64,000 nucleotides of DNA. Origin: Thalia democratica (taxonomy: Eukaryota). The stretch is taken from NCBI GenBank assembly GCA_965202585.1, contig OZ241827.1, forward strand, positions 57,846,001-57,910,000. Reading direction: 5' to 3'. The notes beneath the pieces are model-generated. The model made no database searches. It worked only from the letters and a program-made list of their open reading frames with translations, and had not been told where the DNA came from. Numbering within the stretch: position 1 is the first letter of the stretch; every line of letters starts with the position of its first letter. The translations under genes were made by a program, and so were the position numbers. Shown here piece after piece: positions 1 through 64,000 of the stretch.

Positions 1-3000
1 TAAGCATAAAAATTAAACAATTCTATAGAGAGTGTATAATAAAAAAACTATTTAAAAGACTTGAATCTAGAAAAATCTCTAGATGTTAATAATTTTTCGT
101 ACTAAAAGTGGAACATTGAAAAAGTTGAAGCTTATTTGAAAATCTATTTAAAAAATTAACTAACACATTTTTAAAATTATTTTAGCACTTTTTTTAGTCA
201 ACATAGTTTATTAAGATTAATAAGATTAACCTAACAAATTTAAAATAAATTTTATCTCTCACTCTTTTACATAATTTCCAAAAACATTAGTTAATCCAAA
301 TTGAAAATAAACAAAACTCTTTAGAGCTTTGTGCTTTATGAAAACATCTAAACTTTGAATTTTTTCGGCTAATCTTTGATTAATTCATTCAGATTATTAA
401 GTTAAAATACTTTCATATAAATTAAGGTTGTTGAAAAATAAATAGGGAGTGTATTTTTTAGCAAAAAGTTACTAGTTATTAAAAACAAAGGTTTTAGTAT
501 ATTATGTTTTCTTTTTAAAACGTATTAATTGCTTTTATGTATTTATAAGTAGTTTAATACTATTAGTATAAAATTATAAGTACTAAAATATATTTTTTAT
601 TAAATTAAGCATTAAAACTAATTTTCGTAAATAAAAGTTCCGTAAGTTTCAATTATTAATAAAATGTCTTTAGAGCTTCAGCATTCAATCATTAGAAAAA
701 ACCATCAGGTTTGTTTAATTAAAAACACATTACCACATCACAAAAACGCCAAGCAGCAGTGCATAGAGCTGTCATGAAATGTTATCTGTTCGAGCTTAAG
801 TACACTTTAGAAGCTCGAATGTTTTGTATAACATGCACTCGAACGTAAGTTGGTTACGATAAAGAGGAAATATTTTGATCATTGGTGAGGTGTAGGAGGT
901 TCTCGTTCGATGTTGTTGACTCAGCTGCTACTTCAACACAAACTTGAACGGTTGCAGGTCTTTGCTACTTAGCAGCGTGTTTTATTTACACAATAAAGGT
1001 TCTTTTTTTGTGTTTCTAAAAACAGTTTTTTAATAAAATCCTTATATTTTTGGTACCTTAAACAAAGTTGATAAAAAAACGCTTATTTTTAAAGCTTTTT
1101 ATAATCAGTTATAAATATAGATGCTTGGAAATTAATTCTCTTCAAAGTGTTTACAATGTATTTTAAATAAATACAAACACTAAAATTATTATACGGTTTT
1201 AAGCTTCAATTGTTATTAGCAGTTTTTAAACTTAAAGCTATGAAAAAAAAGTTTTAATATATTTTTATACTAACTTAACTGTATTATTCAGCGGTTAAGA
1301 ATGTACGAACTTTGTTAAGTCAGTAACTGTTGCTAAAAATTAAAGTATACAGTTTTCTTTTTTAAACTTCACCATTTAGTTAACTTAAACTATAGTACAA
1401 CATTTTTAACATAGTTTTTCATAACATAATTTGAAAATCAAAAACTTTTTTTTATATACTACACATGAGATTAATCACTCTTTTTTAACTTTGTTTAAAT
1501 TTTTCTCAAGCTCTTGTACTTAGAAGAAGTGCTTTTAAGTAACAACAAAAAATTGTTTTTTTCTAGATACAACACAACAGATTACCTTGAAAATTTTAGT
1601 AGGTTAAATATTTTTCCAATTCAAACAAACTTATAAAACTTAATACTCGTATAAATAAAGCTGAATTTAATTTCATTTCTTTAATTGATTTTATAGTTCT
1701 GTTAAGTAAAGTTTAAAAAAAAGCATTAAAAGTTAAAAGATATCAATTCTTGTAATTTTAAATAAGATAATGTTATTTTATTTTTCTTAATTCACTTTAA
1801 AAGGTTAATGTTATTTATAGCAATGTGTTTATATGTTTCTAAAAAGTATTTGTAAAGTTAATAACACATGTTTGAGGTTTCTTACTTCTATAGTTAGAAC
1901 CTGTAAAAAATTTTTCTTCACTTTGGTAAAATATTAAAACCAAACATGGTATAAAAATTAAATACAAAACAAACTAGCATGTAAAATAAAGAATTAAATA
2001 TTTTGAAATAGACTTATTTCTTGATGATTTTATAATCTCATGAGAATAATAGAAAACATTATTGAAATTTTAGGTAAATTATTTTATTCTAAGTTTTGAA
2101 CTAAGTGTAAAGTAAAATATTCTAAACTAATTGTTTTTCGCTAAAGTCATTTAGTTTGATTTACGCTAAAATAGTAAACTTATCTTTTTCTATAGCTAAC
2201 GTAGTTAAATGCATGATTAAAGAAGTAAATTAAATTAGTAATAAACGAACTTACACTTCTAGAGTACAATTTAGTAGATTAACAGCATGTTTTCGTGAGT
2301 AATAGTTCAAAGCTGTTTAATGAAAGCTTAAAACTGTTTATTGAATGATGTTATGCCACCAAAAAAGATCAATAGTATCACCATACCGTGTTTACTATAA
2401 TGAAATTATTATATTACAAATAGGATTACTCAGCTTAACACCGAAAGTTTTTATGAAACTTGCATTTAGCATTTAAAGATTTTTTACTTAGAAAACGAGC
2501 TTTTTATGCCTGAAAAATGTTAGTTTTAAAAAGTAACGTTTAAAGTTTGACGGTATGATTTACATATGTGTTAAAAATGACTTCGACTTTTAGTACTACT
2601 TCACTTGTCTAGATTAATGCTTTATATAAAAAATTAATTTTGAAGTTTATACAATGAGCTTTAGATATCCGATTGCACTTTTTTTTACTTATTTCTTTAA
2701 TGCAATTAGAACTTTGAGTTTTAGAATTATACTCAATACTCGTATATCTTGAACAAAGCTTTCAAAGTATGAATAGCTTCTTTTACAAAACAATTTTATT
2801 AATAAAAAAAAAAAGTAAGATTTAACTTTGGTTAATAATCAAAAAAATGATATAAGTTACAATAAACAAATAAAATATAAAAGTGAAAACCAGCAAAATG
2901 CTACATTTAAAGAAACAATATATACCTGTTGTGTTAATTTCAAGAAAATTATTTATTAAATTATTAATTATAAAAAAATAAAATATGTTATACTTTTTTA

Positions 3001-6000
3001 TCAACATTATTATAATTTTTTTTTCTTTTACTTTTTGGTGTAAGTTTTGGGATCTTTAATAAAAGACAAACTACTAATGTTTTTTAAGGTCTGGTTGTTT
3101 GTTTAAACAACTTGTAAAATTATTTATTAATATTTAGAACTTTAATGCTAATAAATACTTCATGCTTTCGTTATTTTTACACAATATCACATTATGTACT
3201 TTGACTTTCTTAAATTAATTAGGTTTTTTAATTTTCTTTGAAAACGAAGTACACACTATTATAAGTTGTAGACATATAAAAACTATACTTTTGTTAAATT
3301 ACTTTATAATAATACACAAAAATAAAGAGTAGGAACTTATTTTATTATCGATTTTTTTTTACAATAAACGGGAGAATAAGTTAATCTTTACACGTTTTGC
3401 TAAACCAATCATTTCTGCAGTGTTACATGGTTATTAATGCGTGACAATTGCGTAGTCTTGACAACTAAAAAACAAATTACATCAGCGAACTAATCGTTCA
3501 TTTGTTTTTAAAAATATTTCAAGTATCTTTCAATCAACTTTTTTATTGTCTATTTTAATCGGTAGATGACAAGTTTTATTTAAAATATTTGGAGCGAATA
3601 AGTTTGAATGCTAAGTTAATCCGTTTTGATGAAAAATACAACGATGAATCAAACAAGTTATCATAACACAATCAGAACTTATAATGTATGCATTTTTTAT
3701 GTTAAACTTGTAATAAATCTAATGTTATGTTTAAAGATTTGTTGGCATATTTATAAGATACTTTCATTATCATTGCGAACTTTGTGAAGAAAAATTTTTC
3801 TTATGAAATAACAGGGATTATATATCCTTGGTTAGAGTTTTCGTCAACGGTACCATTTAAGGGTTTCTTTTTATGAACTTCCACATTAGAGGAAACACTT
3901 GTTTTAAAAGTTTTTAACAAGGCATTACATAAATTAAGTTTGTTTTTAATCTCAAGAGCTATTGAGGTTCTTAAAACAAATGCACTTTTGAATTTGAAAA
4001 CTCGATCATAAGCATCAACTTTGTTTAGACTAAAAACATTTTTTTTTCGGATACAATTAATACGCATCAGTAGCTCAAAATATTTTGTATACATTATTAG
4101 CGTCTGTTGCGTGGTAAAAACAAAAAATTTGATTTATTACCCCAGTATGTCAGGTCGTGTGTGTACTTTGACCTAAGACCTCCAATTATGATTGGTTCGT
4201 GTTTACATATGTTTTAATGTTTGCTGAGAGTTGTAAGCTTGTATATTAAAAAAAAAACCATCTGCTGCGCCCTGTACATGTGTTTCGTATAAAGCATAAA
4301 GTTTATGTGGCGTTAAAATTTAAGCTAGATATAAAAGTAAATTAAAAAACTAAAATAAATCCCATGAAATTCATATGCCTGTATGCAAATGCGAAATTAT
4401 GCAGTTGCATTTTTCGGCTTTAATTATCACTTTTTTTTTTATGTTATTTTAATTTAAAAGCATCTCTTTTTTTATGAAAAAATATTAAAACATCTAACTA
4501 ATTCTTACAGTTGACAACCAAGTTTTTAAAAAATAACACTTTAAAAATGAAAGAAATAATAATGTATCTTTGACATTTCTTACTTTATATGTTAATAGAC
4601 AGTTTGTTTTATAAATGTCAAAAAAAAATTATAGTCATTTTTGTCAAAAAGGTAGTTAAAAGATAAACTTGTACATAACTAATAGTATGATATACAAAAT
4701 TTTTCTCAATTGTAACTGAACAAAAAGCTTTCAAGAACTTTTAAAATTAAGATTATTTGATTAATGTTAATAGCAAAGTGCAGTTTTGCTTGATGTCTTT
4801 GCTTTCAAATAGTCAAGTAACACGTTAACTTTAGTAAAGGCTGTTTAAGTAATAATAAATTTAATCTAAAGTAAATCTTGCACTAATTAATATACACGCT
4901 GAAATACAATCTTGTTACTAGTTTGCTATTACACGTCATGTTGATTAAACATTTAAGTTTACATGTAAAATAGTTGTTTTTGAAGTAATAAGTATTTAAA
5001 CGTGTACTATAACTGAAAACTATTTTTAATTTTTGTACTCTGTTAAACTATTTTAAAAAGAAGTTTATAGAGAAAATAGTTTAATTAGCCTTAAACAGTT
5101 TTTATGTTTATTTTTTATAGATATAAACACCTTCAATTGACTAAAGGAACAAAGGCAGTGTATGAAAAATTAAATTTCGACTACTCAACAAAAAATATAC
5201 CCATAGCAACAAAACTTGATACAAACTAAAACTTCTAAATAAACTTAGAAATTTTTCCAGAAGGGTAAGACTTAAAATATATTTTTGTACTGATGAAGAA
5301 TATAATACAAACTTAATTGAAACAGAGAAACATATTAAATCCATATTTATACCGAAATTAACAGATGAACTTAGATAGTTTGAAAATGAAATCTTCAATT
5401 TAGTTAAACAGTTAGTTTACATATTAACTGTTCCATTAAATTATTTAACTAGATTTATGAAATTTTTCAGTGACTTTGAGTTTTGTTAATGTTTTGTTGA
5501 TACTTGGCTTAAAACTCCAATTTTGGATAGTTTTTAATTCCATTTAGATAAATTTCAAGGTATAGATACCTGTTAACTTAAAAAAAAGCTCTTAATTTAA
5601 TTAATTTTTTTGACTCATTATATTAATTAAATGCATTTCGTTTTAAAGTTAGTACTAATTTTACCTAACTATACACTGGTAAGCTTGAATTTTCAAATAT
5701 CTAACATATTAGCTTTTTGTTTAGATTCTCATGCATGAATAAATTTTAAATAACATTATACATAAGCAACATTGTTATGTGCAGTTTACTATCTATTTTA
5801 CTTGAAGTGGTCTCAATTTTTTCTCATCGAAACATGGTTGTAAATAAATGATTTAATTTCCACATCTTTATTTGTACAGATAGAAACGAAAAAAAAGTTT
5901 TTATATAAGGTTTAAGAAAGTTTTTCTTTATCATAAGACAACATTTGCTATTCTTAAAAAATCACAAATTTTAATTGATAATCTCATTAGCTACCATTGA

Positions 6001-7396
6001 AAAAATAAAATACAAATAGAAATTTAAGGATGCATACATTTGTTATATTTTCTGTGCATAATATTGATAACAAGTTAATATATAGTTATAAGTAAGAGGG
6101 GTTACAAAAAACATCAGTATTCCTTTAAAAAGTGAAAACATAGTGTAAATAACAAAATTCTATAAAAAAACACGTATTCTTAAAAAACGCCACGAAAGTT
6201 TAATTGCTAAAGTATAATTATTCAGTTACTTCTAATTATATTAAGATTTGTTACATTATAAACTGCAACTGTAAATTTGAGCAAGCCCATATTTGACAAT
6301 TTCAATTAAAAACGGGTGTAGATTACAACAAAAACACAAAGCCGTCATAACAAGTCAAATTGAACAATAGTTGAACTTTTGCACCTGTAAGTTTTTTCAA
6401 TTAGACGCAGTAATTATGTTTACAAAACTGTCAAAAGGGGGGACACAATTTTGAATTAAATTCTCAGAGTTGACAAAACAAGTTTGCTATTTTAATGAAT
6501 CATTTAATTGTTAATTATGATGTTGTCTCACGTGAAAATATTTCTGTCTCGGCATAGTTTGTTTTTCCTTATTGAATGTCAATAAAAGAGCAAAAAAATC
6601 ACTATCAGTAAAGTTAAGTTTTTTAAAGTATTATTTTTGTTTAAAAATTTATTTTTTTTATTGTGGAAATTTAAGGTAAAAATTGTTTTAAACTTTTATA
6701 TTTTATTAAAATAAAGGCAAAGCTACCAATATAGTTGAAAATAAGATAAATGTCAAACTATAAAATTTAATTAAAAAGAAAATTGTGACTTGGTATGTCT
6801 TATTCTAAAATATACTTATAAAGCAAAAATTATTTGCTTACATTATGTAGTATCATTTAATCATGAGTGCATGAGCTATAAAAACTTTGAATAATATGAA
6901 ATATATTAAAGACATTAAAAATGCAATAATACTGTTTTATTTAAATAACATGCTATATATCCTTAGTTACTTATGTAACTACAGCTGTTTTGTATAGAGT
7001 ATAACATCTACAACAAATTTTTTGTTCTTTTCAAAAGTGGGCACTTGCTCTAAGGTGCATATAAATTGATTTATGGACACCATTAATGTCACTTTCGCCC
7101 GAACTTTGTGACCAAATAAAATTTAACTTTAAAGCAATGTTGTTTAAAAACAAAGCTTTCCAAAAGTCATAATTGTTTTTTGGTTAATACTAGAACCATG
7201 ACATTTATAGTTTAATAAACTTACCTCTAAAAATTTGCAATGTCTAGATATACAATACCTAAACTTATGGCAACTATGCTGTGCATAAAAAATGTAGTAC
7301 TTTTAATATATACACACATGTTCTATTGATTAAAAAACAGTATTTATTTGTTTTTATAAAACATAAACAGCCCTAGACAGGACGTTAAAATGTATC

Positions 7397-7508
7397 TGTG
7401 GTGTATCGACTTGTAAACCGAAAGGTTCTTAGTGCACCAGCTTCTGGACCAAATATTTTGAGCGTTTTTTTTTTTCGTTCACTAAACTAATAAATATAAA
7501 ATAATGAC
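7397..7508 (+). repeat. Short dispersed repeat relic (~110 bp), similar to 27134-27240
   Basis: Shared TGTGGTGTAT-GACT-G..AAC.GAAAGG...ACCAG...GACCAAA..TTTTGAGCG..T-rich..ATAATGAC. Confidence 0.55.
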
Positions 7509-7726
7509 TTTCGACAAATAGGGTTAAGTCGCTTTAACATGATTTTGATGTATTCAAGTTGCACATTGATATAATGACAAAAAATCTCATATGTTTTTCC
7601 TCAAGCTTAATAAACAGCTAGTGAAATAAAGGTAGATATTAGTACTTTCTTAAAATTAATGTTCGTTGATATTTTAATAAGTTAGGCTTTCACAGTCTTT
7701 TTCTGAAACATGAGAATCTAATCAAC

Positions 7727-7742
7727 TATATATATATATATA
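7727..7742. repeat. (TA)n microsatellite
   Basis: tatatatatatatata; shorter in the right arm. Confidence 0.6.
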
Positions 7743-8254
7743 ATTTAAAGCTTTCAATCTTATAAATTTCTTTTAAATTACTTTTTACTTATGAAAAAGT
7801 TTTTATTTTATTTTTTTAGAAGTTGTTTTTAATAATATGACTCGGTATTAGAATCATGCAACTTAAGTATATTAACTTAACTAAGCATTCAGGACTTCAA
7901 TAAACAGACGGTATATCTAATTAGAGTTTGAAATTTGTTTAATTAATGTTCAGTGAACAGAATCAAAATAAAAAATACACACAGTGCATAAGAACTTATA
8001 TTAATATGTTTGATGAAAACTGGCTTTTAATTTGTAAAATTAACATTTATATCGGAAAAACTGTTTTATTAGTTCCAATAGAAAACTTAAAAAGTTTAAA
8101 TCATATATTTAACTATGACCAATAAAAAAAGGAAAAAAAAATAACTGAGTCTATTTTTAGATGGTTCTAGTTAGAAAAGCTTCACACGTACCTTTTTTTT
8201 TAAACAAAGCAAAACAATTTAACAAAGCAGTCATACATTTTTAATAGTTTACAC

Positions 8255-8839
8255 CAGGCACCTAGCTTGGTAGGTTTCTGCAAATCTGCAGAAACGTTTA
8301 CCTATGTGCGAAAAAACTTGCTTTTATTTCAGTTTGAAAAGACTCTGCTTTTTTAGCTTTTAGTATTCATTTATACTTAGTTATGCACTCCTGAAAAATA
8401 ATTTTGACATATATGTACTCTTTAGCATTTTTACTGTCGTAAGAATTAAACGAATTAAATACATCTAATTTGTATACATTTAGCGCGTTAAAGATTTAAT
8501 TAGTCATAAAGCTGGATTGCAAAATCGATTCTAATGGAAGCTTTTATTCAAAAATCAAAATCATACAATTTTATATTACAAAAATTTGCATAAATTAATG
8601 ATGTTTCTATTGACTACGTTAAATGTTTGGTTTTAAACAATAAAAATGATTTTAAGTTAAATTGTGATTTTCTTATACTTACTTTCAATAAAAGTTTTAT
8701 GGGTTTACACAAGTGGCAACAAATAAAGAGTCATAGGGGGTGTGGACCAAAATAAATAGCCTTGAATACAGTTATCACCCATACTTCAACATCCAACTTT
8801 TGAAGTATTAACATAACTGTTGAGCTAGCTACGTCCCTG
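8255..8839. mobile_element. Non-autonomous hAT-type DNA transposon (MITE), 585 bp, left arm only
   Basis: 8-bp TSD GTTTACAC at 8247-8254 and 8840-8847. Imperfect TIRs CAGGCACCTAGCT and CAGGGACGTAGCT (reverse complement of the right end). The right arm has the empty site (atgtaaac at 61350-61357), and the arm-to-arm coordinate sum jumps by about 590 here. Confidence 0.85.
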
Positions 8840-10424
8840 GTTTACACCAATTGCTTAAAGTAACATTTTCATGGTACGTCAAAAAAAAACTTATATATTT
8901 AAGTGTTATTAACTATATTAACTAAAAACTTATATTAGTATATTGACTTAAACACGTTGTCCTAAACAAGTCTAGACTTGTAAGCACACAAGACTGTTTG
9001 CCTTATGAACGAAGTTGTATAAAGTTTATTTGCATTTTGTGATAAACAAGACTGTAAGACCATAAACTAAAAGTTTTGGTAAAAATGTTTTTCTTCGGAA
9101 TTAAAAAAAAAGGTTACAAATTCAACCTAGTTTGATAAAATGTGTTAAAACGTCTAGATAAAGCTGCAAACTTAAGAAAATTAAAAATTGAAAACTAATA
9201 AGTTATTCGAAAAAATTGTTTTATAATTTCGTAAATAGTTCTTTTAAAATTAAAATTTAATTGAAAACTTTTGCTTTTATCAAAATCATGTAAATTGCGT
9301 AAGTATGTTTTCATGCAAGTTTTATCTTCTTCAGACTTACTTCAAATTATTGAAAAAAATTTTGGCTTACTTTTAAACTAACCATCAAAGCTTGTATTAA
9401 TAAGGTTTGGTGCACTCAAAACTGGATCCAAGTCAAGTTTAAATTTTAGTGCAAGCTCGGTTGTTTACTTGTAATTTATTAAGATATTTTGATAAACAAA
9501 CTGCAAAGAACAAATCAAACGCAAATGATCAGTCATAATAATAAAGATGGATGACGTTTTTGCTTGAAAGAAAAATCATCAAAAATGTTTCAAAAACACA
9601 AAGATCAAAAGAACATATGAATTCACGCTATTCTTACATTCAAACACAAATTGACCATTTAATGTTGCTTATTTAAAGTATAGAAAAATATTGTATAACT
9701 AAACAACAATTTGTAAAAGGCGTTAATCCAGCGCTATAAACTGTTGACTGACAAATTCAGAATTGGACGAGTAAATCTGCTGTAATTTCAAATTCTTTAG
9801 CATGTTATATATTAAGATTGATTTTACAACTTTCGAACGCATCTTTTGAAGTCAAACGCTTCTTTCAACGCTCTTTAATGTTCGGAAAGCGCCATTGTCA
9901 TTTATTGCTCAATAAAATTAACCAAAGCTGTTTGTTATTTCAACTTCTGTTGTTATAAATTGAAAAAATATCTTTTTATTTCTTTTAAGCTTTTGTAAAT
10001 TTTTCAATATAGTATTCTGAAAGTTAGAGTAAGTTTATAGACTCAAAAACGATTCCTCCAAAGTTTTATTTTAGGGAGAATAAAATAAATCTACGCAGTT
10101 TTTCATTTAATGTATTCACATAGTAAATTGAATATATGCACTTTAACGGTTGAACTATTAGATTATAGATAGGATAAAAACAAACTTGCGTATATAAAAA
10201 ATGAGAAAATACTTTTTCAAACCAGCAAATTGCACTTTTTATTTATTGTATTTTTAAAGTTGTATTTTTTTAAAGTTTACTTTACTTTTAAAACTTTTGA
10301 GGAAAATTTCATGGAAAGAGTTGTAAATAGTAAAATAATAATACCTAAAACTCAATAAACTTAAACTTAATATTTTTTTCAACAAATATCACAGCTGAGA
10401 AAAGTTGATGAATTTAAATTTAGT

Positions 10425-10650
10425 ACTGCATTGCATATCAGACCATGTGCTACTTACTTTTTTTCGCCATAATGTAAACTACTGACAGTGCAGTTACAGC
10501 AGAACACATTTTTCACTGCAACACCTATTACGAGTGAGCAAATGGGAAAATGAAGCAATTATGCACTTAATTCGAGCTGAACACAGTATTACCTCATGCA
10601 CCTGCTATTCCATTACAGGTGCTGTCATTATCTTCTTCTTAGTTTGCCTT
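10425..10650. promoter_or_regulatory. Upstream conserved non-coding block with an inverted E-box pair (partner ~59575-59810)
   Basis: GC-richer and more conserved between arms than its flanks; CACCTG 10599-10604 and CAGGTG 10616-10621. Confidence 0.35.
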
Positions 10651-11329
10651 TTGTAATGTTACAAACGTACTTATAAATGATAAAATAGATACAACAAAAT
10701 ATTCTAATGTATTCTTCATGATTTTTAAGCATATAATTTAGGACACTTGGCTTTCAACAGTGGACGATTTTTTTTAAAATAAATTTTTCAAAACAACTGG
10801 TACTTTTAAATAACTCAGCACAGTATAAATAAAACTTATTTACGTTCTACATTTCATTTATTCTTTTAAATTAGAGTTATTTTGTTTGAATATAGTTTAG
10901 TTAAAGCTTAGTCTAAGTAGATAAATATTACTTAAATATTTTTTAAAGTTTTAATTTTGTGTTATTTTTTTAAGTTTAAACAAAACTAATCAAAATCTAT
11001 TTCCAACTTTAAAACTGTCTTTTGAAAAAATCTAAAAAAATGTTACCAAATATTAAGTGATAAGCACCAGCCGTTTGATCTATACTTTTAGTTTATTATG
11101 TTATTATAAAAATTTAGTTAACAATGAAAAATCACTATCTTTTTTATATTTCTTAATTTTTTTGCCAAGATTAATAAAAATAATTTTAATACAAAAAAAG
11201 TGTGAGAAATTCTTAAGAAATACAGTACTTTATATAGACCTTAGATTGCGGTTATCAAAACTTGTTGTCGAGATAAAAATACTAAAAAATATAAAAGAAT
11301 GAAGTGAAAATTTTATAAACTTTAATTTT

Positions 11330-11409
11330 CAACAAATGAAGTGATGCTTAGCTGCTAGTGAGATGTTCTAACACTTATTGTTTGTAATTTTAATTAAATT
11401 AAACTTTAG
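11330..11409 (+). other. Putative non-coding 5'-UTR exon of copy A (5' end approximate)
   Basis: Perfect donor AG|GTGAGT at 11410, conserved in both arms; acceptor ctctgcag| at 13002, 24 nt before the ATG. Confidence 0.4.
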
Positions 11410-11794
11410 GTGAGTCGTTTAATTAACCCAGGATGCATATTTGTTTGATATTTATTATAAGAATAGAAAATTTTCTAGCAATTAGCACAAGAGTACTTTG
11501 TAAACATATTTTTGTTAACAAGTTAATATTTAAATACTTTAAAAGTTATTGTTTGTTTTATATTCAACTTTACAAAAAAAGTAAATTTTGTGTTAAACTT
11601 ATCATCAATTTTAAGCTTCTTAATTCACTTTTTATTCATAGATATTTTGAAAAGCTACTTAGAACTTTATAACAGTATGTTTAAAAGATTTTAAACTTTT
11701 CGTATACTGTTTTTGATCAAAGTGGCAAAAACTAAACAAGGCTAAAATATGTATTAAACGAAAGTAATTTTTTGTAAACGAGAGAAAATTGTAG

Positions 11795-11888
11795 AAAAAA
11801 GCCGAACAGGCTGCTTTTTATCAGAGAAAAACTGAATTTTACCAATATTAGTTTAGGACCTGAAGTTTGCTAGTGCAAAAAAGCTCAG
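11795..11888 (+). other. Possible second 5'-UTR exon of copy A
   Basis: ttgtag| ... cag|gtaatt; both sites conserved in the right arm. Confidence 0.25.
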
Positions 11889-13026
11889 GTAATTATTCTA
11901 TTGACTACAAGGTAACAAAATCATAAAAAAAGGTTGTTCTTGACAACTTCTTAAAAACTTAAAACTGATTTGTATATTTGCAATTTGTTTTTTTTTTATC
12001 ACTAGAATTAGTAAAGTTTATTTTCCTCGAGTAATATCATAAATCTTACTTCGAATAAAATATTTTTTGCATTTTTAATTGTTATTTAAAACTTTTTAAA
12101 TGTTTTTAAAAACAAGGTTAATTCAGAAAAATGCAAAAAAAAATGTAACCAATAAAAAAATTAGGTTTAAGAATAACTAAGGTACATTAAATATTATCTG
12201 GAACAAGTTATAATTTTCTTAATTTTTACAGCTAGTTTTGTTTTTTTAATACAAGAGCAAGTTTAAATGTTTGATTAATTAAAGTTTGAGCAAACACTTT
12301 TTTTGACAGACAGCTAGTTAAACAGGCTTGATTGTTTAGAGGTAAACCTAATTAGCCTTTATAACTACAACTTAATATATAACTTTTTATTTTGCAGCTC
12401 AGTGCTTTAAAAACTGTTTGTTATACTTTTTACTGTCTTCATTTAGCTTTTTGATCGGCCTTTTTTAAAGTCGTGTTATAAATTTTATAATCGATAAGCA
12501 ATTGTTATTTTTATATGAGAAAAAAATTATATTTTGTTAAGAGATTTGTTTTATACATGTAAGTCAAAAATTTAACTATCATAGTAATTTTTTACTATAT
12601 AAAGTTAAACTTAGACGAACTTGACAACTGTATGTTCTAAACAAAAAGTATATTTTTAATTTAGTTCTAAATAAAAAAGATTATTTATGTTGAAGTTATG
12701 GATAAATAACTTTCTAAAATAACCGTTTTAATATATTTTTTAATGATACTTAAACTAATTTAAAATAATAATTAAAAGTTCTTGAAAAAAAAATCTGAAT
12801 TGTATTAGTTTTTTTAAGAAAAACTAATTTTGTTCAAGAAAAACAAAAACATGGTACTTTAATTAAAACTTAAATATTTGAAAACTATATAAAAACATAT
12901 ACTTTTTTAGAAAAATAAAACGACTCTCTTGATTATATAATGATTAAAAAAGACTTCAGGAAGAAATAATACATTGAAAATACCAACTTTGAGTCTCTGC
13001 AGATTGGAAAAATAAATTAATAAAAA

Positions 13027-13277
13027 ATGATCAGAAAAGTTCTGATTTGTAAAATCATAATCATCATCCTGGCCAATCAGTGTTGCAGCGGAAGCTTGGG
13101 TGCAAGTAGCAACACCGAGTCGTCTGTTGGCAAGTTTAGTGATGAGCTTAAACATTTAGATGTATTGGAGCCTGGGAAAGTTGCAGAAAGAGAAGTAAAA
13201 GAAAGTAGTGCGCAGACGGATCAAAATAAAAGGTCCATTCAGCTCGTTAAGCAGGCTGTCAAGGAAATAAGAGCCCA
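13027..13277 (+). CDS. Copy A exon 1: signal peptide plus short pro-like region with a KR site
   Basis: MIRKVLICKIIIIILANQCCSG...QNKRSIQ...; in-frame TAA TAA just upstream of the ATG; donor CA|GTGAGT (phase 2) fits exon 2. Confidence 0.8.
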
Positions 13278-16200
13278 GTGAGTTTGGCAGTTGATTTTAT
13301 TTTAACTGTTTGTTTATTTAAACGTAAAAATTTACATCTTGTAAAATAAGACTTTTTCTTTTGTAAAAGTTACACGGATGAACTAAATAATGGTCAGCTA
13401 CTTTTTTTATGGTTTTATTCGATAGCATGTTGTTACAGTAACTTTTTAGCTGTTTGATGCCAAAAATCATTCAGAGCCGACACTTTTAACCTTACCTTAC
13501 CCTCATTTATTAATTAGTTAAAGAAAACAAAAGGGTCGTGCAAGTTTAAAAGATGGTTTACAAACTTAAAAACGATTTAAGTTTCAAATATTATCTACAG
13601 TTTTCTAAACAATACGGTTATATATATATATATTTTTATTCTGTTTTGTCATAATAACTAAAAGCGAAAAATATTAACTACACCTATTTCAATAGCCATT
13701 ATCAAACATATCGGATAAAATAACTTGTTCAAACTATTGTTAAAGCAATTGAAATTTACTTAATTTAATATGCAATAAAAACTTCATTGAGCTACTGTTT
13801 TCCAAAGGCAAACATCGTATAAATTACACTCTACTTAAACAACTTACCATAAAAGCAAAGTTGTGTGCTTTACGTATTAAGTTTACTGGATGACTGGGCA
13901 TATATTTAATTTACTTCTACTGCTTCATTTCATCGTTCGAGTTGAAACGCAACAAGCTTACTAATTAAATTCAAATATTTGTCGAAACTGTTCTAAGTAG
14001 TAATTTGGCTAATCGCGCTTAGGAGGTATGTCATAATTAACAAAACCCAAACTTTTTTTTTTAGAGCAGAGCTCAGCTGTGGCTTGCCAATAATAATATT
14101 TGAAATCTTAAACCACCGAAACCCAGCAAAACGTCCGATTAAAACCTTTTATTAAAGCGAAACATTTCAAGCATGTGTCTGAGCTCTGCTGAGGAATAGA
14201 ACAGCCGAGCTAGAATGTAATAAGCACCTTAAGTTAGTATATTTCCTGTTTTTTTTTCGCCGTACATTTGAGTTGTAAACTATTTCGTCATGTTTTAATG
14301 GGTTTTCATTTGTTACAAAGTGAAGGGCCATTTGGTCTGCGGCGTAAGTGCGGTGGCAAAAAAGGTATAATTTCATGTCATGAGCTGAAAGAAAATTGTT
14401 TTTGTGATGCTCCGAACAAAAGAAGCTGTCTAAACAGAGATTTGAAAAGATTTCCATCTGCTAAGAGTTTTCTATTGGTTTTGTTTGTCTAGTTCAATCA
14501 AGTTTAAATGTCTTTATTGAAATTATTTGTAGAGGTTATGTATTTTTTTTAAAAGTATGATGAAATTTGAAAACTTTCATATTTTTAACCAGTCATTTAG
14601 TAATAAAAAATAAACAATGGTAGCGTTGAAAAAGTATATTTAAAATATCTTTTACAACTAAAAAGTATTATCAATGTATAATTATGTATAATAAAGGAAC
14701 ACTTTAACAAATATCACACAATTTGTACATTAACCAGAAGTTTAGTGCTTTCTTTTTAGATAGTTAAAGTAAATAAGTACGGAAAAATAACTTTTATTTT
14801 TTACAAAAGTACAAAAATCAAGTAAAATTTTTGCACTGCAATTTCAAACTTGAAAACTCAATTCAGCTTCATTATGCTTGATTTTCTTTAGAAAACATGT
14901 AGTGTAGAAAAAACTGTTAGTGTAAATAAACCGGGAACGATATTGCAGAAGTTGCAAACGTTTACGGATTTTTTGCAAACAAAAAATAAAGTGTCCGATT
15001 GTCATTTAAACTTTTGAAAACCGTCGCTTAAAAAGTAAACATCACAGGCAAATTAGTACTTGTAGGTAATTGATGTTTGTTTATTTATTAACAAGCTTTG
15101 TTTGAAAAGTTATCGATTAATTGACTTATCTATTACAAAGCTTTTCATAAAGTATTATGTTAAAAAACATAACGAAAACAGAACTATTACCCGATTTTTT
15201 ATGCTTAAAAAACGGTTGCTAATCAACAAATTTAGTAAAAAATTTTACAGTTATAGTGCATAGGTTTTTTTGAGTATTAATTAGTTCTTTTGTATTTGGT
15301 AAGCTACTAAATTTAAAAACTACAAAATATTAAAATTTTGTTTACTTCAACATAACAAAAGTAAATAGTTGAGTTTCACGGAGCTGAAATTTATTTAAAA
15401 AAAAAATATATCTTCAACAATGAAATAACTTATTCAACCTGTATAAATATATTTTTACTCTTTTAAAGATGTTTTACAAAGTTAAGAACTTTTAATATTT
15501 TTCAACTAAGAATTTTATTTTAATACTCTTTTGATTAGACTAAGCTACTCTACATTGTTAAGCTAAATTAATATACCTTAAATTAAAAATAAAATAAAAT
15601 ACTTCGAAAAACTACGTTAAAAAATATTAATCCATAGCAAATAATCAAAACTTATTAATAATAACAATATAATCCACAGTAAAATTTTACGAATACAATA
15701 TCTTGTGTAGCTTTATCAATGATACTACAAGACGTTTGAAAAACAAAGTAACTAAATAAAATTCATAGTTCTGCAGAAGTTTAAAACTGGTAGACACGAA
15801 AAGAATGACTTTAATCAGTCTAAGTAGCAAAATAGAAAACTTTCTATTTTAATATCGGAGGCCAGTCTTACTTATACGGCACACCCTATATTTGACCGAT
15901 ACTTTGATGTTCAAATGACTTAATCGTAAATGCAATTAAACAAATACACCAAAGATTTTTTTACTTTTACTACCAGTTTCAAGACATTAAAGCACGTTCT
16001 GATAACAATAAAACTTTCAGCCTTAGATGTTAGAAACCATTAAACTGCAGTTGAAAGTACTAGCTTTATGATTTAATACCGTACTTAAAGTCTTTTTTGT
16101 AACTTTGTTGACATTTCTTAATACTTTTTATAACTGTTATACCTCTAAAACTTAGTACTTGAAAAAGATAGTTATTTAGTAGTGTATGAGTTTTGCATGA

Positions 16201-19200
16201 GCTACTAGAAATTTTTTTATATTTGTATAGAGTCTTTAAAAGTATTTCAATAAATTAGAAAATCGCATTAAACATTGTATGCGTATTGTGTACTAGTTAT
16301 AAAGCAAATTTTTTATCTAATACAAGTATTATTTGATTTTTGTTTACGATACTAAGATAGTTTAAGCTTTTTTACTTACATTTATATACTCAGGTTTTCT
16401 TATTTATGATTTTTAAGTTATGAAAATGGACAATATCATAAAAAACCGTTAGAAACACAGGCATTAATAACACAAAATTTATTTGTTTTTATTAAGCTTT
16501 AGCATTCCAAATTAAAAACCGTGAACTACTAATTACAAAAAAATATCATTTTAAAACTAATTAAACTGCTTTTTTACTGTACTTCACTTCTTACAACAAC
16601 CCCTTAAACTTTTTTCTTTCTTGTTTTAGTCGCAGTCGGCAAATTGAAACACACGATATCAGTTGAGAGTAGCGTCATTACAGAAGCCATAAGTAGCAGC
16701 ATGTCTCAGTTTAATAAAACAACAGACATATTATTTAAAACGTATCTTTAAACTTTTTTTTTCTAAATATTTTTTTAATATATAGCATTAAATACATATT
16801 TTGTTTTAAAAATTTCTTTTGTTACTTTGAGCATACTTACTAAAGTTCTTAAAACTACATAAAATTATATTAACTCAAGTATTAATGTTGATAATATTTT
16901 TGCAAACATTTAAAAGGTATTTTTTTAATTATAGACTTTGTTTAAAGATATTTAAACAAAACAGTTTTATTTTATAATTTAAGAGTTTTTTATTAATATC
17001 TAAACCTTAGAATTAACTTAATAAAAGCTTATAAAAATAAATTATAAATTTAATATGTATTATAAGATTAAAATAAGTTTAACCTTGGTTGTGGTTTTGT
17101 AAAGTATTTTTCTTTCTGTTAGCCATTAAAACAAAAACGTTTAAATTAGTTGAGCTTGTTTTACAATACTTTAAGCATAAATAATAGTAATATTTTTATT
17201 TTAAAAACTGAATCATGTACAACTTTTCAACAAAATATTTATTTTAAATTTCTGCTTAAAAAAAGTGTTGCTTTGAGTTAAAAGTTATATAAAAAAAAGT
17301 TAAAGTTTTTAAGTACTTGTTATACAAATTAATCTACAATTTGACAAAACCTTATGAAAAAATTTAAAGAGTAAAAAAAACATTAAAATAGTAGCTTTTT
17401 CGTCGAGACATGATGCTAGCCTGCATTTATAACAGAAAACAAAATAACTCATGTGTATAATTGTTGATAAAACAACTGATGCGTTTCGTTGTTTATAAAC
17501 ACATTACACTTTACAAATTGTTTTCGGCATTTCTTTTCATTGTAAACACAGTTTTACAAGCAAAATGTTTACTGAAAAACATTTTTACTTATCCTTTTTG
17601 ATTTGCATAATGTTTAACCGATAGATTATAAGTTACTAGAATTCCTAAAGTTAAAGTAAAAGATTAAAGAAACTGGTGTTAAGGTATGTATAGACAAAAA
17701 ATTACGTTTCCAGTTTTATATCAAGTTTAAAACACATACCTTTGGTCCAGACTTAAGTTTTTGCAGCAAGCTTCGCACAAATTTGACAGGTTTTTGACAG
17801 ACAGATCTAACAACACATGTTGCATTCGTCAAAATTTTGTTTCATGTCGACACTAACGCAGTTCCATGTGAAAATTACTTTTGCTTTGAGTGCAGCTACC
17901 GTTCCGTTGACAGAACGAAAAGAAAAATTGCAATTCGCGTCTCGGGTATACAAGAAAGTGCGAAGACACTTTAAGTAAAGTGCTGCTGTCACACCTCTAA
18001 ACCAACAAAACGTTTTCGAGCGACTGTTTGCCCGCTGACAGCTGTATTAGAAGTTGTCAGCTGTGCAAAAAAAATTTAATAGCCTTGCGCCTTTCGCTTT
18101 TCAACGAGTTTGTTGTACATGGGCGCGCGCACAAAGGAAGCCGTATTCAGCTCGGTATTACAATGTAAACTTGGAGTATATATTCAATTGTGATCGCGCG
18201 CACGGCTTATCGTGTAGAAGCCTCACGACAGCAGAAGAAAAATTTAAATTAAAAAAAATGATGGTTTACAAAAAAATGTTTACAAAAACTTTGTGTGTGT
18301 CTGCGAATTCTAAGAAGTCAGAGGCAGCTGTTTAACAAATTAGAAAACTTTATTTTTTTAAAAGCTTATTTTATTACCAAGTGGTTAGAACAATCTACTT
18401 TTTTACAGAGCTCAGAATGTTATGTATATATCAAGTGTAATTAATTTGAAAAAGCTTGTTTGTTATACTTTTATACTGCTGTATACGTCAGTACTTATGC
18501 ACAGCATACCAATTAGGTGAGCTTGAACTTAGTATTATGCTTAGTTTACGTTTTTATTGAGTTCATATACGTTTTTGCTTTAGAATTTTAGATATGATTA
18601 AACTTGTATATAATATTATAAACTTAAATAAATTTTTTTTGTTCATATATTTTTTATGTAGAAAATAAACTGATATGTTTTCTAATTTCTCTAAGCTGTT
18701 AAGGTAACATGATGTTTGCTCTTAATTATACAAAAATTCTTAATAAAAGTATACTGGTTTCCTAACAAACTTAAACTTACATTTAAGATTTAACAAGTTT
18801 TATTCTTAAGTTTGAGAAACTTAAAAGTTTAAAATAAAGTTGTCTTGTCTTTGAGTACTGAATTCCGAAAAGCTATTTGTCAGTGGCGTACTGAATGAAA
18901 GTACGCGTTAAGTTTGACCTATTAGCCCGTAATTAGTGTAACTGTCGATTAGCATATGTTAAAAAGCATTTGCAACCAGTAAATACTTAAATAATATGTT
19001 GTTGAAAAAAGTGTGTGTTTTTGAATATAAGCATGATACGATTTTCTAAGTTATTTTGTTTTCAATACAACTTATTATTTTAAAAGCCTTCCTTAACATC
19101 TAAGTGAACTATACTTCATAATAACATCTAACTTCTAACCTTTGAAGCATGATATAAATAAAGAAACAACAAATAAAACTTTTCCAAAAAAATTTCAGAT

Positions 19201-22200
19201 GGGAAGTAGGTCAGTACGGTTCGTGTTCGAAAATGTGCGGCAGAGGGATCAGAAAAAGATCTGTCACGTGCAAGTTCATGCCTGAAAATTCCACTCACCA
19301 CGTCACCAACGATGACGTCATGCCTGAAATCATGTGCCCAAACCCGAAACCTCAGTCGGTTGAACCTTGCGGGTTTGCCACCTGTCCCCCTGTCTGGATG
19401 AAGTCTGGTCTCGGGAAGGTTAGCTTTTAAAATGTTTTTGTATTTACGGCGAACAAAGCAAAAAACTTTTTGTTTTAAACCAAACTGATTGAAATTTTTT
19501 TAGTGTTCTGAGCAATGCGGCAATGGTTTTCGAGAAATTTTGTTCCTGTGCAAGCAAAGAACAGGAACGGGAAAACTCATTCAGGTATCGTCGAAGTTTT
19601 GTATCAAACAGAACAAACCGTATCGATTGACCAGGAGAAAGTGCAAAATTAAAGAGTGCAAACCGAAATTTACTGCAGAAAAATGGAGTGAAGTAAGTTA
19701 TATTATGTCAACTATATACTTTTTTATGTAAATCAGACACTACTTTACACGTGTTTTAGACTTGGTAATATATGCAATTCTTAGTGTAATAAATGTCTTT
19801 TAAAAGTATTACACTATATACATATGTATATAATATGGACATCTTAACAAAAAAAAAAGACTTTTTTATTTATCTGACGTTTGAACTATTTTCAGTATAG
19901 ACTGAAATCTAAAATTTTGAATATTTATATTTACTTATATTAAGCACAAACCCAATTCAAACATTATTTTTTTATTTTGAATGTTTTTTTTACATCGTAT
20001 GAGTGTTTAAATGTTGTTGTAATAGATTAATATATTATTTGATATTTAACATAACAAAAATTTATGTGTGAGACTAAAATTTTGATGCGTAAAAGCAATA
20101 ACCTTTTGAAGGGTAATAATATATTTTGTTTAACGGATGCTCGCTGTTTCAAATTCATATTGAAATGTCTTAGAATAAAAGTGCATTTATGGAATATTAA
20201 GCGAGATATAAGGTGCTCGTGAATATCAAGTAGCAACTTGTTAAACGTCTTAAAACCGTGTAGTCACATGCAGGAATGTCTTTGAACTTTCGCTAAAATT
20301 TCACCCGAATGTGAGGAATTCGCTGCACTTTGCCAGCCGAGCACTTGAGCAGGGAATGTTTGCTTTAGTACAGCTGCGCAAACTTTTTCTAATGTGTAAG
20401 TCCTTTATACGAGTGCTGTTAGAATCAACATAAACTTTTGAGATATTTTCAAATTGTAAATGCGCGATCGCAATAGCACTTGCTGAACAAAGATTTTAAG
20501 TCACAAGAGGTTTTGAGAAATAGTTTTCGGTTTAATTTAAATTTATGTGTATTTCGTGTTTAAGAAAATTTTCATCGTTTTTTAAACTAAAACTTTAAAC
20601 CCTGCTTTACCTATAATTCAAGCTTTGCGAATAAAAATATTAAGTAAATTACACTTAATTTGTTACACTTAATCTTAGCAACTGTTATTTTTCAAGATAC
20701 TGTCTAAATATTTTTCCTTTTTTTCGAGAATTTCAAACAAGTGAAACAATATTATAAAACCAAATCGAATAAGTTTTTGTTGTTCGTAACCATACTGCCA
20801 CAATACAGTTAATATAAGTATAAAAATACTAACCAACTTAAATGTTTAACAACAATAATAATATGATGATATGGTCTAACTATTTCTAATAAAAAAGAAG
20901 TAAGTACATGTTTTAATAAACTATAATAATTTTTAGTGCAAAGGCGACTTTTTGTTAATGACTCAAAGTTTTGCGAAAATGCACACTCAAATTCTTTATT
21001 TTTTTTAGTGCAAAGGCGACTGCACTAAGTTACGAAAAGGTTGGCAAACAAGAAAAGTTGTCTGCATGTACATGAAAAACGGAAATTGGCACAAAATTGG
21101 TGCGAAATCGAAATACTGCAAACACCTGAAAGTTCCTCCTCATAAAAGACGATGCAAAATGCAATGTCAGACGAGCTTAGGTAACTTTTCTCTTGTAATT
21201 AAAGACTTACAGCTTTCACTAAATTGAATGTTAATCAAAAATAAATATTTTCTTTAATTTCAATGTTTGTATAAAAATAGTTTACTTATTTGTTATTTCA
21301 CATTAAACACAGCTGCCACCAGGTATCCAAGTTTTAAAAGCAGAACTAGCATGTTTACCAACTTAAAACGATTTGATCTTAAAAATCCATCTTTCAAAGT
21401 AGTTGTGCAGAAGAACATCAGAAGTCAACCTCTTTACTTAACTCTGCCAGTTAAAGCTTTCGTTATTCCAGGAACAACAATAATTGCAAAATGTGGTCAA
21501 GAAAAGTAAGTTACTTGTTAAGTTTTGCACTAAAAATGCTAAAAACCAAGGCTACCAAGAATTTGTTTCAGACTAAATAGTTTAAACTGGGCTAAAGGTT
21601 TAAAACTTTTCCATTTTGTTTTGTTTTTACCTTTTGTAAATCATTAGTTTTATCAATTTCTTTTACAGCCTGAAAATTACTAATTAATTTTTATTTTAGT
21701 TTTTTAAACTGTTATATTAGATTTAGTTTAAAATCATTGAAATCAATGAAAAATAAACAGCTCAAAATTTTTTATTAGCTTTTTGTTGTGTTTTATCAAC
21801 CATTAACTCTAAAAATTAAGCAAAATTAACTCTTCGCTAGCTTGTAATAAAAGCATATTGTTAGCATACTAACTTAATTCAGTATGTTTTATAATAAGTT
21901 TACAAAATGTTTTTTTTTACAGCGGTAACAAAGCAAAAACTAGTTGGTTTTTTAATAAAAAGAGGATTGTTAGAAAGAGAGGTAAGATTATGATCACCAA
22001 AGATGGATACTTGAAGTTAAACAAATTTAAGTTTAAAAGAAGGTTACTGTTCAAATGCAGTACTGGAAGCAAACACGGCAGTGTGCTGTATTTACAACCT
22101 AAAAGTAAGTAAGTTGTTAATAACATTTTTTCATTGTAGTACGTTTGTTTAGTGCAAGTATTTTTCTTGTGTGCTCAAAAAAGATTACATTAACTAAAAT

Positions 22201-25200
22201 CACTAGTTTTGTTTAATAGAGAAAAAAACAAATGACAACTTATTATACTTGGAAATTATTTTTTTGACGATTTTCTGCTTTAATTTTGTTTTTGATTGTA
22301 AAAACACCTTTATCTTAAATATTCGAACGCGCAATTGCATCAGATCTGTGAAGTGTGGTGGTGGTGTTTTGATAAGTGTACCACAAAAGACGCATCACTT
22401 ACAGCCGATTTAAAGCGTTCTGTTGCTGTAAATAAACAAATTACCGTATAACGCTTTTAGTGTGATTTTAAGCGCTAACTTTGCGGCTCGTTGGTAAACT
22501 AAAAGCAATCTTTTTGTACTGCTGTCCGTCTTATCTAAACTGTATTATAATGATTTTTGTGCGGCTTTACACACATTGTACATTTCTATTGATTTTAAAA
22601 TCTACATAAAAGCAATTTAGTCTAATATTCAACGTAATTTTTTTCTTTTTCTTATCAAAGCTCTATTACTTTATGATAAACACAAAACAGACATAAAATA
22701 ACAGTTTAAAACAAAATTAATAAATGTTATAAAAAGCTCATATAAATAAGATTTTATTTGAGAAAACGGTACTTAGTATAATCTTGTAAACTTTATGCAT
22801 GCTTAATTAAAATAAAATTACTTAAAATAGTTTCTAAATTTTATGCGTTTTATATTATAAGAAACAAAAGTTTGAATACTACTTTTCTAAACGTATGCTT
22901 ATTTTAGAGACTCATAATGAAAAGCCTCATAGCTTGAACAAAATAAAACACAGTAAAGAAAAAATCAAAAGTAGTACAATCGTAAATAAGCATCAAACAC
23001 ATTTTCCTAAGAACGAGGTAAAATTCATTAATTGCAGTAAATTTTTGTATGTTTACTTGTTTACATTATTGTGACAGACTTTAGTTTTTTTAATTAAATT
23101 TGATTTTAGCCAAAAAAGCTTGCTGCTCTAACTAGAAGCGAAGTTAACGAAACTTTAAACGCGACTAGAATCAAACCTAAAAAGCACAAGCCCTACATTC
23201 AAAACGACTATAGTGTCATTGAAATTCAAGATATTTTTTCTGTCAAAACTGATATGTTCGGTTAGTACTTTTAAATATTCTATGGTCGTAAAGTTTTAAA
23301 GTATTTTGTTATTGATGTTTAACGTAAAATCCACAGTTTAAAGTTTTAAACATTAAAAATGTGACAGCACAATTAAGACTTTTAAAAAGAAATAAAAAAC
23401 TATAAATGTAAAAAAAAATCAGCATGTACAAACTTTATTTTCAGGTTACAGAGAACGAAAGCACCTTCCGTTGGACTCGAAACAATTCACTGTAGTTATC
23501 ACGACAACACCTCCCCCTACCGACGAAAACGGGGTGAAAAAGGCGCCATCTATCCGCGTTGCGCCGACTATCGACCCACTTCAATACAATGATGATGTCA
23601 TAGTCAACGTCGGAGGGTCGGTGGTGGTTGTTGGTTCGCGACGGGTGACCATTTTGTGCGAGGTTACAGGGGAATACCCTTTTGAGGTAAAATGGTTGAA
23701 GGACGGGCAAGAAATCAGAAACAATGACAGGTTTGATTTATTCCTCATACGTTTATTTAAGTTTTAGTTTGTCGTCAATGCTATGAACCTTAAATATAGT
23801 TTCATGCTGACAATTTTATTACACTTAAATATTACTTAGCTGAATTTCATGCAATTTTACTAAAATGGCAGAATAATCAAGCTCGGTGACGAGTCCCTGC
23901 GGATATTCAGACCTGAAACTTCGGACACGGGTAACTACGTTTGCGTGGCAACCAACCGGTGGGGAAGTGACAGCAGGTCAACATTGTTGTCAGTAACCAA
24001 CAAACCTACAATTCTGTCCACGACCAGAGATGTTGACGATTTTGTGTCCATGGACTTGACAGTGACAGTTGGGTCGCACGTCAGGGCGAGATTAGGGGCC
24101 CGAGTTGTTATCAGATGCCCGACTAGAGGTTAGTAAAGTGAAATATTATGTTTATCAATTCCACTAGAAATTCTAACACTCTTATTTAGTAATACGAATG
24201 ATTACTTTTAAGTTTTTTTTTTAAATAAAACAAGTCGGAAGACTACATTACTAAAAAATATATTTTAAGAAGTATTTTCTTTTTTATTCACCATAGTATT
24301 TGTTAATTTTTTTTTTATTAATTAATTTTTTTTTACTTAGAAAACTTACAAACTTTAAAAAATCGTAGAAAAAAATTCTATTTATACTAATATATAAATT
24401 AAAGTAGATTAATGACTTTTAAATTAGTTCTTACCAGCCCTTATTTAAGAAAAATTGTAACTTTTGATCATTTACATTTTCGTGTGAAAATTATATAGAT
24501 AATAATAAAATGATATAGCTCATAAAATCAGAAAAAAAAAATTTAATGTTTGATAACGAAACATTTAAAGAATGTTTTCAATTTACTTGCGCTAAAAAAG
24601 TTTATCTTGTCTGGTTGTACGTTATGTAAAATTAACTTATAAGAAATAAATTATATTGTAATTAATCAAAATCATATGCTTTATATTTATGTAAATGTAA
24701 TTACAAGCTTAATTAAGCTTAGTTTTATATTTGTTTTCGGAAAATTAATAAAAAATAATTGTATTGTTTTAAACCAGTGTTTCGCATATAAAACCCTTAC
24801 CATTAATTACAATTGATCTTTTGTGTTGACGATTCTGAATACTATTAAGAACTTAATTGAAAAAGATTTAATCAATATAAAAATTTCCGGTAGTAGTTAT
24901 GTAGCTATCCAAAAACTAATTGAAGTTTTTTTTTTTTACGATTAAAACTTTAAGAAAAAACCTTAATTGATAAAAATATAATTTCCGCTTTTTCTAATCG
25001 TTAAAAATGAATTAAAAAACTACTACGCAGTCAAATTTTAATATTTAAGTTTAAAAGTTATCGTTATCTCTGACTAAGTTTAAAATGTTGGAAAAATTAT
25101 CATAACAACTTATATACACAATAAGATATAACATCCACACTTTAATATAGATATATCTTTGTTGTAAAATTGAAAGTCAGAAAATTATACGAAACTAAAA

Positions 25201-28200
25201 GTTATGTCTTAACTCTTAACCTTAAATTATAATGTTTTTTCTTATTAATATCTTAATAAGACAAACTAGCAGATTTGCAAATAAATGTTTAACTTGTTAT
25301 AATAGACAAGATTAATACTAAACTATTTTATTATTGATTGACACTAAGTACAACCATACATTTACCTATAACATATAACTTTCATACTTTTGCATTATTT
25401 AAAAAACCATTTCCATATATACTGACAATCGTTATTAATATACCAAGTGTTTGTATACTTCTAGTCACATTTTATAAAGCTTTTTATAAGTTAAAGTAAC
25501 TTTCTGTGTAATTTAACTCAAATGGATGAAGTTATTCTAGCTTTTATGAAGCAATAAACAATGCTAATGTTGCTATGCCGAACATTTGTTATAACTTGAT
25601 TAATGTGGCATAAAGTTCTTACCTTTTTAATTTAAGAAGTTTAAAAAATACAAGTTATTATATTAAGACAAACGTTACAGGCTCACCAGAACCATTTGTT
25701 CAATGGAACAAAGACGTCAACGGTCTTCAAAGAAACTCACAAATTTTAATCGACAATTCTTTGGAAATATTTTCCACCACTTTGGCTGATACGGGACATT
25801 TCAGTTGCTTAGCAACAAACCCTTTTGGTAGCTCTTACCAAGCAACTATACTAGAAATTGTCGGTCAGTCATTTTATAAGAATTTTTTAGTAAAACTTTA
25901 ATTATTTTTTTTTCTTGAAGCCTAAACTTTTTTATAGGAAATAACAAAAAATTTTTTTAATTAAACTTTAGCGATTGAAAAATTATAGTTTTAACTTTTC
26001 TTAAAGTTACGATTATAGTTCAGAATCATTATAGTTGGTTTTAAAACTTTAAGTTGAAACTTGTTCGAAAAAAAATTATTAACAAATTATTTTGAAACTA
26101 TTGAATTGCCTAACAGACCCGCCTCATATTTCAAATGATGGAGTAGTTCTCAAACCAAATGAAATGAATGGACTTCCAGAACTTTTATTAACCGATTATA
26201 ATAGTCCAATTTACAGAGTTAAAGCGAACACCACTGTTATGATGGGTATGTATTGCTATTTATTAAACTTGCTAATCAAATAAATAAAGACTCATTTAAT
26301 AAACGCTAACTACAGGTTGTCCATTGACTGGGTATCCGGAACTAACAATAGATTGGATGTTCAAAGGAAACGCCATAGAAACAACAAACAATTCGACAAA
26401 ATACAAACTTATGCACAACAACAAAGTTCTTCAAATTAAAAACTTTAACTCCAACTCAGTTGGCTATTATTCATGCAAAGGTTCAAACGTAGGAGGGGTA
26501 GAAAAAACTTCTCTGCAACTGAACATAACTGGTTGGTAAAAAAACTGGTCCCAAGTGCAATTTTTACTATTTGTATAAAGCTAGCCCGTTGTTTTTGATA
26601 CACAGCTACTTGTAGTTAATAACATACTTGTACGTACTGAGGGTTACAGTTTTTGTCTTTCAGTGTACAAATACGTCGTGGACGGCTTCACCGAATGCAC
26701 GGACACTTGCGGCAGTGGCGGCAACATGACGAGCAGACTGGTCTGCATCGAGGACGGTTTGAGAGAGGTGGCCGACTGGTACTGCACCGGAGTCCGCAAA
26801 CCGAAAGTTGAAACCTTCCCCTGCAACAGGGTCGATTGCCCTCCCAGGTAAATGCTTCGGTTTCATGTGCAGTTTTTAATAAAGCTTTTTTATTTTGTTA
26901 CTAGAGGCATAGGTTTTATTCCATTAGGCTTAATTTGTGTTTTCATTTTTTTTTATTAGACATGGTTTTAGTACATTATGAATAAAACTTTTTAAGTAAA
27001 CACATAGCTTTGTTGATTTTAGTTTAACTTCTATTTCTTTTTGTTCATTTTATCGATTGCTTTATTTCTTTTAGGTTAAAGAGTTTATATTAAATTTGTT
27101 TAATTGTTTAGCTCGTAAGAAATTGTTTTAGCATGTGGTGTATGACTCGATAACTGAAAGGATTTTTTTGTAAACCAGGTCCTTGACCAAACTTTTTGAG
27201 CGCTATTTTTTATCTTTAAATAAACAATATACATAATGACGCATCTTTAATACTTTATGAAATGAATTATTATTATCTCTTTAAAAATGGTTTAATTTAA
27301 AGTTTTATCAAAATACAAATTTATGCTAACTTTATTCTTTCATTTCGTTTCGAAATAAAATCACTATTTTAAAACAAGAACAATTGAAGCTATATATACA
27401 TAAAACAATACTCTTAAGTTTATAAAGTTCTGAAAAACTAATTCAGTATTTTACAACAAACTGAAGAAGATTTTACTTTTTTTCATCCTTTTTCAATAGC
27501 TTAAGCATACTTTTAAAATTTCAACTATACGGTTTGTTTCAGTTTTATTCACCTTGATCATAAAACACGACGTAATTCTTGTCTTTAACTATTCAGACGA
27601 GCGCCTATAATATTACATGATTGTTCACGTATTTTAATAAATAAATTGATAATTAGTGTCAGGTATCATCCGCTCATTTATTTCTGTCTTTTTATAGTCT
27701 GTTATTTTTAGCGCCTTTGTAATGTGTTATTCGGTTTAAGTCTTGATTTGATTGAATTAATCTATAAATTTTCTAACTTTTTCCCATGTTTAAGCCTCCT
27801 TTGTTTTTATTTTAGTTGACTGTTTTCAAGTATACCAAACAAAACTTTTCATCCGAATTTAGCTCCTAACTAAATTGCTATATAACTAATTTTTTTACTA
27901 ATTCAAGAATATTTAGCAGAATTTAAATAACATTTTTTAATTTCTATGTTTTTACAAACCAGTTTAAAAAATTACATCTTGTTGGATCATCTTTTTTAAC
28001 CAATAAAAACTTTAATACAGTTAAATGCTTACCTAATTTTAACAAAAATCATAACAATGCCACTTTATTAAAAACAAACTAATTTTAACATTCATTATAA
28101 CAGGTATTACGCAAACGAATGGAGCAAATGTTCAGTTGATTGCGGAAATGGAACAAAATTCAGGAAAATATCCTGTGTGGTTCTCATGTCAGACGGAACT

Positions 28201-29047
28201 GTTCGCCAGGTTGCCATGGAAAGTTGCCGTAGCAACCAGCAACTTCCGCCCCAAAAAGAAACCTGCTTCAGTAACTCGTGCCCGGATTGGAAGCCGAAGC
28301 CATGGAAACAGGTATAAAACTGTTTTTTATATTAGTAAACATGTACTGTGGTATATACAATATGAGGCTTTATTAGTTTATTTATTTCATGTAAAAGTTG
28401 ATAAAATGTTTAGTTTATTATAATCTAATAACAGTGTAGCAAGAAATGTTATGGTGTTGGAATTGGAGTTCAAACAAGACATATTCACTGTGTGGCTAAT
28501 AACAACAAGGAGTTTCATAAAACTCACTGTAAACATTTACCAAAACCAAATAGGTCGGTATGATACTATTGTTTTTTTTCTTTAAACATTGACTAATTCA
28601 AATTCCAATTATTATCTGCGCACCATTGTTAAATTAGAACCTTGAGTAAAAGCATGTTCACAATAAATAATTTATTAATTAACCAGAAAACAAAGCTGTT
28701 CAAACAGCCGATGTCAGCCAGTTTGGAGACCGAGTCACTGGTCCGTTTGCTCGGCAACTTGCGGCAGCCATGGCATTAAAACGAGAGTTCTTGGCTGCTA
28801 CTACAAGGGCAGGCCCAGCCAGGCGGCGGGTGCTCGTTGCTTAGCAACAACACGACCGGAAGTTGCAGTCCCTTGCAACAGAATACCCTGCGGTTAGAAA
28901 TAAAATGTTTATGTATTATTGAATAAAGAGATAAAATATTTTTTTTTACTTTTCTAAAATTAAATGCGTAGTTTCTTGACAGTTTAAAACTTACAGATTG
29001 CAATCAAAGTTCAAACATATGCAGATGAGAATGTTGGTATGAACTGA
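13027..29047 (+). CDS. ADAMTSL1/3: ADAMTS-like (punctin/ADAMTSL1/3-type) secreted TSP1+Ig matrix protein, copy A, 18 coding exons, 1092 aa: SP-pro(KR)-TSP1x3-Igx4-TSP1x4
   Basis: join(13027..13277,19199..19418,19504..19692,21009..21180,21313..21505,21923..22104,22908..23017,23110..23260,23445..23730,23872..24128,25681..25863,26117..26245,26316..26531,26664..26847,28104..28311,28435..28553,28687..28892,29025..29047). All introns are GT-AG with matching phases; total 3279 nt, open to TGA. TSP1 motifs (W..CS..CG.G...R...C) and Ig motifs (C...W...DTGNYVC). Family assignment is from domain architecture; orthology to L1 versus L3 is unresolved. Confidence 0.88.
13860..14500. promoter_or_regulatory. 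Intron 1 conserved non-coding block (partner ~55730-56380)
   Basis: Locally higher GC and arm-to-arm identity; no phase-compatible exon. Confidence 0.3.
17740..18330. promoter_or_regulatory. Intron 1 CpG/CGCG-rich conserved block, candidate intronic promoter or enhancer (partner ~51900-52490)
   Basis: GGCGCGCGCA and ATCGCGCGCA motifs; near-exonic identity between arms. Confidence 0.4.
19199..19418 (+). CDS. Copy A exon 2 (TSP1)
   Basis: tttcag|A TGG; WEVGQYGSCSKMCGRGIRKRSVTC...CPPVWMKSGLGK|gttag. Confidence 0.92.
19504..19692 (+). CDS. Copy A exon 3 (TSP1)
   Basis: CSEQCGNGFREILFLC...CKIKECKPKFTAEKWSE|gtaagt. Confidence 0.92.
20230..20500. promoter_or_regulatory. Intron 3 conserved non-coding block (partner ~49740-50000)
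   Basis: GC-richer, with CACATG, CAGCTG and GCGCGATCGC motifs; high arm identity. Confidence 0.3.
21009..21180 (+). CDS. Copy A exon 4 (TSP1)
   Basis: CKGDCTKLRKGWQTRKVVC...RRCKMQCQTSL|gtaact. Confidence 0.88.
21313..21505 (+). CDS. Copy A exon 5 (linker plus start of Ig1)
   Basis: cacag|...KAFVIPGTTIIAKC; phases 1/2 consistent with neighbours. Confidence 0.85.
21923..22104 (+). CDS. Copy A exon 6 (Ig1, very basic)
   Basis: SWFFNKKRIVRKRGKIMITKDGYLKL...LFKC; ttacag and gtaagt boundaries. Confidence 0.85.
22908..23017 (+). CDS. Copy A exon 7 (linker)
   Basis: Open in the required phase; the paralog differs by an in-frame 12-nt indel. Confidence 0.75.
23110..23260 (+). CDS. Copy A exon 8 (linker)
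   Basis: PKKLAALTRSEVNETLN...KTDMF; phases 0/1. Confidence 0.8.
23445..23730 (+). CDS. Copy A exon 9 (Ig2 N-half)
   Basis: VTILCEVTGEYPFEVKWLKDGQEI. Confidence 0.92.
23872..24128 (+). CDS. Copy A exon 10 (Ig2 C-half and Ig3 start)
   Basis: SLRIFRPETSDTGNYVCVATNRWGSD...VVIRCPTR. Confidence 0.92.
25681..25863 (+). CDS. Copy A exon 11 (Ig3)
   Basis: GSPEPFVQWNKD...LADTGHFSCLATNPFGS. Confidence 0.9.
26117..26245 (+). CDS. Copy A exon 12 (Ig4 start)
   Basis: DPPHISND...VKANTTVMM|gtatgt. Confidence 0.85.
26316..26531 (+). CDS. Copy A exon 13 (Ig4)
   Basis: GCPLTGYPELTIDWMFKG...LQIKNF...VGYYSCKGSNVGG. Confidence 0.9.
26664..26847 (+). CDS. Copy A exon 14 (TSP1)
   Basis: YVVDGFTECTDTCGSGG...CNRVDCPP. 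Confidence 0.92.
27134..27240 (+). repeat. Short dispersed repeat relic in intron 14
   Basis: Same motif blocks as 7397-7508. Confidence 0.55.
28104..28311 (+). CDS. Copy A exon 15 (TSP1)
   Basis: YYANEWSKCSVDCGNGTKFRKISC...CPDWKPKPWKQ (a different frame from the ORF-track call). Confidence 0.92.
28435..28553 (+). CDS. Copy A exon 16 (TSP1)
   Basis: CSKKCYGVGIGVQTRHIHC...HCKHLPKP. Confidence 0.9.
28687..28892 (+). CDS. Copy A exon 17 (TSP1)
   Basis: WRPSHWSVCSATCGSHGIKTRVLGC...CNRIPC. Confidence 0.92.
29025..29047 (+). CDS. Copy A putative terminal exon (DENVGMN-stop)
   Basis: gcag|AT GAG...TGA is phase-1 compatible and identical in both arms; alternatively exon 17 reads through to TAG at its donor. 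Confidence 0.55.
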
Positions 29048-32000
29048 TGCCTATGGAACACATGAAAGGAAATGGTGTAATGTTTATAACGTTGTTTGGA
29101 AGTTGGGTGTTTTAGGATATAGAAAGTCAAGTTTGTTTTTAGATTACTTGTAACTTGGACATGTCTCAGAAAGAAAGATTGTTTTTAGTGAAATTCGTTT
29201 TAAATGTACTTTATCTATGTGTTAAGTTTAATTTTAGTTAAGGTTTCAATTAAATTGTTGCTTATAAAAAATTTTGCTCTTTCAACTCAACACCTTCATA
29301 AAAAGTTTAGAGCTGCTTGAAAAAAAAACTTTTGTCATTTAAATACTTTATTTAATTTTTTCTATAACTTCTTATAACATTAATAGACTTTATAATGTTT
29401 TATTAAATTTTGAAACATATGTCTTCAAAAAATACTAAAACTGATTCTTTTTTATAAAAGGTTTAGAAAGTTTACTATAATCATATATTTTGAGTTTCTT
29501 CATTTATATTTATACTGCCTAATAAATTAAAAAAACAATTTGCTGTTTATTAAATAGTGTGCTTTTTTAGAAATATTTAAAACATGTTTAAGTACTTTTA
29601 TATTTATATAGTACAATTTAAACAAAAACAAAAATTAAACTTTTAAAATTAAGTAATTAAAAAATGATACGAATACTAATTAAATTCTAAAATTTACCTG
29701 CATAGATTTAAAAGTTTTACTTATTTGAAGATAATGAAATATGTCGTTTACAACATTAAAAAAGTTATTTCTTAGAAATATATTTTAAAACCTAACGTTT
29801 TTAGTTTGGACTACAACTTGTAAATGACTATCAAACGCCTGTCTAAACGGTCTTGCTTGTTTTAAAAAGATTTAGTTGTTGTTTTTAGAAATTGTTTGTC
29901 CTGTTTTTTACTATAAAAAATATAAATTGTGCTTTTATTTTAAATTGAAACAACTATAAAATGAAGTCGTACAACATATTTAGTAGTTTCATAAACCATA
30001 GCTGTTAGGATACTTAAAAAAATACGAATCTCACCACTTTACTTAGCACTAATTTATTTAGCACGTGTTATACACATGTTATATATAACATGACTACATA
30101 GTCAAGTAAATATAATTTTATTTAAAACAAATTTCGATGTTCTAAAAACATATACTAAAAAAAATTATGTAAAAACAAGTTTTAAAATGTATAAATTTCT
30201 AACGCTACAAAAATAAGTAATGATGTAATAAATAATGTAAAACAAAAACACATTTTATTGAGTGTTAGGTGTTTTTTTTGTTTTGTTATGTTGGTACATA
30301 CTAAAGTAAAAGTTATATACAGTTATATTATTCCGTTAAAATATGATAGTTTCTAGTTTTATGACTTTTAGCGTGTTTACAATCCACTATTTTAGTTTAA
30401 CGACAGTTTCTGAAGAAAAATAAATAAATAATAACTAAATAAAAAATATTTTATTTCTATTAAAACTGCATAAGGCAGTTAAATACAGTTTTAAATACCG
30501 TGCAATCATAATTTGAAGTTCAATCAATAAAAGAAAAAAAACTTAATTATTTTCGATTTAATTTAAAAAATATTATGTCTATAAGTTATTGTTGCAAACG
30601 ACTGTTAAACTTTATTTTTGTATAAACGTTTGTAAAAATTTATATACGATATATGTTTTAATTTTACTAAGTTTAACAAAAAAGACATCTGCAAGAAATT
30701 ATAGTACAAAAAAAAACACAATTTGAAAACTTTGAAAAATCCTAATTTAGTTTATAAACAAGTTTTGATTATTGCGTGAGAACTTACAGATTATGATTGG
30801 TGATGCAAAGCTGGTGGTAATAATTACAAAATGTTGCAAACAAATTAACAAACAGGTGATAAGCCGAAAACAGGTGTTAATTTCATGTTGGCTGAAAGTT
30901 ATCCTGCGAGTTTCTACCCTCTGTTTTGGTAATTTTTGCGGCAAGAAATGAACAAAATACTAAAGTTTCAAGTTAACAGACCCAAAAAATACTAAGTTAA
31001 AATACAAATTAAACAAAATTTAATATTCGTATCGATATTATAGATTTTTATAACGATTTTCTCTGACACAAACTTTATTTTTGACGGCGAAAAAACAAAT
31101 AAACAGTTTTAACTTAACCTTATAAATTTTGAATGCAAATCACTTAAAAATTGTTATGAGTTTTGAAAGCTAAGACTTAATAACCTAAATATATTTAAAT
31201 AATGACTTCTAACAGGGTCAGGCTTTACTAGCTGTAAAAAACGTTAACTTTTAAAACATTTAACTTACAACTATGAACGTAAATATAGACTTTTAATATT
31301 CATAAAAAAACGGACCTTTATTTTTTAACTACTTAAATAATTAGTTAAACGTTTTTTTACACTTGATTTTATCAAACTTAATGTTCTTAAATTACACATG
31401 TTTTTTTAAGCATTTAGGTTTGTTATAGCATATTAGAAAAGTTGAAAATTCTTTGAATCTAGTTTTATTCTAAAAGTTTAAAATTTATTGCAAACCATCA
31501 TTTTGTTTCAAACTAAAGTACTGATATAAAAACATTTCTTTTTATCTACAGTTTACAAAGAAAACATTTTTATTGTCATTTGAAATTTTTCTAACATCTA
31601 ATGTTTAATACTACAGTTGAGTTACTAGTATACTAACCGATTGTGGCACGTTTCGGAATAAAAAATATGATTAGAAAGTTTTTTAATTTAGTTTTTATCA
31701 TAACAAGCATTTAACAAAAGTTAATTTAAGGTTATGGCCTTTATAAGAAATTTAAATATATTACTCTAATTACATATGTAAACACCATTTACATATTTTT
31801 CTCTTTAGCGTTTTTGCAATAAGTTGATAAGTATTAGAATGTTTTTCACGTAATGTTGTTAACTTTCGTAGAGAAATTGCAAAGTGGTTAGTTGGCTTAG
31901 CTTCAACTTTATAGTTATGGTTAGTTAATTTTTTATTAAAATTTTTCTTTATCTTTCTGTCCGTATGCTATTTGGTCAAATTAGAACAAAGTATTTTAAA

Positions 32001-35000
32001 TTGCAAGAAAAAACATACGAACGAACGCATTATTAAGGTTTTGCATTCGTTTACAAACTGGATGAAACAAAAAGTATATTTAATAAACAAGTAAATTTGG
32101 TTTACGTTGTACAAAACAAATAATTACTTATATAAACTAACGATGTGTTAAAATTATTAATAATTTGATACTTTTGTATATATTTTGATGATTAAAAAAA
32201 AAAAGAATTTTAAAAGTTTACTTTAACTTTTTTATTTAAAATTAATTTTAATATTATTTTTAAGATACAATTTAAAAAAAGTTAAAGCTATCAATCAATA
32301 TAGTATGTTATTTATTAGAGTATGTCTAAATAAAAATTATAAATGATGAAATATTAACTTAATAAACTTAAGATTGTATTTAAACTTTTAGGTACACTTC
32401 AAGCTGTGAATTAGACTTTACCGTTTGATTAAACAAATAAGTAACTTTATTGAAGGTGAATAAAGTTAGTGTCTCAGTAGTTTATTGTATGAAACGTACA
32501 TTTCGTTAACATGGTTTTCATTATAATAAACATTACTTTTGAAAACAACCACTAAGAAAAGTTTTTTTTTTACTAAAGCTAACTGTTTTGGGATTAGCAA
32601 CTGCAGTAACTATTTAAATGTTTATTGTCATAAAGGTTTTATTACCTAGTTCCTAAACTTAACATCTATATTTAGTTTAAGTTAAGCTTGTTGAAATTTT
32701 TAGACTTGCAACACATGTACAAAATGTGTTCAGTTACATTAAAGTACAAATATATTGATCTTCGTATTAAAAAAAAAAACTAGATAGCCAAAAACATTTA
32801 TACATCGCATCGCAGAGTCAATTTTGTTTAATTATGCCTATACGCATACGTTACACGGGCATTTCGTACTTGTAATACAACGAGCATGAATTATGCTGCA
32901 AAAAGCAACAGTAAACAAAAATATTGATGTTGAAAAAAGCACGGTACTAATTAGTTGATACATGGTTGCGTACAGCTTTAATTAATTTTACACTGACGCC
33001 CATTTTAAATTACATCGAGTTGTAGCCAAAACAATAACAATTACTATGGAGCGTCATTAGTATCATGAAAATCACTGTTTCTCACAGCATTTTAACATTT
33101 TATGCTTTTTAGTTAGTTAAAAAAAATACTAAATGTTATTTTTCCCCACATTTTTGTTTAAAGCTATCGCTGTATTTAGTTTTAAACTTTTGATTATAAA
33201 TGATATTAGACATATAATTTTTAAATTTTATTTTTTATGTCAAAAGGAATTTAAAACGGCCAAGCTGCATAGCATTTGTTCTGACTGATGTATGAATATT
33301 GTAAAAGGAACTATGTTTTAATTTATTTAAATAGTTTCAGAAAAAAATAATATTGTTAAAGATGTACTAAAGTTGATATTTGTGCGTTTTAAAATATTCT
33401 TATTTGAAAAATCATTTCAAGTAAAAAATTAATTCAATTCCGATTTTCATAATGCCTACTTTGATGCAGATGTTGTATTTAACTTGAAAAGTTTGAATTT
33501 TACTACAGATTTTAGAAAATGACGACTATGTTTTAATTAAATATAAGTTTTTTTTTTGTAAAGTAATTTTAAACGAACCAACTTCGATATAGATGGTTTA
33601 TGTAGCTTGTATTAAAGCTACACAGTACGATCTATAAAGTTGTTACAAGTAAATACAAATAAGCATTTTTCTAATTTGAACCATTGTTTAAACAGTTTCT
33701 ATTTTTTGTCAAAATGTTCAAACTGATGTCAATAGAAAATGAAGCTTATAAAAAAAATGAATTTGTGGTTTAACTGTTACTTTAAACAAAAATCTCAACG
33801 AAACTGTTTTGGAGTTTGTATACCAGTTGATAAGTTTTTAGTGTTAATTTAAAATTTTATGCAAAACTATTCTTCATGCGGATAGCTATGCTTTAAGACA
33901 ACATAAATTCTTTTATTAAGAAATAAAGGTTTAAGATAGTACAATAAACACGTTTAACTAAAACAAATAGGGTTGCAATTTGTTTCAGCTTATTATGCTC
34001 TTAATCAGGCATGCGATTTATAAAATCTATAAAAATTACAGTTTTTACTCGAGCGTGAAGTTATTTGTTAAAAAACGAACTGTTTTTAAAAAATTAAATG
34101 TCCAGTTTGCATATCAACATTAGGCATTCCAGCAGCCTTGTTCCTAATAATGATCTACCAGATCCATTAAGATTTACTGCATTCGGTACTAATTTTCCTG
34201 TAACGTTTTAATACATTTTAGTTAATACAGCCTGGAACAACTTGTGATCAAAATTAAGTAATCTACAAAAATACAAACAAACCGTTTGAGTTTTAGTAAA
34301 CAGCAAAGCTTATACAACTGCTAATTAGTGCATTTTTATTTTCAATGAGTTGTTTCGGTTTTTTAAGATCAAGGGTAGTCAACATACAAATTAAGTGACG
34401 GTTCAGGCGATGTTGCCTTTAGTAAGGATAAAAAAATGGTGCATAACAAACTTATCATACAAAAATTTTCCAATAGCGCCTCCTAACCCCTCTCAAAGTT
34501 CGAGCACTAATCTAAGAAATGATAGGTTCGAATGTTTTTAAAAAGTTGTTAACCTCGATAAAAGTTAGTTTTTTTAATAAAACACCCTTAGTGAACTAAC
34601 ACTAGCAGAAGAATTTTACTCAGATATAGTTTTAAATAACTATATAAATTTTAGTTTTTATAACAACATTTTTACTTGTTTTTTTTACAACTGTATTTAA
34701 ATTGCAATCAAGCTAATCTTAATATGTATATAACAATTACATAAAAACAAATTTTAGAACTTACAAATAATTTTCGATCAATTAGGTTTAAAACAAAAAC
34801 TAGTTATAAATTTTTTATATTAAGCATTAAGTAAGTGTTTCAAAAACTTAGACATATTTATTACAAATATTGGTTATAATAGAAAGGTTGTGACATATTT
34901 AAGCTCATTATAAGCAGTAAACTGAGTTGTTAGAGTTTTTACATTTTTCTTTTTGTTGATATTGTTTAATTAAACTGATACAGTCTTCATCACTATTATC

Positions 35001-38000
35001 TTTCAAAAAAACTTAAAAAAGTTGTACGAAGACTATATTGATTTTAAAACGAGCTGCTACTAAAATTTAAGAAAAAATTAACAAATGACTTTGAAAAGTT
35101 TCACTTGCTTGTATTAAAGTACAATACGCTTTTATTTTAGTTTGACAACTGTGCAAATTAAGTGAATGTTGATAAACTAAAGCCAAACGATTGCAGACAT
35201 AATTTTTAGGTTTATTTATTTAGTGTTCTACAAACAAGTAGAGTGTTTCCCATGATGCTTTAATATTATCATAAGAAAACAGATATAAGCATTTGGTTAG
35301 TTCAGTATTTCTCATATCACTTATTTTGCAATATATATCACTGTAAAACTTCATTTGTAACTTTTAGGATAACAAGTTTTGAAATTAAGAAGAATAAACT
35401 TAAAGTATTATTGAAAAATATTTCCACACAAAAAAGCAAACAAAAAAAAAAAACAATAATAATCATCCATGTTTTACAATATTATTCTGCTCTGACCTTT
35501 CATATAAAGTTAAAGTAGATTATACCAAAAGATTTTTTGAAGGTAAAAATTTAAACCTATACTACTACTATGATTCAAAGTTTTTTACTTTTAGAAGCAA
35601 TACTTAGGGTTTGAAATAGTCTTTTATTTAGACTTTGGTAAATCATGTACAGACTCAAAAATAAACACTTAAAGTAGCTAGTAAATAATTTTTCTATAAT
35701 TTTAACCTATGAAGACCGCAACTGACATCTTATGTTTAAACCTATATTAAAAATAAAAAAAACTCAGTATTTAAAAAAGACATTGATGTAAAACCTTAAA
35801 ACTTAGAACAGGCTTAGAAAAAACTTTTAGTTAGTCTGTTTACCTCTACTGTAAATTTTACAAAATTCTTTTGAAATCAAGTATTATCTATTTGCAAGTC
35901 GTTCTTACGCTTGACTTATATGAATTTTAGTAAAGCTAGAAGTTGAGCATAAAATAATGCAAGTTTTATTTCAGTTTGTTAAGTTATAACTAAAAAAAAA
36001 ACAATTTCACGAAAGCAATTTTTAAAGTTACAAAGATCGTTGTTTATTTTAATAAATCTTTGTTTAGACAACACACTTTAATTAGAAACATTATAAACTA
36101 AACAACAACTTTCAAGAAACAAACAACAACAAAAAATCTTGATTTTTTTAATATTATTCAATGCAATAAATGATCATAAAAAATATATTTGTGATGAACT
36201 TACTTGTTGATTGGTTGTAGTAGGTTTTCAATACTTAAATTAGAGTTAGAAGTTTAAGAAGCTGATTGAAAGTATTTCAATGATTTATACTTTTAGAGTT
36301 TACTGTATTTTAAAATAGTTTTTATACCTAACTTTGTACAAACAACAAAGTTATGTTCTACAATATTCCTTACAAATACATAAATTCCAGTCACGTTCCA
36401 GTTTAAATTTAAGTTGAGAAAGTTAACAATCAACAGAGATAAGAGTTTTAAAAACATTGCTTAAAATTTAAGACTTACAGAAAAACGTGTTAGTATAGTA
36501 AAATCATAGGAAGCGTGCATCCCCTTTTTTTCCTAAAGTACATGAGATTTTAACTAAATAATTTCATTTTATAAATCAGAACTTTTAATTTCGTTTTATG
36601 ATAAAAAGCGCTATGGTTTGTCAGTTTTTGTTTGTATTTCAAAATCTACAAAAGCTATGTTCGTGCAAGTCTGACACCTACCAATTCGATTTTATACTAA
36701 ACAACAATATACTAACTATCTAGTTGTATAACTTTTGAACCGACTTATACATAAAGCGAAAGTAAATAATAAATAACACAGTCAAACCACATTTTTTGAA
36801 AATATGTTTTAAACTTTTAACTGTCTTTCAACATTCTAAAATTAAATGCATGAACTTAAAAGCAGCTTGTAGGAAATAATAAAATAATTAAGTAAAAGAT
36901 AACAATTCAAAAATAATAAAAGGGTAAGTCAAAGTAGTATCATGTTTTTTAGATATTTTAGTATCAGTCAGTACTTGTCATTTTGTAGGTGATTAGTTTT
37001 CTTTTTTTTCTTGTTTAATTTTTTGACTAAAAACTAAATACAGTAAGGAAGTAATGTGAATAGTCATTTTAAAACAAAATATATCAATCATAAGCATTGT
37101 TATGCAGTCATGTGTTATTTGCATACACTAAGCTTTTTATTTACAGATTTGTTAATCTAAACGTTTATACTTTTGAAATTAAAAAAGTCACTTATAGCAA
37201 GATATTAAGAAATACTTTTTGTAGTTTGTGTGCTGATTGATATTTAAAAAGAGTTTTTCTGATTCACAGAAATAATAAAATGTTTCTGCAAATATAGCTT
37301 TGTTAAAATTTGTATGTTTTTATAAGTAGCGTTGTTTTATCTAAGCTGTACACATTGACACAAATTGTTTTTTTTTTTGAGTTTTTCTTTACTTTATATA
37401 TACTTTTTTGAGTGTAATAAACTGTCTTAGACTACTTTCTTAACTATTAATACAACCAAGTTTTTAAAATAAGTAAGAGATTAATTGTTGCTAGGTATAA
37501 AAAATAAATTGTGCTTACTAAAGTATGGAAAATAAAATTACCATGGTATTGAAGAACAAGTAAAGTACAGAAGCAAGGTTAGCATAATAAACTGTTTAGG
37601 TTAGTTAAAAAAAGCTTTGTTTGGTGAAAAATGAGGCTACTGTGATAAAAAATATTATCCTAAAAGCCTAATAAAACAAAAAAAAAGCATTATTTAAAAC
37701 CTAGGCTGGTCAAAAGATAGATATTTATTTTTTTAAACTCAATAAAAGCTACAAGGTTTCTTATCTACGTTTCAAATAAAATCAGACTAAGTAATTTCTT
37801 AATTAAACTAAAAAAAGGTAAGTCTGTATGTTTTTAAAACCTTAAAAAATTATTAAGCTATGCCAGTTTTTTAGTAAAGCTATAAATTTTAACTTATTCA
37901 GTTTGAACGCTTAAATGTATTTTAATTTAAAGTATACAAGATATTTTTATACTCATTGAATTTGAATAAAAAGTCTAAGGCATTGATTTTTTATTTGCTT

Positions 38001-40675
38001 AGCTTACTCTTTTTTTTTACTTTTTTTACTTTTGCTTAATTACAACTTTAAATTTCTAAAATTTTGCTAAGTTAAAACTAAACATCTTTAGGTTTATTAA
38101 TACTCTGATAATTCAGGCTGTCACAATCTACTTAAACTTTTTTTAAAACCTTAGGTGTGTTTGAACCTTTTCAAAACTCAGACTGGTTTGTATTTATTTC
38201 TTAACTCTTAGGCTACTTATCACGATTTAAGAACGCTTTTATATATTTTCTTTTTCTCAGTATAAAATTCTTTTGTTATAAGAAAATATTTTTATATCCA
38301 CGATACAAAAACAAAAAGATTATCAATGTTATTAGCCTTAAATCTTGCAGTTGTTGATTAAGTTACGTGTTTATAATATATGAAACAAAATGTTTGTTTT
38401 AAGTTTAAATTCTTAAGCTTAAATTTATAGCTAAAAGTTTATTTTTTATTATTATTTGAACAAGGTTAGATATTCTAGTTTATTAAAGCTTAAAATAATA
38501 ATAGTTTAAAAATATGTTCCTTGATTTTTCTAAATAAACGAAGACTATCTGATTCTATAAGTTTAAATAAATATTTTATTAAATTTTTTGTTACAGAATA
38601 ATTAACATGAGGCAGTTAGTGTTTTCGGAGTTAACAATAAACTTTAGTAGAGTACATCGCTGGTTACATAAACTGTTTTCAAAAAAAACTTTTTTACTTT
38701 GATATGCTAATTAAATTTTAATTAAATATATCTAATTTTATAAAAGCTTTTAACGACCTCTAGATCTAAAACAAAATTTATGTTTAATAGTAACTTTGTT
38801 ATTAAGTTAGATATATGTTTAAAAATAATAATATCTCTGAGTTTACCACTGTTTTTATGTCAGATATTAGTTTTCTGCGATTAGATAACTGTAATATATT
38901 GATTATTATGAGTAAAATAAAATAAAAGTTAAGCACTAAATAAATTTAAGTTCTTATAAACATCACGTGATATAACTACATGTGGTAAGCACATGTTGCA
39001 AAGTCTATCTTACAATAAAATAAGTTTATAAAAACTTGTTTCTTTTATGATAACTTTATCAGTCAATATACTTGAATTTAACAGTTTACACACTTATTTA
39101 AAAATAAATTTACAACCTTATTTAAATCAAGTTACATAGCAAAGTTCAGCTTAATAATTGCTGATACAGTGACCATCTAACTATTAACGCACTTCCTAGG
39201 TACGAACTGCCGATATGGAACGCCCTTTTTCGCCGAAAAACGCTATGTTCAAAACGTTTTTTTTTTCATGAAATTTAAAAAAATAAACCTTAGGTTACTA
39301 AGACGAAGCTATTAATTTATAACATTAATTATACTTTATTAAATTTTAATTAATCAAAACTAAGGTTGCCCGAAAAAAAATATGGTCTTAAATATTGAAT
39401 ATTAAATCCAATATTTAAAACAAATACACTGCAGTCAATTTATTTAACGACAGGGCAATTTAAACTTTCATAACCTACGATTAAAACAAAAAAAATATAG
39501 ATAAATGAAAATAATGAACACTTCAATTGGCATTTACATATACAATGATTAAAATATAAATGTAAAATACATACAAAAATAAAACCAAAGTAAAGTTTTT
39601 TATAAGTAAAACAATGAAGAATGCAATTTGACGTTATATAACCATGATTGCAACATAAATGTAAAATACGTATAAATTAGCGAAGTTAAGAAAAATAAAG
39701 AAAATAGCTATTGATATTTTCATTACTTAGGATTGAAGTACAGTTTTTAAAAGACTTTGCTTTAGTAGTCGTTTGTTATTTTTAGTGAGTGGATTTTAAC
39801 ATGTTTTTATAAATAAGGCTTACTGTAAAAAAATAAGGACAAAAATTTTCCAGGTAAACATTTGTGCGCTGTGTTTAAAGTGCGTACCTAGTGGGCATTT
39901 TACTGTACTAGCAAACAGTTGATGTTTTAAGTATATCAGCAGTTTGATTTAAAAAAGTATGAAAAAAATAAAAAAAATGAAACCTACAATGTTATGCAAT
40001 AAAAAAACATAATAAGTACGTTAAATAAGACACAACTTTTTAGGATATAATCAGTTTATTAGGCAGTGAAATGAAACATAAAATTAAAAGATAACAAAAT
40101 ATGATTTGTTTAAATCAAAAAACTATGATAAACATATAAAAATAAGGGTTTTATATGTTAGAATCAAAAATTGGTTTTAAATTTACTTAATATTTTCTTA
40201 ACTTCATAACTAATGAGATTTTAAGCGAATTTTAATAGCTTATCGTTTGCTTTAGAGGCAAAAGCTGTTTTGAAAAACAATTAAAGAAACTTAAAAAGTA
40301 TTTTTTTAAGTAGCAGCAAACTAAATTGAAACACAAGTATTAATAAAACTAAATTAAACAATATACTAATTAGGACTATAATACCTTTAAAAACTAAAGG
40401 CAGTTTTTATAAACTTTAATAGTTTAGTATTCGTCAGAGTAAAATCTTTAAAATAAATTGTTAACAGTACCCGCAAGTTTTAAAGCTTTTATTATATGAA
40501 AGGCTAAAAGTCTCATAAATTAAAATTGTCATCGACTGCAGTTTCATAAACTTATATAAATAAAAGACAAAAAATTTTACAAAAACCAAATTTGCTAAAG
40601 ATATTTCTGGGCAATTCTTATAAAATTTAACTAAAATAAATTCTAAATTTTTCCCTGTACTCTCACAAGATTTTC

Positions 40676-40868
40676 GCTGCAGGGGATTCTGTTGCATGTC
40701 GGAAACCTGAGGCCGTTTCGTCGCTAGGCAACGCCCCCTGGCGGTCTGCTTCGGTCTGCCCTTGTAGTAGCAGCCTAAAATTATCGTTTTTATGTCATGA
40801 CTGCCGCAAGTAGCCGAGCAACGGACCAGGGACTCGGTTCGGTTCGGATGTTCGGACAACTTTTTTTT
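40676..40868 (-). pseudogene. Decayed extra copy of TSP1 exon 17 (pseudo-exon)
   Basis: Translates in pieces as KKSCPNIR..PSPWSV / CSATCGSHDIKTIILGCYYKGRPKQTARGRCLATKRPQV / CNRIPC. It has a 1-nt and a 2-nt frameshift relative to exon 17, retains the acceptor ctag and has lost the donor. Confidence 0.8.
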
Positions 40869-41144
40869 CTAGTGAAAATTGCATTTTGATAGCTTTTTTA
40901 ACTTGAAAAAGCAAAGTATTTTATAAGTAACAATTTAAATAAAATCCTAACTGAATTTAAATTTTACACTTAGTTAAAGTACATTGAAAAATCATTATAC
41001 TAAAAACTGTTTTTCTTCCTGAGACATTTCCAAGCTACAAGTAATCTAAAAACAAACTGAATTTTTTATATTCTTACAAAAATACTCAACTTTCTGACAT
41101 CTTTATAAACATTTTACCATTTCCTTTCATGTGTTCCATAGGCA

Positions 41145-41167
41145 TCAGTTCATACCAACATTCTCAT
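41145..41167 (-). CDS. Copy B putative terminal exon (DENVGMN-stop)
   Basis: gtag|ATGAGAATGTTGGTATGAACTGA. Confidence 0.55.
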
Positions 41168-44100
41168 CTACATATGTTTGAACTTTGATTGCAACCTGCA
41201 AGTTTGAAACTGTGAAGAAACTACGCATTTGTTTTTAGAAAAGTAAAAAAAAAATATTTTATCTCTTTATTCAAAAATACATAAGCATTTTATTTCTCAC
41301 CGCAGGGTATTCTGTTGCAAGGGACTGCAACTTCCGGTCGTGTTGTTGCTAAGCAACGAGCACCCGCCGCCTGACTTGGCCTGCCCTCATAGTAGCAGCC
41401 AAGAATTCTCGTTTTAATGCCATGACTGCCGCAAGTTGCCGAGCAAACGGACCAGGGACTCGGTCTCCAAACAGGCTGACATCGGATGTTTGAACAGCTT
41501 TGTTTTCTTGTGAATTAATAAAATATTTATTGTGGACATGCTTTTACTCAAGGTTCTAATTTAACAATGATGCGTAGATAATAATTGGAATTTGAATTAG
41601 TCAATGTTTAAAGAAAAAAAAAACAATAACATCATACCGACCTATTTGGTTTTGGTAAATGTTTACAGTGAGTTTTATGAAACTCCTTGTTGTTATTAGC
41701 CACACAGTGAATATGTCTTGTTTGAACTCCAATTCCAACACCATAACATTTCTTGCTACACTGTTATTAGATTATAATAAACTAAACATTTTATCAACTT
41801 TTACATGAAATAAATAAACTAATAAAGCCTCATATTGTATATACCACAGTACATGTTTACTAATATAAAAAACAGTTTTATACCTGTTTCCATGGCTTCG
41901 GCTTCCAATCCGGGCACGAGTTACTGAAGCAGGTTTCTTTTTGGGGCGGAAGTTGCTGGTTGCTACGGCAACTTTCCATGGCAACCTGGCGAACAGTTCC
42001 GTCTGACATGAGAACAACGCAGGATATTTTTCTGAATCTTGTTCCATTTCCGCAATCAACTGAACATTTGCTCCATTCGTTTGCGTAATACCTGTTATGA
42101 TGAATGTTAAAATTAGTTTGTTTTTAATAAAGTGGCATTGTTATGATTTTTGTTAAAATTAGGTAAGCGTTTAACTGTATTAAAGTTTTTATTGGTTGAA
42201 AAAGATGATCCAACAAGATGTGATTTTTTAAACTGGTTTGTAAAAACATAGAAATTAAAAAATGTTATTTAGGTTCTACTAAGTATTCTTGAATTAGTAA
42301 AAAATTTGTTATATAGCAATATAGTAAGGAGCTAAATTCGGATGAAAAACTTTGTTTGTTATACTTGAAAACAGTCAACTGAAATAAAAACAAAGGAGGC
42401 TTAAACATGGGAAAAAGTTAGAAAATTTATAGATTAATTCAATCAAATCAAGACTTAAACCGAATAACACATTACAAAGGCGCTAAAAATAACAGAAAAT
42501 GAAAGACAAAAATAAATGAGCGGATGATACCTGACACTAATTATCAATTTATTTATTAAAATACGTGAATAATCATGTAATATTATAGGCGCTCGTCTGA
42601 ACAGTTAAAGACAAGAATTACGTCGTGTTTTATGATCAAAGCGAATAAAACTGAAACAAACCGTATAGTTGAAACTTAAAAAGCATGCTTAAGCTATTAA
42701 AAAAGGATGAAAAAATGTAAAAACTTCTTCAGTTTGTTGTAAAATACTGAATTAGTATTTCAGAACTTTATAAGCTTAAGAGTATTGTTTTATGTATATA
42801 TAGCTTAAACTGTTATTGTTTAAAAATAGTGATTTTATTTCAAAACGAAATGAAAGAATAAACTTAGCTTAAATTTGTAAAATGATAAAACTTTAAATGA
42901 AACCATTTCTAAAGAGCTAATAATAATTCATTTCATAACGTATTAAAAATGCGTCATTATGTAAATTGTTTATTTAACGATAAAAAATAGCACTCAAAAC
43001 GTTTGGTCTAAGAATCTGGTGTACGAAAAAACCTTTCAGTTATCGAGTCATACACCACATGCTTAAACAATTTCATACGAGCTAAACAATTAAACACATT
43101 TAATATAAACTCTTTTACCTAAAATAAATAAATCAATCGATAAAATGAACGAAAAGAAAAAGAAGTTAAACTAAAATCAACAAAGCTATGTGTATACTAA
43201 AAAGTTTTTTTCATAGTGTACTAAAACCTTGTCTAATAAAATAAAAATGAAAATACAAATTGAGCCTAATGGAAATATGCCTCTAGTAACATAATAATAA
43301 AGCGTTATTGAAAACTGCACATGAAACCGAAGCATTTACCTGGGAGGGCAATCGACCCTGTTGCAGGGTAAGGTTTCAACTTTCGGTTTGCGGACTCCGG
43401 TGCAGTACCAGTCCGCCACCTCTCTCAAACCATCCTCGATGCAGACCAGTCTGCTCGTCATGTTGCCGCCACTGCCGCAAGCGTCCGTGCATTCGGTGAA
43501 GCCGTCCACGACGTATTTGTACACTGAAAGACAAAAACTATAACCCCCAGTACGTACAAGTATGTTATTAACTACAAGTAGCTATGTATTAAAAACAACG
43601 GGCTAGCTTTATACAAACAGTAAAAAGTACATTTGGGATCAGTTTTTTTTACCAACCAGTTATGTTCAGTTGCAGATAAGCTTTTTTTACCCCTCCTACG
43701 TTTGAACCTTTGCATGAATAATAGCCAACTGAGTTGGTGTTAAAGTTTTTAATTTGAAGAACTTTGTTGTTGTGCATAAGTTTGTATTTTGTCGAATTTT
43801 TTGTTGTTTCTATGGCGTTTCCTTTGAACATCCAATATATTGTTAGTTCCGGATACCCAGTCAATGGACAACCTGTAGTTAGCGTTTATTAAATGAGTCT
43901 TTTTTCTTTTGATTAGCAAGTTTGATAAATAGCAATACATACCCATCATAACAGTGGTGTTCGCTTTAACTCTGTAAATTGGACTATTATAATCGGTTAA
44001 TAAAAGTTCTGGAAGTCCATTCATTTCATTTGGTTTGAGAACTACTCCATCATTTGAAATATGAGGCGGGTCTGTTTGGGCAATTCAATAGTTTCAAAAT

Positions 44101-47100
44101 AATTTGTTAATAATTTTTTTTCGAACAAGTTTCAACTTAAAGTTTTAAAACCAACTATAATGGTTCTGAACTATAAACGTAACTTTAAGAAAAATTAAAA
44201 CTATAATTTTTCAATCGCTAAAGTTTAATTTAAAAAAAGTTTTGTTATTTCCTATAAAAAAGTTTAGGCTTCAAGAAAAAAAATAATTAAAATTTTACTA
44301 CAAAATTCTTATAAAATGACTGACCGACAATTTCTAGTATAGTTGCTTGGTAAGAGCTACCAAAAGGGTTTGTTGCTAAGCAACTGAAATGTCCCGTGTC
44401 AGCCAAAGTGGTGGGAAATATTTCCAAAGAATTGTCGATTAAAATTTGTGAGTTTCTTTGAAGACCGTTGACGTCTTTGTTCCATTGAACAAATGGTTCT
44501 GGTGAGCCTGTAACGTTTGTTTTTAATATAATAACTTGTATTTTTAAACTTTTTTAAATTAAAAAGGTAAGAACTTTATGCCACATTAAACAAGTTATAA
44601 CAAATGTTCGGCATAGCAACATTAGCATTGTTTATTGCTTCATAAAAGCTAAAATAACTTCATCCATTTAGGTTTAATTACACAGAAAGTTTTTTTTAAC
44701 TTATAAAAAGCTTTTTTAACCTGTGACTAGAAGTATACAAACACTTGGTATATTAATAACGATTGTCAGTATATATGAAATGGTTTTTTAAATAATGCAA
44801 AAGTATGAAAGTTATATGTTATAGGTAAATGTATGGTTGTACTTAGTGTCAATCAATAATAAAATAGTTTAGTATTAATCTTGTCTATTATAATAAGTTA
44901 AACATTTATTTGCAAATCTGCTAGTTTGTCTTATTAAGATATTAATAAGAAAAAACATTATAATTTAAGGTTAAGAGTTAAGACATAACTTTTAGTTTCG
45001 TATAATTTTCTGACTTTCAATTTTACAACAAAGCATCTATCTGTACTAAAGTGTGGATGTTATATCTTATTGTGTATATAAATTGTTATGATAGTTTTTC
45101 CAACATTTTAAACTTAATCAGAGACAACGATAACCTTTAAACTTAAATACTAACATTTGACTGCAAGGTAGTTTCTTAATCATTTTTTCACGATTAGAAA
45201 ACGCGGAAATTATATTTTGATCAATTAAGGTTTTTTCTTGAAGTTTTAAGGGTAAAAAAAAAAAAAACTTCAATAAGTTTTTGGATAGCTACATAACTAC
45301 TACCGGAAATTTTTATATTGATTAAGTCTTCGTCAATTAAGTTCTTAATAGTATTCAGAATGGTCAATACAAAAGATCAATTGTAATTAATGGTAAGGGT
45401 TTTATATTCGAAACACTGGTTTAAAACAAAACAATCATTTTTTATTAGTTTTCTAAAAACAAATATAAAACTAAGCTAATTTAAGCTTGTAATTACATTT
45501 AAATAAATATGAAGCATATGATTTTGATTAAATACAATATAATTTATTTCTTATAAGTTAATTTTACATAATGTACAATCAGATAAAAATAAACTTTGTT
45601 AGCGCAAGTAAATAGAAAATAGTCTTTAAATGTTTCGTTATCAAACATTAATTTAATTTTTCTGATTTTATGAGCTACATCATTTTATTATTATCTATAT
45701 AATTTTCACACGAAATTGTAAATGATCAAAAGTTACAATTTATCTTAAATAAGGGCTCGTAAGAACTAATTTAAAAGTCATTAATCTACTTTAATTTACA
45801 TTTTAGCATTTATAGAAGTTATTTCTACGATTTTTTAAAGTTTGTAAGTTTTCTAAGTAAATAAAAAAATTAATTAAAACAAAATTTTTTAACAAATACT
45901 ATGGTGAATAAAAAATAAATAATTCATAAAATGTATTTTTTAGTAATGTAGTCTTCCACTTTGTTTTTTGTAAAAAAACTTAAAAGTAATCATTCGTATT
46001 ACTAAATAAGAGTGTTAGAATTTTTAGTTGAATTGATAAACATAATATTTCACTTTATTAACCTCTAGTCGGGCACCTGATAACAACGCGGGCCCCTAAT
46101 CTTGCCCTGACACGCGACCCAACTGTCACTGTCAAGTCCATGGACACAAAATCGTCAACATCTCTGGTCGTGGACAGAATCATGGGTTTGTTGGTTACTG
46201 ACAACAATGTTGACCTGCTGTCATTTCCCCACCGGTTGGTTGCCAAGCAAACGTAGTTACCCGTGTCCGAAGTTTCAGGTCTGAATATCCGCAGGGACTC
46301 GTCACCGAGCTTGATTATTCTGCCATTTTAGTAAAATTGCATGAAATTCAGCTAAGTAATATTTAAGTGTAATAAAATTGTCAGCATGAAACTTTATTTA
46401 AGGTTCATGGCATTGACGACAAACTAAAACTTAAATAAACGTATGAGTAATAAATCAAACCTGTCATTGTTTCTGATTTCTTGCCCGTCCTTCAACCATT
46501 TTACCTCAAAAGGGTATTCCCCTGTAACCTCGCACAAAATGGTCACCCGTCGCGAACCAACAACCACCACCGACCCTCCGACGTTGACTATGACATCATC
46601 ATTGTATTGAAGTGGGTCGATAGTCGGCGCAACGCGGATAGATGGCGCCTTTTTCACCCCGTTTTCGTCGGTAGGGGGAGGTGTTGTCGTGATAACTACA
46701 GTGAATTGTTTCGAGTCCAACGGAAGGTGCTTTCGTTCTCTGTAACCTGAAAATAAAGTTTGTACATGCTGATTTTTTTTTACATTTATAGTTTTTTATT
46801 TCTTTTTAAAAGTCTTAATTGTGCTGTCACATTTTTAATGTTTAAAACTTTAAACTGTGGATTTTACGTTAAACATCAATAACAAAATACTTTAAAACTT
46901 TACGACCATAGAATATTTAAAAGTACTAACCGAACATATCAGTTTTGACAGAAAAAATATCTTGAATTTCAATGACACTATAGTCGTTTTGAATGTAGGG
47001 CTTGTGCTTTTTAGGTTTGATTCTAGTCGCGTTTAAAGTTTCGTTAACTTCGCTTCTAGTTAGAGCAGCAAGCTTTTTTGGCTAAAATCAAAATTAATAA

Positions 47101-50100
47101 AAAAAATTGAGGTTTCTCACAGTAATGTAAACAAGAAATCTTACAAAAATTTACTGTAATTAATAAAATTTTACCTCGTTCTTAGTAAAAAGTGTTTGAT
47201 ACTTATTGACGATTGTACTACTTTTGATTTTTTCTTTACTGTGTTTTATTTTGTTCACAGTAGGCTTTATTTTTTGAGGCTTTTCATTATGAGTCTCTAA
47301 AATAAGCATTTGTTTAGAAAAGTAGTAGCCAAACTTTTGTTTCTTATAATATAAAACGCATAAAATTTAGAAACTATTTTAAGTAATTTTATTTTAGTTA
47401 AGCATGCATAAGTTTAACAAGATTATACTAAGTACTGTTTTCTCAAATAAATTCTTATTTATATGAGCTTTTTATAATATTTATTAATTTTGTTACAAAC
47501 TGTTATTTTGTCTATTTTGTGTTTATCATAAAGTAATAGACCTTTGATAAGGAACAGAAAACAGTTACGTTAAATATTAGACTAAATTGCTTTTATGTAG
47601 ATATTAATATCAATAGAAATGTACAATGTGTGTAAAGCCGCACAAAAATCATTAAAATACAGTTTAGATAAGACGGACAGCAGTACAAAAAGCTTGCTTT
47701 TCATAAAAATTTGCTTTTAGTTTACCAACGAGCCGCAAAGTGAGCGCTTAAAATCACACTAAAAGCGTTAGATGGTAATTTGTTTATTTACAGCAACAGA
47801 ACACTTTAAATCGGCTTAAGCGATGCGTCTTTTGTGGCACACTTATCAAAACACTACCACCAATTTCACACACTTCACAGATCTGATGCAATTGCGCGTT
47901 TGAATGTTTAAGATAAAGGTGATTTTACAATAAAAAAATAATTATTTTTAAGCAGAAAATTGTCAAGAAAATAATTTCCAAGTATAATAAGTTGTCATTA
48001 TCTTTTTTTTTCTAACAAACAAAACCACTGATTTTAGTTAATGTAATCTTTTTTGAGCACACAAGAAAAATACTTGCACTAAACAAACGTACTACAATGA
48101 AAAAATGTTATTAACAACTTACTTACTTTTAGGTTGTAAATACAGCACACTGCCGTGTTTGCTTCCAGTACTGCATTTGAACAGTAACCTTCTTTTAAAC
48201 TTAAATTTGTTTAACTTCAAGTATCCATCTTTGGTGATCATAATCTTACCTCTCTTTCTAACAATCCTCTTTTTATAAAAAAACCAACTAGTCTTTGCTT
48301 TGTTACCGCTGTAAAATAACAATTTGTAAACTTATTGGAAAACATATTGAATTAAGTTAGTATGATGACAGTATGCTTTTATTACAAGCTTGCGAAGAGT
48401 TAATTTTGCTTAATTTTTATAGTTAATGGTTAATAAAATACAGCAAAAAGCTGTTACAAAACTTTGAGCTGTTTATTTTTCACTGATTTCAATGATATTA
48501 AATTAAGTATAATATAAAAGTTTAATAAATAAAAATAAGAATCAATTAGTATTTTCAGGCTGTAAAAAAAGTAAATAAAACTAATGATTTACCAAAGGTA
48601 AAATCTAAGCAATATTGAAAGGTTTTAAACCTTTAGCCCAGTTTAAACTATTTAGTCTGAAACAAATTCTTAGTAGCCTTGGTTTTTAGAATTTTTAATG
48701 TAAAGCTTAACAAGTAACTTACTTTTCTTGATCACATTTTGCAATGATTGTTGTTCCTGGAATAACGAAAGCTTTAACTGGCAGAGTTAAGTAAAGAGGT
48801 TGACTTCTGATGTTCTTCTGCACAACTACTTTGAAAGATGGATTTTTAAGATCAAATCGTTTTAAGTTGGGAAACATGCTAGTTCTGCTTTTAAAACTTG
48901 GATACCTGCTGGCAGCTGTGTTTAATGTGGAATAACAAATAAGTAAACTATTTTTATACAAACACTGAAATTATGTCAAATATTTATTTTCGATTAACAT
49001 TCAATTTAGTGAAAGCTGTAAGTCTTTAATTACAAGAATAAAGTTACCTAAGCTCGTCTGACATTGCATTTTGCATCGTCTTTTATGAGGAGGAACTTTC
49101 AGGTTTTTGCAGTATTTCGATTTCGCACCAATTTTGTGCCAACTTCCGTTTTTCATGTACATGCAGACAATTTTCCTTATTTGCCAACCTTTTCGTAACT
49201 TAGTGCAGTCGCCTTTGCACTAAAAAAAATAAAGAATTTGAGTGTGCATTTTCGCAAAACTTTGAGTCATTAACAAAAAGTCGCCTTTACACTTAAAGTT
49301 ATTATAGTTTATTAAAACATGTACTTACTTCTTTTTTATTAGAAATAGTTAGACCATATCATCATATTATTATTGTTGTTAAACATTTAAGTTGGTTAGT
49401 ATTTTTATACTTATATTAACTGTATTGTGGCAGTATGGTTACGAACAACAAAAACTTATTCGATTTGGTTTTTAAATATTGTTTCACTTGTTTGAAATTC
49501 TCGAAAAAAAGAAAAAATATTTTGATAGTTTCTTGAAAAATAACAGTTGCTAAGATTAAGTGTAACAAATTAAGTGTAATTTACTTAATCTTTTTATTCG
49601 CAAAGCTTGAAATACAGGTAATGCAGGGTTTAAAGTTTTAGTTTAAAAAACGATAAACATTTTCTTAAACACGAAATACACATAAATTTAAATTAAACCG
49701 AAAACTATTTCTCAAAACCTCTTATGACTTAAAATCTTTGTTCAACAAGTGCTATTGCGATCGCGCATTTACAATTTGAAAATATCTCAAAAGTTTATGT
49801 TGATTCTAACAGCACTCGTATAAAGGACTTACACATTAGAAAAAGTTTGCGCAGCTGTACTCAAAACAAACATTCCCTGCTCAAGTGCTCGGCTGGCAAA
49901 GTGCAGCGAATTCCTCACATTCGGGTGAAATTTTAGCAAAAGTTCAAACACATTCCTGCATGTGACTACACGGTTTTAAGACGTTTAACAAGTTGCTACT
50001 TGATATTCACGAGCACCTTATATCTCGCTTAATATTCCATAAATGCAATTTTATTCTAACACCTTTCAATATGAATTTGAAACAGCGAGTATCCGTTAAA

Positions 50101-53100
50101 GAAAATATACTATTACCCTTCAAAAGGTTATTGCTTTTACGCATCAAAATTTTAGTCTCACACATAAATTCTTGTTATGTTAACTTTCAAATAATATATT
50201 AAACTGTTACAACAACATTTAAACACTCATACGATATAAAAAAAGTTTCAAAATAAAAAAATGATATTTGAAATCGGTTTGTGCTTAGTCTAAGTAAATA
50301 TAAGTATTCAAAATTTGAGATTTCAGTCTATATTGAAAACAGTTCAAACTCAGATGGAAAAAAAGTTTTTATTATTTTGTTAAGATGTCCATATTATATA
50401 AGTATATATTATAAAACTTTTAAAAGACATTTATTACACTAAGGAGTGCATATATCACCAAGTCTAAAGCACGTGTAAAGTAGTGTCTGATTTACATAAA
50501 AAAGTATATAGTTGACATAATATAACTTACTTCACTCCATTTTTCTGCAGTAAATTTCGGTTCGCACTCTTTAATTTTACACTTTCTCCTGGTCAATCGA
50601 TACGGTTTGTTCTGTTTGATACAAAACTCCGACGATACCTGAATGAGTTTTCCCGTTCCTGTTCTTTGCTTGCACAGGAACAAAATTTCTCGAAAACCGT
50701 TGCCGCATTGCTCAGAACACTAAAAAAATTTCAATCAGTTTGAGTGAAAACAAAAAGTTTTTTGCTTTGTTCGCCACAACTACAAAAACATTTTTAAAAC
50801 TAACCTTCCCGAGACCAGACTTCATCCAGACAGGGGGACAGGTAGCGAACCCGCAAGGTTCAACCGACTGAGGTTTTGGGTTTGGGCACATGATTTCAGG
50901 CATGACGTCATCGTTGGTGACGTGGTGAGTGGAATTTTCAGGCATGAACTTGCACGTGACAGATCTTTTTCTGATCCCTCTGCCGCACATTTTCGAACAC
51001 GAACCATACTGACCTATTTCCCATCTGAAAAATTGTTGGAAAACTTTTATTTTTTATTTCTTTTTTATATCATGCTTCAAAGGTTAGAAGTTAGATGTTA
51101 TTATGAAGTATAGTTCACTTAGATGTTAAGGAAGGCTTTTAAAATAATAAGTTGTATTGAAAACAAAATAACTTGAAAATTCATCATGCTTATTTTTAAA
51201 AACACACACTTTTTTCAACAACATCTTATTTAAATATTTACTGGTTGCAAATGTTTTTTAACATATGCTAATCGACAATTACACTAATTACGGGCTAATA
51301 GGTCAAACTTAACGCGTATTTTCATTCAGTACGCCATTGACAAATAGCTTTTCGGAATTCAGTACTCAAAGACAAGACAACTTTAATTTAAACTTTTAAG
51401 TTTCTCAAACTTAAGAATAAAACTTGTTAAATCTTAAATATAAGCTGAAGTTTGTTAGGAAACCAGTATACTTTTATTAACAATTTTTGTATAATTAAGA
51501 GCAAACATCATGTTACCTTAACAGCTTAGAGAAATTAGAAAACATATCAGTTTATTTTCTACATAAAAAATATATTAATAAATAAAATTTATTTAGTTTC
51601 ATAATACTATATACAAGTTTAATCATATCTAAAATTCTAAAGCAAAAAATCTGACGTATATGAACTCAATCAAAACTTAAACTAAGCATAATACTAAGTT
51701 CAAGCTTACCTAATTGGTATGCTGTGCATAAGTACTGACGTATATAGCAGTATAAAAGTATAACAAACAACTTTTTTCGAATTAATTACACTTGATATAT
51801 ACATACCATTCTGAGCTCTGTAAAAAAAAAGTAGATTGTTCTAACCGCTCGATAAAAAAAATTAGCTTTTAAAAATATAAAGTTTTCTAATTTGTTAAAC
51901 AGCTGCCTCTAACTTCTTAGAATTCGCTGAAACACACAAAGTTTTTGTAAACATTTTTTTGTAAACCATCTTTTTTTTAATTTAAATTTTTCTTCTGCTG
52001 TCGTGAGGCTTCTACACGATAAGCCGTGCGCGCGATCACAATTGAATATATACTCCAAGTTTACATTGTAATACCGAGCTGAATACGGCTTCCTTTGTGC
52101 GCGCGCCCATGTACAACAAACTCGTTGAAAAGCGAAAGGCGCAAGGCTATTAAATTGTTTTTGCACAGCTGACAACTTCTAATACAGCTGTCAGCGGGCA
52201 AACAGTCGCTCGAAAACGTTTTGTTGGTTTAGAGGTGTGACAGCAGCACTTTACTTTAAGTTTCTTCGCACTTTCTTGTATACCCGAGACGCGAATTGTA
52301 ATTTTTCTTTTCGTTCTGTCAACGGAACGGTAGCTGCACTCAAAGCAAAAGTAGTTTTCACATGGAACTGCGTTAGTGTCGACATGAAACAAAATTTTGA
52401 CGAATGCAACATGTGTTGTTAGATCTGTCTGTCAAAAACCTGTCAAATTTGTGCGAAGCTTGCTGCAAAAACTTAAGTCTGGACCAAAGGTCTAAGTTTT
52501 AAACTTGATAAAAAAGTTAAAAAGTAATTTTTTATCTATACATACCTTAACACCAGTTTTTTTAATCTTTTACTTTAGGAATTCTGATATTTTTTATTTA
52601 TCGGTTAAAAATTATGCATATCAAAAAGGATAAGTAAAAAAGTTTTTCACTAAACATTTTGCTTGTAAAACTGTGTTTACAATGAAAAGAAATGCCGAAA
52701 ACAATTTGTAAAGTGTAATGTGTTTATAAACAACGAAACGCATCAGTTGTTTTATCAACAATTATACACATGAGTTATTTTTTTTCTGTTATAAATGCAG
52801 GCTAGCATCATGTCTCGACGAAAAAGCTACTATTTTTTTTGAATTTATTTTACTCCTAAAATTCTTTCATAAGGTTTTGTTCAAATTGTAGATTAATTTA
52901 TATAACAGGTACTAAAAAACTTTAACTATTTTTTATATAATTTTTAACTCAAAGCAACACTTTTTTTAAGCAGAAAGTTAGAATAAAGCTTTTATTGAAA
53001 AGTTATACAAGATTCAGTTTTTAAAATAAAAATATTACTATTATTTATGCTTATAGTATTATAAGATAAGCTTAACTAATTCAAATTTTTTGTTTGAATG

Positions 53101-56100
53101 GCTAACAGATAAAAAATACTTTAAAAAACCACAACCAAGGTTAAACTTGTCTTAATCTTAAAATACATATTAAATTTAAAATTCATTTATATCAGCTTTT
53201 ATTAGTTCTTAGGCTTAGATATTAATAAAAAACTCCCAATTTATAAAACAAAACTGTTTTGTTTAAATAGCGTTAAACAAAGTCTATAATTAAAAAAACA
53301 CCTTTCAAATGTTTGCAAAAATATTATCAACATTAATACTTGAGTTAATATAATTTTATGTAGTTTTAAGAACTTTAGTAAGTATGCTCAAAGTAATAAA
53401 ACAAATTTTTAAAACAAAACATGTATTTAATGCTATATCTAAAAAAAATAGTCAGAAAAAAAAAGTTTAAAGATACGTTTTAAATATTATGCCTGTTGTT
53501 TTTTTTTAAACTGAGACATGCCTATGAGACTACCTATGGCTTCTGTAACGACGCTACTCTCAACTGATGTCGTGTGTTTCAATTTGCTGACTGCGACTAA
53601 AAAAAGAAAAAAAAAAGTTTAAGAGGTTGTTGTAAGAAGTGAAGTACAGTAAAAGAGCAGGTTAATTAATTGAAAAAAGTTATAATTTTTTGAAATTAGT
53701 AGTTTTTGGTTTTTAATTTAGAATGCTAAACTGAATAAAAGCAAATACATTTTGTGTTATTAATGCCTGTGTTTCTAACGGTTTTTTATGATATTGTCCA
53801 GTTTTCATAACTTAAAAATCATAAATAAGAAAACCTGAGTATATAAATGTAAGTAAAAAATCTTAAACTATCTGAATATCATAAACAAAAATCAAATAAT
53901 ACTTGTATAAGATAAAAAATTGCTTTATAACTAGTACACAATACGCATACAATGTTTATGCGATCCTCTAATTTACTAAAATACTTTTAAACACTCTTTA
54001 CACCTACAAAATGTTTTCTAGTAGCTCGTGCAAAACTCATACACTACTAAATAACTATCTTTTTCAAGTACTAAGTTTTAAAGGTATAACAGTTATAAAA
54101 AGTATTAATACCTGTCAACAAAGTTACAAAAAAGACTTTAAGTACGGTATTAAATCATAAAGCTAGTACTTTCAACAGCAGTTTAATGGTTTCTAACATC
54201 TAAGGCTGAAAGTTTTATTGTTATCAGAACGTGCTTTAATGTCTTGAAACTGGTAGTAAAAGTTAAAAAATCTTTGGTGTATTTGTTTAATTGCATTTAC
54301 GATTAAGTCATTTGAACATCAAAGTATCAGTCAAATATAGGGTGTGCCGTATAAGCAAGACTGGCCTCCGACATTAAATTATAAAGTTTTCTATCTTGCT
54401 ACTTAAACTGATTAAAGTCATTCTTTTCGTGTTTACCAGTTTTAAACTTCTGCAGAACTATGAACTTTATTTAGTTATTTTGGCTTTCAAATGTTTTAAT
54501 AGTATCATTTATAAAGCTACACAGGATATTGTATTCCTAAAATTTTACTATGTATTGTATTGTTACTATTAATAAATTTTGATTATTTTACTATGGGTTG
54601 ATGTTTTTTAACGTAGTGTTTCTGAGTAAATATAATTTTTTGATCCAAGATATATTAAATAGCTTAACAATGTAGAGTAGCCTAGTCTAATCAAAAGAAT
54701 ACTAAAATAAAACTCTTACTTAAAAAATACTAAATATTTTCAACCTTGTAAAACATCTTAACAAGAGTAAAAATAAATTTATAGAGTTTTAGTAAGTTTT
54801 TTTCATAAATGAAGATATATATATTTTTTAAATAAATATCAGCTCCGTGAAACTCAACTATCTACTTTTATTATGTTGAAGTAAACATAACTGTAATATT
54901 TTGTAATTTTCAAATTTAGTAGCTTACCAAAAACAAATGAACCAATTATTACTCAAAAAAACCTATGCACTATAACTGTAAAATTTTTTACTAAATTTGT
55001 TGATTAGCAACCGTTTTTTAAGCATAAAAAATCGGGTAATAGTTTTGTTTTCGTAATGTTTTTTTAACATAAAACTTTATGAAAAGCTTTGTAATAGTTA
55101 AGTCAATTAATCGATAACTTTTCAAACAAAGCTTGTTAATAAATAAACAAACATCAATTACCTACAAGTATTAATTTGCCTGTGATGTTTACTTTTTAAG
55201 CGACGGTTTTCAAAAGTTTAAATGACAATCGGACACTTTATTTTTTGTTTGCAAAAAATCCGTAAACGTTTGCAACTTCTGCAATATCGTTCCCGGTTTA
55301 TTTACACTAACAGTTTTTTCTACATTACATGTTTTCTAAATAAAATCAAGCATAATGAAGCTGAATTGAGTTTTCAAGTTTGAAATTGCAGTGCAATAAC
55401 TTTACTTGATTTTTGTACTTTTGTAAAACATAAAATTATTTTTTCGTACTTATTAACTTTAATTATCTAAAAAGAAAGCACTAAACTTCTGGTTTATGTA
55501 TAAATTGTGTGATATTTGTAAAGTGCTCCTTTATTATACATAATTATATATAGATTTATATTTTTTAGTTGTGAAAAATATTTTAAATATACTTTTTCAA
55601 CGCTACCATTGTTTTTTTTTTATTATTAAATGACTGGTTAAAAATATGAAGTTTTCAAATTTTATCATACTTCTATAAAAATACATAACCTCTACAAATA
55701 ATTTCAATAAAGACATTTAAACTTGATTGAACTAGACAAACAAAACCAATAGAAAACTCTTAGCAGATGGAAATCTTTACAAATCTCTGTTTAGACAGTT
55801 TCTTTTGTTCGGAGCATCACAAAAACAATTTTCTTTCAGCTCATGACATGAAATTATACCTTTTTTGCCACCGCACTTACGCCATAGACCAAATGGCCCT
55901 TCGCTTTATCATAAGTGAAAACCCATTAAAACATGACGAAATAGTTTACAAATCAAATGTACGGCGAGAAAAAAAAACAGGAAATATACTAACTTAAAGG
56001 TGCTTATTACATTCTAGCTCGGCTGTTCTATTCCTCAGCAGAGCTCAGACACATACTTGAAATGTTTCGCTTTAATAAAAGGTTTTAATCGGACGTTTTG

Positions 56101-57198
56101 CTGGGTTTCGATGGTTTAAGATTTCAAATATTATTATTGGCAGGCCGCAGCTGAGCTATGAATAAAGTTTTGGTTTTGTTAATTATGACATACCTCCTAA
56201 GCGCGATTAGCCAAATTACTACTTAGAACAGTTTCGACAAATATTTGAGTTTAATTAGCAAGCTTGTTGCGTTTCAACTCGAACGATGAAATGAAGCAGT
56301 AGAAGTAAATTAAATATATGCCCAGTCATCCAGTAAACTTAATACGTAAAGCACACAACTTTGCTTTTATGGTAAGTTGTTTAAGTAGAGTGAAATTTAT
56401 ACGATGTTTGCCTTTGGAAAACAGTAGCTCAATAAAGTTTTTATTGCATATTTAATTAAGTAAATTTCAAAGGCTTTAACAATAGTTTGAACAAGTTATT
56501 TTATCAGTTATGTTTAATAACGGCTATTGAACTAGGTGTAGTTAATATTTTTCGCTTTTCGTTATTATGACAAAACAGAATAAAAAAATATATATATATA
56601 ACCGTATTGTTTAGAAAACTGTAGATAATATTTGAAACTTAAATCGTTTTTAAGTTTGTAAACCATCTTTTAAACTTGCACGACCCTTTTGTTTTCTTTA
56701 ACTAATTAATAGATGAGGGTAAGGTAAGGTTAAAAGTGTCGGCTCTGAATGATTTTTGGCATCAAACAGCTAAAAAGTTACTGTAACAACATGCTATCGA
56801 ATGAAACTGAAAAAAAAAGTAGCTGACCATTATTTAGTTCATCCGTGTAACTTTTACAAACGAAAAAGTCTTATTTTACAAGATGTAAATTTTTACGTTT
56901 AAATAAACAAACAGTTGTAATTAAATAAAATCAACTGCCAAACTCACTGGGCTCTTATTTCCTTGACAGCCTGCTTAACGAGCTGAATGGACCTTTTATT
57001 TTGATCCGTCGGCGCACTACTTTCTTTTACTTCTCTTATTGCAACTTTCCCAGGCTCCAATACATCTAAATGTTTAAGCTCATCACTAAACTTGCCAACA
57101 GACGACTCGGTGTTGCTACTTGCACCCAAGCTTCCGCTGCAACACTGATTGGCCAGGGTGATTATTATGAGTTTACAAATCAGAACTTTGCTGATCAT
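41145..57198 (-). CDS. ADAMTSL1/3: ADAMTS-like (punctin/ADAMTSL1/3-type) protein, copy B, 18 coding exons, 1096 aa
   Basis: Exons 57198-56948, 51024-50805, 50719-50531, 49219-49048, 48915-48723, 48308-48127, 47296-47175, 47081-46931, 46746-46461, 46319-46063, 44507-44325, 44071-43943, 43872-43657, 43523-43340, 42091-41884, 41760-41642, 41506-41301, 41167-41145. Splice sites are intact, no stops or frameshifts were seen, and the only indel is an in-frame +12 nt in exon 7. Confidence 0.88.
41301..41506 (-). CDS. Copy B exon 17 (TSP1)
   Basis: Mirror of 28687-28892; strong donor G|GTGAGA. Confidence 0.92.
41642..41760 (-). CDS. Copy B exon 16 (TSP1)
   Basis: Mirror of 28435-28553. Confidence 0.9.
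41884..42091 (-). CDS. Copy B exon 15 (TSP1)
   Basis: Mirror of 28104-28311. Confidence 0.92.
42953..43059 (-). repeat. Right-arm counterpart of 27134-27240
   Basis: Mirror copy. Confidence 0.55.
43340..43523 (-). CDS. Copy B exon 14 (TSP1)
   Basis: ECTDACGSGG variant. Confidence 0.92.
43657..43872 (-). CDS. Copy B exon 13 (Ig4)
   Basis: Mirror of 26316-26531; 6 amino-acid differences. Confidence 0.9.
43943..44071 (-). CDS. Copy B exon 12
   Basis: Mirror of 26117-26245. Confidence 0.85.
44325..44507 (-). CDS. Copy B exon 11 (Ig3)
   Basis: Mirror of 25681-25863. Confidence 0.9.
46063..46319 (-). CDS. Copy B exon 10 (Ig2/Ig3)
   Basis: Mirror of 23872-24128. Confidence 0.92.
46461..46746 (-). 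CDS. Copy B exon 9 (Ig2)
   Basis: Identical to copy A. Confidence 0.92.
46931..47081 (-). CDS. Copy B exon 8
   Basis: Identical to copy A. Confidence 0.8.
47175..47296 (-). CDS. Copy B exon 7 (linker, +4 aa)
   Basis: KPQKIKPTVNK versus KPHSLNK in copy A. Confidence 0.75.
48127..48308 (-). CDS. Copy B exon 6 (Ig1)
   Basis: Mirror of 21923-22104. Confidence 0.85.
48723..48915 (-). CDS. Copy B exon 5
   Basis: Mirror of 21313-21505. Confidence 0.85.
49048..49219 (-). CDS. Copy B exon 4 (TSP1)
   Basis: Mirror of 21009-21180. Confidence 0.88.
50531..50719 (-). CDS. Copy B exon 3 (TSP1)
   Basis: Mirror of 19504-19692. Confidence 0.92.
50805..51024 (-). CDS. Copy B exon 2 (TSP1)
   Basis: Mirror of 19199-19418. 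Confidence 0.92.
56948..57198 (-). CDS. Copy B exon 1 (signal peptide)
   Basis: MISKVLICKLIIITLANQCC; same donor as copy A. Confidence 0.8.
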
Positions 57199-58818
57199 TT
57201 TTTATTTGATTTATTTTTCCAATCTGCAGAGACTCAAAGCTGGTATTTTCAATGTATTATTTCTTCCTGAAGTCTTTTTTAATCTTTATATAATCAAGAG
57301 AGTCGTTTTATTTTTCTAAAAAAGTATAGGTTTTTATATAGTTTTCAAATATTTAAGTTTAATCAAAGTACCATATTTTTGTTTTTCTTGAACAAAATTA
57401 GTTTTTCTTAAAAAAACTAATACAATTCAGATTTTTTTTCCAGAACTTTTAATCATTATTTTAAAGTAGTTTAAGTATCATTAAAAATATATCAAAACGG
57501 TTATTTTAGAAAGTTATTTATCCATAACTTAAACATAAATAATCTTTTTTGTTTAGAACTAAATTAAAAATATGCTTTTTGTTTAGAATATACAGTTGTC
57601 AAGTTCGTCTAAGTTTAACTTTATATAGTAAAAAATAACTATGATAGTTAAATTTTTGACTTACATGTATAGAACAAATCTCTTAACAAAATATAATTTT
57701 TTTATCATATAAAAATAACAATTGCTTATCGATTATAAAATTTATAACACGACTTTAAAAAAGGCCGAACAAAAAGCTAAATGAAGACAGTAAAAAGTAT
57801 AACAAACAGTTTTTAAAGCACTGAGCTGCAAAATAAAAAGTTATATATTAAGTTGTAGTTATAAAGGCTAATTAGGTTTACCTCTAAACAATCAAGCCTG
57901 TTTAACTAGCTGTCTGTCAAAAAAAAAGTGTTTGCTCAAACTTTAATTAATCAAACATTTAAACTTGCTCTTGTATTAAAAAACAAAACTAGCTGTAAAA
58001 AATAAGAAAATTATAACTTGTTCCAGATAATATTTAATGTACCTTAGTTATTCTTAAACCTAATTTTTTTATTGGTTAGGTTTTTTTTGCATTTTTCTGA
58101 ATTAACCTTGTTTTTAAAAACATTTAAAAAGTTTAAAATAACTATTAAACATGCAAAAAATATTTTCTTCGAAGTAAGATTTATGATATTACTCGAGGAA
58201 AATAAACTTTACTAATTCTAGTGATAAAAAAAAAAAACAAATTGCAAATATACAAATCAGTTTTAAGTTTTTAAGAAGTTGTCAAGAACAACTTTTTTTT
58301 ATGATTTTGTTACCTGGTAGTCACTAGATTAATTACCTGAGCTTTTATGCACTAGCAAACTTCAGGTCCTAAAATAATGTTGGTAAAATTCAGTTTTTCT
58401 CTGATAAAAAGCAGCCTGTTCGGCTTTTTTCTACAATTTTCTCTCGTTAACAAAAATTACTTTCGTTTAATACATATTTTAGCCTTGTTTATTTTTTGCC
58501 ACTTTGATCAAAAACAGTATACGATAAGTTTAAAAAAACTTTTAAACATACTGGTATAAAGTTCTAAGTAGCTTTTCAAAATATCTATGAATAAAAAGTA
58601 AATTAAGAAGTTTAAAATCGATGATAAGTTTAACACAAAATATATTTTTTTTGTAAAGTTGAATATAAAACAAACAATAGCTTTTTAAAGTGTTTAAAAA
58701 ATTAACTTGTTAACAATAATTTGTTTACAAAGTACTGTTGTGCTAATTGCTAGAAAATTTTCTATTCTTATAATAAATATCAAACAAATATGCATCCTGG
58801 GTTAATTAAACGACTCAC

Positions 58819-58900
58819 CTAAAGTTTAATTTAATTAAAATTACAAACAATGAGTGTTAGAACATCTCACTAGCAGCTAAGTATCACTTCATTTGTTGAA
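58819..58900 (-). other. Putative non-coding 5'-UTR exon of copy B (5' end approximate)
   Basis: Mirror donor (actcac 58813-58818); acceptor at 57224-57225. Confidence 0.4.
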
Positions 58901-61900
58901 AATTAAAGTTTATAAATTTTTTCACTTAATTCATTTACATTTTTCTAGTAATTTTATCTCGACAACAAGTTTTGATAACCGCAATCGAAGGTCTATATAA
59001 AGTATTGTATTGCTTAAGAATTTCTCACACCTTTTTTGTATCAAAATAATTTTTATTGGTTTAGGCACAAAAATTAAGAAATATAAAAAAGATAGTGATT
59101 TTTTCTGTTACTAAATTTTTATAATAACATAATAAACTAAAAGTATAGATCAAACGGCTGTTAATTATTATTTAATATAAGGTAACAATTTTTTTAGATT
59201 TTTTCAAAAGACAGTTTTAAGGTTGGAAATAGATTTCGATTAGTTTTGTTTAAACTTAAAAAAATAACACAAAATTAAAAATTTAAAAAATGTTTAAGCA
59301 AGTATTTATCTACTTAGACTAAGCTTTAACTAAACCAAGTTCAAACAAAATAACTCTAATTTAAAAGAATAAATGAAATGTAGAACGTAAATAAGTTTTA
59401 TTTATACTGTGCTGAGTTATTTAAAAGTACCAGTTGTTTTGAAAAATTAATTTTAAAAACATCGTCCACTGTTGAAAGCCAAGTGTCCTAAATTATATGT
59501 TTAAAAATCATGAAGACTTACATTAGAATATTTTGTTGTATCTATTTTATCATTTATAAGTTAGTTTTTAACATTACAAAAGGCAAATTAAGAAGCAGAT
59601 AATGACAGCACCTGTAATGGAATAGCAGGTGCATGAGGTAATACCGTGTTCAGCTCGAATTAAGTGCATAATTGCTTCATTTTCCCATTTGCTCACTCGT
59701 AATAGGTGTTGCAGTGAAAAATGTGTTCTGCTGTAACTGCACTGTCAGTAGTTTACATTTTGGCGAAAAAAAAGTAAGTAGCACATGGTCTGATATGCAA
59801 TGCAGTACAATTTTAAACTTATCAATTTTTCTCAGCTGTGATGTTTGTTGAAAAAAAAATATTAAGTTTAAGTGAGTTTTGAGTATTATTATTTTACTAT
59901 TCACAATTCTTTCTATGAAATTTTCCTCATAAGTTTTAAAAGTAAAGTTTAAAAAAATACAACTTTAAAAAGTGCAATTTGCTGGTTTGAAAAAGTATTT
60001 TCTCATTTTTTATTTACGCAAGTTTTATTTTTTTCCTACCTATAATCTAATAGTTCAACCGTTAAGTGCATATATTCAGTTTACTTTAATAATACATTAG
60101 ATAAAAAACTGCGTAGATTTATTTTACTCTCCCTAAAATAAAACTTTGCAGGAATCGTTTTTCAGTCTACAAACTTACTCAAACTTTTAGAAAACTTTAT
60201 TGAAAAATTTACAAAAGCTTAAAAGAAATGAAAAGATATATTTTCAACTTACAACAACAGAAGTTGAAATAACAAACAGCTTTGGTTAATTTTATTGAGC
60301 AATAAATGACAATGGCGCTTTCCGAACACCAAAGAGCGTTGAAAGAAGCGTTTGACTTCAAAAGGTGCGTTCGAAAGTTGTAAAATCAATCTCAATATAT
60401 AACTTGCTAAAGAATTTTAAATTACAGCAGATTTTCTCGTCCAATTCTGAGTTTGTCAGTCAACAGTTTATAGGGCTGGATTAACGCCTTTCACAAATTG
60501 TTGTTTAGTTATACAATATTTTTCTATACTTTAAATAAGCAACATTAAATGGTCAATTTGTGTTTGAATGTAAGAGTAGCGTGAATTCATATGTTCCTTT
60601 GATCTTTGTGTTTTTGAAACATTTTTGATGATTTTCTTTCAAGCAAAAACGTCATCCATCTTTATTATTATGACTGATCATTTGCGTTTGATTTGTTCTT
60701 TGCAGTTTGTTTATCAAAATATCTTAATAAATTACAAGTAAACAACCGAGCTTGCACAGAAAATTTAAACTTGACTTGGATCCAGTTTTGACTGTATCCT
60801 TATTAATACAAGCTTTGATGGTTAGTTCAAAAGTAAACTAAAACAATTATTTCAATAATTTGAAGTAAGTCTGAAGAAGATAAAACTTGCATGAAAACAT
60901 ACTCACGAAATTTACATAAATTTGATAAAAGCAAAAGTTTTCAATTAAATTTTAATTTTAAAAGAATAATTACGTAATTATTAGACAATATTTTAGAATA
61001 AGTTAATAGTTTTCTATTTACTTACAATTTTATAAAGTTTGCAGCTTTATCTAGACGTTTCAACGCATTTTATCAAACTAGGTTGAATTTGTAACTTTTA
61101 GTATTTTTTAATTCCGAAGAAAAACACTGTTACCAAAATTTTTAGTTTATGGTCTTACAGTCTTGTTTATTACAAAATGCAAATAAACTTTTTACAACTT
61201 CGTTCATAAGGCAAACAGTCTTGTGTGCTTACAAGTCTAGACTTGTTCGGACAACGCGTTCAAGTCAATATACTAAAAATACAATTCCAAACACTTAAAT
61301 ATATAATTTTTTTTTTGACCTACCATGAAAATACTACTTTAAGCAATTTATGTAAACTAGTAAAAATGTATGACTACTTTTTAAAATTGTTTTGCTTTGT
61401 TTTTGAAAAAAGGTACGTGTGACGCTTTTCTAACTAGAACCATCTAAATATAGACTCAGTTAATTTTTTTTAAATATTGATCATAGTTAAATGTATGATT
61501 TAAACTTTCTAAGTCTTTTATTTTAATTATAATAAAAAGTTTTTCCGATATAAATGTTAATTTGACAAATTAAAAGCGAGTTTTTATCAAGTATATGAAT
61601 ATAAGTTTTTATGCACTATGTGTATTTTTTATTTTGATTCTGTTCACCGAATAATAGTTAAACAATTTTAAAACTCTAATTTAAAATACTGTTTGTTTAT
61701 TGAAGTGCTAAACGCTTAGTTAAGTTAATATACTTAAGTTGAATAATAATTTTAATCCCGAGTTATACTATTAAAAACAACTTCTAAAAGGAATGAAAAA
61801 AGAGTTTTCATAAGAAAAAAGCTTAATTTAAAAGAAATTTATAAGACTGAAACCTTTAAATTCCGTCATATATAGTTGATTAGATACTCATGTTTCAGAA

Positions 61901-62092
61901 AAATACTGTGTAAGCCTAATTTATTAAAAAATCAACGAAAATTAATTTCAATATAGTACTAATACCTACCTTTATTTCACTAGCTGTTTATTAAGCTTGA
62001 TGAAAAATATATGAGCTTTTTTGTCATTATATCACTGTGTAACTTGAATACATGCAAAATCATATTAAAGCGATTTAACCCTGTTTACAAAA

Positions 62093-62204
62093 GTCATTAT
62101 TTTATATTTATTAGTTTATTGAACGACAAAAAAAAACGCTCAAAATTTTTGGTTTAGGAGCTGGTGCACTAAGAACCTTTCGGTTTTCAAGTCGATACAC
62201 CACG
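62093..62204 (-). repeat. Right-arm counterpart of 7397-7508
   Basis: Mirror copy. Confidence 0.55.
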
Positions 62205-64000
62205 GATACCTTTTAATGTCCTGTCTAGGACTGTTCATATTTTATAAAAGCAATTAAATACTGTTTTTTAATTAATAGAACATGTATGTATATATTAAAG
62301 GTACAAATTTTATGCACAGCATATTGCCATAAATTTAGGTATTGTATATCTAGACATTGCAAATTTTTAGAGGTAAGTTTACTATACTATAACTGTTATG
62401 ATTTTAGTATTAAACAAAAAAAAAACTTTTGGAAAGCTTTGTATACAACAGCATGGCTTTAAAATTAAATATCATTTGGTCACAAAGTTGAGGCAAAAGT
62501 GACATTAATGGTGTCCATAAAGCAATTTACATGCACCTTAGAGGACGTAACCACTTTTGAAAAGAACAAAAACTTTGTTGTAGATATTTATACTCTTTAA
62601 AAAACAGCTGTAGTTAATAAGTCATTAAATATTATGTTATTTTAATAGAACAGTATTATTGCGTTTTTGATGTCTTTTATATATTTCATATTATTCAAAA
62701 TTTTTATAACTCATGCACTCATGATTAAATGATACTACATAATGTTAGCAAACAATTTTTGCTTTATAAGTATATTTTAGAATAAGACATATCAAGTCAC
62801 AATTTTGTTTTTAATTAGTTTTTTATAGTTTGAAATTTATGTTATTTTCAACTATATTGATAGCTTTGCATTTATTTTATTAAAATATAAAAGTTTAAAA
62901 CTGTTTTTACCCTAAATTTCCAAAATAAAAAAATTCAATTTTCAAACAAATATAATACTTTAATTAACTTAATCTTACTGATAGTGATTTTTTTTGCTCT
63001 TTTATTGACATTCAATAAGAAAAAAAAAAACTATGCGGAGATAGAAATATTTTCACATGAGACAACATCATAATTAACAATTTAATGATTCATTAAAACA
63101 GCAAATTTGTTTTGTCAACTCTGAGAATTTAATTCAAAATTGTGCCCAACTTTTGACAGTTTTGTAAACATAATTACTGCGTCTAATAGAAAATACTTAC
63201 AGGTGCAAAAGTTCAACTATTGTTCAATTTGACTTGTTATGACGGCTTTTTGTTTTTGTTGTAATCTACACCCGTTTTTAACTGAAATTGTCAAATATGG
63301 GCTTGCTCAAATTATCAGTTGCAGATTATAATGTGACAAATCTTACGGTTAGAAGTAACTGAATAATTATACTTTAGCAACTAAACTTTACGGGCGTTTT
63401 TTAAAAACACATGATTTTTTTTGTTTTTTTTTTTGTTATCTACAGTATGTTTTTACTGTTTAAAGCAATACTGATGTTTCCTGTAACCTCTTTTACTTAT
63501 AACTGTATATTCACTTGTTATCAATACTATGCACAAATATATAAATAGATATAACAAATGTAAGGATCTTTAATGTACTGTTTGTATTTTATATTTTTTA
63601 TTGGTAGCTAATGAGATTATCAATTGAGTTTGGTGTTTTTTTAAGAATAAAAAATATTGTTTTAAGATAAAGAAAAAATTTCTTAGACCTTATGTACAAT
63701 TTTTTTTTCGTTTGTATCTGTATAAATAAAGAATTGCAAACTAAATACTTTATTTACAACCAGGTTTCGGTGACAAAAAATTACGACCTCTTCAAGTAAA
63801 ATAAAATAGTTAACTGCACATAATAATGTTGCTTATCTATAATGTTATTTGAAATTATTCATGCATGACAATCTAAACAAAAAACCAAAATGTTAGATAT
63901 TCGAAAATTCAAGCTACAGTGTATAGTTAAGTAAAATTAGTACTAACTTTAAAACTAATTGCAATTAATAAATATAATGAGTTAAAAAAATTAACTCAAC

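What the first reader, a model, noticed from the sequence alone, without database searches (positions are those of the whole stretch)
5595..64000. Palindrome with arms of at least 23 kb holding two intact, tail-to-tail ADAMTSL paralogs
Seen: the arms mirror each other around an ~11.6 kb unique spacer centred near 35100. Both carry full open reading frames with conserved splice sites, and the only coding indel is in frame. Inference: this is an old inverted duplication with both copies still under selection, possibly maintained by arm-to-arm recombination as in other large gene-bearing palindromes. Two mis-joined haplotypes in a highly polymorphic animal is the main alternative. It is disfavoured because homology stops about 250 bp after the stop codons and the spacer is not self-similar.
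Basis: partly seen in the sequence, partly recalled or inferred. Interest (0 to 1): 0.75.

Follow-up and report, generated by a model that had tools for sequence, protein, structure and literature searches.

The report
Mirror-image ADAMTSL gene array palindrome
The window holds the centre of a real, gap-free mirror-image gene cluster, with four punctin/ADAMTSL-type genes facing four across an 11.6 kb spacer, in what is probably a pelagic tunicate; the two halves still exchange sequence, making it a clear but not unprecedented large gene-bearing inverted duplication.

Summary
The inverted repeat is real and much larger than reported. In the window, arms 5601-29285 and 40903-63994 (88-94% identical) flank an 11.6 kb spacer. 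Window 1-5600 pairs with DNA just past the window's end. In 264 kb of gap-free sequence the mirror runs over at least 129 kb on the left and 102 kb on the right. The cluster has four + genes facing four - genes.

The two window genes (L1, R1) are intact 999-codon paralogs. All splice sites are conserved, dN/dS is about 0.4, and introns carry 106 indels against none in exons. They are short forms (signal peptide, TSP1 repeats, Ig domains, TSP1 repeats) without the ADAMTSL Cys-rich/spacer module. They derive from an internal short-isoform unit still present in the neighbouring long genes.

Arm-to-arm gene conversion is supported by exact runs of 644 and 385 bp, overdispersed divergence and decay of identity at the inner edge. 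Mirror partners are sisters at the gene 3' ends, which supports block duplication of an older tandem array.

A haplotype mis-join is very unlikely. Independent contigs from two studies bridge the left junction, but the right junction is untested.

Earlier notes of this scan on this same stretch had already flagged the 644-bp tract and the short gene model. This is a new member of a known kind.

The parts
1..29285 (+). Left palindrome arm, window part. It continues at least 100 kb to the left of the window and holds the short gene L1. The long genes L2 and L3 lie upstream, outside the window.
   Evidence: inverted colinear matches at 94.0% (8840-29285), 87.9% (5601-8253) and 92% (1-5600, against DNA beyond the window's end).
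40903..64000 (-). Right palindrome arm, window part. It continues at least 79 kb to the right of the window and holds the short gene R1. The long genes R2 and R3 lie beyond the window.
29286..40902 (.). Spacer of 11.6 kb with 24% GC. It contains no convincing gene, and 29286-37200 is single-copy in the genome. It is not self-complementary.
   Evidence: genome matches only for the right third; no inverted similarity above AT-rich noise; only AT-rich ORFs.
13027..28897 (+). Gene L1, a short punctin/ADAMTSL-derived gene of 15 exons and 999 codons. Exons: 13027-13277, 19199-19418, 19504-19692, 21009-21180, 21313-21505, 21923-22104, 23445-23730, 23872-24128, 25681-25863, 26117-26245, 26316-26531, 26664-26847, 28104-28311, 28435-28553, 28687-28897. 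An alternative end is the donor at 28893 spliced to a micro-exon at 28997-29028.
   Evidence: model, open frame, splice sites; TSP1_ADAMTS and I-set hits; aligns only to residues 713-1829 of the Clavelina ADAMTSL1 guide; 3' end. The model rests on sequence only; no RNA data were available.
41296..57198 (-). Gene R1, the mirror paralog of L1. Exon lengths are the same, all AG/GT are conserved, and the frame is open. It differs from L1 by 34 amino acids, and its stop lies two codons later (alternative micro-exon 41195-41164).
23099..23742 (+). A 644-bp tract identical between the arms (partner 46449-47092). It covers 346 nt of intron and the whole of the exon at 23445-23730, and is a recent arm-to-arm conversion tract.
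   Evidence: the longest exact run, with a chance probability of about 1e-11 at the arm-wide difference rate of 4.85%.
28180..28564 (+). A second identical tract, 385 bp (partner 41631-42015). It spans the end of one exon, an intron and the next exon.
   Evidence: about 5e-6, interpolated from the printed values (3.3e-4 for runs of 300 or more, 2.3e-6 for 400 or more).
29114..29327 (+). Left inner edge of the arm. Identity to the right arm decays from 95% through 91% to about 80%, then stops. This is the arm/spacer junction bridged by independent contigs.
   Evidence: X1 record 4 (29201-29376, no differences) and X3 record 13 (29047-29532, 14 differences and 2 gaps).
40861..41074 (-). Right inner edge of the arm, the mirror of the left edge. 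It abuts the relic R0. It is not verified by independent data.
   Evidence: Searches found no metagenome contig carrying words from this place.
38778..40868 (-). R0, a relic last TSP1 exon (40659-40820) plus about 1.9 kb of 3' flank from a long-type paralog. It has the orientation of the right-arm genes and no mirror counterpart on the left. A dispersed repeat is inserted at about 39165-39910.
   Evidence: tblastn to guide residues 1782-1831; 77-78% identity to the tails of all seven long-type copies of the cluster; no Pfam hit, so degenerate.
8254..8839 (+). An interspersed repeat of about 566 bp, inserted in the left arm only.
   Evidence: the arm alignment breaks here; more than 2,000 candidate copies genome-wide at 85-91%.

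Best explanation
The window is the centre of a genuine mirror-image gene cluster of at least 365 kb on chromosome-scale contig C2. Four ADAMTSL-type genes on the + strand (L4-L1) converge on four on the - strand (R1-R4) across an 11.6 kb spacer.

The most likely history has four steps:
1. A tandem array of long ADAMTSL genes arose. Each long gene carries an internal first exon with its own ATG and signal peptide, which would give a short isoform.
2. A partial duplication turned that internal unit into a stand-alone short gene at one end of the array.
3. The whole array was then copied once, in inverted orientation, next to itself.
4. Since then the arms have diverged to about 80% identity where left alone. 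They have been repeatedly and patchily re-homogenised by gene conversion between the arms, most effectively near the axis, and also between tandem neighbours.

Shown: the geometry, the intact genes, purifying selection on both, the identical tracts, mirror-partner sisterhood, and one junction in independent samples. Inferred: that the duplication was a single block event, that conversion efficiency falls with distance from the axis, that the right arm is the original, and that the genes are expressed.
For: - Geometry. Identity is 94% for the inner 20 kb, 89.5% for the next 21 kb and 75-86% further out, with no N in 264 kb. One search places the last exons at 57703004+, 57762035+, 57843492+, 57874682+ | 57887299-, 57917930-, 57972023-, 58051352-. 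These lie about 6, 37, 91-119 and 170-178 kb from the axis.
- Gene integrity and constraint.
- Short-form origin: one search shows that L1/R1 match only guide residues 713-1829, whereas L2, R2 and R3 also match residues 24-180 and 382-446. Searches show a positional homologue of exon 1 in all four long copies. It has its own ATG and hydrophobic leader in L3, R2 and R3, and the same donor context.
- Conversion: exact runs of 644 and 385 bp; variance/mean 6.6, with windows from 0% to over 20%; edge decay; mosaic topologies, including a tract where same-arm copies group 36:3:3.
- Block duplication. Over the 3' 7 kb of the long genes, the mirror grouping (L2,R2)|(L3,R3) has 341 informative sites against 83 and 61.
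- Reality of the structure: the junction is bridged in runs from two studies and two organism labels; 19 of 29 variant letters equal R1's base, with a mixture of T and G at 28895 in X1; a mobile-element insertion private to the left arm.
Against:
- The public runs are short contigs, so copy-specific depth could not be measured.
- Exons of the long copies are star-like, at 94-96% for every pair, so the coding sequence alone does not show mirror sisterhood.
- L3 groups with L2 and R2 over about 9 kb, so the history is not a clean single event.
- L4, R4 and the outer boundary are known only from exon positions.
- The GC-bias signal expected from frequent conversion is marginal (rho -0.18, p 0.049).
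- No RNA data exist for either gene.
Confidence: 0.8

Rival explanations
1. Nested or stepwise origin. An old outer inverted duplication was followed by one or two later large re-copying events, about 52 kb and then about 20 kb (break-induced replication or a very long conversion across the axis). Under this reading the identity steps of 80%, 89% and 94% date three events rather than a distance-dependent rate of many small conversions.
For: One search shows three identity levels. One search shows a fairly sharp rise from 85% to 92-93% near window -19k. One search shows that the inner 20 kb is more uniform than the next zone.
Against: Within each zone divergence is still strongly overdispersed (variance/mean 3.9-7.3), with patches of 96-98% next to patches of 79-81%. 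The boundary near 8.3-8.8 kb is not sharp and coincides with a repeat insertion. The inner edge decays gradually.
Confidence: 0.13
2. Assembly artefact. Two haplotypes (or a haplotig) of one array were mis-joined in inverted orientation in a highly polymorphic animal.
For: Samples differ from the reference by 1-4.5% in single-copy DNA (table 8). That is not far below the 5% divergence of the inner arms. The right junction is unverified.
Against: The inner flanks of the two arms are unrelated sequences, so the arms cannot be alleles. The outer arms differ by 15-25% and by tens of kb in spacing. There is no gap in 264 kb. The left junction is bridged by contigs from two studies. The L-specific contigs next to the junction have word depths like the spacer contigs rather than half, although the tool warns that contig depth is weak evidence. 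There is also an arm-private transposon insertion.
Confidence: 0.04
3. A small ancestral palindrome (one gene pair) came first, followed by independent tandem duplications on each arm. Under this reading the 4+4 symmetry is coincidental.
For: Tandem repeats exist within each arm, with different periods (about 82 kb on the left and 55 kb on the right). Some tracts group same-arm copies (3:3).
Against: Mirror partners are sisters over the 3' 7 kb (341 against 83 and 61). Noncoding DNA between the genes is colinear in mirror image over more than 100 kb. The introns of the short genes are unalignable to those of the long genes, while L1/R1 are 95% alike. The short/long split therefore predates the arm split.
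Confidence: 0.03

Closest known systems
Large gene-bearing palindromes of mammalian sex chromosomes (human Y P1-P8 and the 26 human X palindromes; PMC8327919, PMC8600007)
   Same: Inverted arms of tens to more than 100 kb around a unique spacer, protein-coding gene families in the arms, and sequence exchange between the arms.
   Different: Those palindromes are defined by more than 99% arm identity, kept by frequent conversion. Here identity is 94% at best and about 80% in places, so conversion is patchy and slow relative to mutation. The arms hold a four-gene array rather than one or a few genes. The host is probably a tunicate, and linkage to a sex chromosome is neither shown nor expected.
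Ordinary inverted segmental duplications with interlocus gene conversion
   Same: Diverged inverted copies, mosaic identity, higher divergence at the edges, and paralogs that are retained.
   Different: The scale and the near-perfect mirror order of eight genes, and the fall of identity with distance from the axis.
madd-4/punctin of C. elegans, with long (MADD-4L) and short (MADD-4B) isoforms from alternative promoters (PMC11385328), and vertebrate ADAMTSL1/3
   Same: The long genes here have the ADAMTSL layout plus an internal first exon with its own ATG and leader. L1/R1 correspond to the short product: no N-terminal TSP1/Cys-rich/spacer module, and TSP1 and Ig repeats retained.
   Different: In L1/R1 the short form is a separate gene rather than an isoform, it is itself duplicated in mirror image, and exon 1 has diverged almost beyond recognition. 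Function and expression are untested.

Membership tests
Large palindromic amplicon (criteria of PMC8327919) | Inverted repeats longer than 8 kb around a spacer | tested here: met
   arms of at least 129 kb and 102 kb, with an 11.6 kb spacer.
Large palindromic amplicon (criteria of PMC8327919) | More than 99% nucleotide identity between the arms | tested here: not met
   94.0% for the inner 20 kb, 89.5% for the next 21 kb and 75-86% in the outer arms. Only short tracts reach 100%.
Large palindromic amplicon (criteria of PMC8327919) | Arm-to-arm gene conversion | tested here: met
   The evidence is statistical only. Exact runs of 644 bp (P about 1e-11) and 385 bp, overdispersion of 6.6 and edge decay. 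No population or pedigree data were available.
Large palindromic amplicon (criteria of PMC8327919) | Protein-coding genes in the arms | tested here: met
ADAMTSL proteins | N-terminal TSP1 followed by the ADAMTS cysteine-rich and spacer modules | tested here: not met
   L1/R1 align only to residues 713-1829 of Clavelina ADAMTSL1. There is no N-terminal module in the 15 kb upstream of L1. The neighbours L2, R2 and R3 match residues 24-180 (TSP1 and Cys-rich), but the spacer part was not detected by tblastn.
ADAMTSL proteins | Multiple ADAMTS-type TSP1 repeats | tested here: met
   PF19030 hits in six exon ORFs of L1. Four are above the curated cut-off of 23.8 bits (41.5, 24.8, 46.0 and 44.8). 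Two are just under it (23.5 and 22.1)..
ADAMTSL proteins | Ig (I-set) repeats between the TSP1 blocks, as in ADAMTSL1/3/punctin | tested here: met
   PF07679 hits in four exon ORFs, colinear with the Ig region of the guide.
ADAMTSL proteins | C-terminal PLAC domain (present in some members) | tested here: not met
   There is no PF08686 hit on the last exon ORF. The possible terminal micro-exon encodes only 10-11 residues.
MADD-4B-like short punctin | Begins at an internal first exon with its own signal peptide and lacks the N-terminal module | tested here: met
   the leader MIRKVLICKIIIIILANQCCSG; a positional homologue with ATG and leader inside L3, R2 and R3.
MADD-4B-like short punctin | Produced from the same locus as the long form through an alternative promoter | tested here: not met
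   L1/R1 are stand-alone genes 15 kb from the nearest long gene. Whether the long genes use their internal exon needs RNA data, and none were available.

The most novel reading that the evidence does not exclude
The locus is a natural ruler for intrachromosomal recombination. It is a mirror array of about 400 kb, in an animal that probably has no sex chromosomes. In it, homogenisation between inverted partners falls off with their distance from the axis (partners at about 6, 37, 100 and 175 kb). A short punctin isoform has also been released as a separate gene pair exactly at the axis. If the conversion tracts are polymorphic in populations, the distance dependence of conversion rate could be measured directly. 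The contigs of X1 and X3 at 27554-27812, which carry only R1-type letters, hint that they may be.
Probability: 0.3. Interest if true: 0.6.

Novelty: new member of a known kind. Interest (0 to 1): 0.45.

Why it matters
Large palindromes have been studied almost only on mammalian sex chromosomes. There, near-perfect arm identity hides the underlying dynamics.

This one is diverged enough (80-94%) for individual conversion tracts, edge effects and a gradient of identity from the centre outward to be read directly from the sequence. It also sits in a gap-free region of a non-vertebrate chordate.

It is also a worked example of an isoform becoming a gene. The internal short-isoform unit of an ADAMTSL/punctin gene, which is a synapse-organising matrix protein family in worms and vertebrates, was copied as a stand-alone gene, and both mirror copies are kept under selection.

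For annotation, the practical point is that the eight to nine paralogs and their mosaic similarity will confuse read mapping and orthology calls.

Tried and rejected
The outer boundary, L4, R4 and the ninth copy are therefore known only from match coordinates.
- Two exact-word scans of metagenome contigs for the right junction found nothing.
- The public runs hold only short contigs and none is on record as RNA. Depth, long-molecule continuity and expression could therefore not be tested. The tool itself warns against using contig depth.
- The representative search with one exon returned mostly generic multi-Ig proteins. Only the Clavelina and amphioxus ADAMTSL1 proteins were useful as guides.
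- The ENA contig L037, which encodes P0001, is 85-92% identical to every copy and so could not be assigned.
- Rfam found nothing in the window.
- A GC-biased conversion signal is marginal.
- A candidate extra exon at 23110-23260 was left out of the model, because the flanking exons join in frame without it. With or without it both copies stay open, since it lies inside the 644-bp identical tract.
- I did not submit spliced proteins to the search or fold tools, because they have no reference form.


Full report
**Observation.** A self-comparison of the window confirms the inverted repeat. Window 5601-8253 pairs with 63994-61351 (87.9%), and 8840-29285 pairs with 61357-40903 (94.0% over 20.6 kb, 267 gap columns). 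The window has no N. The break at 8254-8839 is a dispersed repeat of about 566 bp, with more than 2,000 candidate copies in the genome, present in the left arm only. With sensitive settings homology ends at about 29327 and 40861. The rest of the spacer shows only AT-rich noise against its own reverse complement.

**Larger context.** The window is C2:57846001-57910000 of an 801.8 Mb assembly. Window 1-5600 pairs at 92% with the DNA just beyond the window's end.

In this gap-free 264 kb, a colinear series of inverted matches runs from the axis out to both ends. Identity is 94.0%, then 89.5%, then 88.7%, then 75-86%. Each arm also contains direct repeats, with offsets of about 82 kb on the left and 55 kb on the right.

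Exon matches and a search of the genome with a full-length guide protein place nine paralogs on C2. Their last exons lie at 57703004+, 57762035+, 57843492+ and 57874682+ (L4 to L1), at 57887299-, 57917930-, 57972023- and 58051352- (R1 to R4), and at 58158589+. The first eight are mirror-ordered around about 57.881 Mb.

**The genes.** ORFs in the arms hit TSP1_ADAMTS (PF19030) and I-set (PF07679). A whole-library search with one exon gave, among many generic Ig proteins, P0083 and P0078. These are ADAMTS-like protein 1 of the ascidian Clavelina lepadiformis. P0118 is the amphioxus protein. P0083 has the full layout: TSP1, ADAMTS_CR_3, ADAMTS_spacer1, ten TSP1 repeats, Ig repeats and C-terminal TSP1 repeats.

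Mapped on the 264 kb, L1 (window 19194-28891) and R1 (41302-51029) match only residues 713-1829. L2, R2 and R3 also match residues 24-180 and 382-446, so they are long genes of 31-39 kb.

I built a 15-exon model for L1 from ORFs, paralog-conserved blocks and splice-site frames. It gives 999 codons starting with a signal-peptide-like leader. Projected through the arm alignment, R1 has identical exon lengths, all AG/GT sites and an open frame.

The 3' end is ambiguous. Either the CDS stops at 28895-28897 (in R1 two codons later, because of a T/G difference at 28895), or the conserved GT at 28893 splices to a 32-nt micro-exon at 28997-29028, with R1's counterpart at 41195-41164. Both readings leave both genes intact.

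**Selection.** L1 and R1 differ at 62 of 2,997 coding sites and at 34 residues. dN is 0.015, dS is 0.036-0.043, and dN/dS is 0.36-0.47. Substitution divergence is 2.1% in exons and 5.25% in introns. All 106 indels within the gene span lie in introns, where about 25 would be expected in exons under a uniform rate. Both copies have therefore been constrained since they last shared sequence.

**Origin of the short genes.** The second half of L1/R1 exon 1 has a weak match (32-35% identity, E 0.003-0.06) in all four long copies that I hold. The match lies in the same position in each, about 8 kb upstream of the shared TSP1 exon. In L3, R2 and R3 that ORF opens with its own ATG and a hydrophobic leader. 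It ends at the same donor context, AGAGCCCA|GT. L2 lacks the ATG.

This agrees with earlier notes s1-306635 and s1-287255. It parallels madd-4, whose long and short isoforms come from alternative promoters (PMC11385328). L1/R1 are thus stand-alone copies of an internal short-isoform unit.

Their introns do not align with those of the long genes, whereas L1 and R1 are 95% alike throughout. The short/long split is therefore much older than the L1/R1 split.

**History of the array.** An alignment of the 3' halves of L2, R2, L3 and R3 is mosaic. Counts of quartet-informative sites show the following:
- Over the 3' 7 kb, the mirror grouping (L2,R2)|(L3,R3) has 341 sites, the same-arm grouping 83 and the cross grouping 61.
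- Between -10.2k and -8.7k, the same-arm grouping has 36 sites against 3 and 3.
- Between -17k and -10k, L2, R2 and L3 are nearly identical and R3 sits on a long branch.

Exons of the long copies are 94-96% identical for every pair. L1/R1 are 97.9% identical. Short against long is 86-87% overall, but swings from 97% (E2) to 82% (E3), 68% (E12) and 95% (E13).

The simplest account is one block inverted duplication of an existing array, followed by exchange between the arms and between neighbours.

**Gene conversion.** The longest exact runs between the inner arms are 644 bp (23099-23742, of which 346 nt are intron) and 385 bp (28180-28564). At the arm-wide difference rate of 4.85%, the chance of any run of 644 bp or more is about 1e-11. 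For 385 bp it lies between the computed values for 300 bp (3e-4) and 400 bp (2e-6). This confirms note s1-287319.

Differences per 200-bp noncoding window are overdispersed. Variance/mean is 6.6 overall and 3.9-7.3 within zones, and windows range from 0% to more than 20%. Identity decays to about 80% over the last 170 bp of each arm. That matches the level of the outer arms and fits an edge that conversion tracts rarely reach. A link between identity and GC content is marginal.

**The spacer.** Window 29286-37200 is single-copy in the genome. The right 2.1 kb (38778-40868) matches, at 77-78%, the last exon plus 3' flank of every long-type copy of the cluster, in the orientation of the right-arm genes. 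I read it as the relic tail of a further copy, R0.

Because it continues the right arm's tandem order and has no mirror on the left, the right arm plus spacer is more likely the ancestral sequence, and the left junction the novel one. I give this moderate confidence; loss of a left-hand counterpart is not excluded.

**Artefact test.** One search found runs from four studies, all kept as short contigs and none on record as RNA. Laid on 25600-31500:
- A contig of X1 (29201-29376, no differences) and a contig of X3 (29047-29532, 14 differences and 2 gaps; another organism label and another study) bridge the left junction. Both lie in the stretch where the arms differ by 15-20%, so they are L-specific.
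- 19 of the 29 listed variant letters equal R1's base at that site, and site 28895 is mixed in X1. Both types therefore coexist in the samples.
- Samples differ from the reference by 1-4.5% in single-copy parts. The animal is polymorphic, but far less so than the divergence of the outer arms.

The unrelated inner flanks exclude allelism of the arms. The right junction could not be checked.

**Comparison and verdict.** The structure works like the large gene-bearing palindromes of mammalian sex chromosomes, but it fails their defining criterion of more than 99% identity (PMC8327919). It is better filed as an old, very large inverted segmental duplication of a gene array with patchy arm-to-arm conversion.

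The two window genes are ADAMTSL-derived but lack the defining Cys-rich/spacer module. The best hit to an ascidian, the marine-metagenome holders and other agents' notes point to a pelagic tunicate.

The finding is real and well formed, but it belongs to a known kind.

Noticed in passing
window 17750-18350 (partner 51880-52479): A GC-rich (about 40%) patch in intron 1 of L1/R1. It is 99% identical between the arms, against a background of about 95%, and occurs nowhere else in the genome. Part of it aligns weakly (72-76%) to the introns of L2 and R3. It has no Pfam or Rfam hit. It could be an unannotated exon, a regulatory element or another conversion tract.
   Followed up: partly
window 5128-5597: Two adjacent short interspersed repeats, of about 280 and 180 bp, with dozens of copies on many contigs at 75-88% identity.
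   Followed up: no
L2 internal first exon, window about -18560 to -18340 (outside the window; big 81440-81659): The internal short-isoform first exon keeps its ATG and leader in L3, R2 and R3. In L2 the ATG is missing, so L2 may have lost its short isoform.
   Followed up: partly
window 27554-27812: The contigs of X1 and X3 laid here carry R1-type letters at 4-5 of the L1/R1 diagnostic sites. Almost no L1-type depth is recorded. In those individuals the left copy may be converted to the R type over this stretch, which would be a polymorphic conversion tract. A filtering artefact is not excluded.
   Followed up: partly
exons of L1 against the long copies (window 19199-28894): Similarity between the short and long genes alternates sharply between neighbouring exons (E2 97%, E3 82%, E9 97-99%, E12 68%, E13 95%, E14 65-69%). 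E7 of L1/R1 is closest to R2 (96.5% against 90-91%). This suggests exon-sized exchange between short and long genes.
   Followed up: partly
window 39165-39910 and 37200-38175: Dispersed repeats in the right part of the spacer, with more than 30 copies at 67-76% on many contigs.
   Followed up: no
C2:20049759-20054787 (+) and C2:27478706-27479161 (-): Further ADAMTSL-type loci on the same chromosome, outside the cluster.
   Followed up: no
C2:58151198-58160890 (+), about 245-251 kb beyond the window's end (window 305198-314890): A ninth paralog on the + strand, head-to-head with R4. The cluster may therefore contain a second inverted arrangement.
   Followed up: no
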